DNA of 64,000 bases. Source: Vulcanimicrobiota bacterium (GTDB taxonomy: Bacteria > Vulcanimicrobiota > Vulcanimicrobiia > Vulcanimicrobiales > Vulcanimicrobiaceae). The notes beneath the pieces are model-generated. The model did no database searches and had not been told where the DNA came from. It was given only the letters and a program-made list of their open reading frames with translations. The stretch spans positions 2,208,001-2,272,000 of the forward strand of contig CAVTCS010000003.1 of NCBI GenBank assembly GCA_963733295.1, in the 5' to 3' direction. How positions within the stretch are numbered: the first letter of the stretch is position 1; each line of letters starts with the position of its first letter. Position numbers and translations under genes: made by a program. Shown one piece after another: positions 1 through 64,000 of the stretch.

Positions 1-439
1 CGCGAACCGCAAACTCGAGGTGACGATTCCGAAGGGCGTGCGCCCGGGCCAACGCATTCGCCTCACCGGCCAAGGTTCGAGCGGAACCGGCGGCGGCCCG
101 AACGGCGACCTCTATTTGATCGCGCAGTTCGACGGTGACGACAAGTACGAACGCAAGGGCGACGATCTCTACGTCGACTTACCGGTCAGCATTTACGAAC
201 TCGTCCTGGGCGGCGAGGTGCGCGTCCCGACTATGTCGGGCGACGTGACGATGACGATACCGCAGGGCACGCAGAGCAATAAGCTCCTGAGGCTCACGGG
301 AAAAGGCATGCCCAAGCCCCGCGGCGCGGGGAACGGCGACCAGTACGTCCGGCTCGTGGGCATGCTGCCTGCGAACCTCAGCGACCACGAACGCGATCTC
401 TTTCGCGAGCTCGCCGCCTTGCGCAACGGCAAGGTCTAA
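1..439 (+). CDS. DnaJ/CbpA-class co-chaperone, C-terminal part (5' truncated by window edge)
   Basis: DnaJ C-terminal motifs IPKGVRPGQRIRLTGQG, GDLYL, ELVLGGEVRVPT, LRLTGKGMP, GDQYV. Confidence 0.9.
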   Translation, partial: ANRKLEVTIPKGVRPGQRIRLTGQGSSGTGGGPNGDLYLIAQFDGDDKYERKGDDLYVDLPVSIYELVLGGEVRVPTMSGDVTMTIPQGTQSNKLLRLTGKGMPKPRGAGNGDQYVRLVGMLPANLSDHERDLFRELAALRNGKV

Positions 440-445
440 GGTCTT

Positions 446-2029
446 GTGAAGCGGCCGCGTTTCGCGGCGTCGTACCCGGCGAACGCGATCCTCGTCATTT
501 TGAGCATCTCGCCGGGACTGGCCAACGGCGCGGCGCTGAACTACGTCTTTCCCTCGATCGCGCGAGATTTCGGCGCGACGCAGCTCTCGCTGTCGTGGCT
601 GCCGACGCTCGGAGATGCGGCAATCGCCTTCGGCGGCATCGTCGCGGCGGAACTCGGCCGCCACGTCGAAGCGCGCCGGCTGTACCTTACGACGCTCGTC
701 GTCTCGCTCGGGTCGGCCGCGCTCGGGATGGCGGCCGGCAATGTCGAGCTGCTGATCTTCACGCAAATGCTGCACGGCCTCGTGACGGGCTTCATGCTCG
801 TCATCGCGCTGGGACCGCTGGTCGGCGGTTTCGGCGAAGCCAAGCTTCCGATCACGACCGGCATCGCGATCGCGGCGCTCTTCGGGGTCGCTTCGCTCGG
901 ACCGCTCGCCGGAGCGCTCGCCGAATCGGCTCCGCACGGATGGCGTTACATGTTCGCGATCGAATTGGCGCTCGGCCTGATCGCGTTTTGGCTGGCGCAC
1001 GAAACGCTCCTCGAGAAGCAGCCGGAGCGCCAGTCGGACTACGTCGACGCACCGGCGCTGACGCTGGCGATCGGCGCGACGATACTCAATTTCGCCGGCG
1101 TCGCATTCTTTGGGCGCTATCCCTGGAACGATCTTCACGTTTGGCTTCCGCTCGTGCTCGGCAACGCCGGGCTCGTCGCGCTGTTTGCGATCGAAGTGCG
1201 CTCGCCGAACCCGCTCTTACCGGTCAAGGAACTGGGCCGCGCGTATCCGTTGATCGGAGCGTTCGCTTGCGTCTTCGCGAGCGCGGCCTATGCGGCGGCG
1301 ACACGCGGCATCGGCTTTTTCCTCACCTTCGTCCAAGGGCTCGATCTGCTGACCGTCGCGCGCATGCTCAGCCTCGCCGTTGCCGGCGCGCTGATCGCAG
1401 CGCCGCTCTACGCCCGGGTCGTCGCGACGCGCTGGGGCAGTCCGATGGCGCTCGTCGGTCTCGCTTTCCTCGCGATCGGCTCGGCGCTCGCCGCATCGTT
1501 CCCGGCGCACGCCGGCACGGGATTGGTCGCGCTCGCCGTGCTGCTCTTCTCGCTCGGCGGCGGCCTTACGATTACGCCCGGGATTTTGACGATGGCGCTG
1601 GGGGTTCGCGCGCGCTACGTCGGCCGGGCGATCGCACTGCTCGCGCTTTTGCGCATGAACGCGGCCTATCTGACGGGTCCCGCCATGAGCATCTTCGCCG
1701 CGTCGCGCAGTGCGGCCGACATCCACGAACCGGGAGTCGCGGCAGCCTCGGTGAGCGCTTCGCTGCGCGAATACATCGCCGGCGGCGCAACGCTGCACCA
1801 GCTCGATCCGGGACTCCAGCGGCAGGTGATCGGCGCCTTGCTTCACGGAATCCACGACGGTTTCGCCGTGCTCGCGGCCGCGACGCTGTGCGCGATCGCC
1901 ATCGTGCTCCTCATCTTCTGGCGTAGCGGCGTCCATCTCGTCGACCCGCGCATCGCCTGCATGTTCTCGGACGGCGTGCCGCTCGAATCGCCCTCCGTCT
2001 TCACGGCGCGACCCGGAGCCGCGAGTTGA
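446..2029 (+). CDS. MFS transporter (DHA2/EmrB-like)
   Basis: 527 aa with many hydrophobic segments; N-terminal FPSIARDFGA and GWRYMF motif typical of DHA2 exporters. Confidence 0.8.
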   Translation: MKRPRFAASYPANAILVILSISPGLANGAALNYVFPSIARDFGATQLSLSWLPTLGDAAIAFGGIVAAELGRHVEARRLYLTTLVVSLGSAALGMAAGNVELLIFTQMLHGLVTGFMLVIALGPLVGGFGEAKLPITTGIAIAALFGVASLGPLAGALAESAPHGWRYMFAIELALGLIAFWLAHETLLEKQPERQSDYVDAPALTLAIGATILNFAGVAFFGRYPWNDLHVWLPLVLGNAGLVALFAIEVRSPNPLLPVKELGRAYPLIGAFACVFASAAYAAATRGIGFFLTFVQGLDLLTVARMLSLAVAGALIAAPLYARVVATRWGSPMALVGLAFLAIGSALAASFPAHAGTGLVALAVLLFSLGGGLTITPGILTMALGVRARYVGRAIALLALLRMNAAYLTGPAMSIFAASRSAADIHEPGVAAASVSASLREYIAGGATLHQLDPGLQRQVIGALLHGIHDGFAVLAAATLCAIAIVLLIFWRSGVHLVDPRIACMFSDGVPLESPSVFTARPGAAS

Positions 2030-2078
2030 GCGCGAGCTCCAGGAAACCGCCCGCTCCCGCCGGAGGTCTCACGGAGAG

Positions 2079-3932
2079 ATGTTAGGCGGATCTCCAGTCC
2101 ATTTGATGTGGTCGAACATGTACGGCCCCGAGAAGCCGCGCCCGAAACGTGCGGTCGATTGGCGGCGCGTCGGCGCTTTCTTTCTTCCATATTGGAAGGA
2201 AGAGGCGGCGGTGTTCGTCTGCATTCTGTTCGGCTCGGCGCTGGGCATCGCGCCCGCCCTGTTCACGCGGGACCTGATCGACCGCTCCCTGGCGCAGCAC
2301 GACATTCACGGGCTCTGGCTCGACGTCGGCGGCATGGTCGTCTCGGCGCTCGTGGCCGGCGCGATCGGGGTCTACCAGGGCTACCTGAACTCGGTCGTCG
2401 GCGAAGGGATCATGCGGGACATCCGCACCAAGCTCGTCGGGCATCTGCATAGCATGCCCATCGCCTTCTTCACCGGCACGAAGACCGGCGAAATCATGAA
2501 CCGCGTTTCGAACGACGTCGACAACATCGACGGCGTCGTTACCGGAACGCTGGTCTCGGTGGTCACGAACTTCGCGACGATCGCGACGACGGTCGTCACC
2601 ATGCTCGTCCTCGACTGGCGGCTCTCGCTGATCGCGCTCGCGGTCGTGCCCCTGATGATCGCGCCGCTGGGCTTCGTCGGACGGCGCATGTATGCCGTGC
2701 GCAAACGGACGCGCGAAAAACGCGATCAGATCGAGAGCCTCACCCAAGAGACGCTTTCGCTCTCCGGCATAACCCTGATCAAATCGTTCGTCCGCGAGAA
2801 GTACGAAGCGAAACGCTTCTTCGACGTCAGCACCGCCTTGATGAAGCTCGAGGTGCAGCTGGCGATGGTCGGGCGCTGGTTCATCGGCGCGATCGCCGCG
2901 ATGGTCACGATCGGACCGGCGATCGTTTGGCTCAGCGGCGGCTATTTTGCGATCTATGCGGGCTTGACGGTCGGCACGATCGTTGCCTTCGTCGCGCTGC
3001 TGGGACGCTTGTACGGTCCGGCCTCGACGCTCGCGGGAACGCAGGTTCAGATCGTCAGCGCGCTAGCCGTGTTCGAGCGCATCTTCGAGTACCTCGACAT
3101 GAAGCCCGAAGGCGAGACGACCTTGCAGCCGCCGCAGGTGCTCAAGGAAGTACGCGGCGACCTGCGCTTCGAGGACGTGCACTTTTCGTACACGCCGGAG
3201 CGAGTCGTCCTCGACGGCGTCACCTTCCACATCGAACCGGGACAAGTTGCGGCGTTCGTGGGCCACTCGGGGGGCGGGAAGACCACGATCACGCAACTCG
3301 TGCCGCGCTTCTACGACCCGCAGTCGGGCAGCGTGCTGATCGACGATCGCGACATTCGCGAATTCGACGTGCAATCGCTGCGCAGTCACATCGGCATCGT
3401 GACGCAGGAGACCTATCTCTTTCACGATACGATCGCGGCTAATCTTCACTACGGCTTGGTAGGCGCGACCCAGACTCAACTCGAAGCCGCGGCGCGCGCG
3501 GCGAACATCCACGACTTCATCGCGAGCCTGCCCGAAGGATACCAAACCGTGGTGGGCGAGCGGGGCCACAAGCTTTCGGGCGGCGAGCGCCAGCGTTTGG
3601 CGATCGCCCGCGTGCTGCTCAAGGATCCCCGAATCTTAATCCTCGATGAAGCCACGAGTTCTCTCGACTCTGAGAACGAAGCTCTCATCCAAGCGGCCTT
3701 CGTCCCGCTCATGGCCGGCCGCACGAGCCTCGTCATCGCCCACCGGCTCTCGACCATTCTCTCCGCCGACGTCATCTTCGTCGTCGAACGCGGCCGCATC
3801 GTCGAGAGCGGCACGCACGCCGGCCTGCTCGCGCGAGGCGAGGCCTACGCGCGGCTCTACCTCACTCAATTCCGGAGCGCGGGCGACGATCACACAATTG
3901 TAGACCAAAGGGAAACCACGACCGCTTCGTAA
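2079..3932 (+). CDS. ABC transporter, fused permease + ATPase (MsbA-like exporter)
   Basis: N-terminal TM domain; Walker A GHSGGGKT, signature LSGGERQ, Walker B ILILDEAT, H-loop IAHRLST. Confidence 0.95.
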   Translation: MLGGSPVHLMWSNMYGPEKPRPKRAVDWRRVGAFFLPYWKEEAAVFVCILFGSALGIAPALFTRDLIDRSLAQHDIHGLWLDVGGMVVSALVAGAIGVYQGYLNSVVGEGIMRDIRTKLVGHLHSMPIAFFTGTKTGEIMNRVSNDVDNIDGVVTGTLVSVVTNFATIATTVVTMLVLDWRLSLIALAVVPLMIAPLGFVGRRMYAVRKRTREKRDQIESLTQETLSLSGITLIKSFVREKYEAKRFFDVSTALMKLEVQLAMVGRWFIGAIAAMVTIGPAIVWLSGGYFAIYAGLTVGTIVAFVALLGRLYGPASTLAGTQVQIVSALAVFERIFEYLDMKPEGETTLQPPQVLKEVRGDLRFEDVHFSYTPERVVLDGVTFHIEPGQVAAFVGHSGGGKTTITQLVPRFYDPQSGSVLIDDRDIREFDVQSLRSHIGIVTQETYLFHDTIAANLHYGLVGATQTQLEAAARAANIHDFIASLPEGYQTVVGERGHKLSGGERQRLAIARVLLKDPRILILDEATSSLDSENEALIQAAFVPLMAGRTSLVIAHRLSTILSADVIFVVERGRIVESGTHAGLLARGEAYARLYLTQFRSAGDDHTIVDQRETTTAS

Positions 3933-3956
3933 GGTCACGTCAGGGAGATCACACGG

Positions 3957-6900
3957 GTGCCCACCTCCGTCCCCGTAACGCTGACGAAAATCCTCACGCC
4001 CCGGCCCTCACCGGCTGTGGCCCGGCCGCGCCTCGAGAATCACGCGCGGGCCCTGTGCGACTATGCGCTGACGACCCTCACCGGAGGCGCCGGTTTCGGG
4101 AAGACCACGCTCCTGCGCGTGTGGGCCGAGCGCTGCGAGGTCGACGCCGCCTGGATCACGCTCGACGAAGCGGACTGTGAGGTACGTTCCTTCGCGGCGT
4201 ATTTGGACGCGGCGTTCCGCCAGGCGATCCCAGAATTCGGTCGCTCGGTACTCGAGCTTCTCGAAGCGGGCCGCACCGAACCCGACGCCTTTGCGCGCGC
4301 CCTGGCCAACGAACTGCTGACCGTCACCGAGGAACGCGAACGCGACGTCGTGCTCTTCCTCGACGACTTTCACACCGTTCTCGCCCACACGGGCGTTCGG
4401 GAAGCGGTCGCCGGGTTGTTACGCGCCTTGCCGCCGCGCGCGCACCTCGCGATCGCGAGCCGCTTTCCGCTCGCATTCTCGCCGATCGTGAAGTTGCGCG
4501 CCGCCGAGCGCGCCGTCGACTTCACGCAAAACGATCTGCGCTTCACGCCGGAGGAAGCCGCGCAGTTGCTCGCCAGCGACGTCAGCGAACGCACGCCGCT
4601 GCAGCGCGACGTCCTCGAGGCGCTGGTGCGACGGGCCGACGGCTGGGCGATGGCTCTGCGCTTGTCGCTTCAAGTCGCCGCGGGATTACTCGGCGATGCG
4701 CCGGCCGTCAGCGATTCGGAACATTCGCTCTTCGCCTACCTCGCGGACGAAGTTTTGCGCGCGCAGCCGGCCGAGATCCGCGACCTCCTGCTCGGCTGTG
4801 CGGTTCCCAAAATGCTCGACGCGCGCACGCTCGAGCGAGTCGTCGGCGTCGAGGACGGAGCCGCCGCCCTCGAACTGCTGCTGGCGCGTAATCTCTACCT
4901 CGAACCGATGGGCGCGCGTGCCTACCGCTTCCACTACCTCTTCCGCGAGTTCCTGATCGCGACGCTGCGCACCGAGCAGCCCGAGCGTTTGCGGGTGCTC
5001 AAACTGCGCTGTGCCCGCATGCTCGAAGAGGACGGCGACCTCACCGGCGCCGTGACGCAGTACATGGAGGCCGGCGATTTCGCTTCAGCGGCGGATCACG
5101 TCGGAGATGCCCTGATCGCGCTGAAATACGGCGACAACGTCGACCGCATCGCGACGATCCTTTCGGATCTTCCCGACGCGCTCAAACGCGAGCGGCCCTT
5201 TCTGCTCCAACTAGAAGCGACGGTGCGCCGGCGCCGGCGCGACTTCTCGGGCGCGGCCGAGGTGTACGAGCGGGCCGCGCGCTACGCGCTCGAGCTGCAA
5301 GACTTCGCGACGGCTTGTGCGTGCACGATCGAGCGGGGCATGCTCGCCGGCGATCTGCGCGCCGGCGGTCACGGACGCTTCGAGAAGAGCATCGGCCTCT
5401 TCGCGGAGGCGCTGCGCTACGCCGAGCGTTGCGGCGGCAAGCGCGATACGTACGTCAAGTCCGCTTCGGTCGCAATGGGCTTGGCGCTCGCCGCGCAATT
5501 CGACTACGAGGCGGCGAAACCGTATCTGGGGACGGCGGAGAATCTCCAGCGCGCCGCCGCCAGCCAACGTTCCGACGTGATGACCACGATCGCAACCATC
5601 GACGGCTGGCAGGGCGAATGGCACCGCGTACTCGAGCATGCCGAACTCGCCGAGGACCTCCTGCGCTCGAGCGGCGGAGCCGACTATTTGATCGGACGCG
5701 CGCTGAAAGCGCAAGCCAAGGCGCATTGTTTCCTCTGCGGCGATCCGGAGCGCGCCCTAACTCTGGCCGAGGCCGCCGTCGAATGGGAACGCTCGTACAA
5801 CGAGCTCGACGATTTGCCCGACGCGTACGTCGTCCTGGCGCGTGCGAGCCTTGGGATGCCGGTTCCGCGCGTCGACCGGGCGCACGAAGCTCTCAACGAG
5901 GCCACTCGCATCCTGCAACGTTGGCCTAACAATACGACTCGCTTCGAGATTCATGCCGCACGCTTCGAGATCTACATTCTCACGAACGGCCTCTCCGACG
6001 CTCGCCGCGAGCTGGCGGCGGCGCGCACCTTCGCGCAGACCAACGGCGACCCTCACGAACAAGCGCTCGTCGTTTTCTACGAGGGCCTCTTTCACTCGGT
6101 TTCCGGCGAGTTGACCGAAGCGGCGGCGCGATTCGACGAAGCGTTCGCGCAATTGGAACCCCTCCACGACAATTTCTTCGCGCAACTGGCCGAGATCGCG
6201 GCCTGCGGCGCACGTGCGCGGATCGGCGCGCTCGAACCCGACGAGCTGCGCGCGATGCTCGAACGTCTCGAGCGCGCGAGCTCGCAAGTCGCGTTGCGCT
6301 CCGCGCCGCGTTCGACCGCGATCGTTCTCGCTTGGGCGCTGCGCCATGGCGTCGAACCCGAAGCTGCGACCGCCCTCCTCGGCGAGGCCGCGCGACGCGC
6401 CGGCGACGAGGATCTGGTAGCGCTCGCGCTCGACGAGGATGCGCCGAACGAAGCGCGCGTCCGCGCCATCTCGGCGATCGCGCGCGAAGGCCGGCTCGAG
6501 CGCCGTCCGACGCTGGTTCGCCTCGCCCGCAACAAACGATCGGCGGTCGCGGCCGCGGCGGCAACCGCACTCGAAGTTTTTCCGCGGGCCGATGCAGCGC
6601 CACTCTCGATTTATCTGGTGGGACCCCTCAGAGTCGTCGTCGGTGAAGAGACGCTCGACGAACGCGACGCGCGCTGGTCCCGCCGCAAGGCCGTCGAGAT
6701 GTTGCGCGCGCTGGCGCTTGCGGACGGGCCGCTCTCAAAGGCTACGCTTCTTTCCAACCTTTGGCCCGAGAGCAGCGGAGCCGCAGCCGAAACGAGTTTG
6801 CGAGTGACCTTGCATGCGCTGCGCCGCGCGCTCGAGCCGGCCGTCGAAGGTTCGGGTCACTACGTGGTCTACGACGGCACGACGCTCGCCTTGCGCAAGG

Positions 6901-7565
6901 AGCTCGTGACCTTCGTCGATGCGCTCGAAGCTCAGGCTGCTTTCCGGCGCGCGGTTTTCGCGCGAGCGCGTGAAGCCACCGGCGAAGCCGAAGTCCTGCT
7001 GGCCCGGACAATCGACCTGCTAGCCGCCGTGCCCGCCGAGGATGGGGTGCCGGCTTGGCTCGCGCCGCACGTGCGCGCGTGGCGAACCACGCTGGCCGCT
7101 TCGCTTCGCGCCAGCGCGCAACTCAAACTGAAGGCGGGAGCCGCTCCCGCCGCACGCGCGCTCGCCGAGCGCGCGCACCTCGTCGATCCGCTCGATGAAG
7201 AGACGGTGACCTTGACGCTCGACATCGCACTCGCCGCGGGCGATCTGGAACGAGCCAAGAGCGCGTTCCTAGCGTACAAGGCGCGGCTCGCGAGCGAACT
7301 GTCGACGACGCCCGGCTCGGAGGTCCTGGCGCGGTACGGCGACGTCCTCAAAGCGCGGGCCGAAAACCGCACGATCGGGCTTACCGGCCGGGAACTCGAG
7401 ATTTTGAGTTTGATCGGGCGCGGCCGCAGCAACAAGCAGATTGCCGCGGAGTTGAAGCTAAGCACCTGGACCGTTAACGGACACGTCGCCCGCATTTTAC
7501 GGAAGATGCGCGTCGAGTCACGCGCAGCCGCCGTCGCTGCGGCAGGCGGACTCCTCGAGACGTGA
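3957..7565 (+). CDS. Large MalT-like STAND transcriptional regulator with TPR region, SARP-type wHTH/BTAD and C-terminal LuxR HTH
   Basis: GGAGFGKTT P-loop, FLDDFH, DLRFTPEEA, YRFHYLFREFL (MalT family); LSIYLVGPLRV...LWPE...SLRVTLHALRRAL and DPLDE (wHTH/BTAD); LTGRELEILSLIGRGRSNKQIA (LuxR). Confidence 0.88.
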   Translation: MPTSVPVTLTKILTPRPSPAVARPRLENHARALCDYALTTLTGGAGFGKTTLLRVWAERCEVDAAWITLDEADCEVRSFAAYLDAAFRQAIPEFGRSVLELLEAGRTEPDAFARALANELLTVTEERERDVVLFLDDFHTVLAHTGVREAVAGLLRALPPRAHLAIASRFPLAFSPIVKLRAAERAVDFTQNDLRFTPEEAAQLLASDVSERTPLQRDVLEALVRRADGWAMALRLSLQVAAGLLGDAPAVSDSEHSLFAYLADEVLRAQPAEIRDLLLGCAVPKMLDARTLERVVGVEDGAAALELLLARNLYLEPMGARAYRFHYLFREFLIATLRTEQPERLRVLKLRCARMLEEDGDLTGAVTQYMEAGDFASAADHVGDALIALKYGDNVDRIATILSDLPDALKRERPFLLQLEATVRRRRRDFSGAAEVYERAARYALELQDFATACACTIERGMLAGDLRAGGHGRFEKSIGLFAEALRYAERCGGKRDTYVKSASVAMGLALAAQFDYEAAKPYLGTAENLQRAAASQRSDVMTTIATIDGWQGEWHRVLEHAELAEDLLRSSGGADYLIGRALKAQAKAHCFLCGDPERALTLAEAAVEWERSYNELDDLPDAYVVLARASLGMPVPRVDRAHEALNEATRILQRWPNNTTRFEIHAARFEIYILTNGLSDARRELAAARTFAQTNGDPHEQALVVFYEGLFHSVSGELTEAAARFDEAFAQLEPLHDNFFAQLAEIAACGARARIGALEPDELRAMLERLERASSQVALRSAPRSTAIVLAWALRHGVEPEAATALLGEAARRAGDEDLVALALDEDAPNEARVRAISAIAREGRLERRPTLVRLARNKRSAVAAAAATALEVFPRADAAPLSIYLVGPLRVVVGEETLDERDARWSRRKAVEMLRALALADGPLSKATLLSNLWPESSGAAAETSLRVTLHALRRALEPAVEGSGHYVVYDGTTLALRKELVTFVDALEAQAAFRRAVFARAREATGEAEVLLARTIDLLAAVPAEDGVPAWLAPHVRAWRTTLAASLRASAQLKLKAGAAPAARALAERAHLVDPLDEETVTLTLDIALAAGDLERAKSAFLAYKARLASELSTTPGSEVLARYGDVLKARAENRTIGLTGRELEILSLIGRGRSNKQIAAELKLSTWTVNGHVARILRKMRVESRAAAVAAAGGLLET

Positions 7566-7582
7566 GAAGCCAAGCAACCCCT

Positions 7583-8077
7583 ATGAAGCGCGCTTACGGA
7601 CTCGTCGCTTTGGTCTTTTTCGCGTCGGCGCTCGGCGGCTGCGGCGGTTCGGCGGCGCCCGCCTCTCCCGTCGTACCCGGCGCTCAACCCGCCGCGCAAA
7701 GTGTGCCCGGCGCTCAGCCCGCCGCTCAAGCCGCGTCCCAGGGCTTCGGCAATGTCGCCGACCCGGAGAATGCATACCCGCACATCTTGATTTCGGCCGT
7801 ACCGCCCGGTCGACTGGAGGGCGTCAAGGACGGCCAGTCGATCACGCTCGTCACCACCGCGAAGCTGCGCGGTCGCGCGCTTTCGCTCGAAGGGGCACAG
7901 ATCCACTGGTCGGGTCCGGAACACGGGACGCTCGTGCCGTCCGAAGACGGCCAAACCGCCGTCTATACCGCGCCCTTGACGGGTTCGGGTCACGACGTCG
8001 TGATGGTCAGGGTGCACCTTGACAATCAGTGGGAAGAGTACTCGGCGCATGCCACAATCCAATACAAGCGCAATTAA
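7583..8077 (+). CDS. Hypothetical lipoprotein
   Basis: Signal peptide MKRAYGLVALVFFASALGG-C (lipobox-like LGGC), Pro/Ala/Gln linker, beta-rich C-terminal part. Confidence 0.7.
   Translation: MKRAYGLVALVFFASALGGCGGSAAPASPVVPGAQPAAQSVPGAQPAAQAASQGFGNVADPENAYPHILISAVPPGRLEGVKDGQSITLVTTAKLRGRALSLEGAQIHWSGPEHGTLVPSEDGQTAVYTAPLTGSGHDVVMVRVHLDNQWEEYSAHATIQYKRN
7673..7732 (+). repeat. Imperfect 30-bp tandem duplication (VPGAQPAAQS/VPGAQPAAQA)
   Basis: gtacccggcgctcaacccgccgcgcaaagt followed by gtgcccggcgctcagcccgccgctcaagcc. Confidence 0.85.
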
Positions 8078-8086
8078 GGCTCCGGC

Positions 8087-8800
8087 CTGACTGCAGGGCT
8101 TCGCGTCGAGGGGCTCGTGCGGCGTTTCGGCAAGACCGTCGCCGTTCGCGGGCTGAGTTTCGGACTCGGGCCCGGCGAGATTCTCGGTCTTCTCGGCCCG
8201 AACGGAGCGGGTAAGACCACGACCTTCATGTGTTTGTGCGGGCTGCTCCGGCCCGACGCGGGCACGATCGAATTCGACGGGGAGCGCCTCAGCTCGAACC
8301 GCGGCCGCACGATCTCGCTCATCCCCGAAACGCCCGACGTCTATTTGATGCTGACGGTTTGGGAGCATTTGGCATTCGTGGCGCGCAGCGTGAATCTCAC
8401 GCACGGATGGGAGCGGCGCGCCGACGAATTGCTCGAGCGCCTCGACCTCGCGGAGCAGCGCGACAAGTTGGGACAAGCGCTTTCGAAGGGCATGCGCCAG
8501 AAAACCTTGATCGCCGCTACGATTCTGGCGGGCGCGCCGGTGCTGCTGCTCGACGAGCCGATGATCGGACTCGACCCCAAAGGTCAACGCGAATTACGCG
8601 ACTTGATCTTTTCGCTGCGGGACGACGGCACGTCCATCGTGATGAGCACGCATATGATCGAATCGGCCGAGACGATCTGCGACCGGCTCGTCATCATGAA
8701 AGCCGGTGCCGCGATCGCGAGCGGCGCCGTTCGCGAGTTGCGCGAGCGCGCACCGACCGGACGTTCGCTCGAAGACGTTTTTCTCGAGATCACGGCCTAG
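8087..8800 (+). CDS. ABC transporter ATP-binding protein (probable CTG start at 8087; ORF track starts 8117)
   Basis: GPNGAGKTT, LSKGMRQK, LLLDEP, STH; in-frame LTAGLRVEGL upstream of 8117 supplies the usual first beta strand. Confidence 0.9.
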   Translation: MTAGLRVEGLVRRFGKTVAVRGLSFGLGPGEILGLLGPNGAGKTTTFMCLCGLLRPDAGTIEFDGERLSSNRGRTISLIPETPDVYLMLTVWEHLAFVARSVNLTHGWERRADELLERLDLAEQRDKLGQALSKGMRQKTLIAATILAGAPVLLLDEPMIGLDPKGQRELRDLIFSLRDDGTSIVMSTHMIESAETICDRLVIMKAGAAIASGAVRELRERAPTGRSLEDVFLEITA

Positions 8801-8810
8801 TGGGCCGCTA

Positions 8811-10358
8811 GTGCGCGCGCTTCTCTATCTCGACGCGCACTACGTCTTCAATCAGCTGCAGCGGATCGTACGCTCGCCGGGACGTCTCGCGCTTTGGCTC
8901 CCCTACGTCCTCGTGCTTGCGACGCTGACGTTCAGCCGCATCGCGACGTCGCGCGCGCATACGCCGGGTTTTTCCTCCGCCGGTTCGCATCCGCTGGGCA
9001 CGACGGCTGCCGGCGCCTTCCTCTGCGTGCTCGGCGTGACGATCGGCGTCGCCGCGGCGGGTCGCGCCGGCGCCTTTCGCTCGACCGCCGAAGCGCTGCT
9101 CTGCGTCAACGCGGGCGTTCCGCCGCTAAGTCTCGCCGTCTGGCTTCAGATCCGCAAACTCTTCGCCACCGGCGCGCGCTGGCTGGGCTCGATTCTTTTC
9201 AGCTTCCTTTTTATCGTGCCGCGCGACGCGAGCGCGCAGGAACTGGCGCGCGGTTTCGCCGCCGCGCTCGCGATCGCCGCTGCGATCATGACCGCCGAGC
9301 TTCCCGCCTTCCTGCTTTCGCGCAAACGCTGGGGCGGCTTCGTCGCGCCGCTCGGCTGGGCGCTGGCGCTGGCCGGCGGCGCGTTCGCCGCGATAGGCTT
9401 CGCCGGAAGCGTGGGTGAGGACCGCTTCGCGCCCGCGGCTCTCGAGTTCTTGCGCGTCAATCCCGGAAGTCTGATTGGAACGATCGTATCGAGCTGGACG
9501 TGGCCGCTGCTGCTCTGGTGCGTTCCCCTCGTTTTGATCGCTTCGATCGTGCTGTTGGCGCGCGACGCGGTGCCCGAACTCTACGCGGCGACGGTGCAGT
9601 CGTACGAGTGGCGCAACCGGCGGCGCGAGCGAATCCGCAACGAAGCTGCATCGGAGCGGGCCGAGCGCATTCCGCCCGGCGCGTTGACGATCGTCTGGAA
9701 AGAGTGGATCGGCTTCCGGCGAAGCCGCGGCGCCACGTGGCGCTGGCTGCTCGTCCTTCTGTTCTGGCTCGGACTCGGCTCCGCCGCCGCCTGGGCCGAC
9801 GCGAGCGGAAATCGCGGGCTCGTGTTGCCGTTCGTCGGCTTCGCGATGACGATGGTCGTGCTGGTGCCGTTGGCCGCGTCGGTGAGTCTCTTAGAAGACT
9901 TGGCCAAGCCGATCTGGTGGGTTTCGCGGGCTTCGCTTCGCTCGCGCATCGTCGCGTGGACTTTCTCGAAGGCCTGGCGCAACGGGGTCGCCTTTGGCGG
10001 CTTCCTGCTAGTAATCGCCGTCGCACGCGGCGACACTGCCGGCGCGTTGCTCGCGATTCCCCTCGGGATCGGGCTTTGGTCGAGCTTGAACGCGCTCGGC
10101 GTCGCGCTCTATGCGGCGTATCCGAGCCGCGTCGACGCGCGCGGCCCGATCTTTTTCGTACGCGCCCTCGCAACCGGAGTTTTTCTCTTGCCGCCCGCCA
10201 TGCTCTTCGCATTCGTCAGCATGCTGACGACGAACCCGCTGCTCGCGGCGACGCTGGCCGGCATCGTCGTCGTCATCGAAGGGCTGCTCGCAATCGAGTT
10301 TGCCGCCTCGCGTTTCAACGAGAACGGCGCCGGCATTTCGATGCTCGAGCGCGCCTAA
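8811..10358 (+). CDS. Putative ABC exporter permease
   Basis: Multi-TM protein directly downstream of ABC ATPase, with internal TIVWKEW motif typical of ABC-2-like permeases. Confidence 0.75.
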   Translation: MRALLYLDAHYVFNQLQRIVRSPGRLALWLPYVLVLATLTFSRIATSRAHTPGFSSAGSHPLGTTAAGAFLCVLGVTIGVAAAGRAGAFRSTAEALLCVNAGVPPLSLAVWLQIRKLFATGARWLGSILFSFLFIVPRDASAQELARGFAAALAIAAAIMTAELPAFLLSRKRWGGFVAPLGWALALAGGAFAAIGFAGSVGEDRFAPAALEFLRVNPGSLIGTIVSSWTWPLLLWCVPLVLIASIVLLARDAVPELYAATVQSYEWRNRRRERIRNEAASERAERIPPGALTIVWKEWIGFRRSRGATWRWLLVLLFWLGLGSAAAWADASGNRGLVLPFVGFAMTMVVLVPLAASVSLLEDLAKPIWWVSRASLRSRIVAWTFSKAWRNGVAFGGFLLVIAVARGDTAGALLAIPLGIGLWSSLNALGVALYAAYPSRVDARGPIFFVRALATGVFLLPPAMLFAFVSMLTTNPLLAATLAGIVVVIEGLLAIEFAASRFNENGAGISMLERA

Positions 10359-10372
10359 TGACACTACTGACG

Positions 10373-11023
10373 CTAGATGCTCGCGACCTTTTGCGCGTCG
10401 TGAACGCGAGCGCCGGTCGCACCGCGCACCTCTTCGGGCGTGACTCCGGGAGCGCATTCGCGCAGTACCAAGCCGTCCGGCGTAACGTCGAGAACGGCCA
10501 AGTCGGTGATTATCCGCTGAACCACGCCCTTGCCGGTTAGCGGCAAGGTGCACTCGTCGAGAATCTTCGGGCTTCCGTCCTTCGCGACGTGCTCCATCAT
10601 GACGATCACCCGCTTCGCGCCGTGCACGAGGTCCATCGCACCACCCATGCCCTTGACCATCTTCCCGGGGATCATCCAGTTCGCGAGGTCGCCGCGACTC
10701 GAAACTTGCATCGCGCCCAAAATCGCGACGTCGATGTGGCCGCCGCGAATCATCCCGAACGAAGCGGCGGAATCGAAGAACGCCGCACCCGGCAGAACGG
10801 TCACGGTCTCTTTGCCGGCGTTGATGAGGTCCGGATCTTCCTCACCTTCGTAAGGATAGGGTCCCATGCCGAGGATGCCGTTTTCGCTCTGCAAGACCAC
10901 GGTGATCGCCGGGTCCACGTAGTTCGGCACCAGCGTGGGCAGTCCGATTCCGAGGTTCACGTATTGACCGTCGCGCAGCTCGCGCGCGACGCGTCGCGCG
11001 AGTTCGTCTCGGGTTAGCGCCAT
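10373..11023 (-). CDS. scoB: 3-oxoacid CoA-transferase subunit B
   Basis: [10 protein letters not shown], catalytic [13 protein letters not shown]. Confidence 0.93.
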
Positions 11024-11029
11024 GTCGCT

Positions 11030-11785
11030 CTAGCTCCCTCGTTTGCGCGTCGTAGTGCGCTCGATGCGTTTGCCGCCGCTGCCCACGACGACGACTCGTT
11101 GCACGAAGATTCCCGGCGTGTGGACGCTCTCCGGATCGATCTCACCCGGCTCGACGAGCTCCTCGACCTCGGCGATCGTAATCTTTCCCGCCATCGCGCA
11201 GAGCGGGTTGAAATTGAGCGTTGCTTTGTGATAGTGGAGGTTGCCCATCCGGTCGCCGCGACTGGCGCGCACGAAGGCGAAGTCGCACACGATGCCTTCC
11301 TCGAGCACGTAGCTCCGGCCGTTGAAAACGCGCGTTTCCTTGGGCGGCGACGCGAGCGCGATCGAGCCGTCGGGGCGGTAGCGCCAGGGCAACCCGCCGT
11401 CGGCCACTTCCGTGCCGACTCCCGAAGGCGTGAAGAAAGCGGCGATGCCCGACCCGCCGGCCCGCAAGCGTTCGGCCAGCGTTCCTTGCGGCACGAGCTC
11501 GACTTCGAGCTCGCCGCTCAAAAATTGGCGCTCGAACTCCTTGTTTTCGCCGACGTAGGAGCCCGTCGTTCGGCGAATGCGCTTCTTGTCCAAGAGCAAT
11601 CCCAAACCGAAACCGTCGACGCCGCAGTTGTTCGAGACGGTTGTAAGTTGCGCCGCGCCCTGCGCGAGGAGCGCTTCGATCAGGCGCTCGGGGACGCCGT
11701 TCAATCCGAAGCCGCCGACCGCGAGCGAAGCGCCGTTCGGGAGGTCACGCACCGCCTCCGCGGCACTCGCGAAGACTTTATCCAT
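11030..11785 (-). CDS. scoA: 3-oxoacid CoA-transferase subunit A
   Basis: LAVGGFGLNGVP, SNN, PQGTLAERLRAGG, VHTPGIFVQR; start at MDKVFAS. Confidence 0.93.
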   Translation of the reverse strand: MDKVFASAAEAVRDLPNGASLAVGGFGLNGVPERLIEALLAQGAAQLTTVSNNCGVDGFGLGLLLDKKRIRRTTGSYVGENKEFERQFLSGELEVELVPQGTLAERLRAGGSGIAAFFTPSGVGTEVADGGLPWRYRPDGSIALASPPKETRVFNGRSYVLEEGIVCDFAFVRASRGDRMGNLHYHKATLNFNPLCAMAGKITIAEVEELVEPGEIDPESVHTPGIFVQRVVVVGSGGKRIERTTTRKRGS

Positions 11786-11910
11786 TTTTGTCCATGGTTC
11801 GTTCAAGCTTGGCAGCGCGGCGTGCAAACCCTCGCGGGTCGCGCAAGAGGGCTACCTCCCGGCACCGAAGCTCGAAGGACGTCGCTGCCCATACGCCGTG
11901 GAGAAACCTT

Positions 11911-13104
11911 ATGGCCGTCGTTGTTCCGTCCAGCGCCGCCTCGGAAGAGGAAGGCATGATCCTCCAGGTCGTTCGCGAGCTCGTCGCGGAAAAGGTGGCG
12001 CCGCGCGCGGCCGCGATTGACGAAAGCGGCGAATTTCCGTGGGATATCCAGAAGCTTTTCGCGAGCAACGATCTGCTCGGCATCCCGTTCCCCGCGGAGT
12101 ACGGCGGTCTCGGCGGTTCGTTTCTGACGTACGTCAAAGTCGTCGAAGAGGTCGCCAAAGCGTGCGCCTCCAGCGCGCTCATCATCGCGGTGCAAGAGCT
12201 CGGCGCGCTGCCGATCATCATCGCCGGATCGCACGAGCAGAAAGCGAAGTACCTCCCCAAACTCGCCTCGGGGGAGTGGACGGCCGCGTACGCTTTGACC
12301 GAGGCGGGCAGCGGTTCGGATGCAGCCGGCTCGATGCGCTGCCGGGCCGAGAAGCGCGGCGACAAGTACGTTTTGAACGGCAGCAAGATTTGGATCACGC
12401 AAGGTGGCGTGGCCGACGCGATCTGTGTTTTCGCGGTCACCGATCCCGGCAAAGGACCGGGCGGCATCTCGGCCTTCGTCGTCGAGAAGACCTTCCCGGG
12501 ATTCCGGGTCGGGAAGCTCGAGAAAAAGATGGGCATCCGCGGGTCGCCGACGGTCGAACTCATTTTTGACGGCTGCGAAGTACCGCTCGCGAACCTGCTC
12601 GGCGAAGAGGGCACCGGCTTTCGGACCGCGATGAAAGTGCTCGACAAGTCTCGGCCCGGCATCGCCGCGCAGGCGGTCGGCATCGCGCAAGGCGCGCTCG
12701 ACTACGCGACGCAGTACGCGCGCGAACGCATCGCGTTCGGCAAGCCGATCGCGCAGCAGCAGGGCATCCAATTCATGCTGGCCGACATGCGCGTCGAGGT
12801 CGAAGCGGCGCGCCTCTTGCTCTACGAAGCCGCGCGCAAGTGCGACGAGGGTGCGCCGGACCTCACCACCTGGGCCGCGCTTTGTAAACTCAAAGCCGGA
12901 GACGTGGCGATGAAAGTTACGGTCGACGCGGTGCAGGTTCTGGGTGGTTTCGGCTACTCGACCGAGTATCCGGTCGAGCGGATGATGCGCGACGCCAAGA
13001 TCACTCAAATCTATGAAGGCACGCAGCAGATCCAACGGCTCGTCGTGGCGCGAAGCATGGTCGGCAAATGGAAGCCACCGGGAAACGGAGCGAGCACGAC
13101 CTAA
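11911..13104 (+). CDS. Acyl-CoA dehydrogenase
   Basis: ALTEAGSGSD, LNGSKIWIT, KKMGIRGSPT, QVLGGFGY, IYEGTQQIQ; GGAGA SD before ATG 11911. Confidence 0.95.
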   Translation: MAVVVPSSAASEEEGMILQVVRELVAEKVAPRAAAIDESGEFPWDIQKLFASNDLLGIPFPAEYGGLGGSFLTYVKVVEEVAKACASSALIIAVQELGALPIIIAGSHEQKAKYLPKLASGEWTAAYALTEAGSGSDAAGSMRCRAEKRGDKYVLNGSKIWITQGGVADAICVFAVTDPGKGPGGISAFVVEKTFPGFRVGKLEKKMGIRGSPTVELIFDGCEVPLANLLGEEGTGFRTAMKVLDKSRPGIAAQAVGIAQGALDYATQYARERIAFGKPIAQQQGIQFMLADMRVEVEAARLLLYEAARKCDEGAPDLTTWAALCKLKAGDVAMKVTVDAVQVLGGFGYSTEYPVERMMRDAKITQIYEGTQQIQRLVVARSMVGKWKPPGNGASTT

Positions 13105-13204
13105 CCTTTTATGAGAATTTGCTGAGCAATGTTCGGGCGACTCGCTTCGTTACGCAAGTTGGAACCGGCTGAGGTTCCAATCCGTGACGAAGGGAGGTGT
13201 GTAC

Positions 13205-13396
13205 ATGAAGAACATCCTCGCAACGATCGCCGCAGCTTCGCTGTTGGCGGGCGGACCCGCGATTGCCGCGACGAGCACGAGCTCGCCGAAACCGGCAAGT
13301 CACGCGATCTCGACCAAACCTGCGACGCACGCGAAGTCTTCGACGGCCGTCAAAACCGTGAAGCCTTCGCCCAAGGCGAGCGCTAAAGCCAAGTAA
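13205..13396 (+). CDS. Small secreted basic low-complexity protein
   Basis: Strong SD AGGGAGG; signal peptide MKNILATIAAASLLAGGPAIA; mature part rich in K/A/S/T/P/H. Confidence 0.75.
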   Translation: MKNILATIAAASLLAGGPAIAATSTSSPKPASHAISTKPATHAKSSTAVKTVKPSPKASAKAK

Positions 13397-13426
13397 CGTC
13401 CCGGCTTCATCCTAGACTCAAGGTGC

Positions 13427-13457
13427 AACGGGCGCGGCCAGTGGGGTCGCGCCCGTT
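13427..13457. terminator. Stem-loop between convergent genes
   Basis: AACGGGCGCGGCC ... GGTCGCGCCCGTT inverted repeat; no long U tract. Confidence 0.45.
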
Positions 13458-13474
13458 CGCATCAGCGGCGGCCG

Positions 13475-14290
13475 CTAACCGCCGACGTTGACCGCGCTGT
13501 GTCCGAAAAGGGGCGGGATGTAACGCCCTGCAGCCCATGCGACGCCGAAGACCAGCGCGCCGAAGGCAACGATCTCGAATCCCTTCGCGAAAGGATTGCG
13601 TCGCGAGAGGCGCGCCGCGAAAACCCCGATGCCGAAGAGCGCGATCGCGGCGAGCAGCAGCGCAAGCCACATCGCGGTGCCGAGCGCAATCGCGAAGGCG
13701 TACGGCAGCACCGGTATCGCAGCGCCCATTGCGAACGAGCCGGCCATGGCGAAACTCGAACGCAGACCGCCGCTTTCGGCTTCGCGCAGATCGATGCCGA
13801 ACTCGTCGCGCACCATCTCGTGAAGCCAGATGTCGGGATTCTTTCTGAGGCGTTCGACGATCATCAGCGCTTCGTCGTCCGTAAATCCCTTGAGCCGGTA
13901 GTAGGCGACCTGCTCGGCGAACTCTTCCTCGGGCATGTCGAGCATCTCGCGTTGCTCGAATTCGATCGAACTCTGAACGACCTCGCGTTCGGATTTGCCG
14001 CCAAGATACTCGCCGACGCCCATCGAGAGCGCGCCGACGAGCAACGCGAGGCCGCCCGTAATCAGGATTGCGGCGCGATCGTTTTCGGCGCTGCCGACGC
14101 CCGTGACGATGCCGAGCGTGGTGAGGATTCCATCCTGCGCGCCGAAGACGATCTCGCGAATTCCGCGCTGCCCCTCGAGACGCTGGCGCTCGGGTGTGTC
14201 GGGGATGCGCGCCGCGGTGTGGCCGCCCGTACCTACGACGACCGCGCGGTTATCGACGCTGATGCCAAGCGAGTTCGGCTGCTCTTTCAT
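13475..14290 (-). CDS. VIT1/CCC1 family transporter
   Basis: IVFGAQDGILTT, GALSMGVGEYLGGKSERE, C-terminal TM helices. Confidence 0.9.
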   Translation of the reverse strand: MKEQPNSLGISVDNRAVVVGTGGHTAARIPDTPERQRLEGQRGIREIVFGAQDGILTTLGIVTGVGSAENDRAAILITGGLALLVGALSMGVGEYLGGKSEREVVQSSIEFEQREMLDMPEEEFAEQVAYYRLKGFTDDEALMIVERLRKNPDIWLHEMVRDEFGIDLREAESGGLRSSFAMAGSFAMGAAIPVLPYAFAIALGTAMWLALLLAAIALFGIGVFAARLSRRNPFAKGFEIVAFGALVFGVAWAAGRYIPPLFGHSAVNVGG

Positions 14291-14353
14291 GACTCTTCCG
14301 GCGTTGCAGAGGGCCTGCCCGGAGGCCTGCCGCCCGGCGTTGAAGCATTCGGA

Positions 14354-14869
14354 ATGAATCCCGGCGAGGAGAACCCGAACCCGATCGTCGCGCTCGCGCA
14401 GCGCTTGCGCGCGCGCAAGGATCTTGCCGCGGCGATCGACTCCGCCGCTTCCGTAGCGGCCGGCGCAGGCGGGACGGATGAGGCCGACGCAGGCGGCGCG
14501 CTCGAAGCCTTCGCGGAGGCGCTAAAACTCGCCGTGCGCCGCCTCAACTCGATCTTGGGAAAACCCGGCGTCACGTTCGTCCGGCTCGAGAAACCGTTGC
14601 GCGTCCGGCTACGGTTTGGCGAAAAGCGCGTCGGTCTCGACCTCGACGCGAACCGCCAGCTCGTCATCGTGCGCGGACTCGAACTCGACGGAGAGTACCA
14701 ATTCGTGCCGGGCGCCGCCACGCCCGCGTTGATCAATCTTTCGAAGCTCTCGACCGAAGCGGGCTACGGCGAAGCGCTCACGCCGTCTCTGCTGCTCAAA
14801 ACGATCGCGCAGGATGCCGAGCTACCGCGTCCGGCGCACCTTGACGGCCTGGGTCCGCTTTCGCTGTAG
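14354..14869 (+). CDS. Hypothetical protein
   Basis: Coherent 3' part (MNPGEENP...) of ORF 13499-14869, in the gap between VIT1 and nth. Confidence 0.6.
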   Translation: MNPGEENPNPIVALAQRLRARKDLAAAIDSAASVAAGAGGTDEADAGGALEAFAEALKLAVRRLNSILGKPGVTFVRLEKPLRVRLRFGEKRVGLDLDANRQLVIVRGLELDGEYQFVPGAATPALINLSKLSTEAGYGEALTPSLLLKTIAQDAELPRPAHLDGLGPLSL

Positions 14870-15574
14870 GAATCGCGCCACCAGCGGCGCGCTCGGACAC
14901 AACTCGCGCACCGGACACCGCTCGCACAGCGGAACCGGCGCCTTGCAGATCGTGCGCCCGTGTAAGATCAGCCAATGATGCGCGAAGCGCAGCTTCGCCG
15001 GCGGGACGAGTTTGACGACGTCGTTCTCGACGTCGCGCGGCGTCTTGCCGAGCGTCAATCCGAGCCGGTGCGAAACGCGGAAGACGTGCGTGTCGACGGC
15101 GAAGGCGGCTTCCTCGAAGGCGACCGACATCACGACGCTCGCAGTCTTACGCCCCACGCCCGGCAGCGCTTCGAGTTCCTCACGCGTCGAGGGCACTTCG
15201 CCGCCATGTTTCTCGACGATCGCCCGCGCCGCGCCGACGATGCTCTTGGCCTTCATGCGAAAAAATCCGGTCGACTTGATCAAGTGCTCGACGTCGGGCA
15301 GCGCCGCGTTCGCGAGTGCCTGCGGCGTCGGATATGCCGCGAACAGGAACGGCGTCGTCAAGTTCACCCGCGCGTCGGTCGTTTGGGCCGAGAGAATGAC
15401 CGCGATCAGGAGCGTGAACGGAGACTCGTATTCGAGTGCGGTTACCGCCTGCGGGTAGGCCTTCTCGAGCAGTGCGAGTTCCGCAAGCGCCACCGCGCGC
15501 GTTACCTTGCGCGCCGGAAACGGAATCTTCGGAGCGGTTGAAACCGCGGGGCGACGGACCGGCGTCTTAGCCAC
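14822..15574 (-). CDS. nth: Endonuclease III
   Basis: LLIAVILSAQTTD, HhH LPGVGRKTA, VDTHVFRV, Fe-S motif C-x6-C-x2-C-x5-C; start uncertain (GTG 15574 or 15493). Confidence 0.93.
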   Translation of the reverse strand: MAKTPVRRPAVSTAPKIPFPARKVTRAVALAELALLEKAYPQAVTALEYESPFTLLIAVILSAQTTDARVNLTTPFLFAAYPTPQALANAALPDVEHLIKSTGFFRMKAKSIVGAARAIVEKHGGEVPSTREELEALPGVGRKTASVVMSVAFEEAAFAVDTHVFRVSHRLGLTLGKTPRDVENDVVKLVPPAKLRFAHHWLILHGRTICKAPVPLCERCPVRELCPSAPLVARFLQRKRTQAVKVRRTR

Positions 15575-15575
15575 G

Positions 15576-16172
15576 ATGCCGTTCTTCAAGACGAAAGACC
15601 CGACCGTTCCTCCCGGCCAGACGGTGACCGATGGCTTTCCAGTGCTCCACGTGGGCGACGTCCCACGTTTCGACGTGGCCACCTGGCGCCTGCGCTTCTT
15701 CGGCCTCGTCGACAACCCGTACGAACTGACCTGGGAGGAACTGCTTGCGGAACCTGCAGTCGAGTGGCGTGGCGACATCCACTGCGTGACGCGCTGGTCG
15801 AAGAAGGCGACCCACTGGCGCGGCGTGCTCTTCCGTCGTCTGGTCGAGCGCGCGAAACCGAAACCCGCGGCGAAGTTCGTCCTCCAGCACGCCGCTAACG
15901 ACTACACCACGAACCTCCCGCTTGCGCCGATGCTGGGCGACGACTGTTTAGTGGCGTACGAATTCGACGGCCGCGCGCTGGAGCCGATTCACGGCGGCCC
16001 CGTGCGCACGATCGTCCCGAAACTCTACTTTTGGAAGTCCGCCAAATGGATTCGGGGGTTCGAGTTCCTCGAGCACGACGAAAAAGGCTTCTGGGAAGTG
16101 CGCGGCTACCACAACGATGCCGATCCCTGGAAGGAAGAACGTTACTCCGACCTGCCCGGTTTCTTGGGCTGA
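15576..16172 (+). CDS. Sulfite oxidase-like molybdopterin oxidoreductase
   Basis: PPGQ, DIHCVTRWS, HGGPVR, LYFWKSAKW, GFWEVRGYH. Confidence 0.9.
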   Translation: MPFFKTKDPTVPPGQTVTDGFPVLHVGDVPRFDVATWRLRFFGLVDNPYELTWEELLAEPAVEWRGDIHCVTRWSKKATHWRGVLFRRLVERAKPKPAAKFVLQHAANDYTTNLPLAPMLGDDCLVAYEFDGRALEPIHGGPVRTIVPKLYFWKSAKWIRGFEFLEHDEKGFWEVRGYHNDADPWKEERYSDLPGFLG

Positions 16173-16199
16173 CGCCCACGACGCTAACGCACTAGCACA

Positions 16200-16811
16200 C
16201 TAACCGCGCAGTCCGAGGCCGACGCGCAACACGCTGACGCCGAAGTCGAAGATGATTCCGAGGAGAATTGCGGCGATCGCGACGATCGCCGCAAAGCCCG
16301 CTGCGTTTTCGCGCGGAACTTTCATGAGCGCGGGCAAACCGAGGTAGAGCAGGTACACGGCATACAGGCTTATCGCGACCGAGACCAGGCGCAACGGGAG
16401 GATTTGGGGCAGCAGCAAGAGCACGCCTGCGAGCCAAATCGGCGTGTACGAATACGTCACGAGTTTGAGCGCTTGTTCGAAGTCGGGGTCGCCGTTAAAG
16501 GAGCGCGCCAACGTGTTGACGGCCTGCGCGAGCACGTAGACGCCGAGGAGGGCGAGCAGGAGCGAGATCACCGCCTCGATCGCCGCCGTCAGCACGGGAA
16601 CCCGGTATGCGCCGCGCGTTAGGGCGATTCCGAACACCGACAAACGTGCCAAACCGCACACCGGGCCGAGCGCGGCGAGCGGCAGCGCGTAGTTCAGGAA
16701 GAGAGGCTCAAGCTTCGTCGCTTCGCGGGCCACGACGGGCCATTCGCGCGTAGGATAAGCGACGATCTTTGAAGCTCGATCGAGAAGAGGCATTGTCTTC
16801 TCTTTCGTCAC
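16200..16811 (-). CDS. Yip1 family membrane protein
   Basis: PTREWPVVARE, QALKLVTYSYTPIWL, YLLYLGLPALMKVP. Confidence 0.85.
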   Translation of the reverse strand: MTKEKTMPLLDRASKIVAYPTREWPVVAREATKLEPLFLNYALPLAALGPVCGLARLSVFGIALTRGAYRVPVLTAAIEAVISLLLALLGVYVLAQAVNTLARSFNGDPDFEQALKLVTYSYTPIWLAGVLLLLPQILPLRLVSVAISLYAVYLLYLGLPALMKVPRENAAGFAAIVAIAAILLGIIFDFGVSVLRVGLGLRG

Positions 16812-17719
16812 TCAGCCAGGCGCAGCCCACATTCCCCGGCCTCGACGACGCCCTCGCGTGTGAGGGCGAGCACGATGGCCTCGAAGGCCGCGGCGTCGTG
16901 GGCAGCTAGCTGCGCCGCGAGCGCGTCCTGCAAATCGAGCAGCGAAATGCGCTCGCCCGGCGCGAGCTCCCGGAGTCGGTCGATGACGCGGCCGCGCACG
17001 TAGCGCGCGGTTTCCTCGAAGCGTAAGCGCGCCTGCGGGCCGCGCGCCGGGGCGTGGAGCGCGGCCAGTTCGGCGAGTTTAGCAGCGTCGACCGGTCCGG
17101 CGGCGCAGCCGCGCTGCAGGGGACAGAGCAGGCATTTCGGCGCGCGCGCGGTGCAGAGCGTCGCGCCGAGATCCATTAGAGCCGAATTAAATTCGAAGGC
17201 TCGGCCCACCGGCACGAGTCCGGCAGCCGCGGCATCGACCGCGCGCGCGCTCGCGTGCACCGGCCACTCGAGACCGAACTGCGTGCGCTCGACGACGCGC
17301 TTCACGTTGACGTCGGGTGCGACGACGTCGTCGCGGAAAACGAAAGCGCGGATCGCCCGGGCAGTATACGGACCGACGCCGGGCAGAGCGCGCAATTCCG
17401 CTTCGTCGCGCGGCAGCTCGCCGCCGAAACGTTCGTGTACTTCGCGCGCGAGCCGATGCAGCCGAACCGCGCGCGCGTTGTAGCCGAGACCCTTCCAAGC
17501 GCGCACCGCGTCCGCTTGCGAGGCCCCGGCGAGCGCCGCGAAGGAGGGGAAGCGCGCGACGAAGGACTCGAAGAGCGGCACGACGCGTTCGACCTGCGTC
17601 TGTTGCAGCATGAACTCGCTGACGACGACGCGGTACGGCGAGGGATGCGTGCGCCAGGGCAGCCTCGCGCGACCGGTTTGGGCATACCACCCGAGCAGCG
17701 GTTCGGCGATCGGGTTCAG
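16808..17719 (-). CDS. mutY: A/G-specific adenine glycosylase (probable CTG start coupled to upstream stop, CTGA)
   Basis: LLGWY...LPWR...VSEFMLQQTQVERV, WKGLGY, LPGVGPYTA, LMDLGATLCTARAPKCLLCPL. Confidence 0.9.
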   Translation of the reverse strand: MNPIAEPLLGWYAQTGRARLPWRTHPSPYRVVVSEFMLQQTQVERVVPLFESFVARFPSFAALAGASQADAVRAWKGLGYNARAVRLHRLAREVHERFGGELPRDEAELRALPGVGPYTARAIRAFVFRDDVVAPDVNVKRVVERTQFGLEWPVHASARAVDAAAAGLVPVGRAFEFNSALMDLGATLCTARAPKCLLCPLQRGCAAGPVDAAKLAELAALHAPARGPQARLRFEETARYVRGRVIDRLRELAPGERISLLDLQDALAAQLAAHDAAAFEAIVLALTREGVVEAGECGLRLAE

Positions 17720-19179
17720 CGCGCCGCGACCTGCTCGATCGCCCGGCCGATGCGTTCGATCCCCGACACCAAGTCGGCCCGCGACGTCGTCGTGATCGCC
17801 AAACGGAAGTTGTGATCGCCCCCCGATTCGGCGAAGAACGCTTCTCCGAAGAGAAACGTCGCGCCCAAGCGTTCGGAGGCTTCGAGCAAGGCGCGCGCGC
17901 GCATCTCGCGCGGCGCCGTGGCCCACAAGTAGAAGCCGCCCGCACCGTTGGCGAGCCGCATCGACTTCGACCACGACGCGGCGATCGTTTCGCGCGCGAG
18001 CGCGCGGCGTTCGGCGATTTCCTTGCGCAGCCGAACGACGTGAGAGTCGTACGCGCGCGTCAAATAGTCGCATACTCCGGCTTGCACGTAGAGGCTGGTC
18101 GCCATGTCGTACGACTGCTTGCGCAGCAGCAGCCGTTCGTAGATCGCGCGGGGCGCCGTCAGCCAGCCGAGACGCAGCGACGGCGCGATCGTCTTGGAGA
18201 ACGTGCTCAGGTACACGACGTAGTCGGGAGAGTGCGTGACGAGGGGCGGCGGACCGCCCGAAACCAACTCGCCGTAGGGATCGTCTTCGACGATCGGTAC
18301 GCGCGCCCGTTGCGCCAACGTGACCAAGCGCTCGCGGCGATCGGCGTTGAGCGTGACGCCCGTCGGATTGTGCAGCGACGGCATCGTGTAGATGAAGCGC
18401 GGACGCCGCGTGCGCAGGATCGCCTCGACGTGATCGACGCGCATCCCCTCGTCGTCGACCGCGACCGGCAGCGCGCGCAGGCCGGCGATCCCAAAGATTT
18501 GCAACGCACCGGGGTAGGTCGGTGCTTCGACGATGATCTCATCACCCGGCTCCGCCAAACTCTGCGCCACGAGCGTAATGCCTTGCGTCGAACCGGTGAG
18601 CACCAGCACTTCGCGAGCGCCGACTCGGCAACCGCGCGAGCGCATGCGTTCGGCGATCGCCTCGCGCAGCGGTGCGTGCCCCTCGGAGTCTCCGTACGAC
18701 AGGACGTAGTCGGGGTCGCCGGCGACCCGCTTGAAGGACTCGGCCAGCTCGCCCAAGGGCGACGGCTCGACCGGCGGGACCCCTTGCACGAACGAGATCC
18801 GATCGCCGTGAAAGGTCGCCGCCAATTCGCCGAGGACGGTCGGATACGCGCCGACCCGCCAGGGGGGAAGGCTTACCCACCAGGGGATGTCGGAGGCGCG
18901 CGGCTGAGCACCGCTCGCCAGCCGCGCGACGCGCGAGCCCGAGCCGACGCGCTGCTCGATCAGGCCGTCGGCCACGAGCTCGCGGTAGGCATGGACGACG
19001 GTGCTCCGGTTGACGTTGAGACGCTCGGCTAGCGAACGTTCGGGCGGCAGCCGGGTCGACTCCGGCAGAGTGCCGGTCAGAATCGCCTCGCGTAGATCCT
19101 CGTAGATCTGCTGGTAGATCGGGACGATGCTGTCGCGATCGACGCTCGGGATCGCGCTGGGCCAGCCAATGTCGCGCAT
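17716..19179 (-). CDS. MocR/GabR-type GntR regulator with PLP aminotransferase domain
   Basis: PIYQQI...LPPERSLAERLNVNRSTVVHAY GntR HTH; HNPTG, EDDPY, TFSKTIAPSLRLGW. Confidence 0.93.
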   Translation of the reverse strand: MRDIGWPSAIPSVDRDSIVPIYQQIYEDLREAILTGTLPESTRLPPERSLAERLNVNRSTVVHAYRELVADGLIEQRVGSGSRVARLASGAQPRASDIPWWVSLPPWRVGAYPTVLGELAATFHGDRISFVQGVPPVEPSPLGELAESFKRVAGDPDYVLSYGDSEGHAPLREAIAERMRSRGCRVGAREVLVLTGSTQGITLVAQSLAEPGDEIIVEAPTYPGALQIFGIAGLRALPVAVDDEGMRVDHVEAILRTRRPRFIYTMPSLHNPTGVTLNADRRERLVTLAQRARVPIVEDDPYGELVSGGPPPLVTHSPDYVVYLSTFSKTIAPSLRLGWLTAPRAIYERLLLRKQSYDMATSLYVQAGVCDYLTRAYDSHVVRLRKEIAERRALARETIAASWSKSMRLANGAGGFYLWATAPREMRARALLEASERLGATFLFGEAFFAESGGDHNFRLAITTTSRADLVSGIERIGRAIEQVAAR

Positions 19180-19282
19180 TGGATGGTTTTTTCGCCGTCC
19201 AATGGACGGGTCCCGGGCGAAAATGCTCCGGCTCTTTGAGGGTTGAACAACGGGTTAGGAACAGCGTTAAAGGAGAAACCTC

Positions 19283-20728
19283 TTGGCTGACAAGCAAGTC
19301 GACGCCATCGTCATTGGTGCGGGCCCCGGCGGCTACCACGCCGCCATCCGCCTGGGACAACTGGGCAAGAGCGTCGTTTGCTTCGATCGCGACGAGGTCG
19401 GCGGAGTCTGCCTGAATTGGGGTTGCATCCCGACCAAAGCGCTGCTTCACGTCGGCGAAGTCGCGCGCCATATTCGCGAGGCCGGCAAACTCGGCCTGAC
19501 CGTCGCCGCACCCGAAATCGATCGTGCCGGAGTCGCCAAGTTTGCCGTCGACGTCGTCGGCTCGAACGTCAAGGGCGTCGAGACGCTCTTCAAAGCGAAC
19601 AACGTCCAATTTGCGTACGGCGAAGCTTCGTTCGTGTCACCGAAAGTCGTCAGCCTCAAAAAGCGCGACGGCGGCAGCGAGACGTGGGAGGCGAAGGACG
19701 CGGTCGTGATCGCGACCGGCAGCGCGCCGATCGACGTCAAGGCCTGGCCGCGCGACGGCGAGACGATCATCAACTCGGACGATGCGGTGCGGCTCAACAA
19801 GATTCCCAAATCGCTGCTCGTGATCGGCGGGGGAGTCATCGGCCTCGAGTTCGCGACCGTGTACACGCGTCTCGGCGCGAAGGTGCTGGTGGTCGAGATG
19901 CTGCCGCAAATTCTCACCGGAACTGACCTCGAGATTTCCAAGACGATGGGCCGCATCCTCAAGAAGCAAGGCGTCGAGATCGCGCTCTCGACCAAAGTTA
20001 CCTCGCTCGAGAAAACTGCAAGCGGCGTGAAAGCCGTCATTTCCGGCGAGTACACGAGCGGCAAAGACGAAACGCGCGAGTTCGAGATGGCGCTCGTCGC
20101 CGTCGGGCGCCGCCCGGTCACCGACGTTCTCAACCTCTCCGCAGCCGGTCTCGCCACCGACGAACGCGGCTTCCTAACGGTCGACGCGCAGCGCCGCACG
20201 AAGGTCCCGGGCGTCTTCGCAATCGGCGACGTCACCGGCGCACCCCTGCTCGCGCACAAAGCGATGAAGGAAGGCGTCGTCGCCGCGGAAGTCATCGCCG
20301 GCGATATCTCCTCGGCCTACGATCCGGTCGCCGTTCCCAACTGCGTTTATACCGACCCCGAGGTCGCCACCGTCGGTCTCTCCGAAGAGGAGGCGAAGGC
20401 CGCCGGTCACGAGGTGCGCATCGGCAAGTTTCCGCTGATCGCCAGCGGTCGCGCGCGCACGATGAACGAGTCCGACGGCGTGATCAAGCTGGTCGGCGAC
20501 GCCAAGAGCGATCTGTTGCTCGGCATGCACATCGTTGCGCCGCAAGCCGAGTCGCTGATCGGCGAAGGCGTCATCGCTCTCGAGATGGGCGCAACGCTCG
20601 AGGACATCGGGCTCTCGATTCACCCGCATCCGACCTTGACCGAATCGATCATGGACGCGGCCGAAGCCGCACACGGCAAAGCGATCCACATCGTCAACCC
20701 CAAGCCCAAGACTCCGGTCGGGGTGTAG
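19283..20728 (+). CDS. lpdA: Dihydrolipoamide dehydrogenase
   Basis: IGAGPGGY, GGVCLNWGCIPTK, HPHPTLTE; AAGGAG SD before TTG start. Confidence 0.97.
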   Translation: MADKQVDAIVIGAGPGGYHAAIRLGQLGKSVVCFDRDEVGGVCLNWGCIPTKALLHVGEVARHIREAGKLGLTVAAPEIDRAGVAKFAVDVVGSNVKGVETLFKANNVQFAYGEASFVSPKVVSLKKRDGGSETWEAKDAVVIATGSAPIDVKAWPRDGETIINSDDAVRLNKIPKSLLVIGGGVIGLEFATVYTRLGAKVLVVEMLPQILTGTDLEISKTMGRILKKQGVEIALSTKVTSLEKTASGVKAVISGEYTSGKDETREFEMALVAVGRRPVTDVLNLSAAGLATDERGFLTVDAQRRTKVPGVFAIGDVTGAPLLAHKAMKEGVVAAEVIAGDISSAYDPVAVPNCVYTDPEVATVGLSEEEAKAAGHEVRIGKFPLIASGRARTMNESDGVIKLVGDAKSDLLLGMHIVAPQAESLIGEGVIALEMGATLEDIGLSIHPHPTLTESIMDAAEAAHGKAIHIVNPKPKTPVGV

Positions 20729-20735
20729 GCGCCTT

Positions 20736-21389
20736 TTGGCACGCGTGCTCGATTTTGGCCGCTGCGCGTATCGCGAAGCGCTCGAGCGTCAGCGCGAAAT
20801 TCACGCGGCGGTGTCGCGCGGCGAGCAGCCCGATACCTGGATCGTCGTCGAACACGAACCCGTGGTGACGCTGGGGCGGAACTCCAAACGCGGAAATCTG
20901 CTCCTCTCGGCGTCGTCGCTGCGAACCCGAGGCGTGGATTGCGTGGAGGTCGAGCGCGGCGGGGACGCTACCTATCACGGACCGGGGCAGCTCGTCGTCT
21001 ATCCCATTTTGAAGTTGCCCCGCTTTCGCGAGATCGTGGGGCTCGTTTCGAAACTCGAACGCGGCACGATCGCGACGCTAGGCGCCTTCGGGATCGAGGC
21101 GCACGGGCGCGCAGAACATCGCGGCGTCTATGTGGGCGAGCGCGCGATCGGAGCGGTTGGGATCGCGGTGCGTCAGATGACCTCGCTGCACGGGCTTTCG
21201 CTCAACGTTTCCGTTCCGCTCGACTACGATGCCTTGATCGTGCCGTGCGGGACGCCGCAGTTTGGGATTACCTCGATGGAGCGCGAGCTGGGGCGCGAGC
21301 TTTCGCTCGATGAGGTGCGCCCGATCTTGCTGCAGGAGCTGGCCGCGGCGTTCGGCGTGCGTTTGCAAAGCGAGGCCGTCGCGTGCTGA
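20736..21389 (+). CDS. lipB: Lipoyl(octanoyl) transferase
   Basis: EHEPVVTLG, RGGDATYHGPGQLVVYP, HG, IVPCG. Confidence 0.93.
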   Translation: MARVLDFGRCAYREALERQREIHAAVSRGEQPDTWIVVEHEPVVTLGRNSKRGNLLLSASSLRTRGVDCVEVERGGDATYHGPGQLVVYPILKLPRFREIVGLVSKLERGTIATLGAFGIEAHGRAEHRGVYVGERAIGAVGIAVRQMTSLHGLSLNVSVPLDYDALIVPCGTPQFGITSMERELGRELSLDEVRPILLQELAAAFGVRLQSEAVAC

Positions 21390-21628
21390 GCGGGACGACG
21401 CCGATGCGGCGGCTGATGCTCGTGAGACGCGGCTTGATCGCGGCGACGCCCTTCGCGATCATCGGAGCGCTCTACATCGCGGGAAAGAATCAGCTCCTGG
21501 GATTGCTCGTCGTGGTGGCATTCTTCGCGATCGCGATGCGCTTCGCGCGCATTCAAGAGAAAGTCGAGGCTCAGGCGACAGCGCCGGCCGATTCGCATAC
21601 GGGAGCGGGCGAACGTGAATCGGCCTGA
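21383..21628 (+). CDS. Small hypothetical membrane protein
   Basis: Two hydrophobic segments; overlaps lipB stop and lipA start in an operon. Confidence 0.6.
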   Translation: MLSGTTPMRRLMLVRRGLIAATPFAIIGALYIAGKNQLLGLLVVVAFFAIAMRFARIQEKVEAQATAPADSHTGAGERESA

Positions 21629-22493
21629 AGTCGCAAAACCGCGCGTTCCGAAGCCCGACTGGCTCCGGGTGCGTTTGGCCCACGGTGAGAATTACGAGCT
21701 GCTCAAGGCGAAGGTCAAGAAGCTCGACCTGCACACCGTCTGTCAGGAAGCGATGTGCCCGAACATCGGCGAGTGCTGGGGCGCGGGAACCGCTACGATC
21801 ATGATCTTAGGCGACACCTGTACGCGCGGGTGCCACTTCTGCAACGTGAAGACGGGGAGTCCGCGCGGAGAGGTCGACTGGCTCGAACCCAAACGCGTAG
21901 CCGAAGCGGTGCGCGACTTGGGTTGGAAGTATCTCGTGCTGACTGCCGTCGACCGCGACGATCTCGCCGACGGCGGCGCCGCCATTTTCGCGGCGACCGT
22001 GCGCACGATCCACAAGCTCGTGCCGGATGCCAAGGTCGAGTGCTTGACCGGTGACTTCGCCGGCGACCTGAGCGCCCTCGACGTCGTGCTCGAAGCGGAA
22101 CCCGAAGTGCTCGCTCACAATCTCGAAACGGTACCGCGCTTGCAGGCGAGCGTGCGCGACAAACGCGCGAACTTCGAGCAGTCCCTCTCGATCCTGCGGC
22201 ACGCCGGCCGGAGCGGTAAGGTGCGCTATTCCAAGACGTCCTTGATGCTCGGCCTCGGCGAGACGGAACCCGAGATCGAAGCGACGATGGACGCGGCGCG
22301 GGCGGCCGGGGTCGACATCTTTACGATGGGCCAATACCTTCAGCCGACCAAACGGCACCTCGATGTCGTCGAGTTCGTGACGCCCGCGAGATTCGCGCGC
22401 CTGCGCGAGTTAGGACTCTCGAAGGGTTTCCGGCAAGTCGTTTCGAGCCCGCTTTCGCGCAGCTCGTACCACGCCGAGCAGGCATTCCATTAG
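21615..22493 (+). CDS. lipA: Lipoyl synthase
   Basis: C-x4-C-x5-C (CQEAMCPNIGEC), radical-SAM CTRGCHFC, RSSYHA. Confidence 0.97.
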   Translation: MNRPEVAKPRVPKPDWLRVRLAHGENYELLKAKVKKLDLHTVCQEAMCPNIGECWGAGTATIMILGDTCTRGCHFCNVKTGSPRGEVDWLEPKRVAEAVRDLGWKYLVLTAVDRDDLADGGAAIFAATVRTIHKLVPDAKVECLTGDFAGDLSALDVVLEAEPEVLAHNLETVPRLQASVRDKRANFEQSLSILRHAGRSGKVRYSKTSLMLGLGETEPEIEATMDAARAAGVDIFTMGQYLQPTKRHLDVVEFVTPARFARLRELGLSKGFRQVVSSPLSRSSYHAEQAFH

Positions 22494-22513
22494 CGCACCA
22501 GCGCGGTGAGCCG

Positions 22514-23017
22514 CTACGCGCGCGCGACGAAGATCAGCGCGACGCCGTTCATGCAGTAGCGCAGCCCCGTCGGTTTCGGGCCGTCGTCGAAGACGTGGCC
22601 GAGATGTCCGCCGCAACGGTGGCAGTGCACTTCGTTGCGCACATCGAAGGTCGACTTGTCGACCGAAGTTGCAACCGCGTCCGGAAGCGGGCGGAAAAAA
22701 CTCGGCCAGCCGGTGCCGCTGTCGTACTTCGTGCTCGAATCGAAAAGCGTCAAGCGGCAGCCCGCGCACGAGTACGTGCCTGGGCGCGTCTCCTTGTCGA
22801 GCGGACTCGAAAACGCCAGCTCGGTCGCGCTCTCACGCAGCACCGCGTACTGCTCGGGCGACAGGATCTTCCGCCATTCCGCGTCGCTATGCGTGACTTC
22901 GTAGCTCGCGGCCCGGGCGAACGTGCCGCCCGAGCAGAACGCCGCGCCGAAGGCAGCGATCGCGCCGAGAGCGGCGCGACGCGACGGCTGGGTTAGGAAA
23001 TCAGATCGTTCGGACAT
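22514..23017 (-). CDS. msrB: Peptide-methionine (R)-S-oxide reductase with Tat-like signal
   Basis: SRRAAL signal; KYDSGTGWPSF, GHLGHVFDDGP, RYCMN. Confidence 0.95.
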   Translation of the reverse strand: MSERSDFLTQPSRRAALGAIAAFGAAFCSGGTFARAASYEVTHSDAEWRKILSPEQYAVLRESATELAFSSPLDKETRPGTYSCAGCRLTLFDSSTKYDSGTGWPSFFRPLPDAVATSVDKSTFDVRNEVHCHRCGGHLGHVFDDGPKPTGLRYCMNGVALIFVARA

Positions 23018-23078
23018 GACACTATCATAACGCGCGGGCGGCGCAATTCGATGTGGTTTTCCTTACGCCGGCAGCCCC

Positions 23079-23837
23079 TCAACTCTTGAGGATGAGCACG
23101 GAAGCCGCGAGTACCATCAGGCCCGCGAAGCAGAGCCGCAGCCTTCGCTCGGGAAGGCGGACCGCTAACTTTACCCCGTAGGGGACCGTCAGAATGCCCC
23201 CGGCGGCGAGCGCGAAGCCGACGGGCCAGTCGACGTCCCCGGCCCGGGCGTAGGCAGCCAAGCCCGCGAGCGTTCCCGGCGCAACCAGCGCGAGCGCGAA
23301 GCCCTGCGAGACGGACTGCGAGAAGCCGAAGAGCAGCGACATCAACGGCACGGCGAAAATCGCGCCGCCGACGCTAAACATTCCCGAGAGAAATCCGCCG
23401 AACGCACCCACGAGCGCAGCGAAAGGCCAGGGCAGCAGCGGCGTGCTGCCGGTTTTGCGCGCATGCGCGAAGGCGCGGAACAGCATCGCGGCGGCGATGC
23501 AAAGCGTGAAGAGCGCGAAGGCGATGCGCAGCGGCGAACTCGGAACGTTCGTCGCGAGGTGCGCGCCGACCAGCGTCAACGGCAAGGCGGCGCCGGCGAG
23601 CGTCAGACTGAAGCGCGGATCCATTCGCGCGTGCCTAGCGTAATTCCAGAGGCCGAGGAAGACGTTCGGCACGACCATGACGAGCGACGTACCTTGCGCG
23701 TGCTGTTCGTCCAGGTTCAAGAGAACCGCCAGCAGAGGGATTGCAAATAGGCCGCCGCCGATGCCGAGAAGGCCTCCCAGAAAGCCGAAAAAAGCGCCCA
23801 ACGCAAACAGTCCGAGGAGGTCGGGGAAGGGCATCAC
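23079..23837 (-). CDS. Sulfite exporter TauE/SafE family
   Basis: Duplicated GLLGIGGG / GMFSVGG motifs, AQGTSL, multiple TM segments. Confidence 0.9.
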   Translation of the reverse strand: MMPFPDLLGLFALGAFFGFLGGLLGIGGGLFAIPLLAVLLNLDEQHAQGTSLVMVVPNVFLGLWNYARHARMDPRFSLTLAGAALPLTLVGAHLATNVPSSPLRIAFALFTLCIAAAMLFRAFAHARKTGSTPLLPWPFAALVGAFGGFLSGMFSVGGAIFAVPLMSLLFGFSQSVSQGFALALVAPGTLAGLAAYARAGDVDWPVGFALAAGGILTVPYGVKLAVRLPERRLRLCFAGLMVLAASVLILKS

Positions 23838-23922
23838 GCGGTTGCCTTGGTTCCCTGTGAGGACCGTTACTTCCGCGAAACGGTCCTAAGAGCAGCCGGG
23901 CAAGCGTCCGAAGCCGTAGTAT

Positions 23923-24282
23923 ATGGTGAGCCCTGCCTATTCATTCCGGCCAGACCGCATGGAGCGTCCATTGAGTCTCATGCCCGCGGTGGAACTTCTT
24001 TTGCGGCGGTCGACGGCTTCGCTCGTCCTCGAGCTGGCCCAAGGCCCGCAACGCTTGACCGAACTTCAGGAGAAGCACCCCCAGCTACCCGAGCACCTCT
24101 TGAGCGAAGTGCTACGCGAGCTTTCAGCCGACGGCGTCGTCGAACGGCGCGTCGATCCAGGACCGCCCTTTCGCGTCGTTTACGAACTCACCGCGGCCGG
24201 CCGCGAACTCGCTCCGACCCTCGCCAAATTGGCAGCCTGGGCCGAACGCTGGCTCGACACCGACCTGCGTTCGATCGGCTAG
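23923..24282 (+). CDS. HxlR-family winged-helix regulator
   Basis: GPQRLTEL...LSEVLRELSADGVVERR...VVYELTAAGREL; exact start uncertain. Confidence 0.85.
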   Translation: MVSPAYSFRPDRMERPLSLMPAVELLLRRSTASLVLELAQGPQRLTELQEKHPQLPEHLLSEVLRELSADGVVERRVDPGPPFRVVYELTAAGRELAPTLAKLAAWAERWLDTDLRSIG

Positions 24283-24287
24283 GCGAC

Positions 24288-25547
24288 TTAGGCGTAGACT
24301 CCGCGCACGCGCATCGACTGAACGACTCGGTTGATCGCGAGCATGTAGGCTGCGGTGCGCAGCGTTACACCGCGCATCTGCGCTAGTTCCGAAACGCGAG
24401 CGAAGTTTTCGTTCAAAACGTCGGCGAGGCGTTCGTTGACTTCGGACTCTTTCCAGAAGTAGCCCGAACGGTCTTGAGCCCACTCGAAGTACGAGACGGT
24501 CACGCCTCCGGCGTTGGCCAGGATATCCGGGATGACGACGATGCCGCGCCGGTTGAAGATCTCGTCGGCCTCGGGCGTCGTCGGCCCGTTGGCGCCTTCG
24601 ACGATGAGCTTGGCCTGAACGTTCGGAGCGTTGCGCACCGTCAGCTGTTTCTCGAGCGCAGCCGGCACGAGAACGTCGCAGGGCAACTCTAGGACCGCAT
24701 CGTTGGTGATGCGATCGCCGCCGCGATACCCGTCGAGCGAGTGGTGCTCTTGAGCGTACGCGATCGCACCGGGCACGTCGAGGCCTGCCGAGTTGTGGTA
24801 TCCGCCGGTCACGTCCGAGATCGCGACGACGGTGCAGCCCGCCTCCGCGAAGAGTTTTGCCGCGATCGAGCCGACGTTGCCGAAACCCTGAATCGCAACC
24901 CGGGCGCCACGCACCGGAATGCCCATTTGCTCCATCTGCGCCAACGCGATGAGCGACACTCCGCGACCGGTCGCTTCGACGCGTCCGCGCGAACCGCCGA
25001 TCTCGAGCGGCTTACCGGTCACGACGCCGGGGATGTGTTCGCGCCGGTGCATCGAGTAGGTATCCATGAACCAAGCCATGATCTGCGGGGTCGTGCCGAC
25101 GTCGGGCGCGGGAACGTCCTTGTCGGGCCCGACGACTTCGACCAGCTCCGCCGCGTAGCGGCGCGTAATCCGTTCCAGCTCCCCTTGCGAAAGCGTCGAG
25201 GGGTCGCAGGTGACGCCACCTTTTCCGCCGCCGAAGGGAAGATCGACGACCGCGCACTTCCAGGTCATCCAAAATGCCAGCGCCGTCACTTCATCGAGCG
25301 TGACGCCGGGATGATAACGGATGCCGCCCTTGGCCGGCCCTCGCGCGAAGTTGTACTGGACGCGATAGCCGGTAAAGACCTCGAGCTCGCCGTTGTCCCG
25401 CTGAAACGGGATCGAAAAAATGATCTGCCGCGAGGGCTTGGTCAGGAGGCGCCGCATCCGGCTGTCGAGATCCAAGTACGAGGCCGCCTCGTTGAAGTAG
25501 GCGATGGCATCGCCAAAAACCGAGACTTCGCGCACGGCGGTCAACAT
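24288..25547 (-). CDS. gdhA: Glu/Leu/Phe/Val dehydrogenase (glutamate dehydrogenase)
   Basis: GPAKGGIRY, MTWKCA, GGGKGG, DVPAPD, QGFGNVG, EGAN, NAGGVTVSYFEW. Confidence 0.93.
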   Translation of the reverse strand: MLTAVREVSVFGDAIAYFNEAASYLDLDSRMRRLLTKPSRQIIFSIPFQRDNGELEVFTGYRVQYNFARGPAKGGIRYHPGVTLDEVTALAFWMTWKCAVVDLPFGGGKGGVTCDPSTLSQGELERITRRYAAELVEVVGPDKDVPAPDVGTTPQIMAWFMDTYSMHRREHIPGVVTGKPLEIGGSRGRVEATGRGVSLIALAQMEQMGIPVRGARVAIQGFGNVGSIAAKLFAEAGCTVVAISDVTGGYHNSAGLDVPGAIAYAQEHHSLDGYRGGDRITNDAVLELPCDVLVPAALEKQLTVRNAPNVQAKLIVEGANGPTTPEADEIFNRRGIVVIPDILANAGGVTVSYFEWAQDRSGYFWKESEVNERLADVLNENFARVSELAQMRGVTLRTAAYMLAINRVVQSMRVRGVYA

Positions 25548-25684
25548 ATCGCTCAAGTTCTCCCGTCCAATTCCCTCGGAACTGACCCGCAATTTTAGGG
25601 CCGAGAAACTTTTTTCCCTACATTTGGCCAATCACACCGGGTCTACGCTCGACAAACGGTAAAACGCGCCGCGGCAGTTCGCCG

Positions 25685-26779
25685 TCACACGTTGAAGCGG
25701 AAATCGACGACATCGCCCTCCCGCATGATGTATTCTTTACCCTCGCTGCGGAGCAAGCCCGCCGCACGGACGGCCTCCTTCGAGCCCAGCCGAGCGTAGT
25801 CGCCGTACGATATGATCTCGGCGCGAATGAACCCCCGCTCGATGTCCGAGTGGATTTTTCCGGCGGCCTGGGGTGCCTTGGTACCCCGATCGATCGTCCA
25901 GGCCCGAACTTCTTTTTCTCCGGCGGTGAGAAACGTCATCAAGCCGAGCAGGTCGTAGGCTCCCAGGATCAGCCGATCCAAACCGCTTTGCTCGATCCCA
26001 AGCTCGCGGCGGAATGCCTCCGCCTCGCTTTCGGTCAGGCCTGCGAGTTCGGCTTCGATCTTGCCGCTCAGGGCAATCGCCCGGCTTCCCTCGCGCTCGG
26101 CCAAGTCGAAGACGCTGCGTGCCAGCGGCCCGGGCTTCCCGATCTGTGCCTCATCGACGTTCGCCACGTAGAGCACGGGCTTGGCGCTTAACAGGAAGCT
26201 CTCGGCGGCGAGCTGCGCCTCGAGCGAGTCCTTCGGGAACGAACGCGCCGGCTTTCCTTCCTCCAAGGCCGCCTCGAGCCGCCGTGCCGCTTCGAAGAGC
26301 GGCACGGTTTTCGGGGTCACGCGCGCTTCGCGTTCGAGCTTTTCTCGCCGCTTGGAAAGCGTTACGAGGTCGGCCAAAGCCATCTCGATATTGACGATCT
26401 CGACGTCGCGCAGGGGATCGGCCTCGCCTTCGACGTGGATCACATCTGGATCGACGAAGCAGCGCAGGACCATCGCGATCGCATCGGTCTCACGAATGTG
26501 ACTCAGAAACGCGTTGCCGAGTCCTGCTCCGGAACTGGCCCCGCGCACGAGTCCTGCGATATCGACGAAGCGAACGCTCGCGTTGACGATCTTTTGCGAG
26601 TGCTCGATCACGGCCAGTACCTGAAGGCGCTCGTCGGGAACGGGCACTTCGCCGACGTTCGGCTCGATCGTCGCGAAAGGGTAGTTGGCAGCGAGGGCTT
26701 GCGCCGAGCGCGTCAGGGCATTAAAAATGGTCGATTTACCGACGTTCGGTAGACCGACGATACCGCAGGAAAGTGCCAT
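25685..26779 (-). CDS. ychF: Redox-regulated ATPase YchF
   Basis: GIVGLPNVGKST, NYPFATIEPN, DIAGLV, C-terminal FRFNV. Confidence 0.97.
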   Translation of the reverse strand: MALSCGIVGLPNVGKSTIFNALTRSAQALAANYPFATIEPNVGEVPVPDERLQVLAVIEHSQKIVNASVRFVDIAGLVRGASSGAGLGNAFLSHIRETDAIAMVLRCFVDPDVIHVEGEADPLRDVEIVNIEMALADLVTLSKRREKLEREARVTPKTVPLFEAARRLEAALEEGKPARSFPKDSLEAQLAAESFLLSAKPVLYVANVDEAQIGKPGPLARSVFDLAEREGSRAIALSGKIEAELAGLTESEAEAFRRELGIEQSGLDRLILGAYDLLGLMTFLTAGEKEVRAWTIDRGTKAPQAAGKIHSDIERGFIRAEIISYGDYARLGSKEAVRAAGLLRSEGKEYIMREGDVVDFRFNV

Positions 26780-26850
26780 TGTGTTGAAAAGCCGACCCGT
26801 CCCGTTCGTGTCGTGCAAGGATTCGTCCTGGACACGTCGGATTTTCGAAC

Positions 26851-27324
26851 ATGCGCCAGATGAAGGTCGACAAGCTCGGCATCGACTTGCTGACCCACGA
26901 CCCCGTAGTGATCCTCAAGGATCTCGAGGGCAAGCGATACCTGCCGATCTTGATCGGTCCTTTCGAGGCAACGGCGATCGCTCTCGCCCTCGAAGGGACG
27001 CAAGTGCCGAGACCGCTCTCCCACGACCTCATGCGCACGATGCTCGAATCGCTGCACGCGTCGCTCGAGCAAATCGTCATCCACGACATCAAGGACTCGA
27101 CCTTTTTCGCCAAGCTGGTCGTGCGCCAAAACGGCGACACGCGCGAAATCGACGCACGGCCGTCCGACTGCATCGCCTTAGCGCTGCGCATGCAAGCCCC
27201 GATCTTCGTCTCGGATAAGATCGTGCTCGAGGAAACGGTCGCCGACAAGAAGGCCGAAGCCGAAGAGTCGCAACGCTTCAAGAAGTTTATCGAAGAGCTG
27301 AAGCCCAGCGACTTTCGGGAATAG
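26851..27324 (+). CDS. Bifunctional nuclease family protein (DUF151)
   Basis: LPILIGPFEATAI, RPLSHDL, IDARPSDCIALAL. Confidence 0.92.
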   Translation: MRQMKVDKLGIDLLTHDPVVILKDLEGKRYLPILIGPFEATAIALALEGTQVPRPLSHDLMRTMLESLHASLEQIVIHDIKDSTFFAKLVVRQNGDTREIDARPSDCIALALRMQAPIFVSDKIVLEETVADKKAEAEESQRFKKFIEELKPSDFRE

Positions 27325-27400
27325 AGCTTATTGCAATGGACCGGCGATCGGCTGAGGGTCGCGCGCATGTAGCTTCCGGGCGCATGTAGCGGCGCGTCTC

Positions 27401-29400
27401 ATGCGCGCGGCTAGCCTCCCCTGGTCGGTTTTGCTCGCGACGGCTGTTGCCGTCGGGGTCGCGCCCCTTGAAGGGAGGCCGCTGACCGGTATCGAGTCCC
27501 GCCTACGCGACGTCTTCGCCGCTCGCGTCACCTTCGCCGCTCGCCGCGTCACCGTCGCCGTTGCCGTCACCGTCGCCGTTGCCACCCGTCGCGACTCCGC
27601 GTACGACACCGCAAGCGACGCCGCTACCGCCCGCGGAAGCCGAGCTCGGAAGCGACGACACGCGTCGTCGAACTGCAAGAGGGCGCGCTTGCCATCGAAT
27701 CGCGCGGTGCGGGAACGACCGTCGTCGATGCCGATGCCATCCGTCTCGCCACCAGGATTACTCGGCGACGAAAGGGCCGTTCGGAAACGCCCGCTTACGA
27801 GCGCGATCCTTCTGACGTTCGGCGTTTCGCCGGCCGCGATCCGAACGGCAGAGCCGGGTCAGCCCAGCCAACTCGTCGTTCTCCTTCGTCACCCGATCGC
27901 GGCCCAGGCCGACTCGCTGCGAAAGGCAGAGGCGTTCATCCAGGGGTCCGACGCTTCGAATATCCCTGGCAAGGTCGTCGACGATTGCAATGCATTGAGT
28001 CGTCGCGCCGATCTAGCCGCCGACGAAGATGCGCGAAGCAACGTCGGCGAGATCCTGAGCCTTTTCGGCGCCCGCACCTCCGGCGTTGCGCCGCACCCCG
28101 TTCCGAGCGGCGAGAACCGGGGAGGCGAAAACGTCGTTTGCGGGCACGGCAAGTTACTCAACATCAGCTGGGCAGCTCCGTTTGACGATGACACGACCGA
28201 TCTCGAGGTGCGCGTCAGCCGAGTGGTCGACGAGGATCTATTCGGCAAAAACGCAAGGCCCGCACACTTAGACCGCGCCCCGAAGAAGCCGGCCCGTACC
28301 GCGAAGATCCGGGACTCAAGAACGCAGCGCGCTGCGCGCCCGGTACGCCGTGACCCCGGGCGATGCGATCGTCTTTGCGACCGGTAGAGCGAGCGTTGCG
28401 GCAGCCTCATTTGCCGGGCTTTTTATGCCCGCCCTGGCTGCCGAGAGCGCAGAGTGGCGCGCCGATGCGGCGGTCGCGGCTCTCGGTTACCGGCTTGGCG
28501 CGCCACAAGGTCTCATCGTCTACCCGCCGCTCGGCGTCGAGAACTGCTGCCCTCCGGAGTCGCCGCCTGATATATTCAGCGTGCCGCCTGTGCGATTTGT
28601 CGGCATGTTCTTCGGGATGTCGCGCGACGCGATGGGAACGCCGCCTTCGGAATCAGGCTATAAGCGTGTCACGCCGGAGCCTGTGCCGCTAGACAATCCG
28701 ATGCGGTGGCAGCGGCCGTTGGATGCCGGCGCCTGGTCCCGCTGCGTGCAACCAATGGTTCCTTGCATTCGAGCACCGGGGTTGAAGTGGACGTCCCAGC
28801 CGAGTACGTGTACTTGGCGTTCTGGTTCTGGCCGTCGGACCGGCCCTTTACGGAAACAGAAAAACAAGTGTTCAGAGACACCGCGCAGCGCTTGATAGGC
28901 AACGCCGGCGACGTCGATCTCCTTGTTTCACCCGAAGATCAATCGGACTTCGTCCATAAGCGCCCGTTCGCGGGTGTTGGTGCCGCTGGGCGCGTTACGT
29001 CGTTAGTCGCGGCCGCCCAGTCCTTTCAGACCAGATCGCACGCCAATGCTCGCGCCTTTTTCGAGCCACTGAGAACCGACTGCGCCGAGCCCGAACGGGC
29101 GGCGGTCGCCGGTGCTGCAATCGAAGCGAGGGTAGATGCTCAGAGGATCGCCAAAGAGGATTTGTCGGGGTCGCCGCGATTGCAGGCTGTCGACGTCGTC
29201 GGTCCCTACTTGCGGAAAGGCGCCTGTGATTCGGCTGCGACACCCTGGGCGCCGAAATTCCCTACCCTCGACCTGCGCAAATTTGACCTTCATCTCGACG
29301 AGGTGGCGAACCGGTGCTCAGATTCGAGGCCGTCGTCGGCCTCCAATATGCGAGCGACTAACTGCCCGTTGACCGGGCCAGGCGCGGGAGTGGCGCACTC
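27401..29400 (+). pseudogene. Multiply frameshifted gene for a secreted Pro-rich-linker protein, possibly with SIMPL-like domains
   Basis: Signal-like N-terminus in the 27401 frame, SPSPL linker in the 27561 frame, protein-like segments alternating between frames (28350, 28706); end coordinate approximate. Confidence 0.45.
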
Positions 29401-29465
29401 CTCCGCGAACCGGAGGGCGGGCGCGGCGAAACTTTTTCCGCGCATAACTCTTACAAGAGGAGTCG

Positions 29466-30272
29466 ATGAATACACGCGAGCGGGCCGATATTGGCGTATT
29501 TGGCGGATCGGGCTTTTATTCGTTAATCGAAAACGCGCGCGAGGTCGTGGTCGAAACGCCTTACGGTGCGCCGAGCGACCGGCTCGCGCTGGGCGAGGTT
29601 GCGGGCAAGCGCGTGGCCTTCTTACCGCGCCACGGAAAGCTGCATCAGTATCCGCCGCAAGCGATCAATTTTCGCGCAAATCTTTGGGCGATGAAAGAAC
29701 TAGGCGTCACGCGGATCGTCGGGCCGACCGCTTGCGGTTCGCTCAAAGCCGACGTGAAGCCGGGTGAGATGGTGGTTGCCGATCAAATCGTCGACCGCAC
29801 GACGGGACGCGCCGACACGTTCTACGACGGTCCGATCACCACGCACATCAGCTTCGCCGATCCCTATTGTCCGCAGTTGCGGCCGATCGCGATCGCGGCG
29901 CTCCGCGCGACCGGCGTCGTAACGCACGAACGGGGTACGATCGTCGTCATCCAAGGGCCGCGCTTTTCGACACGAGCCGAGTCGAAGTGGTTCCAAGACG
30001 CCGGCTGGGAGGTCATCAACATGACCCAGTATCCTGAGTGTTATCTCGCCCGCGAGCTGGAGATGTGTTACGTGAACATCTCGCTGATCACCGATTACGA
30101 CGTCGGACTCGAAGGCATGCCGGACGTCGAGCCGGTGACTCACGAGGCGGTCATGAAGATCTTTGCCAGCAACAACGAACGCGTCAAATCGGCCATCTTC
30201 AAGATCATCGAAACGACGCCGGCCGAGCGGACGTGCTCGTGCGGCTCGGCGCTCACCGGCGCGCGCTTCTGA
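29466..30272 (+). CDS. mtnP: S-methyl-5'-thioadenosine phosphorylase
   Basis: IGVFGGSG, TPYGAPS, FLPRHG, GPRFSTRAES, INMT, TDYD; GAGGAG SD. Confidence 0.93.
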   Translation: MNTRERADIGVFGGSGFYSLIENAREVVVETPYGAPSDRLALGEVAGKRVAFLPRHGKLHQYPPQAINFRANLWAMKELGVTRIVGPTACGSLKADVKPGEMVVADQIVDRTTGRADTFYDGPITTHISFADPYCPQLRPIAIAALRATGVVTHERGTIVVIQGPRFSTRAESKWFQDAGWEVINMTQYPECYLARELEMCYVNISLITDYDVGLEGMPDVEPVTHEAVMKIFASNNERVKSAIFKIIETTPAERTCSCGSALTGARF

Positions 30273-30291
30273 GCGGGGCGGCGATACTCTG

Positions 30292-31011
30292 ATGCGCGTC
30301 GACTTGGTGCCCTACGCGCGTGCCCTCGTCATGCTGGTGCGCTTTCCGGGGGTGATCCTCGCACCGCTCTTGATCGCAGTGGCCCGGGTCTTGATCTTCC
30401 GCCTGCTCTCCATCTCCGACACCGGTGGTGCGGTGGCCGGTCTGACGACGGGCCTCGCAGGATTGTTCGTTCAACTGCTTCAGGCATTCGCGCTGTGCGT
30501 CTCCCTGATCATCGCCGATCAGGCTTGGCGCAACGGCCGAGCCCCCTTCGATGAAGCCTTGGACGAAGCGCGGCGCAAGGCCCCGGATATTCTCATGGCG
30601 GCGCTCGGCTTCACGTTCATCATCTGGGTCGCAGGACAGATCGGTGGCTTCCTAGGAGGGATCGGCACGATCGCGCTTGGAGCGGTTGCGCTCTTCTTCT
30701 TCATCTATGCGCTGCCGGCAGCGGCGATCGGCGGAGTACCCGGCGGCGCCGCGCTTCAGATCTCGCTCGACCGCGCGCGCAGCGCCGTGCCCGCCACGAT
30801 CTTCGTGACCGTCATCTTCGTGCTCGTCTACTACGTCGTTCCGGTCCTCGCGACCGACGCGATTCTGCCCCTCCTCATGCTGACCTCGTTCGAGGTTTCG
30901 AGCGTCATTGCGTCGCTGATCGGCGCGTTCATCGAAGCGGTCGCGGCCGGCTACGTCGCACTCGTGCTCGCCAAAGCCTATAACGACGTCTCCTACGGTC
31001 GCAGGTATTAA
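30292..31011 (+). CDS. Hypothetical integral membrane protein
   Basis: Several hydrophobic helices; ATG 20 nt after mtnP stop. Confidence 0.7.
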   Translation: MRVDLVPYARALVMLVRFPGVILAPLLIAVARVLIFRLLSISDTGGAVAGLTTGLAGLFVQLLQAFALCVSLIIADQAWRNGRAPFDEALDEARRKAPDILMAALGFTFIIWVAGQIGGFLGGIGTIALGAVALFFFIYALPAAAIGGVPGGAALQISLDRARSAVPATIFVTVIFVLVYYVVPVLATDAILPLLMLTSFEVSSVIASLIGAFIEAVAAGYVALVLAKAYNDVSYGRRY

Positions 31012-31051
31012 CTCGCCGGGCAAGTCGTGATAACATCGCGAGACTAAGCTC

Positions 31052-31459
31052 ATGAGCATGAACGAGGGCGAGCGCCAGCCGACCACCGGCGAAATCCTCG
31101 ACGCACTTCTCGACTTCAAAGGTGCCGTCGAGGGACGCTTCGACTTCATCGACGAGCGCTTCGGTCAGATGGAGCGGCGTTTCGAGCTGATGCAAGACCA
31201 AATGGACCGTCGCTTTGATCGGGTCGACAGGCGCTTCGACGAGGTCGACCGCCGCTTCGACGAGGTCGACCGCCGCTTCGAGAAAGTGGACCTTCGATTC
31301 GACGAGGTCGACGGTCGATTCGAGGAAGTCAAGCGTCAGTTCGCGGAGGTCGACCTGCGATTCGGACGGGTCGACTGTCAGCTCGCCGAGCTCAAGAGTT
31401 GTGTACGAGCGGTCGACGTGCGTCTTGCCGCGATGGAACAGAGCGGGCCGGCGGGTTAG
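31052..31459 (+). CDS. Coiled-coil protein with RFDEVDR heptad repeats
   Basis: About 11 RFxxxxx heptads. Confidence 0.75.
   Translation: MSMNEGERQPTTGEILDALLDFKGAVEGRFDFIDERFGQMERRFELMQDQMDRRFDRVDRRFDEVDRRFDEVDRRFEKVDLRFDEVDGRFEEVKRQFAEVDLRFGRVDCQLAELKSCVRAVDVRLAAMEQSGPAG
31211..31378 (+). repeat. 21-bp coding tandem repeat
   Basis: cgcttcgacgaggtcgaccgc exact at 31232-31252 and 31253-31273, degenerate copies on both sides. Confidence 0.85.
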
Positions 31460-31473
31460 TCTGCGGGCCCGTC

Positions 31474-32505
31474 TTACGCGGGCGCGAGTTGCATTCGCAG
31501 GTAGTCGACGACTAGTCCAGCGGAAACGTTCGTGTTCGAGAGCCGCTCGGCTTCGGCGAGCGCTGCCAGGAGCGCGATCGTCGCTTCGGGAGAACGGCGG
31601 GGCAAGCCACTGAGGCGACGGCGTTGATCGGCGGCCAGCAGCGGAACGTCCTTGCCGGCGAGCGTTAGGGCGGCCCAGTCACGAGCCGCGACCCGTACGA
31701 TTTCGATCAACTCGGCGACGATCGCACGCTTCTCGCCGGCACTCAAACTGCGGTCGTCCAAACGCAGAAAACTTTGATCCGCGACGTCGCCGGCGAGCGT
31801 GTCGGCGAACCAGGCGAAGGCCGCAGCACGCAATCCTTCGTCGTCTTCGCCCAGCACGGCGCGGGCGCGCGCGATGCTGCCCAGCGAAACCTTCGCCGCC
31901 GCCGCGGCTCGGGCGGGCGTGACGCCGCCCCCGATCAGCACGCCTTCGACCGTCGCAGCGTCGAGCGGTTGCAGGGCGATCTCGACGAAACGGGAGCGGA
32001 TCGTCGGCAGGAGCGTACCGGGCGCACTCGTCGTAAGCAGCACGACGACGCCAGGCGGCGGTTCCTCGAAAAATTTGAGCAGCGCGTTCGCCGCTTCGTG
32101 CGTCGCAAACTCGACGTCGCCGAGGACCACGATGCGCCGGGCGTTCCGGTAACCGTGAAGCGACAGCTCGCGCACGAGATCGCGCGCCGTCAGGTCTTCG
32201 TCGTGCAGCGCGCTTCCCACGTCCTTGCCGATCTTGATCGAGCCCTCGTGGAAGAGAAAATCCGGATGCGTTCCCGCGCCGAAGAGCGCGCAGCCCACGC
32301 AGTGGCCGCAGTAGCCGAGAACCGTCGACTTCGGCGTCTCGCAGAGCAACGATTGAGCCAGCCGCCTCGCGAAGGTTTTCTTCCCGATGCCCGCCGGTCC
32401 GGTGAAGAGATAGCCGTGCGAAAGGCGCCCCGGTTCGAGCGTCGCGAAATAGGTCAGTGCCCCGCGCGCGCCGACGACGTCGAAATTCCCCTCCACTCCG
32501 ATCAT
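31474..32505 (-). CDS. holB: DNA polymerase III delta' subunit
   Basis: HGYLFTGPAGIGK, CGHCVGC, HPD, AANALLKFFEEPP, LLPTIRSR; ATGA overlap with tmk. Confidence 0.9.
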   Translation of the reverse strand: MIGVEGNFDVVGARGALTYFATLEPGRLSHGYLFTGPAGIGKKTFARRLAQSLLCETPKSTVLGYCGHCVGCALFGAGTHPDFLFHEGSIKIGKDVGSALHDEDLTARDLVRELSLHGYRNARRIVVLGDVEFATHEAANALLKFFEEPPPGVVVLLTTSAPGTLLPTIRSRFVEIALQPLDAATVEGVLIGGGVTPARAAAAAKVSLGSIARARAVLGEDDEGLRAAAFAWFADTLAGDVADQSFLRLDDRSLSAGEKRAIVAELIEIVRVAARDWAALTLAGKDVPLLAADQRRRLSGLPRRSPEATIALLAALAEAERLSNTNVSAGLVVDYLRMQLAPA

Positions 32506-33119
32506 CGCGCAGTCTCGATGCTCTTCCAAGCGGCGCGCTCGAGCTCGGCCGGCGACAGCCTGCCGTCGAGAATCTCGATGCGCGGGTCCTCGCTTGCCAG
32601 CGCTAGATAACCTTCGCGCACGCGCTCGTGAAAGGCGTCGTCTTCGCGTTCGAGCCGGTCCGTCGAAAGTCCCGAGGCCGCGGCCCGCGCCGCCACGCGA
32701 CTACGGGAAAGCGCGACCGGAATGTCGATAAGCAGCACGCGATCCGGCTCGACCCCGCGCGTCGCGATCGCGCCGAGGGCGCGCAGCAACGCGAGATCCA
32801 AGTCGCGACCGAAGCCCTGATACGCGAGCGTCGCCGTGGCGTAGCGATCGCAGAGCACCCAGGAGCCGGCTCGCAGCGCCGGCACGATGACTTCGGCGAC
32901 GAGTTGCGCGCGCGAAGCGTTCAACGCGAATGCTTCGGCCAGCGGATCGACTCGCGCCCCGGGCGTCACGAACGCGTCGCGCATCCGGTCGCCGAACGCG
33001 GTTCCGCCGGGCTCGCGCGTGACGACGAGCGAGTGACCTGCCGACCGGACCCGGTCCGCCAACAGGGCAAGCAGCGTCGTTTTGCCGCTCCCCTCGATCC
33101 CTTCAACGCTGACGAACAG
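32502..33119 (-). CDS. tmk: Thymidylate kinase (CTG start)
   Basis: CTG TTC GTC AGC GTT GAA GGG ATC GAG GGG AGC GGC AAA = (M)FVSVEGIEGSGK, preceded directly by in-frame TAA; TREPGG, CDRY, AYQG, DRLE. Confidence 0.93.
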   Translation of the reverse strand: MFVSVEGIEGSGKTTLLALLADRVRSAGHSLVVTREPGGTAFGDRMRDAFVTPGARVDPLAEAFALNASRAQLVAEVIVPALRAGSWVLCDRYATATLAYQGFGRDLDLALLRALGAIATRGVEPDRVLLIDIPVALSRSRVAARAAASGLSTDRLEREDDAFHERVREGYLALASEDPRIEILDGRLSPAELERAAWKSIETAR

Positions 33120-33142
33120 TTAGAATTCCACGACGCGAGACA

Positions 33143-34738
33143 CTAAGCCGAGGCTCCCGTTCCGTACGGCAAGTCGGGTGCGCGATAGAGCAAGACGCGG
33201 CGATTCGGCTCCAGTCCGGTGCTGCGCGATTGAACCCGGTGCTGCTCCGCCATCTGATGCTGCAAGCGGCGAACGTACGAGGTTTGGGGTGAGAGTTCGA
33301 TCGGTTTGTTCTCGAGCAACACCTTGTAGATCGCCTCGCCGGCCTCGCGCAGCGCGATCTCCTCGGTATCGAGCGTCGGCAGGTTAAAGATGTCCTTGAG
33401 CGCAGCCATGATCTGCGCCGTCGTGTTCGTCTTGATCGAAAAGATCGGAACGTTCTCGGCCGCGATCGAGCGCAGCTTCTCCGACTCCTTGCGTTCGAGC
33501 GACTTGAGCGTCAAGACGACGTCCGCGTCGTCCCATTTGCGCGCGATCGAGGCGCCGACCCGCAGGTTCTGGATCGCACGCTCGATCTTGTTGCGCGAGA
33601 CGCCGTAGGGAAAGATCAGTTTGAGCGGGTCGCGCTCGATCTCGTCGAGTTCACCGTCGCGTCCGAGAACGGCGTCGAACTCGGACTCGAGCGCGCCGGC
33701 GCGTTTGCCGAGAATCGGGGGCGCCGCCTCTTGCACGACGGCGACGCTTCCGCCAGGCAGCCGCTGCCGCACCTCGGCCTGCGGCGCGTAACCGCGCAAC
33801 AGCGAGTCGACGGTATCCGAGACGTTTTGGTAGATCGAGAGTCTATTGCGGTCGTTGATCTCGATGAGGACGTCGAAGGTCGGCGGCGCCCTGCGCTCGA
33901 GCACGGTCTTGCGCGTTCCGCGGCGGCGCGCTTCCTCGTCCGAGAGCGTGACCGAGGTGATCCCGCCGACCAAGTCGGAGAGCGTTGGGTTCATCAAAAT
34001 GTTCTCGAGCGTTTTACCGTGCGCGGTTCCGATCAGCTGTACCCCACGCTCGGCGATCGTACGCGCCGCGAGCGCCTCGGCTTCGGTCCCGATCTCGTCG
34101 ATGACGACGACTTCGGGCATGTGGTTTTCGACCGCCTCGACCATCACGTGATGTTGCAGTGAGGGATCGGGGACTTGCATGCGCCGCGCGTGCCCGATGC
34201 CGAGGTGCGGGATGTCGCCGTCGCCTGCGATTTCGTTCGAAGTGTCGACGATCACGACGCGCTTGCGATCTTCGGCGATGACGCGCGCGCACTCGCGCAG
34301 CATCGTCGTCTTTCCGACGCCCGGCGGACCCAGCAAGCAGATCGATTTACCGCTGCGCACGACGTCGAGGATGATGTCGATCGTACCGTACACCGCGCGC
34401 CCGACGCGACAGGTCAACCCGACGATCTTGCCGGTTCGATTGCGAATCGCCGAAATGCGATGCAAGGTCTGCTCGATTCCGGCGCGATTGTCCGCACCGA
34501 AATCGGAGAGCCGCAAACTCACGTGAGCGAGATCCTCGTTCGTCACGACGTGATCCGAGAGATACGCGAAGTCGTCGGGAAAACGGGCCTCGGGTGGACG
34601 GCCGAGATCCAATACGACTTCGATCAGCGCTTCGAGGTTCGGGAGGCGTACGAGCGCTTGCCGGATCGGGAGCGGGAAGATGTCGAGGAGTTGGGTGAGT
34701 TCCCAGTGCGGAGAGACGGACTCGGCGTTAAGAGCCAA
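33143..34738 (-). CDS. SpoIIIAA/Ycf45-like AAA ATPase with C-terminal R3H domain
   Basis: LHRISAIRNR, GPPGVGKTT, VDTSNEIAGDG, IDEIG, RRLQHQMAE. Confidence 0.9.
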   Translation of the reverse strand: MALNAESVSPHWELTQLLDIFPLPIRQALVRLPNLEALIEVVLDLGRPPEARFPDDFAYLSDHVVTNEDLAHVSLRLSDFGADNRAGIEQTLHRISAIRNRTGKIVGLTCRVGRAVYGTIDIILDVVRSGKSICLLGPPGVGKTTMLRECARVIAEDRKRVVIVDTSNEIAGDGDIPHLGIGHARRMQVPDPSLQHHVMVEAVENHMPEVVVIDEIGTEAEALAARTIAERGVQLIGTAHGKTLENILMNPTLSDLVGGITSVTLSDEEARRRGTRKTVLERRAPPTFDVLIEINDRNRLSIYQNVSDTVDSLLRGYAPQAEVRQRLPGGSVAVVQEAAPPILGKRAGALESEFDAVLGRDGELDEIERDPLKLIFPYGVSRNKIERAIQNLRVGASIARKWDDADVVLTLKSLERKESEKLRSIAAENVPIFSIKTNTTAQIMAALKDIFNLPTLDTEEIALREAGEAIYKVLLENKPIELSPQTSYVRRLQHQMAEQHRVQSRSTGLEPNRRVLLYRAPDLPYGTGASA

Positions 34739-34861
34739 TGCGCACCCTCGTTACGGAATCGGGCAGCGCCGGAAAACTTCCGGCCGTAACCGTTCGTCCG
34801 ATTTTCAGTGATCCGGGGCCGAGGACCTCTGCCGCTCCACCTGCTTTTTGCACGCACATCG

Positions 34862-36349
34862 TCACATTCCAGATACTACCCGAATCGAACGAAGTTCCGA
34901 ATCGTAGGGCCCCTGCATTCGAACGCCGGCTCTCTTTTCGAGGTCCAGGTAGTCGATGATCTCCTGAGTGATTTCCTCGCCCGGCGAGACGACCGGAATC
35001 CCGGGCGGGTAGGGCGTGATGACTTCAGCGCAGATCCTGCCCGCGCTTTGCTTGAACGGTGCCAATTCGGTCTGCGCGAGGAACGCGTCGCGCGGGTTCA
35101 TGCGAATCGGCGGAATCTTCGGCAGGTTGTAGGTTCCGGTTTTGATGCGACGCTCGAGAACGCCCGACGGCGAGAAGACGTCGATGGGGCGATCTTCGCG
35201 CGACAATTCCTTTACGCCGTAGACGAGCCGGTCGGCGGCCTCCTGGGTCGTGCCGATCGTGAAAAGCGCCAGGCAATTGAAAAGGTCGGCCAGTTCAACC
35301 TGGACGTTATAGCGGCGCCGGAGGATTTCTTCGGCCTCGTAACCGGTGTAACCGAGTTCCTTGACGGTGATCGTGATCTTCGTCGGATCGAGATCGAAGA
35401 CGCCGGGACGCCCTTCTTGCTCGCCCCCGAAACAGTAGATCCCGTCGATCGAATTCAAGCGCCGGCGCGTATCGTCGGCGAGTTCGATCGTTCGCGAAAG
35501 CAACGCGCGGCCTTCGGTCGCCATCTGTTTGCGCGCGACGTCGAGCGACGCGATCAGCACGAGGTTCGGCGAGGTCGAAAGGAACAGCTTGACGACCGAC
35601 TTGAGGCGGTCCAATCGAATCCGGCCGCCTTGCTGGTGGAGCATCGCGGTTTGCGAGAGGCTGCCCAGCATCTTGTGCGTCGAGTTGATGCACATGTCGG
35701 CGCCGGCCTCGATCGCGTCGATCGGGAGCGCGGGATGAAAATGGAAGTGCGGCCCCCAAGCCTCGTCGACGAGCAGGGGCACGCCGCGCGCGTGAACGAC
35801 CGCGGCAATACCTTCCAAATCGGCCGCGACGCCGTAGTACGTGGGACTGACGACGTAGACCGCCTTGACGTCGGGGTGCTCGTCGAGCGTCCGGCGGACG
35901 GTCTCCGGCGTGACGGTATGATCCATGTGCAGCGCGTCGTCGACCTCGGGACGCATCCATACAGGATTTGCGCCGCTCATGATCAGACCGCCCATCGCGC
36001 TCTTGTGCGAGTTGCGCGGCAGTGCGATTTTGTCGAGCGGATTCACCGCGGCCATCATCATGATCTGATTGCCGCTGGTCGAACCGTTGATGAGGAAAAA
36101 CGAATGTTCGGCACCGTAGGCGGCTGCCGCAAGCCCCTGCGCCTCTTCGATCGCTTCGCTGGGTTGCAGCAAATCGTCGAGCCCGCGGATCTGCGTGAGA
36201 TCGATCGCGAGGACGTTGTCGCCCAAGAAATCGCGCAGCGCTCGATCCATGCCGCGACCTTGCATGTGTCCGGGCGTGTGAAACGGGATGACGCCGGAGT
36301 CCACGTAGTCTAGGAGCGCGTCGAAATACGGCGTCCGGCTCTGATCCAC
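34862..36349 (-). CDS. PLP-dependent Arg/Lys/Orn decarboxylase
   Basis: FHTPGH, INGSTSG, SPTYYG, DEAWG, PLP lysine STHK, PYPPGIP; start GTG at VDQSRTP. Confidence 0.93.
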   Translation of the reverse strand: MDQSRTPYFDALLDYVDSGVIPFHTPGHMQGRGMDRALRDFLGDNVLAIDLTQIRGLDDLLQPSEAIEEAQGLAAAAYGAEHSFFLINGSTSGNQIMMMAAVNPLDKIALPRNSHKSAMGGLIMSGANPVWMRPEVDDALHMDHTVTPETVRRTLDEHPDVKAVYVVSPTYYGVAADLEGIAAVVHARGVPLLVDEAWGPHFHFHPALPIDAIEAGADMCINSTHKMLGSLSQTAMLHQQGGRIRLDRLKSVVKLFLSTSPNLVLIASLDVARKQMATEGRALLSRTIELADDTRRRLNSIDGIYCFGGEQEGRPGVFDLDPTKITITVKELGYTGYEAEEILRRRYNVQVELADLFNCLALFTIGTTQEAADRLVYGVKELSREDRPIDVFSPSGVLERRIKTGTYNLPKIPPIRMNPRDAFLAQTELAPFKQSAGRICAEVITPYPPGIPVVSPGEEITQEIIDYLDLEKRAGVRMQGPYDSELRSIRVVSGM

Positions 36350-36466
36350 TGCGCCGCCATTCGGCAGCTTTGCGGCCGCTCCCACTATCGAACGTGCGCT
36401 TGCGGGATGCGGCGGCGCCTTGCGGGTATTAGACAGAAGACTTCCAGCTCTCGTAAGGACGGTATC

Positions 36467-37069
36467 ATGGGCACCGGTAACGCTGTGGAGCGGTTCGCTG
36501 CGGCGCCTCGCTCGCCGGCGCGAAACGCGGTCTTCGTTCTCGCGGGCTCCGCGCTTTTGGCGCTCGGAGCTCAAATCTCACTTCCCGTGCCGTTTTCGCC
36601 GGTTCCCATCACCGGGCAAACGCTGGCGCTCCCACTCGTCGTCGCATTGTTGGGCACGCGTAGCGCGACGCTCGCAGCGATCGTCTATCTCGCCGAAGGC
36701 GCTGCGGGACTCCCGGTCTTCGCGCCGACCGGACAGTTTTATCCAGGGTTCGCGGCGTTCTTCGGACCGACCGGCGGCTATCTCGTCGCCTTCCCGCTCG
36801 CCGCGTTCGTTACCGGATGGCTCTTCGACCGAGGTCTCTGGAACGGGTTCGCGTCGCGCGCGCTGGCCATTTTGACGGGCTCGATCCTCGTCTTGGCCGG
36901 AGGCGCCGCGTGGCTGGCGCATTTCACCGGCGCGAACGCGGCCTTCACCCTGGGCGTCGCGCCGTTCGTTCTTGGTGATTTCGTGAAAACGCTCGTGGCC
37001 GCTGCGCTCGCGCCCTGGCTACGAAAGAGCGGCGGTTATTCGAGCCGCTCTTCGATCGACACGTTGTAA
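36467..37069 (+). CDS. bioY: Biotin transporter BioY
   Basis: PVPITGQT, GLPVFA, GPTGGYL, PFVLGDFVK. Confidence 0.92.
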   Translation: MGTGNAVERFAAAPRSPARNAVFVLAGSALLALGAQISLPVPFSPVPITGQTLALPLVVALLGTRSATLAAIVYLAEGAAGLPVFAPTGQFYPGFAAFFGPTGGYLVAFPLAAFVTGWLFDRGLWNGFASRALAILTGSILVLAGGAAWLAHFTGANAAFTLGVAPFVLGDFVKTLVAAALAPWLRKSGGYSSRSSIDTL

Positions 37070-37563
37070 AGAAACAGAAACTTGTGCCACTCGTCAGGCA
37101 GCGTGTTGCGCTTGACGCGGATCCACGGAATGTACTTCGGCGCTTTTGGTTTGCGCCGCATCGTCATGTTGGCGTGCTCCGGCGAGCGGTTGTTCTTCCG
37201 GTTATTGCAGCGCATGCAGGCACAGACGAGATTTTCCCAGGTCGATGGGCCGCCTTTGCTGCGCGGCACGACGTGATCGACCGTCATGAGCCGCTCGCCT
37301 TTGACGCCGCAGTATTGACACGTGTAGTCGTCGCGCAGAAGAATGTTCTTCTTCGTTAGCGCAACTTTCTGGGTAGGCCGCTTGATGTAGTAGAGCATCC
37401 GGATGACGGATGGAAGGCGCATCTCGAAGCTCGGTGAGGCGAGCCGCGTGTCTCGCCCATGCACGACCTCCGCCTTGCCTGAGAAGAGCAGCTTGACGGC
37501 CCGCTGAAAGCTCGTGATGTTCAGCGCTTCGTAGGTGAAGTTGAGCACGAGGACGTCGGTCAC
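37036..37563 (-). CDS. HNH endonuclease
   Basis: VLVLNFTYEAL, RDDYTCQYCG, TVDHVVPRSKGG, WENLVCACMRCNNRK. Confidence 0.93.
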   Translation of the reverse strand: MTDVLVLNFTYEALNITSFQRAVKLLFSGKAEVVHGRDTRLASPSFEMRLPSVIRMLYYIKRPTQKVALTKKNILLRDDYTCQYCGVKGERLMTVDHVVPRSKGGPSTWENLVCACMRCNNRKNNRSPEHANMTMRRKPKAPKYIPWIRVKRNTLPDEWHKFLFLYNVSIEERLE

Positions 37564-37589
37564 GCGGCTCTCCCGCTACGTCCGGGAGG

Positions 37590-37622
37590 AACGAAAAAGG
37601 CGAGGTCGGTCGTCCTCGCCTT
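37590..37622 (-). terminator. Intrinsic terminator just upstream of the HNH gene
   Basis: Minus strand GGCGAGG-acgaccga-CCTCGCC followed by TTTTTCGTT. Confidence 0.7.
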
Positions 37623-37894
37623 CTCGACATCTTCACTCAGGGTCGCAGACTGGTTCCTGGGACCGTGCAGGTCCCACGCTGTTCGAGCGGTTCGCGCCCC
37701 GGTCGAAGCGCCTGTCGTCTTGCGAAGCATTCCGCCTTCAGATACGCCGACGCATGGCGGCTTCCCCGCCGAGCGCCGCCTCGCGCACAAGGTTTTGAGA
37801 GCGGGCACACTGTACCTAGTGCCTGAACGCCGCGGTAGCGTGCGCTCCTGCCTTCGTCATTCAAGACGCTGCATTTCCCTTTTTGGAGTAACAC

Positions 37895-38290
37895 ATGTTC
37901 AAGCGTATCCTGACAGCTATAGGCGCCGGCGCCTTGCTCGCCGCCCTCGCACCGGCCGCGCAAACCCAAGCTCAAGGCGCGAATCCGATCCGCATCTCAC
38001 AATGCTTCATCACGGTTCCCAAGGCGATGAGCAAGAAAGCCAGCGGAACCCAAATCGTGTACGTTAACAAGGGCCCGAAAACGGCCAGCCACGTCACGTT
38101 CGCGGTCAAGTACCGCAACTCCGATACGACGTACGTGCGCAAGGTGATCGACGACGGAACGTTCACGCCGGGGACGACCGTGGACCATCATTTCTCGCTC
38201 TTCAACGACGTGACGTATGGCGGAAAGCAAGCAACCTGCTCGGCGGTTACCGTCATATGGTCCGACGGCACCAGGTGGAACGGGATGTAA
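37895..38290 (+). CDS. Hypothetical secreted protein
   Basis: GGAG SD, signal peptide MFKRILTAIGAGALLAALAPAA, two Cys, C-terminal WSDGTRW. Confidence 0.75.
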   Translation: MFKRILTAIGAGALLAALAPAAQTQAQGANPIRISQCFITVPKAMSKKASGTQIVYVNKGPKTASHVTFAVKYRNSDTTYVRKVIDDGTFTPGTTVDHHFSLFNDVTYGGKQATCSAVTVIWSDGTRWNGM

Positions 38291-38338
38291 ACCTCCCGGC
38301 CTCAGGCGCCGCAGCGCCGCGAATGACGCCTCTCTGGT

Positions 38339-38950
38339 TCAATCCGGCGGGGCGTTTTCTTTCGGCGCGCGGCCGCTCTCTCGCACCATGTCGAGAAAAT
38401 ATTCGTGGACGCGCGAATCGCTCGTCAACTCGGGATGGAACGACGTACCTAAGACGTTCTTCTCGCGAACGAATACGCCGTGACCGCCGTGCTCGGCTAA
38501 GATCTCGACCGCTGGGCCCGCGCGCTCGATCCAGGGCGCGCGGATGAAGATCGCCGGGAACGGTTTGGGGCCGAGGGCGGGAACCGTCAAGGGAACCTCG
38601 CTGGACGCGAGTTGCCGTCCGTAGGCGTTGCGGCGCACGGTGACGTCGATCAGAGCGAGCGTTTCCTGATCGAGGTCGGCGACGTTGCGCGCGGCGACGA
38701 TCAAACCCATGCAGGTGCCCCACAGCGCCATTCCGCTTCGAACGCGCTCGCGAATCGGTACGTCGAGACCGAAACGCTTGAGCAAACGGATCACGGTTGT
38801 CGACTCTCCGCCCGGAATCACGAGGCCCTCGACCTCAGCCAGTTCCACTGCGCTCCGGACGTTGCGCGCATCCGCACCGGCCGCTTGCAAGGCGTGCAGA
38901 TGCTCCTCGACATCGCCCTGCACGCCGAGCACGCCGACGACCGGTTTCAC
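38339..38950 (-). CDS. pdxT: PLP synthase glutaminase subunit
   Basis: GVLGVQG, PGGESTT, GTCMG, FIRAP, FHPE. Confidence 0.95.
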   Translation of the reverse strand: MKPVVGVLGVQGDVEEHLHALQAAGADARNVRSAVELAEVEGLVIPGGESTTVIRLLKRFGLDVPIRERVRSGMALWGTCMGLIVAARNVADLDQETLALIDVTVRRNAYGRQLASSEVPLTVPALGPKPFPAIFIRAPWIERAGPAVEILAEHGGHGVFVREKNVLGTSFHPELTSDSRVHEYFLDMVRESGRAPKENAPPD

Positions 38951-38965
38951 TCCGGAACCGGCCTA

Positions 38966-39877
38966 TCAGGTACCGCGGACGGCGAGGAGTTCTTCGGGGC
39001 GCAGCGTGCGCAAGTCGAGTCCGGGCATCGCCGAGGAATCCTTGGCGATACGCCGGCAAGCTTCGAGAACGATTTCGGGTTTGTCGAAATGCGTCGTAGC
39101 GTCGACGATCGCGCGCGCGAACGTCTTTGGGTCGTTCGATTTGAAGATGCCGCTGCCGACGAAAACTCCCTCGGCGCCGAGTTGCATCATGAGCGAGGCG
39201 TCGGCCGGAGTCGCGATTCCGCCGGCGCAAAATAAGACGACCGGTAACCGTTTGTCGCGCGCGACTTCGCGCACGAGTTCGAGCGGCGCACCGAGATCGC
39301 GAGCTCGCGCGACCAACTCCTCAGGCGGAACGGCCGAAAGTTCGGCGATTCCGTCGCGAATGGCGCGCATGTGGCGCACCGCTTCGACGATGTTGCCGCT
39401 GCCCGCTTCGCCCTTGCTGCGAATCATCGCCGCACCTTCGGCGATGCGCCGCAGCGCTTCACCGAGATCGCGCGCACCGCAAACGAACGGCACCGCGAAG
39501 GGATGCTTGTCGATGTGATACTTGTCGTCGGCCGGCGTCAAGACTTCCGATTCGTCGATGTAGTCGATGCCGAGTGCGGCCAGCGTCTGAGCCTCGGCGA
39601 AGTGGCCGATGCGCGCCTTTGCCATCACCGGAATCGTCACGGCATCCATGATCTCGGCGACCAAGTTCAGATTGCTCATGCGAGCGACGCCGCCGGCCGC
39701 ACGGATGTCGGCCGGGATCCGCTCGAGCGCCATAACTGCGACCGCGCCCGCTTCCTGCGCGATCAGAGCGTGCTCGGGCGTCACGACGTCCATGATCACG
39801 CCGCCCTTGAGCATCTGGGCCAACCCGCGTTTGACCGCAGGCGTGCCGGTCTGCGCTCCGTTCGGACCCTTTTCCAC
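38966..39877 (-). CDS. pdxS: PLP synthase lyase subunit
   Basis: [37 protein letters not shown]. Confidence 0.97.
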
Positions 39878-39946
39878 CCGGTCTCCTTCTCGACGAGCCT
39901 TCGCTAACAGTCTACCAGAGCTATGACCCGGCGCAGCCGCGAAAGG

Positions 39947-40390
39947 TTAAGGAGTGGGTGCGGCCGTTTCGGCGGAGTCGGTCGGCTCCGGGTCGGTCGA
40001 GGTCTCGCCTGGGTAATGGCTGACGATCGGGATCGGCAGCGGCGGCGAAGTGTAGGGCTGTTGCTGGTGCGCGCTCGTCGGACTTGGGGAGGGGCTCGGC
40101 GTAACCCGCCGGGGCGGCGGTGGCGGCGGCGGAGCCGGTGTCACCCGAGGGTCCGGGAACCCGGGGTCGGTCGCGACCGCCATGACCTGCGTGCGCTTCC
40201 AGGCGGTGCCGGCTTGCGCGTCCGTTGCGGTCGCCTCGGGCGCGGGAGTCGAGCTGGCCGCGAATTGGGGAATACGCTCCGCAACCTGCGACACGACCCG
40301 GCTCCCCATGCCGTTCCCGAGCGCCAGCGCGATGAGGAGCGTCGCCGCGCCCATCAGCAAGACCGTCGAAAGGTTTGTCCGGCGGCGCAT
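39947..40390 (-). CDS. Hypothetical membrane-anchored proline-rich protein
   Basis: MRRRTNLSTVLLMGAATLLIALALG then Pro/Thr-rich tail; TGATG overlap with upstream gene. Confidence 0.65.
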   Translation of the reverse strand: MRRRTNLSTVLLMGAATLLIALALGNGMGSRVVSQVAERIPQFAASSTPAPEATATDAQAGTAWKRTQVMAVATDPGFPDPRVTPAPPPPPPPRRVTPSPSPSPTSAHQQQPYTSPPLPIPIVSHYPGETSTDPEPTDSAETAAPTP

Positions 40391-42840
40391 CAAGCCGGCG
40401 TTTCGACCAGCGCCGCGCCGGTCAAGTCGGGTGACGCCGGCAGCGTCTCGCGATCGAGCGGATGTCCCGCGAACGTTACTTCGACCAAATCGCCCGCTGC
40501 GATGCGCTTGCGCAAGACCCGGCCGCGAAATTCGAGCGTCGTGTCGCGCGCCTCGTCGAACAGGTTGCACAAGAAAACGCGAACGGCACCGGCCTCGTCC
40601 TCGAACGCAACCGCGCCGACCTCGATCGGCGAGGTCGAGACTTCGCCGCTCACGTCGGTACCCGCATAAACGCAGCGGTACGGCTCCTCGGCCGAAGCTT
40701 CCCGCATATCGCCGAAGATCAGCTTGCGCTTCACGTCGACGACGTAGGTGCAACGCCGCGCTCCCCAATGCACGCGAACGCCCGCCGACCAGTGCCAGCC
40801 GATCGGGAGTTGCGGCGAGAGATGCGGCCGCCCGCTGGTTCGATATCCGTCGAGTCCGCCGACCGTTTCGGCCACTGCCCACAGGTACTTCGCGCTGGTC
40901 CAGGGCGAGAGATACATTCCTCGATTGGTCAGCGAGCCGCCGTCGAACCACTCCGCAAATTGACCGGGAACGGTGTTGCGCGAAGCGCCCGCTTCCATCG
41001 TCGCGTAAACGCGCTCGAGCCACACCGCCGATTCTTCGATGAAACCGTTGCGGGCCAGCGCAATCGCGAACCACAGCGAAAGGTCCGGCCAGACCCCGCC
41101 CAGCAAGCCGAAGCCGTGCGAGGGAAAGTACCACGAGTCCGCCGTGGAGATCGTACGCAACCCGACCGGCGTTACGAAATCCGGTTCGAGCAGTCGACGC
41201 AAGATCGCACGGCGCTGCTCCGGGCCGGCAACGCCGAAGAGCACCGGAAAGACTTCGTCGGCCGTGAAGTTGTCCTGATAGTTGTGGTCCTTATCGTAGT
41301 TGAGGACGAACGCACCGGTATCGGCGTTGAACAGGTGCGTCATCATCTTCTCGCGCAGTGCCGAAGCCTCGCGCGCGTAGGTCTCCCAGTGCGCGTGGTC
41401 CCCTGCGACGGCGCACAGCATCGCCGCCGCTTCGAGTGCGAAGACTGCTTCGGCGTTGATCTCCGTGACCGCACCGTCGAGCGTGTAGTACGGGATGATG
41501 TTGCGCCACGAACTGATGCCGTACATGTCGACGCCTTTGGCGTTGCAGTAGATCAACCCGTTTTCGTCGCGCTGGGAGAGCAAGTAGTCCGCGACCTTCA
41601 CGATCAGCGGCAACAGTCCGTCGACCCACGCCTCGTCGAGCGTCGCGTTGTAGTGGTGCAGGATCGCGATGAGATGCAGGGGCGTGTCGTCGTTGATGTT
41701 CAAGTCGTACGACGTCTTGAAGCCGGTCACGCCACGGACGTACTCCACGACCTGACCGGACGGCTCGACGGCGCGGTTGAAGACCTCGAGCGCGTCGCGG
41801 CTGAAACCCGGTAAGAAGTAATCGAATCCGTGCACGAACCACGAGGTGTCGCGCGAAACGAGGATGTCGGAGGGCGGCGAGTTCGTCGAACCCCAACCTT
41901 GCGGATACTCCTTGATGACGCGCAGCATGTTGCACTTGGCCCAGACGACGCCGCGGCTGACCACCGGCGAGGGTACCATGAAGCGTGCGTCGGTCAGCGC
42001 GCGCGCGTAATAGCGCTGCGTTTCGTGCAACGCTCGCGGATCGCGCAAGAGGTCGTCGAACATCGGGCGCGAGTACTCGTCACCGCGCCGGTCGAAAACG
42101 ATCGCGAGACGCAACGACTCGCGCGCGCCCGGCGCGACGGTCACGCGGTACTCGGCAGCTCCGAAGATCCGGCCGCTGACGTACTCGGCCAGAGCCGGCG
42201 TCACTTCCTCGAGGTGGCCCTCGTCGCGCAACACGCCGCGCTTCATTCCCGCCAGCAGCACTTGCTCGCGCAGCGACACGACGACCGCGTGAGGCGCACG
42301 CGATCCGCCCCACCAGCGCGACGCACCGGTCTCGCCGTTCCAAATCCGCAGGTTCGGCCCGTCGATCGCAGCGTGAACTTCCTTCTCAGGTTCGCCGTAG
42401 AAGCGTTGACCGACCAGCAAGGCCCATGGAAAGATCGCGGCATCGACCGGTTCGCGACTCGAGTTGAGCATCGTCACCTCGATGACGAACGCGACCGCGC
42501 GGTCGTGTTTGGGGCCGTGCGGAACGTAAAAGCACTCCGTTACGAGCAGACGCTCGTCGAGCGCGAACTCCGAAATCTGCGCGTACGGAAGAAACGTAAA
42601 CTCCCGCTGAATACGATAGGGAAAGATGGTGCGGCCCCGGTCGCGCAGCCGGTACGCGATCTGGTGCGTCCCGAAAATGATTTGGTCGGTATCGGCGTCC
42701 CACAATCCGCGGATCCCGCCCTTGGGCGTGCTCGACGCGAACGTCTTGAAGTTTCCGAGGGTCATCCCGAACGGCGTCTCGGTTTCCCGTAACACGTAGG
42801 CGCAGAATTCGTTGTGCTGAGCGTCGTAGCTGGAAACCAC
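40390..42840 (-). CDS. Six-hairpin glycoside hydrolase (amylo-alpha-1,6-glucosidase/GH63-like)
   Basis: 816 aa; SRDTSW, DDTPL, TEINAE, GLRT...GGVWP, FAEWFD pattern of (alpha/alpha)6 hydrolases. Confidence 0.75.
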   Translation of the reverse strand: MVSSYDAQHNEFCAYVLRETETPFGMTLGNFKTFASSTPKGGIRGLWDADTDQIIFGTHQIAYRLRDRGRTIFPYRIQREFTFLPYAQISEFALDERLLVTECFYVPHGPKHDRAVAFVIEVTMLNSSREPVDAAIFPWALLVGQRFYGEPEKEVHAAIDGPNLRIWNGETGASRWWGGSRAPHAVVVSLREQVLLAGMKRGVLRDEGHLEEVTPALAEYVSGRIFGAAEYRVTVAPGARESLRLAIVFDRRGDEYSRPMFDDLLRDPRALHETQRYYARALTDARFMVPSPVVSRGVVWAKCNMLRVIKEYPQGWGSTNSPPSDILVSRDTSWFVHGFDYFLPGFSRDALEVFNRAVEPSGQVVEYVRGVTGFKTSYDLNINDDTPLHLIAILHHYNATLDEAWVDGLLPLIVKVADYLLSQRDENGLIYCNAKGVDMYGISSWRNIIPYYTLDGAVTEINAEAVFALEAAAMLCAVAGDHAHWETYAREASALREKMMTHLFNADTGAFVLNYDKDHNYQDNFTADEVFPVLFGVAGPEQRRAILRRLLEPDFVTPVGLRTISTADSWYFPSHGFGLLGGVWPDLSLWFAIALARNGFIEESAVWLERVYATMEAGASRNTVPGQFAEWFDGGSLTNRGMYLSPWTSAKYLWAVAETVGGLDGYRTSGRPHLSPQLPIGWHWSAGVRVHWGARRCTYVVDVKRKLIFGDMREASAEEPYRCVYAGTDVSGEVSTSPIEVGAVAFEDEAGAVRVFLCNLFDEARDTTLEFRGRVLRKRIAAGDLVEVTFAGHPLDRETLPASPDLTGAALVETPA

Positions 42841-42924
42841 GTCTTACCCCTTCGCAGCGTGGGGAGCGCGGGCATTCCGGAACCGGCATGGGGCAAGCGC
42901 GACCTTCTTGCGAAGTGCGAACCG

Positions 42925-43791
42925 ATGCCCACGCTCCTCGCGCCGGCGAAGCTCAACCTTACGCTCGAGGTCCTATCTCGCCGGGACGACGGCTACCACA
43001 CCCTGCGCAGCGTGATGGTGCCCGTCGGGCTCTATGACCGGATCGACCTCGAACCCGCGAGCCTCCCCAGTTTTCGCTCCAGCGTCGCAAGCGTCGAGCA
43101 AGGCAACCTGATCGAGCGGGCGCTCGAGCGGTCCGGCATCACGCAGCCGCTGGACGTGCGCCTCGACAAGCAGATCCCGGTCGGCGGCGGACTCGGCGGC
43201 GGATCGAGCGACGCCGCCGCAGTTCTGCGCGCGGCGATGTCGGGCGCGTTCGGAGCGCCGGCCGAACTCGACTGGCTCGCGGTCGCGCGCGAGCTCGGTT
43301 CCGACGTGCCCTTCTTTCTAAGCGGCACGGCGGCGCTGGTCGAAGGCACGGGCGAACGTGTCACTGCGCTCGGCGCGCTGCCGGCGTGGTGGACGGTCGT
43401 CGCGCAACCACGCGTCGCCGTCGCGACAGCCGACGCGTATCGCAGGCTCGATGCGGCGCGAGCTACGCCCGCAGCGAGCCGCCCGCGCGCCGAGAGCCGC
43501 TCCCTCGCGACCGTCGACGCGCTCCAGCGCGGCGATCTCGCGGCGCTGCTCGCGAGTCTGGTCAACGACTTTCACGATGTGATCCTCGCCGCGTTTCCCG
43601 AGATCGAGCAAACCGCCACGGCGCTCGAGCGTGCGGGAGCCGGCGTTGCGCTGCTCTCGGGTTCCGGTTCTTGCATCTTCACGCTGTTTGCAGACGAAGA
43701 AGCCGCGCGAGCCTGCGCGGCGCGCGTCGACCCGGCGGCGTACGCTCGGATCTTCGTCGCTCCCTTCCATCACGATCCGGCCTGGCGATGA
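42925..43791 (+). CDS. ispE: 4-diphosphocytidyl-2-C-methyl-D-erythritol kinase
   Basis: APAKLNLTLEV, DGYH, KQIPVGGGLGGGSSDAA, LGSDVPFF, LSGSGS. Confidence 0.95.
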   Translation: MPTLLAPAKLNLTLEVLSRRDDGYHTLRSVMVPVGLYDRIDLEPASLPSFRSSVASVEQGNLIERALERSGITQPLDVRLDKQIPVGGGLGGGSSDAAAVLRAAMSGAFGAPAELDWLAVARELGSDVPFFLSGTAALVEGTGERVTALGALPAWWTVVAQPRVAVATADAYRRLDAARATPAASRPRAESRSLATVDALQRGDLAALLASLVNDFHDVILAAFPEIEQTATALERAGAGVALLSGSGSCIFTLFADEEAARACAARVDPAAYARIFVAPFHHDPAWR

Positions 43792-44534
43792 ACGCGATCG
43801 TCCTAGCCGGCGGACCGCCCGATGCCGTTGCGGCGCTCGCGCCGGGCGTTCCCAACAAGTGCTTCGTGCCGGTGGGCGGGCAAACGCTGGTCGGACGAAC
43901 GCTCGCAGCGCTGCGGAGCGTTCCGCAAGTCGAACGGATCGTCGCGGTCGTGCCGGCGGCCGCGCGTGGCGACGCCGCGCTGGCAGCGGCAGACGAAGTG
44001 CGCGACGACGGTCCGCACATCGGCGACAGTCTGCGCTCCGGTCTCGCAGGGGCGGCGCCCGGGGAGCTCGTTCTCGTGGCAAGCGCGGACTTGCCCGTTC
44101 TGAGCCGCGCGTCGCTCGAGGAATTCCTCGGCCTCGCGCTGCAGGAGCCGGCCGACCTGGTCTACGCTTGCGTCGAGCGCTCGGTTCACCGCGCGCGCTT
44201 CCCGGAGGTGCCGCACACGTGGGCACACCTGCGCGAAGGAACGTTTTGCGGCGGCGGTTGTTTCGCGCTGCGGCCCCGCACCTTTCCGGCGCTCGAACGT
44301 TTTCTCGACCGGCTCGGCTCGGCGCGCAAGAATCCTCTCGAACTGGCCGCGATCTTCGGCTACGACATCCTGGCGCGCTACGCGCTTCGCTCGCTCTCGA
44401 TCGCCGCGGCCGAACGCCGCGCGAGCGAACTGCTCGGCGCAACGGTCCGGGCCGCGGTCTGTTCGCATCCGGAGATCGCGGTGAACGTCGACCGCCCGGG
44501 CGACGTCGCGCTGGCCGAACGCATCCTGAGCTAG
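43788..44534 (+). CDS. MobA-like nucleotidyltransferase family protein
   Basis: MNAIVLAGG...NK, ADLP, NVDRPGD; ATGA overlap with ispE. Confidence 0.85.
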   Translation: MNAIVLAGGPPDAVAALAPGVPNKCFVPVGGQTLVGRTLAALRSVPQVERIVAVVPAAARGDAALAAADEVRDDGPHIGDSLRSGLAGAAPGELVLVASADLPVLSRASLEEFLGLALQEPADLVYACVERSVHRARFPEVPHTWAHLREGTFCGGGCFALRPRTFPALERFLDRLGSARKNPLELAAIFGYDILARYALRSLSIAAAERRASELLGATVRAAVCSHPEIAVNVDRPGDVALAERILS

Positions 44535-45094
44535 GGCTGACTCCAGCGTTTGAAGAGATCGCTCTCGATCCCGAATTGATCGAGCGCCTTGCCGACGGTA
44601 TGCGCGATGATGTCGTCGACGCTCTTGGGCTTGGCATACATGGCTGGAACCGGCGGTAAGATCACGGCACCGATCTCCGCGAGTTGCGTCAGCGTGCGCA
44701 GGTGTCCGAGGTGCAGGGGGGTTTCGCGCACGACGAGGACCAGCCGCCGCCGCTCCTTCAGACACACGTCCGCCGCGCGAACCAAGAGGTTGGAGTTGAA
44801 CGAGTATGCGATGGCTGAGGCCGTCTTCATCGAGCAGGGGATCACCAGCATACCGTCCGTCAAGAACGAACCCGACGAGATGGCGCCCCCCAAATCGTCG
44901 TCGCGATAGACGACGTGCGCCAGCGCTTCGAAGTCGTTTGCGACCGATTCGGTTTCGAGTTCGATCGTGCGCTTCGCTTGGGAGCTGATCACGAGGTGGA
45001 TTTCGACGTCGCCCTGCGCGCGCAAAGCACGCAAGGCGGCCAGCGCGTACGCGCTCCCGCTCGCCCCGCTCACGCCGACGACGAGTTTCCTCAC
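44531..45094 (-). CDS. ubiX: Flavin prenyltransferase
   Basis: VGVSGASG, ISSGSF, PCSMKT, RAADVCLKERR, RETPL. Confidence 0.95.
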   Translation of the reverse strand: MRKLVVGVSGASGSAYALAALRALRAQGDVEIHLVISSQAKRTIELETESVANDFEALAHVVYRDDDLGGAISSGSFLTDGMLVIPCSMKTASAIAYSFNSNLLVRAADVCLKERRRLVLVVRETPLHLGHLRTLTQLAEIGAVILPPVPAMYAKPKSVDDIIAHTVGKALDQFGIESDLFKRWSQP

Positions 45095-45162
45095 AGCACT
45101 CTTGCCTTCCACTTCTACGCTGAGGGTCCCGCGCATCGCGTCACGAAGCTTGCAGCGATGCA

Positions 45163-46596
45163 ATGACGGATGGTTCCAAGGCGGTGAGTCCGCGCCTAGC
45201 GGCGTTCGTGTGCGACGCGGTACGGTACGCAGCGAGCGGTTCGGACGACGACGCGCGACGGCTGCTGCGCGCGCCCTTTTCGGGCGTCCCCCGCGCGGAT
45301 GCCGGCGCGTTGCTGACGATCGCGCGACCGCGCCGCAACCTGCTCGAAACGATCGAGCAAGAACGCGTCCCGTCGGCCCGCGAAGCGCAGCTCGCGAGCC
45401 GGCGCTTCCTCAGGGCGCTCGAACAGCTGCGCGCCGCATTTCGAGCCCAAGGTGCATTGGCGCGCGAGCTCGTCGTAACCGTCGCCGCCCTCTTCGACTT
45501 GCGCGATCCCGGCGCGCGCGCGACGCTCGACTCGCTCGAGCGTGCGGCCGGCGAACTTGACGCGCTCTGCGGCGAGCGGCCCGGCACGTGGAGCGTTCGC
45601 GCACTGTGCGACACGCTCGAGTCGACCGTCGCGGAGAGCACGGGTGAGCCATTTGCGCCGGCGCCGCTTCGAGCGCTCGGTCCGCACGAGCGCGAACCTC
45701 TATATCCGGTGCGAACGCGGCGCGGTCACTTCAGTGCGTCTTCGCTCGGGACGTACGCTCAGTGCGAACGCCAGTGGTACTACAAGTACGTGTGCAGCGC
45801 GGTCGAAGACAAAAGCTCCGCCGCTTCGGTCTACGGCAGCGCCTTCCACTGGGCGCTCGAGCGTTTTCATCAGGAATATCCGCGGGCCGACTCGGCCTCA
45901 CGCGAGACGCTCGCGCGTTCGTTGCAAACCTGGATAGCAACCGCGTTCGAGCGCTTTCGCAGCGGTTTTCCGACCAACGTCGAATACGAACTGCAACGGC
46001 GCCGCGCGCGCCGCACCGCAAGCCTTTATTTGAATTGGTTCTTCGAGCGTGCGCGCAAGGCGCCGTTCGGGGTCGTGGGTACCGAAGCGAGCGTCGAAAC
46101 CGAGCTGGACGGCTACACGTTCGTCGGATACATCGACCGGCTCGATCGCGACGACGCAACCGGCGCGATCACCGTCGTCGATTACAAAACGGGGAATATC
46201 GTCGAGAACGCGGGTGCGTTCCGCTCGAAAGTCGCAAACTTTCTCGACTTTCAGCTTCCCTTCTACTATTGGGCGCGCACCGCGGAAGGCGATCGCGTGA
46301 CGCGGCTGGCGCTGATACCGCTCAAAGATTCGATCCTTGAGGTCCGTCCCGTCGAACTCGAAATCGTACCGGTTGCCGTACCGCGCAGTGGATACGACCC
46401 GGCGACGACGGGCACGATCGGAATCGACGAGCTCGAGCGGGCGCGCGCGCGCATGGTCGAGATCGCGCGCACGCTCAGCGACGAACCGCTGGAGAGATTC
46501 GCCCCTGCACAGGATCCGGAAGCGTGCCTCTATTGCGCGTACGTCAACGCCTGCCGCGAACGGCCGCTGCAGCGCGAAGACCGTTTCGGGCGATGA
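45163..46596 (+). CDS. RecB/AddB-type PD-(D/E)XK nuclease with helical N-terminal region
   Basis: FSASSLGTYAQCERQW, GSAFH, GYIDRLD, VVDYKTG, QLPFY, CLYCAYVNAC. Confidence 0.85.
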   Translation: MTDGSKAVSPRLAAFVCDAVRYAASGSDDDARRLLRAPFSGVPRADAGALLTIARPRRNLLETIEQERVPSAREAQLASRRFLRALEQLRAAFRAQGALARELVVTVAALFDLRDPGARATLDSLERAAGELDALCGERPGTWSVRALCDTLESTVAESTGEPFAPAPLRALGPHEREPLYPVRTRRGHFSASSLGTYAQCERQWYYKYVCSAVEDKSSAASVYGSAFHWALERFHQEYPRADSASRETLARSLQTWIATAFERFRSGFPTNVEYELQRRRARRTASLYLNWFFERARKAPFGVVGTEASVETELDGYTFVGYIDRLDRDDATGAITVVDYKTGNIVENAGAFRSKVANFLDFQLPFYYWARTAEGDRVTRLALIPLKDSILEVRPVELEIVPVAVPRSGYDPATTGTIGIDELERARARMVEIARTLSDEPLERFAPAQDPEACLYCAYVNACRERPLQREDRFGR

Positions 46597-48827
46597 ACCT
46601 TCAGTTGCTCGCGCCTAGCGACGGGCAGCGTCGCGCGCTCGAGTACCCGCTCGACGGCGATCTGCTCGCAGTCACCGGCGCCGCCGGCAGCGGCAAGAGT
46701 GCGGTCTTGCTCGAGCGTGCCGCGCGTGCGGCGGCTAGCGCGCCGGGAGCGGTGTTGCTCGGCGCGGCCACGCGGCGCGGCGTTGCACGCATCCGCGAGG
46801 CCGCATCGGCGGGCGCCGCCTTCGCGACCTGCCGGATCGAAACGCTCGAAACGATCGCGCTCGAGATTCTCGACGAGCGCGCGGCCGCAAGCGGAGCGAA
46901 CCGCCCCGAAATCATCGACGAAGTGCGCGCCGCAGCGCTCTTCCACGCGGTCGGCGCGGAGCTGTTCTCGCTCGAATGGACCGAGCTGCTGGGAGCGGAG
47001 ATCGATCCCGAGATCACCGGCTTGCGCGCGCCGGAGTTCTTTGCCGACGCGGCTTTCCGTCTGATCCGGCGCCTGCGCGCCGCGCTCGTCTCGCCCGCTG
47101 AATTTCGCACGCTTAGCCTGCGCGGCGCAACCGAATTCTACGGCAACCCGCCGAATCTGGCCGACGCCTCGCTGCTGATGGATACGCCTGAGAAATACCG
47201 CGCCTCGCTGCGCGTTTCTCCGGCCGAACTCGAGCGGCAACGCGGGCGTGAGATCGACCTGATCAAAGTGCTGACGCGCTTGTACGAATCGTACGTCGGT
47301 TCGCTCGTGGCGCGCGGTTGCATGACCGAGGTGGACGCCGTCTACGAAGCCACGCGTTTTCTTGGGAGCGAAGCGGACGCGGCCGCTCGAGTGCGTGGGC
47401 GGTTGCGGCACGCGGCAATCGACGACGCGCAAGATCTCAGTACCGGACAGATCGCTCTCTTGAAGGCGATCTACGGCGAACGCCTGGCCGGCGTAACGCT
47501 CGCGGGCGACGCCGCGCAGGAGACGCGCGCATTCGCGGGCGCGCGCGGAAAACAGCTTCTCCGCACGGCAGCGGAGAAGATCGAACTCTGCGAGCAGTAC
47601 CGCTGTCCGCCGGCGATCGTGCGGGTCGCCGAAATCGCGACTAAGGCGTCGCGCGTCCAGCCGCCGCCGGCCGGAGTCTCCGCCGTCGAACTCTACCGTG
47701 CGGACACGTTAGCGGATGAAGCGCGCTACGTCGCCGAAACGATCGCAACGTTGCTCGCGCGAGGCGTCGCGCCCGGACGAATCGCGGTTATTACGCGTAA
47801 CCTGCGCAGCGCACATCCGTTCGCGGGCGCGTTGCTGGCGCGCAACGTCCCGCTGGACGTGGCGGGCGAAGCGAGCCTCTACGAGTTTCCCGCGACTGCG
47901 GACGCGCTCGGCGCGCTTTGGGCTTTTGTGGATCCATACCGTCACGATTGGTTGCTGCGCAACCTCGAGTCACCCTGGTTGAGCCTCTCCGACGCAAGCA
48001 TCGGGGTGCTTTGCGGCGAGGCTTCGGATCCGCAAGAGCTGCTGTTCGACATGCCGAGCGAAGAAGTCGACGAGACGCGCCGGCGTTGGGACCGGCGCCG
48101 CGATCTCCGCCTCGCGCGCAACGTGCTCCGCGGCGACGTCGATGCCGAGTTGCCCGCCGAGGCGCGCGAGCGCCTCGCCGAGTTCCGCGCCGCGCTGTTG
48201 CGCTGGGAACAGCTGGAGCGCAGCCTCACGCTACCGGCGCTGGCACAAACGATCCTCGCCGAGACGACGCTGGCCGCGCTTGCGGGCGACGCGCGCGGAA
48301 ACTTCGCGCGCGCTTGCGTCGTGCGCTTGTTGCGCGAGATCGACGCGTTTGCCCGGCGTCTGCCGCTCGCGACGCTGGGCGACTTTCTCGAATCGGCGGA
48401 GGAAAGCGCGGCCGCGGACGCCGATCTGCTGACGCTCGACCCCGTCGCCGCGAACTGCGTCATGCTCCTCGACGTGGAGGCCGCCAAAGGCCGCGAATAC
48501 GAGCACGTCTTCATCCTCGACGCGCGGGCCGGAGCTTTTCCGCGCTACTACACGCCCGACACGTTCTTGTTCACGCCCAGGTTCGGAATGCTTCCAAAGG
48601 AGAACGTCGGGGACGAAGCGCGCGCTTCACGCACCGCAAAGTTTACCTACGCCCTCCATAGCCTCGACGTTCGCGAGAAGTACAATGAAGAGGAGCGCCG
48701 CGCGTTTGCGTGCGCTGCGCTGCGCGCCCGCGAGCGGCTGTACGTCAGCGCCTCGGGCCGGCCGACCAAAGCACGTTCGACGCCGGAGATTCTCGAAGAG
48801 CTTTTGGCCGCTCGCGCCGGGTCGTAG
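46593..48827 (+). CDS. UvrD/AdnA-like SF1 helicase without nuclease domain
   Basis: GAAGSGKS, IDDAQD, GDAAQ, YRCP, AKGREY, EEERR...RARERLYVS; ATGA overlap with nuclease gene. Confidence 0.85.
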   Translation: MNLQLLAPSDGQRRALEYPLDGDLLAVTGAAGSGKSAVLLERAARAAASAPGAVLLGAATRRGVARIREAASAGAAFATCRIETLETIALEILDERAAASGANRPEIIDEVRAAALFHAVGAELFSLEWTELLGAEIDPEITGLRAPEFFADAAFRLIRRLRAALVSPAEFRTLSLRGATEFYGNPPNLADASLLMDTPEKYRASLRVSPAELERQRGREIDLIKVLTRLYESYVGSLVARGCMTEVDAVYEATRFLGSEADAAARVRGRLRHAAIDDAQDLSTGQIALLKAIYGERLAGVTLAGDAAQETRAFAGARGKQLLRTAAEKIELCEQYRCPPAIVRVAEIATKASRVQPPPAGVSAVELYRADTLADEARYVAETIATLLARGVAPGRIAVITRNLRSAHPFAGALLARNVPLDVAGEASLYEFPATADALGALWAFVDPYRHDWLLRNLESPWLSLSDASIGVLCGEASDPQELLFDMPSEEVDETRRRWDRRRDLRLARNVLRGDVDAELPAEARERLAEFRAALLRWEQLERSLTLPALAQTILAETTLAALAGDARGNFARACVVRLLREIDAFARRLPLATLGDFLESAEESAAADADLLTLDPVAANCVMLLDVEAAKGREYEHVFILDARAGAFPRYYTPDTFLFTPRFGMLPKENVGDEARASRTAKFTYALHSLDVREKYNEEERRAFACAALRARERLYVSASGRPTKARSTPEILEELLAARAGS

Positions 48828-48830
48828 ACC

Positions 48831-50480
48831 TCAATCACTGGCGCTCGACCCGTAAAGGTGACGCTCACCGGACAAGAGTGCGAGCGCCCGACGTGGCGCC
48901 TCGCGTTCTTCGATGGTGAGGAGGTCCCGCCGCAAGGCGTCGTGCCGCAATGCTAAGCGCTGGAGGTCTTCGGCAAGCCGATCGAACATTGCCGCTTCGC
49001 GCCGCGCGAGCGCTGCAGCGGCCCGCTCATCTCGCATCGCGGCGACGGTTAGTCGGAGATGCGGCAGGCAGAGCGTTGTCAAGTCTACGACTTCACTGAA
49101 GCTCGTCTGGTCCAAGCGCCGAGCCAGCGCTGCGACGTGACGCGATTCCCCGTCCGCTCGCGCCGCGCAAGCCAGGCACGACAGACCGGCGGCTACGAGC
49201 GTGTCGATGGTACCGCGCAGGCTGGACGATGAACCGGTCCATCGGGCGCCAGCTACCAGCGAAGAGGCCAGCCCGCGTAGTAGTTCCGGATAGCCCACGG
49301 CGATCCCGAGCGGCGAGGCGTACGCTTCGTACTGCCAGGTGTGGCTACCACACAGGCCCCGGCGAGCCGCGTGCGCCTTACGGGCGGCGTCGCTCGCACT
49401 AAGCTCGTAAGGAAGGCGCTGGAAAAACGCCGCGAGCTCCTTAGCGACGTTTGCGCAGACGTCGCAGCGCCCAATCGGACGAATCCAGATCGAGTTATCT
49501 TTCTCGGTGCGGTCCCCCAGCTGGGGGGTCAAAGGCGACTCGTTGTCTTTTTGGAGCGCGTCTAGAAGCCGGAAACGCTCCGGACCGAGCGGCGTGCTCG
49601 CGACTAAGTTGGTAACTCGATCGGTCATCTGGCGGAGAAAGGCGTCGATTTTCCGGGCGAGGAGAAACTCGAGCAGGGCGGCCTCAAGCGCCGGAATGCC
49701 GCTCTCCTCAAGGAGCGCAGCTTTAGACCCGAGCTTCGCTTGCAGTCCATCGCGCGCAGAGACTGAAAGAATGGGCGACGTGGCCGCCGTAAGCGTCCCA
49801 AGCCGCTCGGCAACGTATGCTTGCACTTCGTTTCGTTCGCTCTTGGTGACGATGTCGTGTTTGTTGAGCGCAACGAATACTTCGGTCCGAGCAACTCGGG
49901 CCCGTTCTATAAATCGCACCTCGTCCTCGCTTAAGGGGCTGTCGTAGCTCGTTACGAGCAAAAGCGCGTCGGCCTCTGGAAAGAACGCTTCGGTCGTTCG
50001 CGAGTTCTCGACGACGGCGGAACCGAGCCCGGGCGTGTCGATCAACGCGAGTCCACGGCGCAGGAGCTCCGCCGGCAGATAGATATCGGCGCTCACGACG
50101 TTACGCTGGTTGCCTGGATTTCCGCGCTGGGTGATGTAATCGGGGAGCGCCGCGAGCGAAACCTCGCGGGGCGGTCCCCCTTTTTCGTACCGGACGACTA
50201 CGCTCTCGGTTGAGCCGTACAGGACCGTCGTTATCGCGGATGTGACGGGAACGGTACCGACCGGAAGGCGATCGGTGCCGAGAAGCGCGTTCATGAGCGA
50301 CGTCTTCCCGCGGTTGAAGTGCCCGACTAGAACTAGGTTGAACCGATCGGCAGCAAGTCGCGCGATAAGGTCCCGCGCTCGATCGCGTAGCCGCCTATCT
50401 TCATCGGGAAAGAGCAGCGCTGCAGAGCGAATGATTTCCGCGAGTCGAAATTTGCGCTGCTCGTAGGTTTGAAAGTCCAA
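48831..50480 (-). CDS. Bacterial dynamin-like GTPase with C-terminal Cys/His-rich domain
   Basis: G1 GHFNRGKT, G2 VPVTS, G3 DTPG, G4 NKHD; C-terminal CDVC..GLCGSH..CLAC..LCLPH. Confidence 0.88.
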   Translation of the reverse strand: MDFQTYEQRKFRLAEIIRSAALLFPDEDRRLRDRARDLIARLAADRFNLVLVGHFNRGKTSLMNALLGTDRLPVGTVPVTSAITTVLYGSTESVVVRYEKGGPPREVSLAALPDYITQRGNPGNQRNVVSADIYLPAELLRRGLALIDTPGLGSAVVENSRTTEAFFPEADALLLVTSYDSPLSEDEVRFIERARVARTEVFVALNKHDIVTKSERNEVQAYVAERLGTLTAATSPILSVSARDGLQAKLGSKAALLEESGIPALEAALLEFLLARKIDAFLRQMTDRVTNLVASTPLGPERFRLLDALQKDNESPLTPQLGDRTEKDNSIWIRPIGRCDVCANVAKELAAFFQRLPYELSASDAARKAHAARRGLCGSHTWQYEAYASPLGIAVGYPELLRGLASSLVAGARWTGSSSSLRGTIDTLVAAGLSCLACAARADGESRHVAALARRLDQTSFSEVVDLTTLCLPHLRLTVAAMRDERAAAALARREAAMFDRLAEDLQRLALRHDALRRDLLTIEEREAPRRALALLSGERHLYGSSASD

Positions 50481-50497
50481 AGCGATCGGCTTCGCCG

Positions 50498-52003
50498 CTA
50501 CGACGTCGCAGGTTCTACGAAAACTTCTCTGTAGAGATCCGGTCCGTAACTCGTCTCGAGCGGCGCTCCTTGCGCAATCTTGAAGGTACGACGTCCGTCG
50601 TCCAGGCGCTCGGCACGTAAGAAAAGCGCGGATGGTAGGTCTCGCGTCTGTAAGCCATGCGCAAACGCATATTGATGGGTCACGAAAAACACCTTGACAT
50701 CGTTCTCGATCAACGCGTCGACGATCTGACGGGCGATCTCGGAGCCTTCGCGCTCATTTGTTGCAGCGAACGATTCATTGAATAAGATCAGGGAGTTTGC
50801 CCTTAGGCCGTCGACAATGTCGCTCAGTCGGCGAAGCTCCTCATCGAACTTGCCGCTGTTCATTGTGGCGTCTTCTTCGCGCTTGTAGTGAGTGACGACT
50901 CTCTCGCAAACATCTGCACAAAGAGCCTCAGCCGGCGCAAACATCCCGCACTGCATCATCAGTTGTGCGAGACCGACGCTTCGCAGAAACGTCGACTTGC
51001 CACCCTGATTGGCACCGGTAATGATGATGAGAGTCTTGCCGTCAGCAGCGAGATCGTTGCTGACGACGGGACCGTTTGCGCTCAAAGTTAGGCTGACGTC
51101 GTAGAGGCCGGTCGCCGAATAACGCCGTGCCCCGACCGGACAGGGGGAAGGCAAACAGATCGACTCTCCCAGCTCGCTCAGCCTGTCATGCAAATTCAGG
51201 CACCCGACGTAGAACGCGAGCTCGGTTCGCAGCATCTCGAAAAAGCTCGTCAGATGCTCGGCCGACTGCGCAACCGCATTCGCCACGAGGTTGATACCGC
51301 GGTCGTTGAGCTGGGACAATGCACGCGCACCGCTTTCGTCACGGGGGTGAAGTTCGTACGAAAAAGCCGGCGCCTTCGGTGCGAAGAGGCGCGTCAACCA
51401 ATCGCCGTGCGCCGAACTTTGCTTGCGAAGAACATAATCCGTTCCCTTATTGCCTTCGCCTAAGCGCGCACTGAGCAAGATGCCGCGGTCGAATTTCAGT
51501 TCGTTGAGATGGCGCTCGATCGTTGCGAAGTATTCGTCGTCAAGTTCTTCAGCAAGGGAAGCAAAGAGCCGGCAGAAGCCCTCAGATCGGAAGGAGCTCG
51601 CATGCCGATCGACGATCGTCCGCAGCCTCCTCAGCATTGCGACAAGCATCTCCAAGAGGTTGACCGCCCGGTAGAGGATCGAGCGCGGGTGCCGGCCGCC
51701 GTCAAAATAGTGGTTTCGCCGCTTGGATTCCAAGGTCTCGACGGCGAGGTCATAGATCTCCCGGACGACCGCCGGATCGTTCATGCAGTCCTTCAGGATC
51801 TCCTGACGATAGCAGATCGTTTCGATGTCGGTAACGCTCCCGAGAACGGCCCTCTTTACGACTTCAGCCAGCGGCTTGTTGCCACTCGACATTGCGCCGA
51901 AGAGCGCTTCGAGTCCCAAGTCCGCGACGAGCGCATCCGCTTGCTGCGGCAGGTTGGCCCCGAAATCGAAATCCCGGTCCTTGTACATCAAATACGCGTT
52001 CAT
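50498..52003 (-). CDS. Small MutS-related ATPase (domain V, no mismatch-binding domain), copy B
   Basis: ITGANQGGKSTFLRS, HYKREED, GKFDEEL, LFNESFAATNEREG, FVTH. Confidence 0.9.
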   Translation of the reverse strand: MNAYLMYKDRDFDFGANLPQQADALVADLGLEALFGAMSSGNKPLAEVVKRAVLGSVTDIETICYRQEILKDCMNDPAVVREIYDLAVETLESKRRNHYFDGGRHPRSILYRAVNLLEMLVAMLRRLRTIVDRHASSFRSEGFCRLFASLAEELDDEYFATIERHLNELKFDRGILLSARLGEGNKGTDYVLRKQSSAHGDWLTRLFAPKAPAFSYELHPRDESGARALSQLNDRGINLVANAVAQSAEHLTSFFEMLRTELAFYVGCLNLHDRLSELGESICLPSPCPVGARRYSATGLYDVSLTLSANGPVVSNDLAADGKTLIIITGANQGGKSTFLRSVGLAQLMMQCGMFAPAEALCADVCERVVTHYKREEDATMNSGKFDEELRRLSDIVDGLRANSLILFNESFAATNEREGSEIARQIVDALIENDVKVFFVTHQYAFAHGLQTRDLPSALFLRAERLDDGRRTFKIAQGAPLETSYGPDLYREVFVEPATS

Positions 52004-53583
52004 GACTGGGTCCCGGAGGGAAGGCGCGCCTTGAGCTGTTCGTAGGTCAGACCGTACTTCTCCGCGATAGAAAGCGCATAGGCGCGCCCGTCCGCCGGGC
52101 GACGCAGCACCTTGTAGGTTCGCTTCGTCGGATCGGTCGGGTTGACGACGCTCACCATGCTCACCGTCTTCTCATTCAACGACGCGAGCTCGTCGAGGAA
52201 CGTTACGCAGACGCAAATCGCGTCGAGCTCTACGATCTTGTCGAGCACCCGGCGGGCTAGGAACACCGCGTCTTCGAGCGAGGTCGAACTGAAGACTTCG
52301 TTCATGATGATGATGCTGCGCGGAGTCGCGCAATCGAGGATGTCGCGAAACCGGATTAAGTCGTCTTGAAGCTTTCCCCGTAAGGTCTCGACGCGCTCTT
52401 GCTTTTCAAAATGGGTGAAAATGGAGTCGAAAAGAAATAGACGAGCGGAACTTCCGGGAACCGGACAACCGATGCTGGCGAAATGATGCACTTGTCCGAA
52501 GGCACGAGCGAAGGTCGTTTTTCCGCCTTGATTCGGGCCCGATACGACGAGGACACGCTCGGGGCCGTCGAGACGAAAATCGTTGCAGACGATCGGCGCT
52601 GACTCATTAAAGAGCTTCGTCGCCAAAGCGAGATCGAACGCCGCTCGGTCGTACACGTCCTTGTCCCGGGCCGATACTGTCGGGTAACAAAACGCGAGGC
52701 CGGCTTTCTTGAATCGCTCTGCGTAACCAAGGTATGCCATGTAAAACTGAATCTCGCGATCGAAGCGCCCGACGAGCGCGTCCGCGAACTCGCGGTTCGC
52801 GGTACAAAATTCGTCTAATCGTCGGAAAGGCTCCGGATTGAACCGAGCGACGAACCCGAGGATGATTTCTTCGACGTGATTCATGTCGACGGATTCCGTG
52901 AACGCGCACAAGTAGTTCTTTGCGGCGCTGCGCCGAAATTTGGCGAACGTAGCTGCGATTTCGTCGCTGTAGTTAGGCTCGGAGTCGTAATTTCGAACCT
53001 CGAATCGGCTGCCCTTGATGTGGATCGAGTACGCAAGCGCTTGCAAGTCGCGTGAAAGCGCGCCCACCTGCGCAGCGAGCCCGGTAAAGCGCTCCGATGC
53101 TAGGTACTCGCTTAAATAGCCGTGGAACGACCGTAGGCCGCGTGAGGTGAGGTTAAGCCCCCGCAAGCCCTCTTCGAGCGCGCGCACGGCGCTGAGATAC
53201 GTCGCTATGGCGCGCAGACACCAGGCCTCTTTGTTATACGTGTAGTGCAGTTTCTCGGCTTGAGCGAGCTGTTGCCGCATCAGGCGCATGCCGTCCGCGA
53301 ACGATACGATGCACGCGAAGGCGGCCTCTTCCTCGAGATCGCGCATGACCTCTTGCCGGTAGAGAATAGCGTCGAGGTCCCTGAGGGAATCGTAGAAGAA
53401 CGGCCTTAGATCGTACTCATCCTTCCCGTGCGTTATCGCGTCGAGGATTTGATCGAGGTTGAGGTCGTGAAAGTACTCAGGGGTGTGCCCGCGCACTGAT
53501 CGTTCCCTCTCGCCGCCCCGTTCGTAAAGGATGCTCTCGAACGTCTGCGCACGAGCGCCGTCCGGAAGAGTCTCAGTCGCCAT
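52000..53583 (-). CDS. Small MutS-related ATPase (domain V, no mismatch-binding domain), copy A
   Basis: DLNLDQI, VSGPNQGGKTTFAR, THFEKQE, GKLQDDL, IMNEVFSST, VTFLDEL; ATGA overlap with copy B. Confidence 0.9.
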   Translation of the reverse strand: MATETLPDGARAQTFESILYERGGERERSVRGHTPEYFHDLNLDQILDAITHGKDEYDLRPFFYDSLRDLDAILYRQEVMRDLEEEAAFACIVSFADGMRLMRQQLAQAEKLHYTYNKEAWCLRAIATYLSAVRALEEGLRGLNLTSRGLRSFHGYLSEYLASERFTGLAAQVGALSRDLQALAYSIHIKGSRFEVRNYDSEPNYSDEIAATFAKFRRSAAKNYLCAFTESVDMNHVEEIILGFVARFNPEPFRRLDEFCTANREFADALVGRFDREIQFYMAYLGYAERFKKAGLAFCYPTVSARDKDVYDRAAFDLALATKLFNESAPIVCNDFRLDGPERVLVVSGPNQGGKTTFARAFGQVHHFASIGCPVPGSSARLFLFDSIFTHFEKQERVETLRGKLQDDLIRFRDILDCATPRSIIIMNEVFSSTSLEDAVFLARRVLDKIVELDAICVCVTFLDELASLNEKTVSMVSVVNPTDPTKRTYKVLRRPADGRAYALSIAEKYGLTYEQLKARLPSGTQS

Positions 53584-55291
53584 GCGAAGCGCTCAGTACG
53601 TTGGGCGACGAACACGTTCCCGAAGTTTGCATGCTCGCTGCGTGCGCGAACTGCCGCAACCGATCCGCGGCCTGCTCGAGTTCGCTCGAGCGCCGGGCGA
53701 TTGCTTCAGCTTCGTCTGCGCCTTCCACCGCCTGCTGGAGCGCACGCCCCGCGTCGGCTCGCGCGCGCTCCAGAGAGGCCCCGACTTGCTGCGCGAGGGT
53801 CGCGTATCCATCTCGAATCGCTTGATTCGCGCGGTAGCGGATCCGGCCCGCGCGCCGATCGAGCTGCGCCTCGAGCTCGCTCCGCAGGCGGCGCGCCAGA
53901 AGTGTCGCCCGGACCGGCTGCGGAAGCAAGCCGTCGACGGCCCGCGCGACGAGCTCGGCTCCGGTCGTGGCTTGCTCGTCGGCGTATTCGAAGCGAAGTG
54001 CCGGGAGCTCAAAGGCCAATTCGGGCGGCGCGAGCGCGCCGAGCCCTAGGCCGGCAAGACCTTCAGCAATCGTGCTGCGTTCGAGGTCGACGGTGCGCGC
54101 GACGACGCGCTCCATGTTTCGCTGCATTCGCGCCTGGAGTTCGCGACGGACCTCTTCGACCCACGCGGTCGCAGCGGAGCCAACACCGTCGGCAATGCCC
54201 TGGCGATACGCTAACAGGTCGCCGTGCTCTACAGCGGACCGCAGCCGCTGCTCCAGGGATACGAGCGCTTCACGCTTGCGGTCCTCGAGCCGCTGCTCGA
54301 TAAGGCGCAGATCCTCGCGTGCCGCTCGATCGAGCGTGTCGACGATTTCGCCTGCGCGTCGCGGGAGTTCACTCTCGAAGGTTGCAAAGCGCTCTGCGAG
54401 CGCCGCTCGACGCTCGAGCGGCAAACGCAGCGCTTCGCGCTCGATCAGGAGAGAACGGAGCAACCACGCGGCGTCGCGTGTAGCTTTTCGGCGCAGCGAT
54501 CGCTCAAAGACTTCACGACCGTGCGCTTCGACGAAATCTCGAAACGTTGCCACGAAGTCGCCGAGTCCCTGGCCTCTTGTCGCACTCAGCGGGAAAATGC
54601 GAACGTCGCCATCCTCGCGCGCTCCGGCCAGGGTTTTGCGCGTGAACTCTATCAGTGGTTCTCGCTCCTTGTCATTGACGATTTGATCGACTTTGTTCAG
54701 CACGATGAAGAGGCGCTCCGAGGCATCGAGCACCTTACGCGCAAAGGCGAGTTCGGCCTCACCGATGGGTGGCTCGGCGCCGACCACGAGAATAGCGAGA
54801 TCGGCCCGCGTTAGCGTTTCTAGCGCAGCCCCGGTGTTGTGTGCGTACGTCGAGGCGATGCCGGGGGAGTCGATCATTGCGACCCCAGCGAGGATGGGAG
54901 CGGGCACGGTAACGGCGGCGCTCCGAACCAGCAGGCGATTTTCCGGATTGCCCTGTTCGGTGACGTAGCGCTTTAGTTCGGGGGGCGAGATCTCGAGCGG
55001 CGGCCGCGCTTCATCGAGAAACTCGATCGTTACGCGCAATGGACCGAAGCGGACGACGGTCGGGATCGCCGTAACCGGCAACATGCCGGTTGGCAGCAGG
55101 TCCGTCCCCAAAAGCGCGTTGATGAAGGTGCTCTTGCCGCGTTTGAACTGACCAGCCACGACCACGGTCAGCTCGCGCCTGCACTCCTCGTCTCGCAGCC
55201 GCTCGATCGCCGAAATCGCCGACGGGGAGCCGAACCGGCGAGCCAGTCCCAGCAGTTCTTCCGAGTCGGAATTGCCGTTACGGCCGTTCAC
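53573..55291 (-). CDS. Bacterial dynamin-like GTPase with helical stalk
   Basis: G1 GQFKRGKS, G2 LPVTA, G3 DSPG, G4 NKVD; probable GTG start 55291 (ORF open to 55396). Confidence 0.88.
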   Translation of the reverse strand: MNGRNGNSDSEELLGLARRFGSPSAISAIERLRDEECRRELTVVVAGQFKRGKSTFINALLGTDLLPTGMLPVTAIPTVVRFGPLRVTIEFLDEARPPLEISPPELKRYVTEQGNPENRLLVRSAAVTVPAPILAGVAMIDSPGIASTYAHNTGAALETLTRADLAILVVGAEPPIGEAELAFARKVLDASERLFIVLNKVDQIVNDKEREPLIEFTRKTLAGAREDGDVRIFPLSATRGQGLGDFVATFRDFVEAHGREVFERSLRRKATRDAAWLLRSLLIEREALRLPLERRAALAERFATFESELPRRAGEIVDTLDRAAREDLRLIEQRLEDRKREALVSLEQRLRSAVEHGDLLAYRQGIADGVGSAATAWVEEVRRELQARMQRNMERVVARTVDLERSTIAEGLAGLGLGALAPPELAFELPALRFEYADEQATTGAELVARAVDGLLPQPVRATLLARRLRSELEAQLDRRAGRIRYRANQAIRDGYATLAQQVGASLERARADAGRALQQAVEGADEAEAIARRSSELEQAADRLRQFAHAASMQTSGTCSSPNVLSASHGD

Positions 55292-55371
55292 GCCGTGGCT
55301 CGCAAAACTTCCGCGCGGGCGCTCGACGCGCGATGGCGGCTTCGGGAGGGTCGACGATAGTCGTTGTACAC
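55288..55371 (-). CDS. Putative leader peptide (MYNDYRRPSRSRHRASSARAEVLRATA)
   Basis: GGAG SD 9 nt upstream of GTG; TGA overlaps the dynamin GTG (GTGA). Confidence 0.4.
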   Translation of the reverse strand: MYNDYRRPSRSRHRASSARAEVLRATA

Positions 55372-55397
55372 TGCCACGGACTCCAGGTTGCTGCACT

Positions 55398-55443
55398 AGG
55401 AGTCATCAGCCGTTTCCGGCGGTCGTGGCGAACTCCATCGCCC
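55398..55443 (-). ncRNA. Fluoride riboswitch (crcB motif) no. 1, upstream of the dynamin/MutS operon
   Basis: GGGCGATGGAGTTCGCCACGACCGCCGGAAACGGCTGATGACTCCT: P1 GGCGA/TCGCC, pseudoknot GGAGT/ACTCC, P2 GCCG-GAAA-CGGC, conserved GATGG and CTGATG. Confidence 0.92.
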
Positions 55444-55685
55444 ACAGGATGGTTCTGCGGTGACTCCCGAAATCATCTCATATGAGCTGCCCGGTCCGGA
55501 GGGCGCGACGTCGCGAGGGCTGACGAAGCAGAGAAGGGACACGGGACGGCGTTCGCACGCGACACGAAAGGGTTACGCGCGAAATGTCGCGCTATCCGAC
55601 ATCGCGACTTCTGGCGATCTTGTTGCTCCAGCGCTGCAACTTTTCGTCGTAGGAAGCCAACCGCTCCCTGCAGTATAGGTATCTC

Positions 55686-55731
55686 GGGCGATGGAGTTCG
55701 CCACAACCGCCGGAAACGGCTGATGACTCCT
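55686..55731 (+). ncRNA. Fluoride riboswitch no. 2
   Basis: GGGCGATGGAGTTCGCCACAACCGCCGGAAACGGCTGATGACTCCT; followed by CTCCTC/GAGGAG SD-sequestering hairpin; TATAGG -10-like box just upstream. Confidence 0.93.
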
Positions 55732-55752
55732 CGGAGGGTGAGGAGCATTCTT

Positions 55753-55908
55753 GTGGCTGAGAACAGCAAGCCCGAAGCGCCGCGGCGCCTCTTCAACCGT
55801 CTCGCACGTTGTGTGCGCAGACGTTGCGCCGTTTGCGAAAACCCCGCACGCGCTCGCGTCGCCGAAATCGAGCAGACTCCGTCTCGGCGCCCACCGTTCT
55901 CCCGCTGA
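55753..55908 (+). CDS. Small basic ORF with CxxC, first gene after riboswitch 2
   Basis: GAGGAG SD 7 nt before GTG; MAENSKPEAPRRLFNRLARCVRRRCAVCENP... Confidence 0.5.
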   Translation: MAENSKPEAPRRLFNRLARCVRRRCAVCENPARARVAEIEQTPSRRPPFSR

Positions 55909-55927
55909 ACTCTCGCGGCATTAAGGC

Positions 55928-56329
55928 ATGGGTACTCTGAGAAGATGGTGGCGCTTCGTCACCAGCGGCGTGATCGCGGAGATGCCCAGTCATGGGACGC
56001 CGGACGAGCTCGAGGCGCTGCGCACGACCAATCGCGACCTCCAGGAGCGCGTAGCTTGGCTGGATGGGCGCCTTAAGGAGGTCGTCGAGCGGTTGTATTC
56101 CATCGAACAGCAATATTCGGTCGAACACTTCCAACTCACCGAATCGCAACGCGACCTTCGAGATGAGCGAATGCGCCTGGCCGCAGCGCGCGCCGAGCGA
56201 ACGATCATTCTCTCCCGCGCTGGAGACCTGCAAGCACGAATCCGCGACTTGAAGGGGCGTCTTGCATCGCACGAGACCGTGGAAGCCTCGTTCTTCGACG
56301 ATGCACCCATCGTAGACGATTCAAAGTGA
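55928..56329 (+). CDS. Hypothetical coiled-coil protein
   Basis: TAAGG before ATG; amphipathic N-terminus, long Leu/Glu/Arg heptad region. Confidence 0.7.
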   Translation: MGTLRRWWRFVTSGVIAEMPSHGTPDELEALRTTNRDLQERVAWLDGRLKEVVERLYSIEQQYSVEHFQLTESQRDLRDERMRLAAARAERTIILSRAGDLQARIRDLKGRLASHETVEASFFDDAPIVDDSK

Positions 56330-56338
56330 GTCGATGAG

Positions 56339-57025
56339 ATGAGCGACAAGCCTGCCGCAACCGTCGGCGCGCTCTTCGACGACCTGACGCGGTCGGAACA
56401 CAAGAGGTCAGGCGCGGCGGCCGAGGATTTGGCAGCTGCAAAGGAACGGCTCTTCGGCGGCTTCCGCGAAGCGCAGCGTGCGCTGAATAGGGGATGCGAT
56501 TCCGACATTAGGTCGTCGCCGACCCTCCTGACGCGCCCGCTCGTCGTCGCGCGCACTTGCTTAGAAAACGAGTTGCTAGGAACGAGCACGCTCGCCGATA
56601 AGGCGCTCAGAAGCCACCTCTTGTTTGCGGGTTGCCAGGACATCGTCGCGTGTTGTACCCGCAGTGTGCGTGACAATGCCGATGTGCGTTTCCGGGCGCG
56701 TTTCCGGATGTTCGCGGAGGCTGTCCACGAACTCGAGTGCGAGTTCGCCGAGAAAGCACGAGTTGTGGAACCGGAAGGCGCTTCGCGCATAAAGATGCCG
56801 CGACGCATCGCCGTCCCGAGAGTCTGCCTTGATGATCTCCCAATGCCGCGACAGCCCGACGACTCGTCCGCCGCCTCGATAAATGCATGGGCGAGCGATT
56901 TGACTATGCTGCTGACCGACCGCCTTCGCGAGGCCGTCGAGGACGCACGCCGAGAGGCTGTCCGGCGTTCAACGCGCAGCGTCGCTCGTATCGTCGTCCG
57001 CGCGGCCCGGGCTCTGCACCGCTAG
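56339..57025 (+). CDS. Hypothetical helical protein
   Basis: 228-aa ORF 9 nt downstream of previous gene, ending before riboswitch 3. Confidence 0.6.
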   Translation: MSDKPAATVGALFDDLTRSEHKRSGAAAEDLAAAKERLFGGFREAQRALNRGCDSDIRSSPTLLTRPLVVARTCLENELLGTSTLADKALRSHLLFAGCQDIVACCTRSVRDNADVRFRARFRMFAEAVHELECEFAEKARVVEPEGASRIKMPRRIAVPRVCLDDLPMPRQPDDSSAASINAWASDLTMLLTDRLREAVEDARREAVRRSTRSVARIVVRAARALHR

Positions 57026-57086
57026 CTCGCGCGGCCATGAACCGCGACGCGGGAAGAGCCGCTTGGCCAACGAAGATACGAGGGAA

Positions 57087-57130
57087 GGGCGATGGGGCTC
57101 GCCCGAACCGCCGTGAGGCTGATGGCTCCT
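57087..57130 (+). ncRNA. Fluoride riboswitch no. 3, upstream of the metallophosphoesterase
   Basis: GGGCGATGGGGCTCGCCCGAACCGCCGTGAGGCTGATGGCTCCT: P1 GGGCGA/TCGCCC, pseudoknot GGGGC/GCTCC, P2 GCC-GTGA-GGC; GCTCC/GGAGC hairpin hides the SD. Confidence 0.9.
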
Positions 57131-57153
57131 GGTCGATCGAACCGGAGCGCGCT

Positions 57154-57906
57154 ATGAAGAGCCTCATTATCGCCGACGTTCACGCAAATTGGGCGGCCCT
57201 CGAAGCGCTGCCCGCTGCGGATCTTGTCGTCTGCGCAGGCGACATGGTAACTTTTGGGCCGCAGCCCGGCGCAGTCATCGATGCTCTCGCCAAGATCGGC
57301 GCTCGCTGTGTGCGCGGGGACGAAGACGATGCGGTTGCGCGCAATTTGCGGCGTGAAGCAGCGCCGGGGCTCGAGTCCGCCGCCGACGAAACCCGGGTCT
57401 GGACGCGCTCGGTCCTCACGAAAAACCAGATGCGCTGGTTGGGCGAACTCCCGTTTGAAATCGAGGTGGAGGCCGGCAGTGTGCGGCTGGCTGCCACCCA
57501 CGCGTATCCCGGCGTCATCAACCGCTACCTCCGCCCGACGCGCGAGGAACTGGAGCGTGTCGCCCGAGCATTCCCCCGAGCGAACATCGTCGTAGTTGGC
57601 CACACGCATCGCAGTGGCATTTGGCAAGTCGGCGGAACGACGATCTTGATGCCGGGAAGCGTCGGGCAGTCAAGCCATGGCGGGCATGCATCGTTTGCTC
57701 AGATCGAAGGCAGCACCGTTACCCTTCGTGAGCTTCCGTACGACGTCGACAGAACGATCGAACAGATTCGCGCCACTCCTTGGAGCGCAAGCGCAAAGGA
57801 GAGCTGCATACGCGCCCTCCAACTTGGCGCCCCGCGGCCGTACGAATCCGTTCTGCCGAAGGATGTCGAGCGTCGCTTGGCCGTAGGTCCCGCGCGCGGT
57901 AAGTGA
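57154..57906 (+). CDS. Calcineurin-like metallophosphoesterase
   Basis: ADVHAN, AGDMV, RGDED (in place of GNHD), THA, VGHTH, PGSVGQ. Confidence 0.88.
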   Translation: MKSLIIADVHANWAALEALPAADLVVCAGDMVTFGPQPGAVIDALAKIGARCVRGDEDDAVARNLRREAAPGLESAADETRVWTRSVLTKNQMRWLGELPFEIEVEAGSVRLAATHAYPGVINRYLRPTREELERVARAFPRANIVVVGHTHRSGIWQVGGTTILMPGSVGQSSHGGHASFAQIEGSTVTLRELPYDVDRTIEQIRATPWSASAKESCIRALQLGAPRPYESVLPKDVERRLAVGPARGK

Positions 57907-57930
57907 CCGCCAATCGCAGACTCAGGAAGG

Positions 57931-58290
57931 ATGGCAACCTTGGCCCAAGTCCACGAGAGTTCAAAGGCGGATCCAGGACCCGAAGCAACGCGCGCCCGAA
58001 TTCGCTCGCTCGCGGCTTTTGTTGCTTTGGTGGCGGGTGCATTCGTGCCGGCGCCTCGTGGCCAATTCCTACCATCTTCCTGGTCTTGCTGCTGTTTCTT
58101 GAGCCGATTCGAGCGAAGACCGGGTACGTCACACTTTTGATCGGCTGCATCGTAGCCGCAATCTTACCTAGCATCGGCTGGGCGATCGCTACTCACCATC
58201 TTGCGTTTTAATGCCGTGCTTGTTGCTTCCGGGCTGATCCTTGCGAGCTTAGCGCGGCTGGCCGCGCCTCGGCAAGCTGTGTCGAAGTAG
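57931..58290 (+). pseudogene. Small multi-TM membrane protein apparently broken by two compensating frameshifts
   Basis: AGGAAGG before ATG 57931; hydrophobic segments continue in the 57903 frame from ~58050 and return to the original frame at the TTTT run 58206-58209, ending TAG 58290. Confidence 0.45.
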
Positions 58291-58361
58291 CTCAAGCGCC
58301 CATGATCCCTGCCAGGAGGGTCGCCAAAGCCCATGTCTAAGAGCAGCGAAAAATTCAAAGC

Positions 58362-58411
58362 CGCGATGGAGCTCGCGTTAAGCCCACAACAACTGGGATG
58401 ATGGCTCCTAC
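58362..58411 (+). ncRNA. Fluoride riboswitch no. 4, upstream of the Ehr operon
   Basis: CGCGATGGAGCTCGCGTTAAGCCCACAACAACTGGGATGATGGCTCCTAC: P1 CGCGA/TCGCG, pseudoknot GGAGC/GCTCC, P2 CCCA/TGGG, 3' CCTAC. Confidence 0.85.
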
Positions 58412-58448
58412 TCAGACCTTCCGAGTGCGGAGCCGGCTTTGTTTCTTT
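58403..58448 (+). terminator. Intrinsic terminator forming the expression platform of riboswitch 4
   Basis: GGCTCC-TACTC...GAGTG-C-GGAGCC stem uses the aptamer 3' strand; followed by GGC TTTGTTTCTTT. Confidence 0.7.
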
Positions 58449-58487
58449 CAGCACACCTAAATCGAAACCAATTGCGGCGGGCGAGCT

Positions 58488-59438
58488 TTGGCGCAATCGA
58501 TCGCGCTTAACGCTGCGCAGTTGGCGTTCGTTCTACTCCTCTCACCGCTCTTTAGCGGGCTCTTAACCCGATGCAAAGAGATCGTTCAGTCGAAGCGTGG
58601 GCCGAGCGTCTTTCAGCCGTATCGCGACTTGCGCAAACTCTTGGGAAAAGACGAACGAATACCGGATGAGAGCACCTGGATCTTCCGAGCAGCGCCGTAT
58701 TTCGTCTTCGTCGTTCCGTTGATCGTTACGTTGCTGATCCCGGTCCTCACCGATTTTCCGCTGTTCTTCGCATTCGCCGGCGACATGCTGGCCGTTGGTT
58801 TTATTCTCGCTATCTCGGGATTTTTCTTCACGTTGGCGGCGATCGATGGAGGCAACCCCTACGGGGCAATGGGAGCGAGCCGAACCCGTATGGTTGGGTT
58901 CTTGGCCGAGCCGGTCATCATCATCGTGCTCTTCACCGTGTCGTTCGTCGCGAATTCGACAATTCCGTACATCGTGCAGCAACATTGGATTCACCCAATC
59001 GCGAACTTCTTCGCGCCATCGCACATTCTGTTGCTGATAGCATTTTTCATGATCATTCTCGCGGAGACCGGAAAGCTTCCAGTCGACAACCCAAGCGGCC
59101 ACTTTGAGCTCGCCATGATCGACGAGTCGAAGGCCCTGGAATTCTCGGGCCGCGGGGCGGCCTTAATCAAATACGGCGGCTACATGAAGTTCACGGTTTT
59201 GGCGATCGTTTTTCTCAACGTGCTGGTAGCGCCATGGGGCCTCGCTCAACATGCCTCGCCGCTAGCCGTGCTAGTTGCGGGAGGGGCAGTCGCCTTGAAG
59301 ATCTTGGCGCTCGTAGGAGCAATCGTCATCGTCGAGTCGTCGCTTGCCAAACTCCGGCTCTTTCGTATCTCGGAATTCCTTGGCGCCGCTTTCGTCATTT
59401 CGGTCACGGCGATGGTAACGCAGCTGCTGAGCTTTTAG
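58488..59438 (+). CDS. hyfC: Hydrogenase-4/Ehr membrane subunit HyfC (NuoH-like)
   Basis: RGPSVFQPYRDLRKLLGK, GAMGASR, LAETGKLPVDNP, ELAMIDE, AKLRLFR. Confidence 0.9.
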   Translation: MAQSIALNAAQLAFVLLLSPLFSGLLTRCKEIVQSKRGPSVFQPYRDLRKLLGKDERIPDESTWIFRAAPYFVFVVPLIVTLLIPVLTDFPLFFAFAGDMLAVGFILAISGFFFTLAAIDGGNPYGAMGASRTRMVGFLAEPVIIIVLFTVSFVANSTIPYIVQQHWIHPIANFFAPSHILLLIAFFMIILAETGKLPVDNPSGHFELAMIDESKALEFSGRGAALIKYGGYMKFTVLAIVFLNVLVAPWGLAQHASPLAVLVAGGAVALKILALVGAIVIVESSLAKLRLFRISEFLGAAFVISVTAMVTQLLSF

Positions 59439-59458
59439 GGCGGCGGGGATACGGAAGC

Positions 59459-60124
59459 ATGACGCTGCTCTCGGAACTCAACGCGCTCGTTCTGGGTCTC
59501 TTCATCGTCAGTACGATCGCGATGACGGTCACCCGGCAGATCGGCGCGTGCATTCAGGTCTTCGTCGCGCAGTCGCTACTGCTGGCCGCGTCGGCCTTCT
59601 TGCTCGGCGCCGTATCGCTTTCGTGGCACCTGATTGCGCTCGGGTGCATCACGGTGGTCGGTAAGGCGATCGCGATCCCCTGGTTGCTGCGCGCACTGCT
59701 GCCGAACGAGGTCCATCGCACGCGCGAGCTTTCTCAGACGATCGACGTACCGACCGTGCTGCTCATCGCACTCGGACTCACGCTGTTAGGCTACGGATTC
59801 GCCGCCCACATCGCGCACGCCGCGCCGAATCTCTCGCCTGGTAACGTCTCGACGGGGGTTGCGGGCTTGCTCGTTGGCCTGCTGCTCTTGGCCGTCCGAA
59901 GCGAGGCGGTTCCGCAATTGCTCGGCATCTTAGCGATGGAAAACGGCGCGTTCCTCGCCGGCATCGCGATTGCATCGGACTTTCCGCTCATCGCGGAATT
60001 CGCAATCGCCTTCGACGTCCCGTTGCTGACGTTCATCGTCGCACTCTTAGCGCGTGCTGCGTACCGGCAGATCGGCACGACGGAGGTCGGTGGGCTTTCG
60101 ACGTTGCGCGAGCGCGTCCGATGA
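59459..60124 (+). CDS. hyfE: Hydrogenase-4/Ehr membrane subunit HyfE
   Basis: QSLLL, KAIAIPWLL, QLLGILAMENG, PLIAEFAIAFDV. Confidence 0.88.
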   Translation: MTLLSELNALVLGLFIVSTIAMTVTRQIGACIQVFVAQSLLLAASAFLLGAVSLSWHLIALGCITVVGKAIAIPWLLRALLPNEVHRTRELSQTIDVPTVLLIALGLTLLGYGFAAHIAHAAPNLSPGNVSTGVAGLLVGLLLLAVRSEAVPQLLGILAMENGAFLAGIAIASDFPLIAEFAIAFDVPLLTFIVALLARAAYRQIGTTEVGGLSTLRERVR

Positions 60125-61554
60125 TCTTCGCGATTCCCGGCGCTGCGCTGTTGGCAGCTTTATGGTGTGCGCTCCCCCGCAGCGGCCGGGCAGCGCCGCC
60201 GGTGACATTCGCCGGAGCGATAGCTGCGGTCTGCATCTCGCTGCGCGTGCTGTGGACGCTGCGCGCCGGCGGCACGGCCACAATCGTTCCCGGGTGGCTC
60301 GAAATCGATCCGCTGGCGGCCTTGCTCCTCGTACTGATCGCATTCGTTTACGCGACCGCGGCGCTCTTTTCGTGGGGTTACCTGGCCGATGAAACCGGGG
60401 GGCGTGGCCGCCTTTACTACGCCAATTTCAACCTGTTCACTTTCTCGATGCTCAGTATCCCACTCCTGACCGAGATGGGACTCGTTTGGATCTTCGTCGA
60501 GCTCACGACGCTCCTCTCGATCTTGCTGGTCAACTTTGCCGGTACTACCGAGTCGCTCGAAGCGGCTTGGAAGTACATGGTGCTCACGCTGCTCGGCGCG
60601 ACGGTCGCGGTCTTGGGCGTACTCGTGCTCTTTTGGGCGTTGCACGCTGCAGGTAGCACGGAGTTCAACTGGAACGGCTTGCGTGCTGCGGCGCCGCGCA
60701 TGCCGCACGCTTTGCTGGGTTTTGCCTTCGTGCTGATACTGGTCGGGTATGGCGCGAAGATCGGACTCGTCCCCCTGCACACCTGGCTTCCGGATGCGCA
60801 CAGTCAAGCGCCCTCACCGGTTTGCGCGATGTTGTCCGGTATCGAGACGAGCGTCGTTCTCTACGTGATTCTGCGGCTGCGCAACGTCTTTGCCGCGGAC
60901 CCGTCGCTCCACGTCGGAGCGTGGTTTGTGGCGGTCGGGCTCGTGTCGGCCGGCGCTGCCGCCCTGCTCGTCGTGCAGACGCACGATTACAAGCGTCTTT
61001 TTGCCTTTTCGACTGTGGAGCACATGGGGATCATTCTGACCTCCGCCGGAATCTTCACGCCGGCCGGCGACATCGCCGCGGTCTGGCAGTTGCTCGCTCA
61101 TAGCGTTACGAAATCATTTTGCTTCTACGCTGCTGGAGCGACGCTGATCGCGACCGGCACCCGTGACATCGTCGCGATTCGCGGCTTACTAGGGTCGAAC
61201 CGGATCGCTGCCGGGGCGCTCTTGGTCGGCGCTCTCGCAATCGGCGGGGCACCGCCGTTCGCCGTCTTTCTCAGCGAACTTGCCATCCTGCGCGCCGGTC
61301 TGTCGGCGCACGCATACGTGCTAGTCGCGCTCCTAGCGCTCTTCATCGTCGTTGCGTTTTTCGGATTGCTCTGGCACGTGATGCGGATGCTTGCGGGGCC
61401 GCCGAGCGAGAACCCGCAAGGCAAGCGCGTTCCCGCGACCTGCATCTGGGCATTGTGCCTGGCGGGGCTCCCGGTCGTGGTCTTTGGCATTTGGCTCCCC
61501 GAGGCATTGGGACGGGCGATTGAGAACGCGGCGCGCGCGCTAGGGACCTCGTAG
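60121..61554 (+). CDS. hyfF: Hydrogenase-4/Ehr antiporter-like subunit HyfF
   Basis: WIFVELTT, SLEAAWKY, GYGAKIGLVPLHTWLPDAHSQAP, YKRLFAFSTVEHMG. Confidence 0.9.
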   Translation: MIFAIPGAALLAALWCALPRSGRAAPPVTFAGAIAAVCISLRVLWTLRAGGTATIVPGWLEIDPLAALLLVLIAFVYATAALFSWGYLADETGGRGRLYYANFNLFTFSMLSIPLLTEMGLVWIFVELTTLLSILLVNFAGTTESLEAAWKYMVLTLLGATVAVLGVLVLFWALHAAGSTEFNWNGLRAAAPRMPHALLGFAFVLILVGYGAKIGLVPLHTWLPDAHSQAPSPVCAMLSGIETSVVLYVILRLRNVFAADPSLHVGAWFVAVGLVSAGAAALLVVQTHDYKRLFAFSTVEHMGIILTSAGIFTPAGDIAAVWQLLAHSVTKSFCFYAAGATLIATGTRDIVAIRGLLGSNRIAAGALLVGALAIGGAPPFAVFLSELAILRAGLSAHAYVLVALLALFIVVAFFGLLWHVMRMLAGPPSENPQGKRVPATCIWALCLAGLPVVVFGIWLPEALGRAIENAARALGTS

Positions 61555-61556
61555 GC

Positions 61557-63116
61557 GTGCTGACCGAAACACTCGAGACGCTACGCTCGGTCTGGCCTGC
61601 AGCCTCGTGGAAAGCGGAGGGTGACTCGGTCGCCGCGGCGATTCCGGTCGAGCATTTGTGCGAGCTGGCGGGGCGTCTTCGCGCGCGGGAATGGCGACTC
61701 GGTACGATCGTAGCGACCGACCGCGGAGCGGCGCTTGAACTGCGCTACTGCTTCTATGCAACTCGCCATCCCGGGTGGGCCCAGCTCGTCGTCGCCGTCG
61801 ATCCGCTAGAACGAACCCTGCCGAGCATCACGTCCACGGTCATCGCCGCCGATTGGTTCGAACGCGAAATCGAAGACCTGTTCTCGATCCGCTTTACGGA
61901 GCACCCACGCTTGGGTGATTTCGTTCTGCACAACGATCAATGGGCCGAAGACATGGGGCTCATGCGCCCGGGCGTTGAGTCGACCAGCGATGTACGGGAG
62001 GAACGGCGCGAATGGCGGCCGATGCGCGTGCTCGAGGAAGAGGGCGCCTTCGTGATGCCGATCGGACCGGTCTATTCCGGAGAGGCTGAGTCCGCGCTCT
62101 TCCTGTTGGAAACGGTGGGCGAAGATGTCGTACGCGCCATTCCTCGGCTGTTTTTCAAATACCGCGCCATCGAGAAACTGGCCGAAGGGCGGAGCGTGCG
62201 GGACGTTCTGCTGCTCGCCGAGCGCTGCGCCGGAACGAGCGCGATCGGGAACGGCCTTGCGTATTGTCACGCCGTCGAGCGCGCGCTGGGGCTTGAGGTG
62301 CCTCCACGCGCTGTCGCCTTGCGCGCGTTTTTCGCTGAGCTCGAGCGCGTGCGTCACCATATGACCTCCGTGCGAGAGGTGTGTACCTCGACGTCGCTGA
62401 CCGTCGCGGCGAGTCAGGCATTGTGGCTCGAGGAACAGCTGCTGCGACTCTGCGGCGAGTTGTGCGCACACCGCTATCTGTTCGGCGTGCTCGATGTCGG
62501 CGGTCTCATGCACGATTACGAGGCGGCGGCGCTCGAGCGTGCCGTGGCCGCGGTAGAAGCGATCTGTGTCCAGATCGACGCGCTGCGCGATGCCCTGGAG
62601 AATACGAGCAGCTTTCTGGATCGCATCGAGCAAGTCGGCGTCGTGAGCGAACCCGCCGCGCGGGCATTCGAGCTCGTGGGTCCGTTCGCGCGCGCAAGCG
62701 GAGTCTCGGCGGATATGCGAGCGATCCAACCTTACGGACCCTACGCGTCGATACCGTTCGACGTACCAACGGAGGTCGAGGGCGACGGGTATGCGCGCCT
62801 GCGCGTGCTGTTTGCGGAGATCAGGCAGTCGCTGCCGATCGCACGGGCGCTCGCGAGTGACTTGCCCGCGGGTTCGATTCGAACAGAAGCCGTAATGCGC
62901 GCCGGCAATGGTCTGGGCTGGACCGAAGCTCCGCGCGGCGCATCGGTGCAGTGGGCTGATGTGACCGCGGAGGGGAGCGTGCGCCGTTATCGCCTTACCC
63001 CGCCGTCGTTCCGCAACTGGCACGGTTTCCACGTCGCAACCGAAGAATTCGCCTTCCAGGACTTTCCGATCGTGCTCGCCACCCTCGACCTATCCGTTGC
63101 GGAGAACGATCGATGA
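61557..63116 (+). CDS. Ehr large subunit (HyfG/HycE-like NuoC+NuoD fusion) lacking Ni-binding cysteines
   Basis: WFEREIEDLF, HP, IGPV, ELERVRHH, EAPRG, PSFRNW, DFPIV; ERCAGTS and TLDLSVAENDR replace RxCGxC and DPCxxC. Confidence 0.9.
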   Translation: MLTETLETLRSVWPAASWKAEGDSVAAAIPVEHLCELAGRLRAREWRLGTIVATDRGAALELRYCFYATRHPGWAQLVVAVDPLERTLPSITSTVIAADWFEREIEDLFSIRFTEHPRLGDFVLHNDQWAEDMGLMRPGVESTSDVREERREWRPMRVLEEEGAFVMPIGPVYSGEAESALFLLETVGEDVVRAIPRLFFKYRAIEKLAEGRSVRDVLLLAERCAGTSAIGNGLAYCHAVERALGLEVPPRAVALRAFFAELERVRHHMTSVREVCTSTSLTVAASQALWLEEQLLRLCGELCAHRYLFGVLDVGGLMHDYEAAALERAVAAVEAICVQIDALRDALENTSSFLDRIEQVGVVSEPAARAFELVGPFARASGVSADMRAIQPYGPYASIPFDVPTEVEGDGYARLRVLFAEIRQSLPIARALASDLPAGSIRTEAVMRAGNGLGWTEAPRGASVQWADVTAEGSVRRYRLTPPSFRNWHGFHVATEEFAFQDFPIVLATLDLSVAENDR

Positions 63117-63850
63117 ACTGGTTCTTGCGCGGCTTGCGCGCCGGCGTGCGGACCGAGCGGGAGCCCGTGGGCCGCGACGCGGCGCTTTCCCTATCGCCTG
63201 GCCTTCCGCGTGCGACGCTGCATCCATCGACCCAAGCAGCCACCGACATTGCAAAGGTTTGCCCGACCGGCGCAATCGTTGCGGAAGAATCGGTCGCTCG
63301 CGTTCTCCAAGACCGCTGCGTTGAATGTATGCGATGCAAGGCGGCGGGGTCGAGCGCGCAAGGCTGGGACCAAAACGTCCGCGTCGCACACGCTCCCGAA
63401 GAGCGGGGATTCGATCCGCTCGATGGCAGCTTCAAGAGATCGCTCCACGTGCGCATCGTCGACGCCGGCGACTGCGGGTCGTGTTTGAACGAACTGGCGC
63501 AACTCAACGGTCCATCGTACAACCTCCACCGGTTCGGGATCTTTATTACGCCGACTCCGCGTCAGGCAGACGTGTTGCTCGTCGTCGGACCGGTGACGCG
63601 ACAGATGCGCGGCCCTCTCCGGGCCGCCTACGATGCAATGCCGGACCCGAAGCGCGTCGTTGCGGTCGGCGCGTGCGCCGCGAGCGGCGGAATCTTTGGT
63701 CCCTCCGTCATGTGTGCCGCAGGGGTGGCCGACGCGGTCCCGGTCGACCTCGTGGTCCCAGGATGCCCCCCGCCGCCGTTCGCGATCGTCCACGCGCTGC
63801 GCGCCGTGTGTGGGCAGCAACCACTCAATCTCGCGAGCGATCTGGCATGA
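63113..63850 (+). CDS. Ehr small subunit (HyfI/NuoB-like) with N-terminal ferredoxin remnant
   Basis: CPTGAI...CVECMRC; DAGDCGSCLNE, PRQADVLLVVGPVT, VGAC, PGCPP. Confidence 0.9.
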   Translation: MNWFLRGLRAGVRTEREPVGRDAALSLSPGLPRATLHPSTQAATDIAKVCPTGAIVAEESVARVLQDRCVECMRCKAAGSSAQGWDQNVRVAHAPEERGFDPLDGSFKRSLHVRIVDAGDCGSCLNELAQLNGPSYNLHRFGIFITPTPRQADVLLVVGPVTRQMRGPLRAAYDAMPDPKRVVAVGACAASGGIFGPSVMCAAGVADAVPVDLVVPGCPPPPFAIVHALRAVCGQQPLNLASDLA

Positions 63851-64000
63851 ACCAGTGGGAACTCGCCGTGACCCTCGCAGCCGTGGCACTTCCCATCGTC
63901 GGCGCGCTCGTGTGCCTCGTTTTGCCGGAACGAGCCGCCGTGCGCATTCTCACGGCAACCTGTTCCTGTGCTGCCGCTCTATCGCTTACGGCCGGCATCG
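63847..64000 (+). CDS. Membrane protein, probably HyfB-like antiporter subunit (3' truncated by window edge)
   Basis: ATGA overlap; hydrophobic MNQWELAVTLAAVALPIVGALVCLVLP...; HyfB is the subunit not yet seen in the operon. Confidence 0.5.
   Translation, partial: MNQWELAVTLAAVALPIVGALVCLVLPERAAVRILTATCSCAAALSLTAGI

Follow-up and report, generated by a model that had tools for sequence, protein, structure and literature searches.

A fluoride-riboswitch-linked gene island in a Vulcanimicrobiota bacterium combines a predicted nickel-free Ehr complex with dynamin-like GTPases and a MutS4-like ATPase pair

The window, that is, the whole 64,000-nt stretch of DNA analysed here, belongs to a 3.44-Mb genome (labelled G000; 17 contigs, 97.15% complete, not closed), and its host is a soil bacterium. 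Scanning of the window by cmscan at Rfam gathering thresholds revealed exactly four matches to the fluoride riboswitch model (RF01734, cut-off 34 bits), the number that a first-pass annotation of the sequence had anticipated; all scored above the gathering threshold (window-wide E-values 1e-10 to 2e-7), and a search of the whole genome at E ≤ 0.001 added none to these four. Each is followed by a gene set on its own strand, one transcription unit per riboswitch, in agreement with the earlier claim that a fluoride aptamer starts every unit. Since genuine fluoride aptamers head all units, the sequence supports the reading of this gene block as a putative fluoride regulon. The window sequence was not found in any RNA run searched.

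Riboswitch A (55390–55451, minus strand; 45.6 bits, full model 1–64) heads the operon of dynamin-like GTPases (DLPs) and MutS4-like ATPases, and its 3′ GACUCC strand can alternatively pair with GGAGUC about 15 nt downstream. In riboswitch B (55687–55745, plus strand; aptamer core 55687–55731; 49.6 bits), which heads the cc133/unk228 unit, a terminator-like hairpin (55727–55745) with the tail CAUUCUUGUG overlaps the aptamer; the fold has −18.3 kcal/mol (z −2.8). Riboswitch C (57079–57138, plus strand; 48.0 bits) heads the phosphoesterase gene and is of the Shine–Dalgarno sequestering type: in its minimum free energy fold the aptamer GCUCC pairs with GGAGC at 57144–57148, which leaves 6 nt to the start codon (ATG, 57154), and shuffled sequences folded equally well. 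Riboswitch D (58353–58449, plus strand; aptamer 58353–58417; 39.7 bits), at the head of the Ehr operon, contains a terminator-like GGCUCC...GGAGCC hairpin (58402–58435) followed by the U-rich tract GCUUUGUUUCUUUC. All four aptamers carry a 3′ GNCUCC strand with a competing GGAGNC partner downstream; in two of the four leaders the competing pairing yields a hairpin that a U-rich tail follows, and in one it masks GGAG 6 nt before the ATG, and two of the four expression-platform folds were no better than those of shuffled sequence (z 0.15 and −0.47).

On the minus strand, the maximal ORF of DLP A (53573–55396; 607 aa) contains a P-loop (GQFKRGKST) and a Pfam Dynamin_N match at residues 78–235 (83 bits, cut-off 27); homology to relatives begins only around residue 75, and the start is provisional. 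The MutS4A-like ATPase (52000–53583, minus strand; 527 aa) consists of MutS domain V only (Pfam MutS_V, 71.2 bits), with no other MutS domain detected by Pfam and scores far under the NCBIfam MutS1 and MutS2 cut-offs. Its stop overlaps by 4 nt with the start of the MutS4B-like gene (50498–52003, minus strand; 501 aa; MutS_V, 73.3 bits), which agrees with the MutS4A/B organisation described in the available text of PMC2190696. DLP B (48831–50480, minus strand; 549 aa; Dynamin_N, 90.4 bits) has a Cys-rich C-terminal domain with two CxxC...LCxxH modules, and its last 220 aa gave only a weak match to DUF6062 (E 0.0089, 15.9 bits vs cut-off 27). A same-strand fluoride riboswitch precedes the MutS4 pair in 18/19 loci, including loci in other phyla.

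The earlier inventory of units listed the DLPs, the MutS pair, the phosphoesterase and Ehr, all of which were recovered, but omitted a fifth module, the unit controlled by the switch at 55687. This unit encodes the coiled-coil protein cc133 (55928–56329, plus strand; 133 aa; no Pfam family), a member of a conserved family with the motif LYELQxHYSSEHFEL (149 relatives, all unnamed) that is modelled as a single long helix over residues 25–124, and the protein unk228 (56339–57025, plus strand; 228 aa; no Pfam or NCBIfam family), modelled as all-helical (pLDDT 85) with no significant match in a fold search of the PDB. The metallophosphoesterase (57154–57906, plus strand; 250 aa; Pfam Metallophos_2, 69.5 bits) is YfcE-like and scored 43.3 bits against the NCBIfam YfcE subfamily, under the cut-off of 56; its gene lies directly behind a same-strand fluoride riboswitch in 3/7 loci.

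The Ehr operon consists of six plus-strand genes from 58488. The complex is present in the window as annotated earlier, but the window does not contain the whole operon, which extends a further 1,982 nt. It encodes a NuoH/HyfC-like membrane subunit (58488–59438; 316 aa; Pfam NADHdh, 109.9 bits), a HyfE-like membrane subunit (59459–60124; ~221 aa; a sub-cut-off match to the NCBIfam 'hydrogenase 4 membrane subunit', E 9.5e-15, and weak Pfam Oxidored_q2), a HyfF-like antiporter-like subunit (60121–61554; 477 aa; Pfam Proton_antipo_M, 165 bits) that, among NCBIfam models, scored highest against those of hydrogenase 4 subunit F, under the cut-offs, and a large subunit that is a NuoC–NuoD/HycE-like fusion (61557–63116; 519 aa; Pfam Complex1_49kDa, Complex1_30kDa and NiFeSe_Hases). 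These are followed by a NuoB/HycG-like small subunit (63113–63850; 245 aa; Pfam Oxidored_q6, 91.8 bits) with an N-terminal ferredoxin-like CxxCxxC...CP motif, and by a HyfB-like antiporter subunit (63847–64000, continuing outside the window; ~711 aa; Proton_antipo_M, 137.7 bits), the frame of which runs to position 2982 of L005.

For comparison across genomes, the large-subunit family was collected as 499 matching stretches in one-genome-per-species contigs, and the best 80 loci were kept; the gene order H-E-F-L-S-B was invariant over all of these 80. The closest solved relative of the large subunit is E. coli HycE (7z0s_E; E 9e-49), and the four NiFe cysteines of HycE align to A225, S228, S513 and E516. 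Over these 80 best loci, these positions hold A, N, S or C (C in two), T, S or C (C in one), S (80/80) and E (80/80); the full four-Cys set is absent from 80/80, which bears out the earlier description of Ehr as Ni-free. HypD was not found in this genome, and a separate nuo cluster lies elsewhere in it. Gly226 occupies the RLDYVS position that we take to be the quinone-binding Tyr of complex I. In the small subunit, Cys 50/69/72/75 and 121/124/188 are kept in 74–79 of 77–79 loci from the same best 80, and only 25/78 have a Cys at the fourth NuoB-type position. Ehr is without the NiFe site and keeps iron-sulfur motifs and two antiporter-like subunits. The complex appears to descend from group-4 hydrogenase/complex I and, because the NiFe site is lost, probably cannot make H2.

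Linkage between riboswitch and Ehr was counted at those 63 of the best 80 loci for which the upstream DNA spans 4.2 kb or more. Our own model placed a same-strand riboswitch 3.07–5.1 kb upstream of the large-subunit gene at 53 of them; nine of the 10 loci that it missed have one at Rfam's cut-off, and weak own-model matches that were rechecked passed Rfam in 4/4 cases. A same-strand fluoride riboswitch therefore precedes the Ehr operon at 62/63 loci in about eight phyla. Associations of 'MutS' and 'formate hydrogen lyase' with fluoride riboswitches have been in print since 2010 (Weinberg 2010, PMC2864571) and recur in the available text of a review (PMC11139923), so that the first-pass remark that the gene association might have been noted before was correct; neither the Ni-free identity of Ehr nor a link of dynamins to these riboswitches was found in print.

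Analysis of 151 genomes of the phylum revealed riboswitches in 63, CrcB in 83, CLC in 65, Ehr in seven and a 388-aa Na_H_Exchanger antiporter in 39, with a riboswitch directly before 38/39 antiporter genes. The Ehr large subunit and the MutS4B-like gene each occur in 7/151 and together in five, vs ~0.3 expected; all five have multi-riboswitch islands, and a short DLP is found in 5/7 Ehr genomes. In this phylum the proposed co-occurrence of the modules is thus more frequent than chance, but they are separable: Ehr is missing from G113 and G137, which contain MutS4 and DLP islands, the Ehr genomes G024 and G015 contain no MutS4B-like gene, and within ±10 kb of the 80 best Ehr operons (from 499 matching stretches) the MutS4 pair occurs at 20, a DLP at ~23, the phosphoesterase at 7–9 and unk228 homologues at 11. 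The riboswitch-linked antiporter is found in 0/7 Ehr genomes vs 39/151 of the sample. In the window's family 40 of the sampled genomes contain a riboswitch; 28 of these have the antiporter, six Ehr, six neither and none both (hypergeometric P of zero overlap 2.4e-4, uncorrected for kinship among related genomes that represent perhaps six independent lineages). Since Ehr and the antiporter never occur together in this phylum, a similar ion-handling role is suggested; the antiporter is also present in 3/50 other Ehr carriers.

The absence of an exporter noted earlier for the window extends to the whole genome. Six-frame searches gave 0 matches to CrcB (PF02537) and CLC (PF00654), and were positive in 11/14 and 12/14 control genomes, respectively; tblastn with a relative's CrcB yielded nothing better than E 0.28 in the genome. 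The 19 kb past the window end, which had been proposed as a place to look for crcB/eriC, contain neither CrcB nor CLC, and the genome has no riboswitch-linked Na+/H+ antiporter. All 17 other family genomes with a riboswitch but without CrcB and CLC have the riboswitch-antiporter (15 by Pfam, 2 by coordinates) as their only riboswitch-controlled gene; G000 is the sole such family genome with an Ehr island instead.

From the observed aptamers, gene families, NiFe-ligand loss, riboswitch–operon linkage and genome distributions we infer, with a probability of roughly 0.6, a fluoride-stress island of independent regulon members that includes a likely ion-translocating Ehr complex. A rise in cytoplasmic fluoride would release four separate modules through four ON-type riboswitches, two of which apparently prevent a terminator and two free a ribosome-binding site. 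These members would be the six-subunit Ehr, two DLPs flanking the MutS4A/B-like pair, the coiled-coil protein with the helical protein, and the metallophosphoesterase; the separate riboswitches and divergent strands argue for independent units. Judging from family membership, Ehr would most likely be an H+ or Na+/H+ translocating device, and may counter the proton load and membrane-energy loss caused by HF entry at low external pH. The riboswitch-linked Na+/H+ antiporter, which in relatives stands in the place of Ehr, is usually credited with the same role. The GTPase/ATPase module might, at a guess, serve membrane repair or remodelling. Extra phosphoryl-transfer enzymes under fluoride are a known pattern, and the phosphoesterase agrees with it. 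Such an island would entail fluoride induction, ion pumping and some physiological effect, and gives several proteins without an assigned function a testable tie to fluoride tolerance.

It is conceivable, though rather unlikely, that Ehr itself removes or excludes fluoride in genomes without Fluc and CLC-F, as the antiporter would in relatives, either by outward F−/HF transport or by H+ import against cations that collapses the fluoride-trapping pH gradient. G000 retains four fluoride switches with no CrcB, CLC or riboswitch-linked antiporter, the 17 exporter-less relatives would be served by the antiporter, and CrcB is missing from 4/7 Ehr genomes of the phylum (G000, G029, G033 and G015). 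The three CLC-F signature motifs given in the available text of PMC11139923 are all missing from eight CLC genes examined in G015, G029, G033, G069, G136 and G137. Among the available assemblies of 50 further Ehr carriers, complete or partial, four lack both CrcB and CLC, but 32 have CrcB, and G000 itself is 97% complete and not closed. CrcB also lies within 10 kb of 15/80 Ehr operons (best 80 of 499), sometimes between riboswitch and Ehr in a single riboswitch-crcB-Ehr unit, so that in these genomes Ehr stands beside the channel, not instead of it. We know of no precedent for anion transport in the protein superfamily of Ehr. Exporter absence as a general property of the Ehr system is thus not supported, and the frequency of CrcB among the other carriers rules out Ehr as a general exporter replacement.

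Conservation of the small-subunit iron-sulfur ligands across the clade argues for electron transfer, and Ehr could be a redox enzyme that re-energises the membrane or rebalances the redox state while enolase, pyrophosphatase and ATPases are blocked by fluoride, with no function as a pH or fluoride device. The available text of PMC11139923 mentions fluoride metabolic shifts and places 'formate hydrogen lyase' among the frequent riboswitch-associated enzymes. However, no donor module (formate dehydrogenase, NuoEFG-like) was detected with the tblastn set in the operon or at the 80 best loci. The catalytic pocket is without hydrogenase residues and, presumably, quinone-site residues, and ion handling better fits the finding that Ehr and a simple antiporter are distributed in complementary fashion, which makes a redox back-up improbable. 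Still less probable is the single integrated system proposed in the first-pass annotation, in which the DLPs, MutS4 pair, phosphoesterase and Ehr would be physically or functionally coupled. The mechanism put forward there, F−/H+ handling by antiporter-like subunits and membrane remodelling driven by NTPases, is conceivable. The modules do share one 17-kb block with a fluoride switch on each, 5/7 Ehr genomes of the phylum have the MutS4B-like gene and 5/7 the short DLP, and a DLP lies between riboswitch and Ehr genes at L056 and L097; but the MutS4 pair is missing within 10 kb at 60/80 and the DLP at ~57/80 Ehr loci (best 80 of 499), and the islands without Ehr, the Ehr genomes without a MutS4B-like gene and the separate, divergent riboswitch units argue against an obligate coupling. 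For the favoured fluoride-stress island of independent members, the direction of transport by Ehr matters, because with H+ pumped outward the pH gradient would grow and an exporter-less cell would trap more fluoride.

A scan of the entire window at the Rfam gathering threshold (34 bits for the fluoride riboswitch family RF01734) revealed exactly four matches, all to RF01734 at 39.7–49.6 bits, and no match to any other Rfam family, which bears out the four fluoride aptamers claimed for the block in the first-pass annotation. One lies on the reverse strand (switch A, 55451..55390, 45.6 bits) and three lie on the forward strand (switch B, 55687–55731, 49.6 bits; switch C, 57079–57138, 48.0 bits; switch D, 58353–58417, 39.7 bits). 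A genome-wide search showed that the same four are the only matches at E ≤ 0.001 in the whole genome (G000; 3,442,526 bases in 17 contigs, 97.15% complete). In the model alignments, all four aptamers contained two short helices and the conserved GAUGG...CUGAUG.CUCCU core, which has 16 invariant columns in 29 sequences of this phylum; switch D carries one non-canonical pair in P2.

The 3' GNCUCC strand of every aptamer (4/4) has a competing GGAGNC partner downstream. At switch B, this partner gives a 7-bp hairpin (55727–55745) followed by CAUUCUUGUG (fold z −2.8), and at switch D a GGCUCC...GGAGCC hairpin (58402–58435) is followed by GCUUUGUUUCUUUC (z −1.6); both resemble terminators with U tails. 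The competing partner is GGAGC at switch C, 6 nt ahead of the ATG, and GGAGUC at switch A, and neither fold was above shuffles (z 0.15 and −0.47, respectively), leaving the fold of switch B as the only one of the four platforms clearly better than shuffled sequence. As the platforms of switches C and A fold no better than shuffled sequence, it is by analogy with characterized fluoride riboswitches that the four would act as ON switches. A search of sequencing runs listed 22, and among these no RNA run contained the sequence.

Each switch heads one transcription unit. Behind switch A, on the reverse strand, are located genes for a dynamin-like GTPase (DLP A; maximal ORF 53573..55396), a MutS4A-like protein (52000..53583), a MutS4B-like protein (50498..52003), overlapping the MutS4A-like gene by 4 nt, and a second dynamin-like GTPase (DLP B; 48831..50480). 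The remaining units are on the forward strand: switch B precedes genes for a 133-aa coiled-coil protein (cc133; 55928–56329) and then a 228-aa helical protein (unk228), neither assigned to any family; switch C precedes a gene for a YfcE-like metallophosphoesterase, whose start is 16 nt past the aptamer; and switch D precedes the six-gene Ehr operon. The dynamins, MutS-like pair, phosphoesterase and Ehr complex of the original gene inventory were all recovered, and to these the cc133/unk228 unit, left unlisted at that stage, has to be added. The island is flanked upstream by a gene for a UvrD-like helicase (46524–48827, +), and about 3 kb past the operon end, in the fetched DNA beyond the window (L005:5376–7951, −), are genes for a Y-family (ImpB/DinB-type) polymerase and a protein of AP-endonuclease-2 fold; no riboswitch lies ahead of either flank.

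The Ehr operon encodes a group-4 hydrogenase/complex-I-like subunit set: a NuoH/HyfC-like subunit (58488–59438; NADHdh), a HyfE-like subunit (59459–60124), a HyfF-like subunit (60121–61554; Proton_antipo_M), a large subunit that is a NuoC–NuoD/HycE-like fusion (61557–63116; Complex1_30kDa and 49kDa/NiFeSe_Hases), a NuoB/HycG-like small subunit with an N-terminal ferredoxin-like motif (63113–63850; Oxidored_q6) and a HyfB-like subunit (from 63847 to 1,982 nt beyond the window end; Proton_antipo_M), all on the forward strand. The best solved relative of the large subunit was E. coli HycE (7z0s_E, E = 9e-49), whose four NiFe cysteines align with A225, S228, S513 and E516. Where HycE has RvCGiCg and DPCySC, the protein encoded in the window has RcAGtSa and DLSvAE; all four cysteines are thus replaced, and the description of the complex as Ni-free holds. 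Among the best 80 of 499 related loci, the four positions were occupied by A, N or S (C in 2), by T or S (C in 1), by S (80/80) and by E (80/80), and the C-terminal cysteine pair was found in 0 of 80. In the alignment to the fungal complex-I 49-kDa subunit, Gly226 takes the position of the RLDYVS Tyr, which we take to be the quinone-site Tyr. With the NiFe cysteines and this Tyr both replaced, the Ehr pocket fits neither known chemistry.

Most iron-sulfur cysteines of the small subunit are conserved: the ferredoxin-like Cys 50, 69, 72 and 75 in 74–77 of 77 loci, and the NuoB-type Cys 121, 124 and 188 in 78–79 loci. The fourth NuoB-type residue, Cys218 (PGCPP), is present in the window and is Cys in just 25 of 78 loci, and most members of the Ehr clade may thus have a modified distal cluster or none; the other residues observed at this position include N (31 loci), Q (9) and H (9).

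The Ehr complex shares HyfC/E/F/B-, HycE- and HycG-like subunits with E. coli formate hydrogenlyase (Hyc, PDB 7Z0S) and hydrogenase-4 (Hyf), but differs from them in the replacement of all NiFe cysteines, in an operon without formate dehydrogenase or HycB/F-type genes, and in a genome without HypD (PF01924; 0 matches in G000 versus matches in 4 of 14 control genomes); moreover, every NCBIfam hydrogenase-4 score was under its cut-off. By its ligands and by the Hyp maturation genes, it is thus not a [NiFe] formate hydrogenlyase or hydrogenase-4. Nor is it a respiratory complex I (Nuo), as the operon contains no NuoEFG-like genes and the large subunit lacks the presumed quinone-site Tyr; a separate nuo cluster is located elsewhere on the same contig (C3:490–504 kb). 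Proton_antipo_M, the family of MrpA/D of Mrp-type antiporters, also includes the F and B subunits of Ehr, and the complex resembles riboswitch-linked Na+/H+ antiporters (CPA, PF00999) in being putative membrane cation/proton machinery under predicted fluoride control, whereas its peripheral iron-sulfur arm and six subunits distinguish it from both the CPA and the Mrp antiporters. Ehr (Ech/energy-converting hydrogenase-related) complexes were reportedly first defined by Marreiros et al. in 2013. Their function is called unknown in the accessible text of a 2025 comparative-genomics paper (PMC12342949).

A profile of 18 large-subunit homologues retrieved 499 relatives in one-genome-per-species contigs, and the best 80 loci (49–76% identity) were kept. 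These came from Eremiobacterota/Vulcanimicrobiota, Acidobacteriota, Verrucomicrobiota, several Proteobacteria classes, Planctomycetota, Actinomycetes, Gemmatimonadales and one Parachlamydiaceae bin, mostly as metagenome-assembled genomes (MAGs) from soil, bog, palsa or peat, and the Ehr gene order was identical in all of them. Our own covariance model (R1), built from 29 riboswitches of the window's phylum and yielding rough E-values, gave 132 matches in 65 of the 80 loci. Linkage was counted only where 4.2 kb or more of sequence preceded the large-subunit gene, which kept 63 loci and left out the other 17. A same-strand R1 match was located 3,071–5,123 nt upstream of the large-subunit gene, ahead of the first operon gene, in 53 of the 63. 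Rfam rescans were needed because R1, trained on the window's phylum, under-scored distant riboswitches: all four rechecked weak R1 matches (18–21 bits) reached 38–50 bits with Rfam, and nine of the ten loci without an R1 match had a same-strand RF01734 match above the Rfam cut-off in that place. Consequently, a fluoride riboswitch precedes the Ehr operon in 62 of 63 loci from about eight phyla, drawn from the best 80 of 499; the sole exception was L053, in which neither R1 nor Rfam detected a riboswitch ahead of Ehr. The switch was still visible in 6 of the 17 loci with shorter upstream DNA, and two loci (L048 and L098) showed the order riboswitch, crcB, Ehr genes. The Ni-free Ehr clade therefore lies almost always behind a fluoride riboswitch. 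Described Ehr complexes have the same group-4-hydrogenase-like subunits without NiFe ligands, and the tie to the fluoride riboswitch may set the window clade apart from them.

To survey the other modules, the island proteins were compared by tblastn with the best 80 of 499 Ehr loci within ±10 kb. The MutS4 pair was found near 20 loci, DLP near 23–24 (16 at ≥40% coverage of DLP A), cc133 near 10, unk228 near 11, the phosphoesterase near 7–9, CrcB near 15 and the antiporter described below near 1. A same-strand riboswitch was located at most 2.6 kb upstream of the MutS4 pair in 18 of 19 cases, within 700 nt of the cc133 gene in 7 of 10, and within 600 nt of the phosphoesterase gene in 3 of 7; where present, the modules thus tend to own a separate switch. 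The first-pass annotation had regarded the whole island as one functional module. The sharing of Ehr and MutS4B-like genes by five genomes of the phylum sample speaks for this view, but the modules are separable, with the MutS4 pair near only 20 of the 80 Ehr loci, and the island is a predicted four-switch fluoride regulon of separable modules.

Both dynamin-like GTPases exceeded the Pfam cut-off for Dynamin_N (83 bits for DLP A and 90.4 bits for DLP B; cut-off 27) and contain P-loops (GQFKRGKST and GHFNRGKTS, respectively). They share the GTPase domain, a helical stalk and the occurrence of two paralogues per operon with bacterial dynamin-like proteins such as DynA, LeoA and IniA, but differ in their short form (~550–610 aa, unlike the ~900-aa DLP elsewhere in G000), in the fusion of one copy to a Cys-rich domain and in their position behind a fluoride riboswitch. 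This domain, the last 220 residues of DLP B (residues ~330–549), consists of two CxxC...LCxxH modules, and its match to DUF6062 (PF19538; 15.9 bits, E = 0.0089) falls below the cut-off of 27 and is a resemblance only; were it real, the fusion would argue for an interaction of the GTPase with the Cys-rich domain. The adjacent MutS pair, called MutS4-like by domain content and gene overlap, agrees with MutS4A/MutS4B as presented in the accessible text of Lin, Nei and Ma (2007, PMC2190696) in retaining only the C-terminal MutS ATPase domain (domain V) and in its stop/start overlap. That text names the two proteins and describes their distribution as patchy and their function as unknown, and its MutS4 passages mention no link to a riboswitch or a DLP; what differs is the fluoride riboswitch ahead of the island pair, a feature shared by 18 of 19 related loci, and the DLPs that often adjoin. 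The cc133 family comprised 149 unnamed relatives without a Pfam family, with an invariant Y..Y..EHF.L core, and was modeled as one helix of ~100 residues. Its gene was usually the first after a fluoride riboswitch, followed by unk228, the MutS4 pair or the Ehr operon (in the window and in L026, L029, L031, L033–L035, L041, L053, L055 and L068). A Foldseek search of the PDB with the unk228 model returned nothing at E ≤ 0.001, the best rows being designed helical bundles, ClyA and a dynamin-like stalk, and in the ESM Atlas unk228 had no usable match, whereas cc133 matched generic coiled-coil clusters only.

The absence of Fluc/CrcB and CLC-F, first noticed for the window, extends to the whole of G000, in which PF02537 and PF00654 had 0 matches and the best tblastn match for CrcB had an E of only 0.28. 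Past position 64000, where inspection for crcB/eriC had been advised, the Ehr operon is followed by genes for a GNAT acetyltransferase and the Y-family polymerase and by other unrelated genes, with no exporter among them. G000 has five PF00999 genes apart from the antiporter type described below, none of them close to a riboswitch. An open reading frame within the island (orf102, 57903–58211) was rejected as a hidden small exporter, since it belonged to no family and had one weak opposite-strand match in the 80 loci.

We then compared 151 genomes of the phylum, including G000, drawn evenly; as in all our genome comparisons, these are MAGs, in which absence depends on completeness and related genomes are not independent. 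Riboswitches were found in 63 genomes, CrcB in 83 and any CLC in 65. The Ehr large subunit (E ≤ 1e-60) was present in seven (G000, G015, G024, G029, G033, G069 and G136), the MutS4B-like protein (E ≤ 1e-40) in seven (G000, G029, G033, G069, G113, G136 and G137), always within multi-riboswitch islands, and the short DLP type (frames of 560–650 aa, E ≤ 1e-29) in 11; five genomes share Ehr with the short DLP. All seven Ehr genomes contained riboswitches, six of them at the expected spacing of ~3.1 kb (G033 via the copy L043), and G029 has a contig break. Genes of the CRCB family counted as exporters, as did any CLC bearing the signatures GNNLI/GMGLI, GREGT/V and GEVTP (three CLC-F motifs given in the accessible text of PMC11139923). 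The CLC genes of the relatives were rejected as CLC-F, as the signatures occurred in none of the eight tested (from G015, G029, G033, G069, G136 and G137), and so no recognized fluoride exporter was found in four of the seven Ehr genomes (G000, G015, G029 and G033).

Besides G000, 17 genomes of its family had a riboswitch but neither CrcB nor CLC (one with a weak riboswitch match only and one with a sub-threshold CLC match). In all 17, the switch directly precedes a gene for a ~388-aa Na_H_Exchanger antiporter (PF00999; 15 by Pfam, G043 and G099 by coordinates), which is the only riboswitch-controlled gene in these genomes. This antiporter occurred in 39 of the 151 genomes (for example, L007:6825–7991, −) and directly behind a riboswitch in 38, the exception being a fragment in G125, and its clade is in itself a candidate fluoride response that needs no exporter. 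It was not found in any of the seven Ehr genomes of the sample. Of the family's 40 genomes with a riboswitch, 28 had the antiporter, six had Ehr, six had neither and none had both (hypergeometric P = 2.4e-4, uncorrected for kinship), an either/or pattern at the family level that recurs within genera: Ehr in G024 and G069 versus 13 antiporter carriers in genus g4, and Ehr in G136 versus the antiporter in G115 in genus g21. The exclusivity was softer outside the phylum sample, where 50 additional carriers of Ehr, picked for their spread from 75 loci in distinct genomes and of uncertain completeness, included three with the antiporter, 32 with CrcB, 42 with some CLC and four with neither CrcB nor CLC. 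The idea that Ehr replaces the exporter in general was rejected because of the CrcB genes in 32 of these 50. Five genomes of 97–100% completeness (G047, G051, G081, G085 and G097) had no riboswitch, CrcB, CLC or linked antiporter; some members of the window's family thus appear to be without any recognizable fluoride system.

The mutual replacement of the Ehr island and the riboswitch-linked antiporter in the family narrowed the hypotheses to ion handling, in which the Ehr complex would handle H+ or Na+/H+ under HF stress. Beside a co-transcribed CrcB, a proton-moving partner would make sense, since HF entry and F− exit by a channel leaves a proton and costs membrane potential (from the Fluc properties in the accessible text of PMC11139923). 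For soil bacteria without Fluc and CLC-F, ion handling could extend to exporter-free fluoride tolerance, with a riboswitch-induced ion machine keeping fluoride from accumulating: in this genome the Ni-free Ehr complex, in relatives a dedicated CPA antiporter. Such a machine would move fluoride itself or re-shape the pH gradient that traps HF. However, outward proton pumping in exporter-less genomes such as G000 would worsen fluoride trapping, so that the direction would have to be inward, collapsing the pH gradient, or Ehr would do something else; for this reason we keep exporter-free tolerance at a probability of about 0.2. If true, the orphan Ehr clade would have a physiological function for the first time, and a third kind of fluoride-resistance device would be added to those known.

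Part of the gene association had been suspected to be known already, and indeed the accessible text of Weinberg et al. (2010, PMC2864571) places the crcB motif ahead of genes labelled 'mutS' and 'formate hydrogen lyase'. In its accessible parts, a 2024 review (PMC11139923) lists formate hydrogen lyase among the commonest riboswitch-associated enzymes and Na+/H+ antiporters as the next-most common linked class after exporters. As in the published crcB-motif regulon, the aptamers of the window pass the curated model and are part of 5' leaders in which putative terminator or SD-sequestering stems overlap them, and the downstream classes include 'mutS', 'formate hydrogen lyase' and phosphoesterases. 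The window differs in having four switches in one island of a genome without any exporter and in that an Ehr-type complex without Ni stands behind its 'formate hydrogen lyase', which corrects the old label of this riboswitch-associated gene class; the searchable texts name neither dynamin-like GTPases nor the coiled-coil and helical proteins among the published gene classes. Our literature search, with subscription papers and supplements outside its range, found no paper that identifies the riboswitch-linked 'hydrogen lyase' as a Ni-free Ehr complex or ties dynamin-like GTPases to the fluoride riboswitch. Ehr complexes, MutS4 ATPases and short DLPs are widespread, none with a known function, and the near-universal switch before one Ehr clade of soil and peat bacteria offers both a candidate inducer and a testable phenotype. 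G000, which has kept four fluoride switches and no known exporter, is a useful natural case, and fluoride tolerance is relevant to engineering organofluorine degradation (accessible text of PMC11139923).

The Ehr loci also varied around the six-gene core. The riboswitch–Ehr operon of L030 is immediately preceded by a second, remoter hydrogenase/complex-I-like set (198–5000, +), whose large subunit shares 30% identity. Many carriers outside Eremiobacterota contain one or two extra HyfB-like genes after the core, ~2–7 kb downstream of the large-subunit gene (L049, L052, L057, L063, L065, L074, L078, L080, L086, L088, L092, L093, L095, L096 and L102), some with a further riboswitch match nearby.

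Follow-up and report, generated by a model that had tools for sequence, protein, structure and literature searches.

The fluoride riboswitch and its regulon were reportedly set out by Baker et al. 2012. For most bacterial dynamins we know of no physiological signal, and MutS2 is a protein that pries apart collided ribosomes. The accessible part of Weinberg et al. 2010 (PMC2864571) places the crcB motif in front of mutS genes and, together with the part of PMC11139923 that could be covered, gives mutS, formate hydrogen lyase, Na+/H+ antiporters, enolase and pyrophosphatase as gene classes downstream of fluoride riboswitches. As far as the accessible text of Lin, Nei & Ma 2007 (PMC2190696) goes, MutS4A and MutS4B are encoded by adjacent genes in which the stop of the first overlaps the start of the second. 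They consist of the MutS ATPase region only and show a patchy distribution resembling horizontal transfer. Their function was unstudied, and the carriers named at the time were five bacterial and two archaeal, with no regulator given.

Here we analyze an operon (48831-55291) in a 64,000-nt window of a Vulcanimicrobiota bacterium genome (GCA_963733295.1, contig CAVTCS010000003.1, positions 2,208,001-2,272,000). Like the known fluoride riboswitch regulon, it has an above-threshold aptamer in its 5' leader, and the published gene classes all occur here or in related loci. The locus differs from that regulon in carrying dynamin-like GTPases and in that the genome shows no CrcB or CLC match. The link between mutS and the fluoride riboswitch has been in print since 2010, and within the literature searched we found no paper connecting dynamins to this riboswitch; the gene lists of Baker et al. 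2012, which lay outside that search, may name GTPases. Eight supplementary files of Weinberg 2010, probably an incomplete set, contain no dynamin, mutS, GTPase or GTP-binding entry.

The operon and its leader

The list of open reading frames (53573-55396, 52000-53583, 50498-52003 and 48831-50480, all on the minus strand) and the junction coordinates confirm the four tightly linked genes of the preliminary description. Its arrangement of two dynamin-like GTPases flanking two paralogous MutS-domain ATPases is recovered by Pfam, with Dynamin_N in the outer genes (DynA and DynB) and MutS_V in the inner ones (MutSA and MutSB). DynA and MutSA overlap by 11 nt (53573-53583), MutSA and MutSB by the 4 nt of an ATGA (52000-52003), and a gap of 17 nt separates MutSB from DynB (50481-50497). 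The start assigned to DynA is GTG 55291, in agreement with the earlier assignment; this is the sole in-frame start beyond the riboswitch, and the only earlier one, at 55396, falls within the aptamer. Scans within the operon found no excess of promoters (4 vs 1.3 in shuffles, which we count as no excess) or of terminators (9 vs 7.8). No transmembrane or strongly hydrophobic segment was found in any of the four proteins; taken over 19 residues, Kyte-Doolittle means peak at no more than 1.7, in the GTPase and ATPase cores, which leaves room for an amphipathic site.

The aptamer that heads the operon, RS1 (55390-55451, minus strand), matches Rfam RF01734 over model positions 1-64 of 64 with 45.6 bits (E 1.9e-9; gathering score 34) and scores 57.2 bits with our own riboswitch model, R1. 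It lies on the same strand as the operon, in the 5' leader, with the aptamer end 98 nt ahead of the DynA start, so that the claimed position of the genes behind this riboswitch holds. In the predicted MFE and centroid folds of 55280-55455, an alternative, fluoride-free hairpin (55373-55429, minus strand) joins a GGAGUC-CGUGGC stretch further downstream to part of P1 and to GACUCC, the 3' pseudoknot strand of the aptamer, and thereby buries an SD-like GGAG at 55381-55384. The sequence after this hairpin contains no U-tract, and the terminator scan lists no terminator-like site there. We infer from this fold that the hairpin may serve as a translational expression platform. A candidate leader ORF of 27 codons (55288-55371, minus strand), read from the sequence and its translation, starts with a GTG 9 nt past the GGAG and ends in a TGA that shares bases with the DynA start (GTGA), which points to a putative role in coupling. 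Both the sequestration of the SD and the leader ORF rest on a single fold, the z-score of which is unremarkable (-0.57).

The window contains four fluoride riboswitches, all within 3 kb; the rest of the 3.44-Mb genome has none. RS2 (55687-55731, plus strand; Rfam 49.6 bits) is divergent to the operon, is overlapped at its 3' end by a terminator-like hairpin (55727-55745) and is followed by ORFs of 133 and 228 aa (55928-57025) without a Pfam match. RS3 (57079-57138; Rfam 48 bits) and a metallophosphoesterase gene together occupy 57079-57906 on the plus strand; the gene probably starts at ATG 57154, and its Metallophos_2 match (1e-18) begins at residue 90 of the long ORF. RS4 (58353-58417; Rfam 39.7 bits) leads the genes of a formate-hydrogenlyase/Mrp-like membrane complex (58353-63850, plus strand) with NADHdh, Proton_antipo_M, Complex1_49kDa/30kDa and Oxidored_q6 domains. 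An AddAB-like nuclease/helicase pair also adjoins the operon and is convergent to it.

Distribution of the MutS and dynamin modules

We surveyed 80 loci from many phyla anchored on the MutS genes and 80 metagenome loci anchored on DynB, the latter scanned with a 10-sequence alignment, as the 52-sequence alignment was too diverse. MutSA and MutSB are adjacent in 78/80 MutS-anchored loci. In 38 of these 80 loci, a same-strand riboswitch scoring 30 bits or higher precedes MutSA by no more than 500 nt; the same-strand riboswitch is weaker than 30 bits in 6, it is more distant in 17, with other genes of the regulon in between, and 13 have no same-strand riboswitch upstream. Counted over the whole locus, riboswitches of this strength occur in 62/80 and are missing from 18/80. 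The neighbors are genes classically associated with fluoride: enolase (27 loci), DUF190 (13), CrcB (11), Na+/H+ exchanger (6) and pyrophosphatase (4). R1 is laxer than Rfam. Since RNAalifold gave it no pairing beyond the 6 pairs of the pseudoknot helix, it chiefly models sequence; it was therefore compared with Rfam on two subsets, in which the Rfam gathering score confirmed 12 of 19 R1 hits (20 loci) and 25 of 35 (10 loci).

Similarly, 61/80 DynB-anchored loci contain a riboswitch of at least 30 bits, and Rfam's own threshold confirmed 25 riboswitches in 10 DynB-anchored loci. No riboswitch was found upstream in 23/80, or anywhere in 16/80, all of the latter on contigs of at most 9.2 kb. A recurrent operon runs from a riboswitch through genes for a metallophosphoesterase, a cyclopropane-fatty-acid synthase and an unknown product to DynB; DynA-related genes follow riboswitches in loci L042, L054 and L084. 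In many phyla, each of the two gene modules is also found by itself behind such riboswitches, and the operon is therefore no chance arrangement; its proposed tie to fluoride, given here by RS1 at its head, holds across phyla in both locus sets.

The preliminary description had also envisaged one heteromeric complex, to be checked by a gene-neighborhood survey. Dynamin-MutS linkage does recur, but is confined to 19/80 loci whether one counts dynamin genes in MutS-anchored loci or MutS genes in DynB-anchored ones, leaving 61/80 each way with one module and not the other. It is conceivable but unlikely that all four proteins constitute a single NTPase machine in which a heterotypic dynamin pair is physically attached to a MutS-like clamp. 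Throughout the operon the genes are coupled in translation or close to it, a tightness equally compatible with a physical complex; the order DynA .. MutSA-MutSB-DynB recurs in L025 (Niastella vici), and dynamin and MutS genes adjoin one another in further loci (MutSB-DynB or DynB-MutSA in L099, L116, L146, L111, L128 and L155; Dyn-MutSA in L014, L042, L054 and L084, with near-adjacency in L056). However, gene order and the type of dynamin beside the MutS genes vary among the shared loci, and the modules often have their own riboswitches, with separate riboswitches or opposite strands in L017, L062, L109 and L121. Moreover, among five large genomes that encode the MutS pair, one (G033) shows no full Dynamin_N match. 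Judged from gene neighborhoods, the dynamin and MutS genes are best read as two separable fluoride-regulon modules and not as an obligate four-protein complex. The part of the claim that finds support is the pairing of MutSA with MutSB.

The MutS-like pair

MutSA (52000-53583, minus strand, 527 aa; MutS_V 1.5e-19) comprises a MutS core and domain V, and its co-linear paralog MutSB (50498-52003, minus strand, 501 aa; MutS_V 3.3e-20) shares 23% identity with it over 441 aa (E 1e-24). Relatives of MutSA across phyla are 54-60% identical, and 8000/8000 scored candidates matched the family. Walker A reads GPNQGGKTT in MutSA and GANQGGKST in MutSB. Walker B is Asn-Glu in both and not the Asp-Glu of MutS1-type proteins; the replacement of Asp by Asn extends to 71/71 MutSA (N428 being invariant) and 65/66 MutSB sequences, and alignment to MutS2 puts this Asn on the MutS2 Asp. 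Pfam detects MutS_V only, with no mismatch-binding domain I, connector domain II, Smr or KOW domain. NCBIfam scores of 60-73 bits for MutS (cut-offs 480-642) and of 64.5 and 74.9 bits for mutS2 (cut-off 400) place the proteins outside both MutS1 and MutS2, and the genome encodes a canonical MutS and a MutS2 elsewhere. The earlier view that the pair is unrelated to mismatch repair is thus borne out. KamC reactivase ATPase (NF052383) was considered as an assignment and rejected, with 78.1 and 33.9 bits against a cut-off of 300 and a match to the ATPase core only.

By sequence, MutSA and MutSB fit the published description of the MutS4A/MutS4B pair: in the accessible text of PMC2190696, as here, the proteins are adjacent paralogs with the MutS ATPase region only, overlapping stop and start, and a patchy distribution. 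The likeness is one of description, and in contrast to the pair as published there, the family is very large, is probably regulated by fluoride, has an invariant Walker-B Asn and is predicted to form a heterodimer through a mid-region interface. The MutSA-MutSB complex model reaches an ipSAE of 0.68 (best control 0.00), with at least 96% of contacts agreeing between runs and partner pLDDT of at least 82. Confident contacts lie in the mid-region (MutSA 116-248, MutSB 104-257), outside the ATPase domains, whereas the ATPase domains hold solved MutS dimers together. This score may partly reflect likeness to solved MutS dimers; together with gene adjacency in 78/80 loci, the model supports a MutSA-MutSB heterodimer.

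The monomer model of MutSA (pLDDT 83.8) matches MutS2, MutS and MSH over about 470-595 alignment columns in Foldseek. Its best match is B. subtilis MutS2 on the collided disome (7qv3, E 5.6e-19), while the Thermus MutS2 core 7vuf gives the highest target-normalised TM-score (0.60) and is also the best sequence match among solved structures (7.1e-17). These matches would suit a MutS2/RqcU-like rescue of stalled translation, in which the pair clamps and splits stalled or collided ribosomes and the dynamins form an unrelated membrane arm. Here fluoride would act by trapping GTPases of translation or by depriving them of Mg2+; the accessible part of PMC12700350 does report inhibition of Mg-dependent ATPases by fluoride through Mg2+ sequestration. 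We nonetheless consider such a role quite improbable: MutS, MSH2 and MSH3 chains score nearly equal to MutS2, and no ribosomal or translation genes recur in the neighborhoods. Although MutS2/RqcU likewise lacks mismatch-binding domains I and II, MutSA and MutSB differ from it in having no Smr nuclease/KOW region, in length (about 500 aa vs 785), in their predicted assembly as a heterodimer of two paralogs vs the MutS2 homodimer, and in Walker B (NE vs DE).

Similarly, action on DNA, in damage tolerance or recombination control under fluoride stress, has a low probability in our estimate. The MutS core and ATPase fold are kept, and the AddAB-like pair adjoins the operon, though convergently. 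'DNA metabolism' and 'DNA repair (mutS)' appear as suggestions in the accessible text of PMC2190696 and PMC2864571, respectively, where they are assumed from the MutS name. However, Pfam finds no mismatch-binding domain, the MutSA monomer model has only a short clamp region (212-234), modeled with low confidence, and the recurrent neighbors are metabolic, ion-transport and membrane genes, with none for DNA repair.

The dynamin-like GTPases and the proposed response to fluoride

DynA (53573-55291, minus strand, 572 aa; Dynamin_N 3.4e-23) and DynB (48831-50480, minus strand, 549 aa; Dynamin_N 1.7e-25) score 83 and 90.4 bits against the Pfam cut-off of 27 and are thus bacterial dynamin-like GTPases. 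The claim of complete G1-G4 motifs is upheld: the translations show G1, G3 and G4 (GQFKRGKS, DSPG and NKVD in DynA; GHFNRGKT, DTPG and NKHD in DynB), and the threonine region of G2 is conserved in the family alignment. The TTG start of DynB is backed by the aligned N-termini of its relatives. The DynB model (pLDDT 90.4) has IniA, BDLP and Cj-DLP as its nearest folds (Foldseek E 3.4e-14 for IniA and 3.3e-13 for BDLP) and contains a predicted BDLP/IniA-like helical stalk. In PADLOC, the LeoABC defense system is represented by dynamin-level matches only and not by its gene set of LeoA with LeoB/C.

DynA has no Cys-rich C-terminal domain. The C-terminal part of DynB (about 335-545) is a helical, DUF6062-like domain with two Cys3His motifs, whose residues C339, C342, C377, H380, C435, C438, C471 and H474 are invariant in the family alignment. 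A word-indexed homolog search with this region returned 8 proteins only, and a full HMMER search was used instead; the domain alone spans 1028 representative clusters, so that the dynamin-like GTPases, too, are a large family. DUF6062 (Pfam PF19538) scores 12.6 bits against DynB of the window, below the gathering cut-off of 27, and is matched at E of at most 1 by 41/52 DynB relatives (best E 5.2e-10); the nearest ESM Atlas clusters to the domain are all DUF6062 (score 0.95). Together with the shared spacing of the twin CxxC...CxxH motifs, these matches make the domain a likely distant member of DUF6062. Here it is fused to the GTPase of a dynamin; the members of the Atlas clusters stand alone, as proteins of about 215-231 aa.

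As in IniA (6j72), Campylobacter DLP1/DLP2 (5owv) and Nostoc BDLP (2j68), Dynamin_N with G1-G4 is combined with a helical stalk in the DynB model, and bacterial dynamin-like proteins, too, often come as two different genes per locus. In contrast to these proteins, the DUF6062-like double Cys3His domain replaces the usual trunk/paddle in DynB, no hydrophobic membrane segment was found in the operon dynamins, and their expression is placed under a fluoride riboswitch. Action of DynA and DynB at the membrane would be by analogy only. An anti-phage function, with a LeoABC-like dynamin and MutS-like partners, is highly improbable, as both dynamins match LeoA (2.4e-15 and 1.3e-14) and LeoBC weakly in PADLOC, at a level that general dynamin homology already accounts for, PADLOC yields nothing for the MutS proteins, and the genes stand under a metabolite-ion riboswitch with enolase, CrcB, antiporter and pyrophosphatase neighbors in both locus sets.

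With a probability of roughly 70%, we favor reading the locus as a stress operon induced by fluoride, which brings together two modules of the fluoride-riboswitch regulon that are each conserved separately. Without fluoride, the hairpin would hide the SD-like GGAG; fluoride binding would fold the aptamer pseudoknot and free it. The short leader ORF could then be translated, coupled via GTGA to DynA, and the overlapping genes would follow. MutSA and MutSB may act as an obligate heterodimeric, ATP-driven clamp on a fluoride-damaged target, with a magnesium site altered through the change of the Walker-B Asp to Asn, while the two soluble dynamin-like proteins would repair or remodel the membrane in HF/acid stress. 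The two modules would work in parallel and not as one fixed four-protein machine. It had been suggested that the enzymes themselves sense or counteract fluoride: the RNA does the sensing, so that no such role is required of the enzymes, and it is plausible that the four enzymes counteract fluoride.

A more specific and rather doubtful possibility is that a MutS4A/B heterodimer and DUF6062-bearing dynamins form a new branch of fluoride defense, repairing Mg-dependent NTPase machines and membranes. The Asp-to-Asn site would stay working under Mg2+ sequestration or Mg-fluoride transition-state mimics, the clamp would pry apart fluoride-locked complexes such as ribosomes with trapped GTPases, much as MutS2 acts on collided ribosomes, and resealing or remodeling of the membrane where HF enters would fall to the dynamin pair. 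If true, such a branch would be working in a genome without a recognisable fluoride exporter.

Fluoride riboswitches are unusual in indicating directly what triggers genes of unknown function. Our literature search found no study on what the MutS4A/B pair does; the MutS-like pair, named in 2007 and found behind these switches since 2010, forms a family that is very large and highly conserved and in which the catalytic magnesium site is changed. Owing to the defined inducer (NaF at low pH), both families are directly testable, and their study bears on what fluoride damages in cells besides enolase, phosphatases and pH balance.

A fluoride-controlled operon and its island

The four tightly linked minus-strand genes of the preliminary description are real. 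Open reading frames run at 53573-55396 (DynA), 52000-53583 (MutSA), 50498-52003 (MutSB) and 48831-50480 (DynB), and their junctions are those claimed: DynA and MutSA overlap by 11 nt, MutSA and MutSB by 4 nt (ATGA), and 17 nt separate MutSB from DynB. The proposed DynA start, GTG 55291 (572 aa), is upheld as sensible, since the sole in-frame start codon 5' of it, GTG 55396, falls inside the riboswitch. Both outer genes indeed encode dynamin-like proteins (Pfam Dynamin_N, 3.4e-23 for DynA and 1.7e-25 for DynB); the translations carry G1, G3 and G4 motifs GQFKRGKS, DSPG and NKVD in DynA, and GHFNRGKT, DTPG and NKHD in DynB. The inner genes encode MutS-domain proteins with MutS_V as the only Pfam domain (1.5e-19 for MutSA, 3.3e-20 for MutSB) and Walker A sequences GPNQGGKTT and GANQGGKST, respectively. 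Their described paralogy holds, the two being co-linear with 23% identity over 441 aa. Aligned relatives back the DynB TTG start at 50480; the public gene call for DynB (P0125), at 487 aa, would remove the P-loop (G1 = residues 53-60). Convergent to the operon, at 45163-48827 (+), a PD-(D/E)XK nuclease gene and a UvrD-like helicase gene form an AddAB-like pair, with 3 nt between the end of the helicase reading frame and the stop codon of DynB.

As the preliminary description had it, a fluoride riboswitch heads the operon, matching Rfam's model at 55390-55451 (-), immediately before DynA. Rfam finds four such riboswitches in the window, the other three (RS2, RS3 and RS4) on the plus strand at 55687, 57079 and 58353, and RF01734 has no further match in the 3.44-Mb genome (97% complete). 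The operon is fluoride-controlled. The switch looks translational because no U-tract follows the leader hairpin in the sequence. In the fluoride-free state, the 3' strand of the aptamer, GACUCC, and part of P1 would pair with the downstream GGAGUCCGUGGC and so hide the GGAG at 55381-55384; this model is drawn from the sequence and one predicted fold with an ordinary z-score (-0.57). A candidate leader ORF starts with a GTG 9 nt past the GGAG, runs for 27 codons and ends in a TGA overlapping the DynA GTG. Such an overlap would couple DynA to the switch and, via the gene overlaps, the rest of the operon.

RS2 precedes two ORFs without assignment (55928-57025, +). The first is a 133-aa coiled-coil with weak SMC/Rad50-like matches only, the second, of 228 aa, gave no match in Pfam or NCBIfam, and both are candidate genes. 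RS3 lies 16 nt upstream of a metallophosphoesterase gene (+) with a probable ATG at 57154, after which comes an ORF of 102 aa whose tail is hydrophobic (57903-58211, +). The genes behind RS4 (58488-63850 and beyond, +) encode a formate-hydrogenlyase/Mrp-like membrane complex. A 2010 paper (PMC2864571) already lists formate hydrogen lyase and mutS among crcB-motif-associated genes. CrcB (PF02537) and CLC channels (PF00654) gave no match in the 97%-complete genome, and the usual fluoride exporters may be absent or unrecognisable here despite four fluoride riboswitches.

The fluoride island looks horizontally acquired. This is suggested by a dip in GC content (0.585-0.606 at 50001-54000 and 58001-60000, versus mostly 0.62-0.69 elsewhere in the window) together with the occurrence of the MutS pair in only one of 30 relatives compared (18 of the same family, 5 of the same order, 7 of the same class). 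That one, G014, carries a MutSA ortholog 50% identical to the window's, no closer than cross-phylum relatives, accompanied by a nearby dynamin and five riboswitch matches. Its matched stretch (L188, G014:C4:1559395-1560885) contains one in-frame TGA; the gene may be broken, or the match may span a gene junction. No MutSA ortholog or dynamin is present in G001, a genome of the same genus (83% complete), whose one riboswitch stands before a Na+/H+ exchanger. These counts include an unpublished genome, G009, without which the conclusion is the same.

The MutS pair and its neighbours

MutSA belongs to a very large family, with all 8000 scored candidates of a word-indexed search matching (at least 8000 relatives). 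The best 120 of these, the window's own excluded, are mostly ~511 aa long and 51-60% identical (mostly 54-60%); named records among them span Rhodopila to Moorella, Syntrophaceae and Spirochaetes. In 80 loci anchored on MutSA (contigs from one genome per species, 991,755 bases), tblastn places a MutSB relative directly after MutSA in 78, the exceptions being L051 and L061 (a 1.4-kb contig). Two loci, L032 and L065, each hold two tandem MutSA-MutSB pairs. Elsewhere, the window's genome encodes a canonical MutS and a MutS2, plus another protein with a MutS_V domain.

R1, our own covariance model of the fluoride riboswitch built from 15 riboswitches, gave 128 matches in these loci (E <= 0.1) in addition to the window's known four; it is laxer than Rfam's model, 12 of its 19 matches in a 20-locus subset passing the gathering threshold. 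In 38 of the 80 loci, the 500 nt upstream of MutSA hold a match on the same strand that scores at least 30 bits; in 6 the match there is weaker. In a further 17 the switch sits at a greater distance upstream, in most cases with dynamin, enolase, antiporter or MFS genes in between. No upstream same-strand switch is present in 13, and 6 have too little upstream DNA. Overall, 62/80 contain a match scoring 30 bits or higher.

Neighbour analysis shows that the usual fluoride genes surround the MutS pair. By heuristic counts (greedy longest-ORF calls, single-linkage clusters, Pfam on one representative per cluster), enolase occurs in 27 of the 80 loci, MFS transporters in 18, dynamin in 17, DUF190 in 13, antiporter-like subunits in 12, CrcB in 11, a zinc-ribbon-HEAT protein in 9, metallophosphoesterase and Na+/H+ exchangers in 6 each, pyrophosphatase and Usp in 4 each, and CLC in 3. 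The zinc-ribbon and HEAT-repeat protein (~139 aa) sits beside dynamin or enolase (L005, L009, L016, L017, L020, L029, L035, L052, L074).

The MutSA model (pLDDT 83.8, with low confidence at 1-12 and 212-234) matches the folds of MutS2, MutS, MSH2 and MSH3 over ~470-595 alignment columns. The top-ranked match is Bacillus subtilis MutS2 on a collided disome; by target-normalised TM-score, the Thermus MutS2 core comes out highest. Mismatch-binding, Smr and KOW domains were not found in either protein. The Walker-B Asp of the MutS family is replaced by Asn in 71/71 MutSA and 65/66 MutSB orthologs, this Asn aligning on the Asp of Thermus MutS2.

Modeling MutSA (20-527) with MutSB (1-492) gave a complex score of 0.68 (runs 0.65, 0.69 and 0.68), compared with a best of 0.00 among three controls. 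In calibration, 116 of 157 solved complexes and 2 of 215 mismatched pairs reached the mark, which is only rough with our own alignments. Contacts agree to at least 96% between runs, with partner pLDDT of at least 82. Solved MutS dimers exist, and part of the model's pass may reflect likeness to them. The confident contacts are predicted in the mid-region (MutSA 116-248, MutSB 104-257) and not in the ATPase domains; they involve a stretch that the monomer model leaves disordered, and the predicted interface pairs MutSA 184-189 with MutSB 175-180.

By its features, the pair matches the published description of MutS4A/MutS4B. Lin, Nei and Ma (PMC2190696) describe adjacent genes in which the stop of A overlaps the start of B, the ATPase-region domain alone and a patchy distribution, with no functional study.

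DynB and the dynamin module

Among solved structures, DynB is closest to IniA (6j72, 1.5e-21), to the Campylobacter DLP pair and to Nostoc BDLP, and the same structures are the fold matches of its model (pLDDT 90.4). Its C-terminal 210 residues form a helical domain that HMMER detects in 1028 clusters at E <= 0.001 and 512 at E <= 1e-10 (1.84 billion representatives), in host proteins of ~550 aa, ~830 aa or 190-370 aa. Eight residues are invariant in 52 aligned DynB relatives (C339, C342, C377, H380, C435, C438, C471 and H474). The domain is probably a distant DUF6062: the window's DynB scores 12.6 bits against a cut-off of 27, 41 of the 52 relatives match DUF6062 at E <= 1 (best 5.2e-10), and every one of the closest ESM Atlas clusters is DUF6062 (score 0.95).

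The dynamins of the MutS-anchored loci fall into at least two types, the DynB type with twin Cys motifs (7 loci) and the DynA type without them; a third has G1 GRVSSGKS. This third type (~700 aa) lies directly 5' of CrcB and DUF190 genes in L164-L166 and L074, with its own riboswitch in L164-L166, where the order is a second dynamin and then CrcB. A separate pair of ~900-aa dynamins is encoded elsewhere in the window's genome.

In 80 DynB-anchored metagenome loci (671,402 bases), R1 gave 138 matches at E <= 0.01, the comparison background being four riboswitches per 3.44 Mb in the window's genome. A match of at least 30 bits occurs in 61 loci; none of the 16 without any match is on a contig longer than 9.2 kb. 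Same-strand switches are located within 500 nt of DynB in 13/80 (weak in 3) and farther upstream in 38/80, with none upstream in 23/80. The Rfam threshold confirms 25 riboswitches in 10 of these loci, versus 35 by R1. Within this ten-locus subset, ten R1 matches of 26-42 bits fall below the Rfam gathering score (L109, L115, L116, L137, L141, L151, L154). Several are long (70-84 nt) and lie upstream of metallophosphoesterase operons (L109, L137, L141, L151, L154), which suggests that these could be variants of the fluoride aptamer whose loop is enlarged.

Most commonly, a riboswitch is followed by metallophosphoesterase, cyclopropane-fatty-acid synthase, a ~320-aa uncharacterised gene and then DynB; an operon of this order is found in L137, L139, L141, L150, L151 and L154. 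Near most such operons is a 255-aa AAA_16-like ATPase, usually with a pyrophosphatase behind another riboswitch. The metallophosphoesterase family of the RS3 gene neighbours DynB in 20/80 loci.

Probably two modules of one regulon

Dynamin genes occur in 19/80 MutS-anchored loci by tblastn (20 counting a C-terminal fragment in L065), and MutS genes in 19/80 DynB-anchored loci (6/26 among those spanning 12 kb or more). Linkage of a rare gene family at this level is far above chance. The preliminary description had also placed all four proteins in one heteromeric complex. The window's gene order does recur in L025 (Niastella vici), with a riboswitch between DynA and MutSA, but arrangements vary: MutSB-DynB adjacency in L099, L116 and L146; DynB-MutSA in L111, L128 and L155; Dyn-MutSA in L014, L042, L054 and L084 (with a small gap in L056); and divergent or opposite-strand layouts in L017, L062, L109 and L121. 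Five large or complete genomes have the MutS pair and no dynamin within 7 kb; Dynamin_N lies ~1.4 and 1.9 Mb away in two and 21 and 41 kb away in two, and in one of the five, G033, Dynamin_N matches are P-loop fragments only. The riboswitch-led fluoride operon stands. One complex of all four proteins has no support as a general arrangement, though this operon may, less probably, encode such a complex. The pattern is that of two modules of one regulon rather than an obligate complex.

What is established is the presence of the aptamer, which genes the operon contains, and that each module is tied to fluoride switches across phyla. The MutS half is a known class, so far unexplained. As far as we searched, the dynamin half is a previously unreported member of the fluoride regulon: literature on fluoride riboswitches yielded no dynamin link (the possibly relevant lists of Baker 2012 lie outside this survey), and a term search of a 2024 fluoride-resistance review found neither MutS nor GTPase. 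A 2025 paper (PMC12700350) reports that fluoride disables ClpX via Mg2+ sequestration and ATPase inhibition, which makes the Walker-B change of MutSA and MutSB notable; a tie between this Asn and the fluoride/Mg2+ effect would be speculation. We propose that the MutS4A/B heterodimer works as an ATP-gated clamp whose magnesium site is altered, and that DynA and DynB act on membranes, a part of this reading supported by the membrane context (cyclopropane synthase, CrcB, antiporters). Clamp and dynamins would then act in parallel under HF/acid stress.

Follow-up and report, generated by a model that had tools for sequence, protein, structure and literature searches.

Four predicted fluoride riboswitches within 3 kb probably head independent gene cassettes in an acquired island of a Vulcanimicrobiota bacterium

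Four aptamers of the fluoride riboswitch class (RF01734) lie within 3 kb of one another in the 64-kb stretch of DNA analysed here (the window, to whose numbering all coordinates refer). In our preferred reading, to which we give a probability of roughly three in four, they form the regulatory core of an acquired island in which four independent cassettes are each headed by a riboswitch with ON logic. The cassettes would comprise an operon of dynamin-like and MutS4-like genes, two small ORFs (orf133 and orf228), a metallophosphoesterase (MPE) gene and a membrane complex of the Ehr type, and each aptamer most likely switches on the stress genes of its own cassette, which are poorly understood. 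Both the switches and the genes they accompany belong to known kinds.

The preliminary description of this DNA had proposed four fluoride aptamers, and a cmscan search of the window against Rfam 15 gave exactly four RF01734 matches that exceed the gathering score (34 bits), with E-values of 1e-10 to 2e-7 and scores of 39.7–49.6 bits. Aptamer 1 (55390–55451, 45.6 bits) is on the minus strand, and aptamers 2 (55687–55731, 49.6 bits), 3 (57079–57138, 48.0 bits) and 4 (58353–58417, 39.7 bits, the lowest of the four) are on the plus strand. No fifth aptamer was found in a laxer search of positions 46000–64000, and these four were the only RF01734 aptamers in the whole 3.44-Mb genome. GAUGG in the P1 loop and UGAUG before the 3′ strand of the pseudoknot, the retention of which had been pointed out, are present in all four. 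The covariation described earlier was likewise seen in the cmscan alignments, where the pseudoknot strands are GGAGU/ACUCC in aptamers 1 and 2, GGGGC/GCUCC (including one G-U pair) in aptamer 3 and GGAGC/GCUCC in aptamer 4, and the P1 strands are GGCG/CGCC in aptamers 1–3 and CGCG/CGCG in aptamer 4. Because aptamers 1 and 2 constitute a 46 nt inverted repeat (55398–55443 and 55686–55731) of 98% identity, which stops at the aptamer borders, the covariation within the window represents three independent sequences, not four.

Aptamers from the present island and four related islands were considered together (alignment A1, 24 aptamers), and base pairing was found in 94.2% of the cells. P1 was paired in 100% (outer pair GC in 20 and CG in four aptamers), the pseudoknot in 97.5% (last pair CG in 15 and UA in eight) and P2 in 84.2%, the last value including complex-type aptamers whose P2 was misaligned by MAFFT. 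Both-sided changes occurred at six pairs, the observed covariation score was reached by none of 500 shuffles, and pairing fell to 34–59% when the partners were slid by 1–3 columns. At the level of sequence, the prediction of four fluoride riboswitches was thus confirmed. In aptamer 4, P2 is closed by G.A and an A replaces C in GGGAUGAUG; this substitution is common to the orthologous leaders of four other genomes (L074, L081, L083 and L085) and, judged from these leaders, is a lineage variant.

In sequence and fold (P1, P2 and pseudoknot) and in their location in 5′ leaders, the aptamers do not differ from the crcB motif as presented in the part of Weinberg et al. (2010; PMC2864571) drawn on here, which also gives ON logic through a terminator overlapping the motif and a regulon including mutS and formate hydrogen lyase genes; what differs here is that four lie in 3 kb and that no exporter is controlled. 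Phosphoesterases and antiporters are among the regulon members in the corresponding portion of PMC11139923, and the match between the gene classes of the island and these published regulons supports the cassette model. The fluoride riboswitch (crcB motif, RF01734) was reportedly the subject of a study by Baker and colleagues in 2012.

All four aptamers are followed by an alternative hairpin (−11.4 to −18.0 kcal/mol) that uses the aptamer's own pseudoknot 3′ strand, so that each expression platform overlaps this strand. Fluoride with Mg2+ would lock the pseudoknot, and its 3′ strand (ACUCC or GCUCC) would then be barred from the competing hairpin, giving the ON state. The preliminary description had the 3′ strand of aptamers 1–3 pairing with a Shine–Dalgarno (SD) sequence, a claim that stood for aptamer 3 and in part for aptamers 1 and 2. 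In the aptamer 3 platform (57125–57148, plus strand, −11.4 kcal/mol), GCUCC pairs with GGAGC (57144–57148), which sits 6 nt before AUG 57154, and the competing hairpin would hide the SD GGAG (57144–57147) of the MPE gene; this clean SD-sequestering design lacks a U-tract, which argues that aptamer 3 does not gate transcription. For aptamer 1 (platform 55379–55404, minus strand), both the MFE and the centroid fold pair GACUCC (55404–55399) with GGAGUC (55384–55379) at −11.6 kcal/mol, again with no U-tract after the hairpin, but this SD-like element serves no start codon in the frame of the dynamin-like gene. It fits instead GUG 55371, which opens a candidate 27-codon leader ORF (55288–55371, minus strand; GUG 55371 to UGA 55290–55288) with the SD GGAG 8 nt upstream. 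The UGA of this ORF overlaps, as GUGA, with GUG 55291, which is in the frame of the dynamin-like gene, and translational coupling of the leader ORF to this gene is possible.

The hairpin of aptamer 2 (platform 55727–55745, plus strand, −13.2 kcal/mol) pairs CUCCUC with GAGGAG and hides the SD-like GAGGAG (55740–55745), but this element precedes a 57-codon ORF (55751–55924, plus strand) with a TTG start that ends 3 nt before the ATG of orf133. GC values of 0.63/0.65/0.68 by codon position leave this ORF without a coding signature, it matched no Pfam or NCBIfam family, and, as for the leader ORF of aptamer 1, no coding signature and no homologues (in the related islands) were found; it is probably a leader rather than a protein gene. 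The same hairpin is also terminator-like, with the tail CAUUCUUGUG, and was listed by the terminator scan, which reported five sites against 4.5 expected from shuffled sequence. The function of the hairpins of aptamers 1 and 2 is ambiguous and the start codons belonging to their hidden SDs are uncertain; most likely the hairpins would hide the SD-like GGAG of a short leader ORF that is coupled to the first true gene of the cassette, and that of aptamer 2 may instead be a weak terminator.

For aptamer 4 the U-tailed terminator that had been postulated was supported by folding: its platform (58403–58449, plus strand) consists of an 11-bp hairpin (58403–58434, −18.0 kcal/mol) followed by GGCUUUGUUUCUUUC, and would act as an intrinsic terminator before the nickel-free complex. 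The hairpin is absent from the list of the terminator scan, its loop being beyond the limit of the scan, and is conserved with base changes in G035 and in the majority of the close orthologous leaders (L070–L073, L075 and L077–L080), mostly with a U-rich tail. Aptamer 4 is orthologous to the G035 leader, and homology between the two genomes begins here exactly at the aptamer.

Aptamer 1 heads an operon in the order dynamin-like, MutS4-like, MutS4-like, dynamin-like, all on the minus strand. The first gene, dynA (53573–55291, Pfam Dynamin_N 3.4e-23), was assigned the start GUG 55291 by frame analysis in preference to the mechanical GUG 55396 inside the aptamer tail; the choice is uncertain, and conservation of the N-terminus sets in only at about residue 45. 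It is followed by genes for a MutS4A-like ATPase (52000–53583, MutS_V 1.5e-19) and a MutS4B-like ATPase with MutS domain V only (50498–52003, MutS_V 3.3e-20), MutS_V being the sole Pfam match, and the only MutS domain found, in both; the operon ends with dynB (48831–50480, Dynamin_N 1.7e-25). Both dynamin-like proteins carry a dynamin-type GTPase domain and score far below the cut-off of the NCBIfam DynA equivalog. The MutS4A-like gene shares 4 nt, at its stop, with the start of the gene that follows it, and the MutS4B-like ATPase is 51–61% identical to gene products of the G014, G033 and G035 islands; in G033, a dynamin-like gene also lies behind its own aptamer. By description, the pair resembles MutS4A and MutS4B, which in the part of Lin, Nei and Ma (2007; PMC2190696) used for comparison are adjacent genes with the MutS ATPase domain only, near the C-terminus, and with overlapping stop and start; it differs from them in sitting between two dynamin-like GTPase genes, within a single operon headed by a fluoride aptamer. 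As a guess, these NTPases may serve in membrane or nucleic-acid maintenance.

Aptamers 1 and 2 are separated by a divergent intergenic region (55452–55686) presumed to hold two promoters; TATAGG occurs 6 nt before aptamer 2, and the region has no consensus sigma-70 site and no homologue in related islands. Aptamer 2 precedes orf133 (55928–56329, plus strand), which encodes a coiled-coil-like island protein with homologues of 41–53% identity. In G014, G033, G035, L072, L073, L080, L083 and L085 such homologues adjoin an aptamer, a MutS4 gene or the complex, the gene being behind an aptamer in L072, L073, L080, L085 and G033; no Pfam family matched and the Atlas returned generic coiled-coil clusters only. 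The weakly conserved orf228 (56339–57025, plus strand) has coding-type GC3, no family match and, among related islands, weak matches in G033 and L083 only. The product of the MPE gene behind aptamer 3 (57154–57906, plus strand) is YfcE-like (Pfam Metallophos_2 4.3e-19), matching the NCBIfam YfcE subfamily below its cut-off, and in G014, where the layout is divergent, a 47% identical MPE gene likewise has a separate aptamer in front of it. A 445-nt spacer (57907–58352) with no convincing gene then leads to aptamer 4; a mechanical 102-aa ORF in it (57903–58211; GC by codon position 0.54/0.57/0.64) is doubtful, with no family and no homologue in related islands.

The operon behind aptamer 4 (58488–64000, continuing to 65982 beyond the window, plus strand) encodes six hyf-like subunits by Pfam and NCBIfam: HyfC/NuoH-like (58488–59438), HyfE-like (59459–60124), HyfF-like (60121–61554), a NuoC+NuoD-like large subunit (61557–63116), a NuoB-like small subunit with a ferredoxin-like N-terminus (63113–63850) and HyfB-like (from 63847). 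This is the layout of E. coli formate hydrogenlyase and hydrogenase-4 (Hyc/Hyf), and the best PDB match is HycE (7z0s, 8.9e-49). In contrast to HycE (7z0s_E), all four NiFe cysteines are replaced (CGIC by AGTS, DPCYSC by DLSVAE), as they are in each of the 30 sequences compared (including 29 homologues); HypD (PF01924), the sole Hyp gene searched for, was not found in the 97% complete genome, and none of the subunits reaches an NCBIfam equivalog cut-off. A group 4 [NiFe]-hydrogenase or formate hydrogenlyase was therefore rejected in spite of the Hyf/Hyc-type subunit set. The loss of all four cysteines makes the complex Ehr-type, a name that we take to denote hydrogenase-related complexes and apply here to the nickel-free one. 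A role in ion or pH homeostasis is a guess.

The arrangement on the plus strand had suggested three switches in series with layered control, the complex being gated most tightly. If aptamers 2, 3 and 4 lay on one transcript, the complex would need three fluoride decisions, with a steeper response or a higher threshold, and several features suit such a model: the shared strand, the gap of just 54 nt between the orf228 stop and aptamer 3, which, as the scan placed no terminator behind either orf228 or the MPE gene, makes read-through possible, and the lack of a consensus promoter before aptamers 3 or 4 (none in 54800–59000, where 0.6 sigma-70 promoters were expected). Termination at aptamer 2, or Rho polarity from untranslated leaders, could also cut downstream transcription. 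We nevertheless regard the model as unlikely and did not uphold the claim. Among 25 complex loci examined, three start at or inside the operon, and all 22 with upstream sequence have a separate aptamer for the complex, placed immediately before it and 87–379 nt from hyfC, whatever else precedes it. The neighbour is a same-strand aptamer in six of the 22 (L073, L080, L081, L083, L084 and L085), as the series model would have it, but a divergent aptamer in L070, L071, L072, L074, L075, L078, L086 and G035, where the complex must have its own promoter. In L085 the 75-nt gap between orf133 and the aptamer of the complex contains a good promoter-like pair, TTGCCG-N17-TATACT, and the 445-nt spacer and the start of the G035 homology exactly at aptamer 4 also speak against a series. 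To our knowledge, translation-acting switches do not gate downstream transcription, and aptamer 3 looks like such a switch. Under the cassette reading, aptamers 3 and 4 would each be served by a promoter of their own in the host genome.

Nor do the aptamers form a tandem riboswitch. Table 3, the part drawn on here, of the review by Sherlock et al. (2022; PMC9481103) places fluoride with the classes for which no tandem arrangement was found; several same-class aptamers on one strand could in principle sharpen a response, but here successive aptamers are 1.2–1.35 kb apart, with orf133 and orf228 between 2 and 3 and the MPE gene and spacer between 3 and 4, and each has its own platform and genes. 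That at least one aptamer is a decaying or redundant copy without a regulatory role, for instance through a recent inverted duplication giving 1 and 2, would accord with the near-identity of these two up to their borders and with the low score and non-standard P2 closing pair of aptamer 4. We consider it highly improbable, as all four exceed the gathering score with the invariant positions kept, each has a hairpin using its own pseudoknot strand and precedes a gene class found behind fluoride aptamers elsewhere, and the aptamer 4 variant recurs in other genomes. Under the cassette reading, clustering and same-strand order would be a by-product of cassettes gathering in the island, not a designed cascade.

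The island spans 17.4 kb (48831 to about 66193), with dynB at its left edge. Homology to the same-genus genome G001 stops at 48830, and both flanks (44541–48830, and from 66194) match G001 C2 collinearly, lying 1.8 kb apart there with no island between them; G035 has the island and these flanks on separate contigs. By this comparison the island is an insertion relative to the congener and appears to have been horizontally acquired. The region is also tiled, at 99% or more, by contigs of four further studies, some of which bridge orf228–aptamer 3–MPE and spacer–aptamer 4–hyfC; the layout is not an artefact of one assembly. The host is a free-living soil bacterium.

Neither CrcB nor CLC nor a riboswitch-linked CPA antiporter was found in its genome, hence no known fluoride exporter that any of the four aptamers could control, and G001 carries CrcB and CPA-antiporter cassettes at sites where the present genome has clean gaps. 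It is conceivable, though in our estimation doubtful, that the island is the whole fluoride defence of a host lacking a known exporter, with the complex, which throughout its clade sits under riboswitch control, relieving fluoride stress by ion translocation. If so, the complex would counter HF-driven acidification by pumping protons or sodium, or would expel fluoride itself, and it would replace the congener's CrcB and CPA-antiporter cassettes.

A search of the 64-kb window with cmscan against Rfam 15 at gathering thresholds returned four matches, all to the fluoride riboswitch aptamer (RF01734, gathering score 34 bits): aptamer 1 on the minus strand at 55390-55451 (45.6 bits), and aptamers 2, 3 and 4 on the plus strand at 55687-55731 (49.6 bits), 57079-57138 (48.0 bits) and 58353-58417 (39.7 bits), respectively. 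The four fluoride aptamers of the preliminary description were thus borne out. No fifth aptamer was found at a laxer threshold between 46000 and 64000, and these four were the only ones in the genome as a whole (G000; 3.44 Mb, 17 contigs, 97% complete). The region is covered at 99% or more by DNA contigs of four other studies, with the key junctions bridged. No RNA run turned up for the stretch 55300-59300. A sub-threshold match to the L31-Actinobacteria leader at 46363-46407 (plus strand, 25.9 bits against 35, E 0.26), located inside a nuclease gene, is probably due to chance.

The pseudoknot and P1 strings that had been quoted as covarying were present in the cmscan alignments. Aptamers 1 and 2 constitute a 46-nt inverted repeat, 98% identical and 242 nt apart, so that covariation within the window amounts to three independent sequences. 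Pairs in P1, P2 and the pseudoknot were counted in an alignment of 24 aptamers from this and four related islands, in which 94.2% of the cells were paired, in agreement with the earlier claim. P1 was paired throughout (100%; outer pair GC in 20 and CG in 4) and the pseudoknot at 97.5% (last pair CG in 15 and UA in 8). The covariation score was reached by none of 500 shuffles, and sliding the partners by 1-3 columns lowered the pairing to 34-59%. Two soil-metagenome contig sets (X5 and X11) matched only the 45-nt core at 55687-55731 and then diverged, with GGAG plus a U-run terminator following the shared core in one of these contigs; to judge from its sequence, this near-identical core is a fluoride riboswitch of another organism.

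Four genes make up the operon behind aptamer 1. The first and the last (dynB) encode dynamin-like GTPases, and the two between them encode proteins that have the MutS ATPase domain and no other; the reading frames of this middle pair share 4 nt. The MutS4A/B pair was described in 2007 with no function assigned (PMC2190696). Behind aptamer 2 comes an ORF of 57 codons that lacks a coding signature, and then orf133, which is coiled-coil-like and kept in related islands, and the weakly conserved orf228; neither of the latter two gave a usable family in Pfam, NCBIfam or Atlas. Aptamer 3 stands before a YfcE-like metallophosphoesterase (MPE) gene, and aptamer 4 before a six-gene hyf-like operon that ends at 65982, past the window. 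Comparison by tblastx and blastn with all related islands revealed no remnant genes in the 445-nt spacer, the aptamer 2 leader or the divergent intergenic region.

Expression platforms were assigned throughout by RNA folding. The preliminary description had proposed two regulatory mechanisms, and this is supported for aptamers 3 and 4, while for aptamers 1 and 2 it is plausible, with ambiguous hairpin roles. In the aptamer 3 leader, GCUCC could pair with GGAGC (-11.4 kcal/mol) and would cover the SD sequence GGAG at 57144-57147, 6 nt 5' of the AUG at 57154; a U-tract is absent, and the model is that of a clean translational design. In the aptamer 4 leader, an 11-bp competing hairpin at 58403-58434 (-18.0 kcal/mol) is followed by GGCUUUGUUUCUUUC and is terminator-like. 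This hairpin is kept, with base changes, in a relative's island (G035) and also in close orthologous leaders, where a U-rich tail mostly follows, whereas at three other loci (L081, L083 and L085) a hairpin near the start codon takes the place of the U-rich-tail form; even orthologues thus differ in the type of platform. The aptamer 2 hairpin (CUCCUC with GAGGAG, -13.2 kcal/mol) would hide GAGGAG, 5 nt before the TTG at 55751 which opens the 57-codon ORF, and this ORF stops 3 nt short of the orf133 ATG; with its tail CAUUCUUGUG, the same hairpin was also listed as terminator-like by the terminator scan. On the minus strand, GACUCC of aptamer 1 could pair with GGAGUC at 55384-55379 (-11.6 kcal/mol), which would hide an SD-like GGAG that has no start codon downstream in the frame of the dynamin-like gene. 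A GUG at 55371, 8 nt past this GGAG, begins an ORF of 27 codons; its UGA stop shares bases (GUGA) with a GUG at 55291 that is in the dynamin-like frame, an overlap that suggests translational coupling. The mechanically assigned start of the dynamin-like gene (55396) falls within the aptamer 1 tail, and the N-terminus of the protein lacks conservation before about residue 45.

The large subunit of the complex encoded behind aptamer 4 aligned best with E. coli HycE (7z0s_E, 8.9e-49), relative to which all four NiFe-ligand cysteines are replaced. The small subunit, as read from the sequence, retains the cysteines expected of a NuoB-type cluster. HypD was not found in the genome, and none of the subunits reached an NCBIfam equivalog cut-off. 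The predicted product is a nickel-free, hydrogenase-related membrane complex and not a formate hydrogenlyase. Such complexes are called 'Ehr'-type, and what has passed for a formate hydrogenlyase in the fluoride regulon is a distinct, nickel-free complex of this type. In the literature searched, no title or abstract linking fluoride riboswitches to such a complex was found, and the supplementary gene lists of Baker (2012) and McIlwain (2021) may already name some of the families.

A covariance model built from the 24-aptamer alignment was used to search 25 loci encoding relatives of the large subunit (48-73% identical) from metagenome-assembled genomes (MAGs) labelled Eremiobacteraeota, Acidiferrales/Acidoferrum, Acetobacteraceae and other Proteobacteria, Spirochaetia, Phycisphaerales, Desulfobacterales and Binataceae; the set includes an unpublished genome (G077, locus L088), on which alone no conclusion depends. 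These loci held 52 aptamers, and 15 of the 25 had at least two. Three loci (L076, L082 and L088) have no sequence 5' of the operon. In every one of the 22 others a plus-strand aptamer lies 87-379 nt upstream of hyfC, directly before the complex, and these loci represent at least six named bacterial groups. The next element upstream is a divergent aptamer in L070, L071, L072, L074, L075, L078 and L086, as also in G035, and a same-strand aptamer with genes in L073, L080, L081, L083, L084 and L085. Six aptamer matches in L084 (Spirochaetia MAG) and five in L090 (Acetobacteraceae MAG) were located within 18 kb, making these regulons denser than that of the window per island, though not per 3 kb.

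Each of the other three cassettes was likewise found at other loci in different surroundings, headed by an aptamer of its own, and, together with the complex having its own aptamer at 22/22 loci, this fits mobile cassettes, each carrying its own switch. The preliminary description had instead suggested that aptamers 2, 3 and 4, in series on the plus strand, could give layered or threshold control, which we regard as unlikely. Read-through may occur in G000: no promoter was detected before aptamers 3 and 4, and neither orf228 nor the MPE gene is followed by a detected terminator. But a switch that acts on translation leaves downstream transcription ungated, and for this reason it does not follow that the complex is the most tightly gated, as had been proposed. 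A scan of 54800-59000 detected no sigma-70 promoters, and when the 75 nt preceding each of 22 island aptamers were inspected by eye, scattered -10-like hexamers were seen but no common motif at a fixed distance. In L085, TTGCCG-N17-TATACT is present within the 75 nt that separate orf133 from the aptamer of the complex.

The four cassettes lie in an island. Both its flanks, 44541-48830 on the left and from 66194 on the right, match contig C2 of a same-genus genome (G001) in collinear order, with 1.8 kb between them there, and thus about 17.4 kb (48831-66193) were inserted in G000 relative to G001, or lost from the latter. In G035 the same flanks are on a different contig from its island. No direct or inverted repeats of at least 9 nt were found at the island ends. 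Genes for an AddB-like PD-(D/E)XK nuclease and a UvrD-like helicase (45163-48827, plus strand) adjoin the left end, convergent with dynB; they are common to G001 and lie outside the island. Just to the right are a GNAT acetyltransferase gene (66092-67198; 4092-5198 of the overlapping stretch L005) and a DinB/ImpB-type translesion polymerase gene (68376-69779; L005 6376-7779). As homology to G001 resumes at 66194, within the mechanical GNAT ORF, the true GNAT start is probably downstream of 66092.

Multi-aptamer islands occur in four other genomes of the family, G014 (5 matches), G025 (6, with many transposase genes), G033 (7) and G035 (4). The MutS4-like pair, dynamin-like genes, orf133, the MPE gene and the complex recur among them in overlapping sets, and some also carry genes for CrcB, DUF190, MFS, cyclopropane-fatty-acid synthase, Nudix or phosphoesterase proteins. 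The G025 island (L037 and L038, C1:3450001-3490000) is interrupted by at least 10 Mutator-family, IS-type integrase and DDE transposase genes, several of them identical copies, has a GC3 below that of its flanks, and from these features looks recently mobile.

No match to CrcB (PF02537) or CLC (PF00654) was obtained in G000. Searching it by tblastn with the CrcB, CLC and riboswitch-linked antiporter of relatives gave only a CBS-domain match, and a CrcB HMM built from 13 relatives, which hit 10 of 10 control loci, had no match in the six-frame translation (best E 7.7); CrcB of unpublished G009 was among the seeds of both searches, and no conclusion depends on it alone. A possible CrcB remnant at C3:322570-322719 (tblastn E 0.8) was rejected, as it lies within an OsmC-like ORF as read from the translation. 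A 1.3-kb site of G001 with an aptamer and a CPA antiporter corresponds to a 46-nt join in G000, and a 7.6-kb segment of G001 with CrcB to a 94-nt join; both joins sit inside a 2.97-Mb contig and are therefore not assembly gaps. Five other Na_H_Exchanger genes are present in G000, none with an aptamer. CrcB was found in 30 of the 36 other genomes of the family, and an antiporter orthologous to that of G001 (60-82% identical) follows the aptamer in 18 of 29 single aptamer loci of relatives (the family tallies of islands and CrcB include unpublished G009, G020, G022 and G029, with no conclusion depending on any alone). A general rule by which the complex stands in for the exporter was rejected, since CrcB is present in 14 of 23 complex-bearing genomes (G077 included), often within the same locus, and also in G025 and G033. 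Exporter loss is not tied to the complex.

In a sister family (f3, G042-G060), CrcB and CLC were each found in 0 of 19 genomes. A fluoride aptamer match at E ≤ 0.001 was obtained in 12 of the 19, with 6 above the Rfam cut-off, and in 11 loci (L021-L028 and L032-L034) the aptamer precedes a CPA-type antiporter of 395-407 aa. These aptamers, which score close to the cut-off or under it, are a variant: GAUGG is replaced by GGUGG and CUGAUG by CCGAUG, and a further hairpin stands between P1 and P2.

The crcB motif paper of 2010 already mentions mutS and formate hydrogen lyase among the associated genes, as well as terminators that overlap the motif (PMC2864571), and a 2024 review counts exporters, antiporters, phosphatases and formate hydrogen lyase among the members of the regulon (PMC11139923). 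Since the riboswitch class, its ON logic and the mutS/formate hydrogen lyase link were already published in 2010-2012, the four aptamers add members to a known class, in a regulon of known kind, and no new principle. A 2022 review places fluoride among the riboswitch classes not found in tandem (PMC9481103); the present locus differs from a tandem in that sense.

Two features merit follow-up: riboswitch control is invariable in the clade of nickel-free complexes, and G000 is a natural host that has the island and lacks the known exporters. The 2024 review gives an exporter to more than 85% of surveyed strains and describes exporter-less species as tending to be reduced intracellular symbionts (PMC11139923), which makes the G000 background useful. 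The island is compact (17.4 kb), with defined ends, and could be transferred, complete or piecewise, to a crcB mutant of E. coli. For a complex family with no known function, the aptamer at 22/22 loci provides an inducer and a phenotype to seek, and in G000, a natural background with the island and without known exporters, the accessory genes may carry the load.
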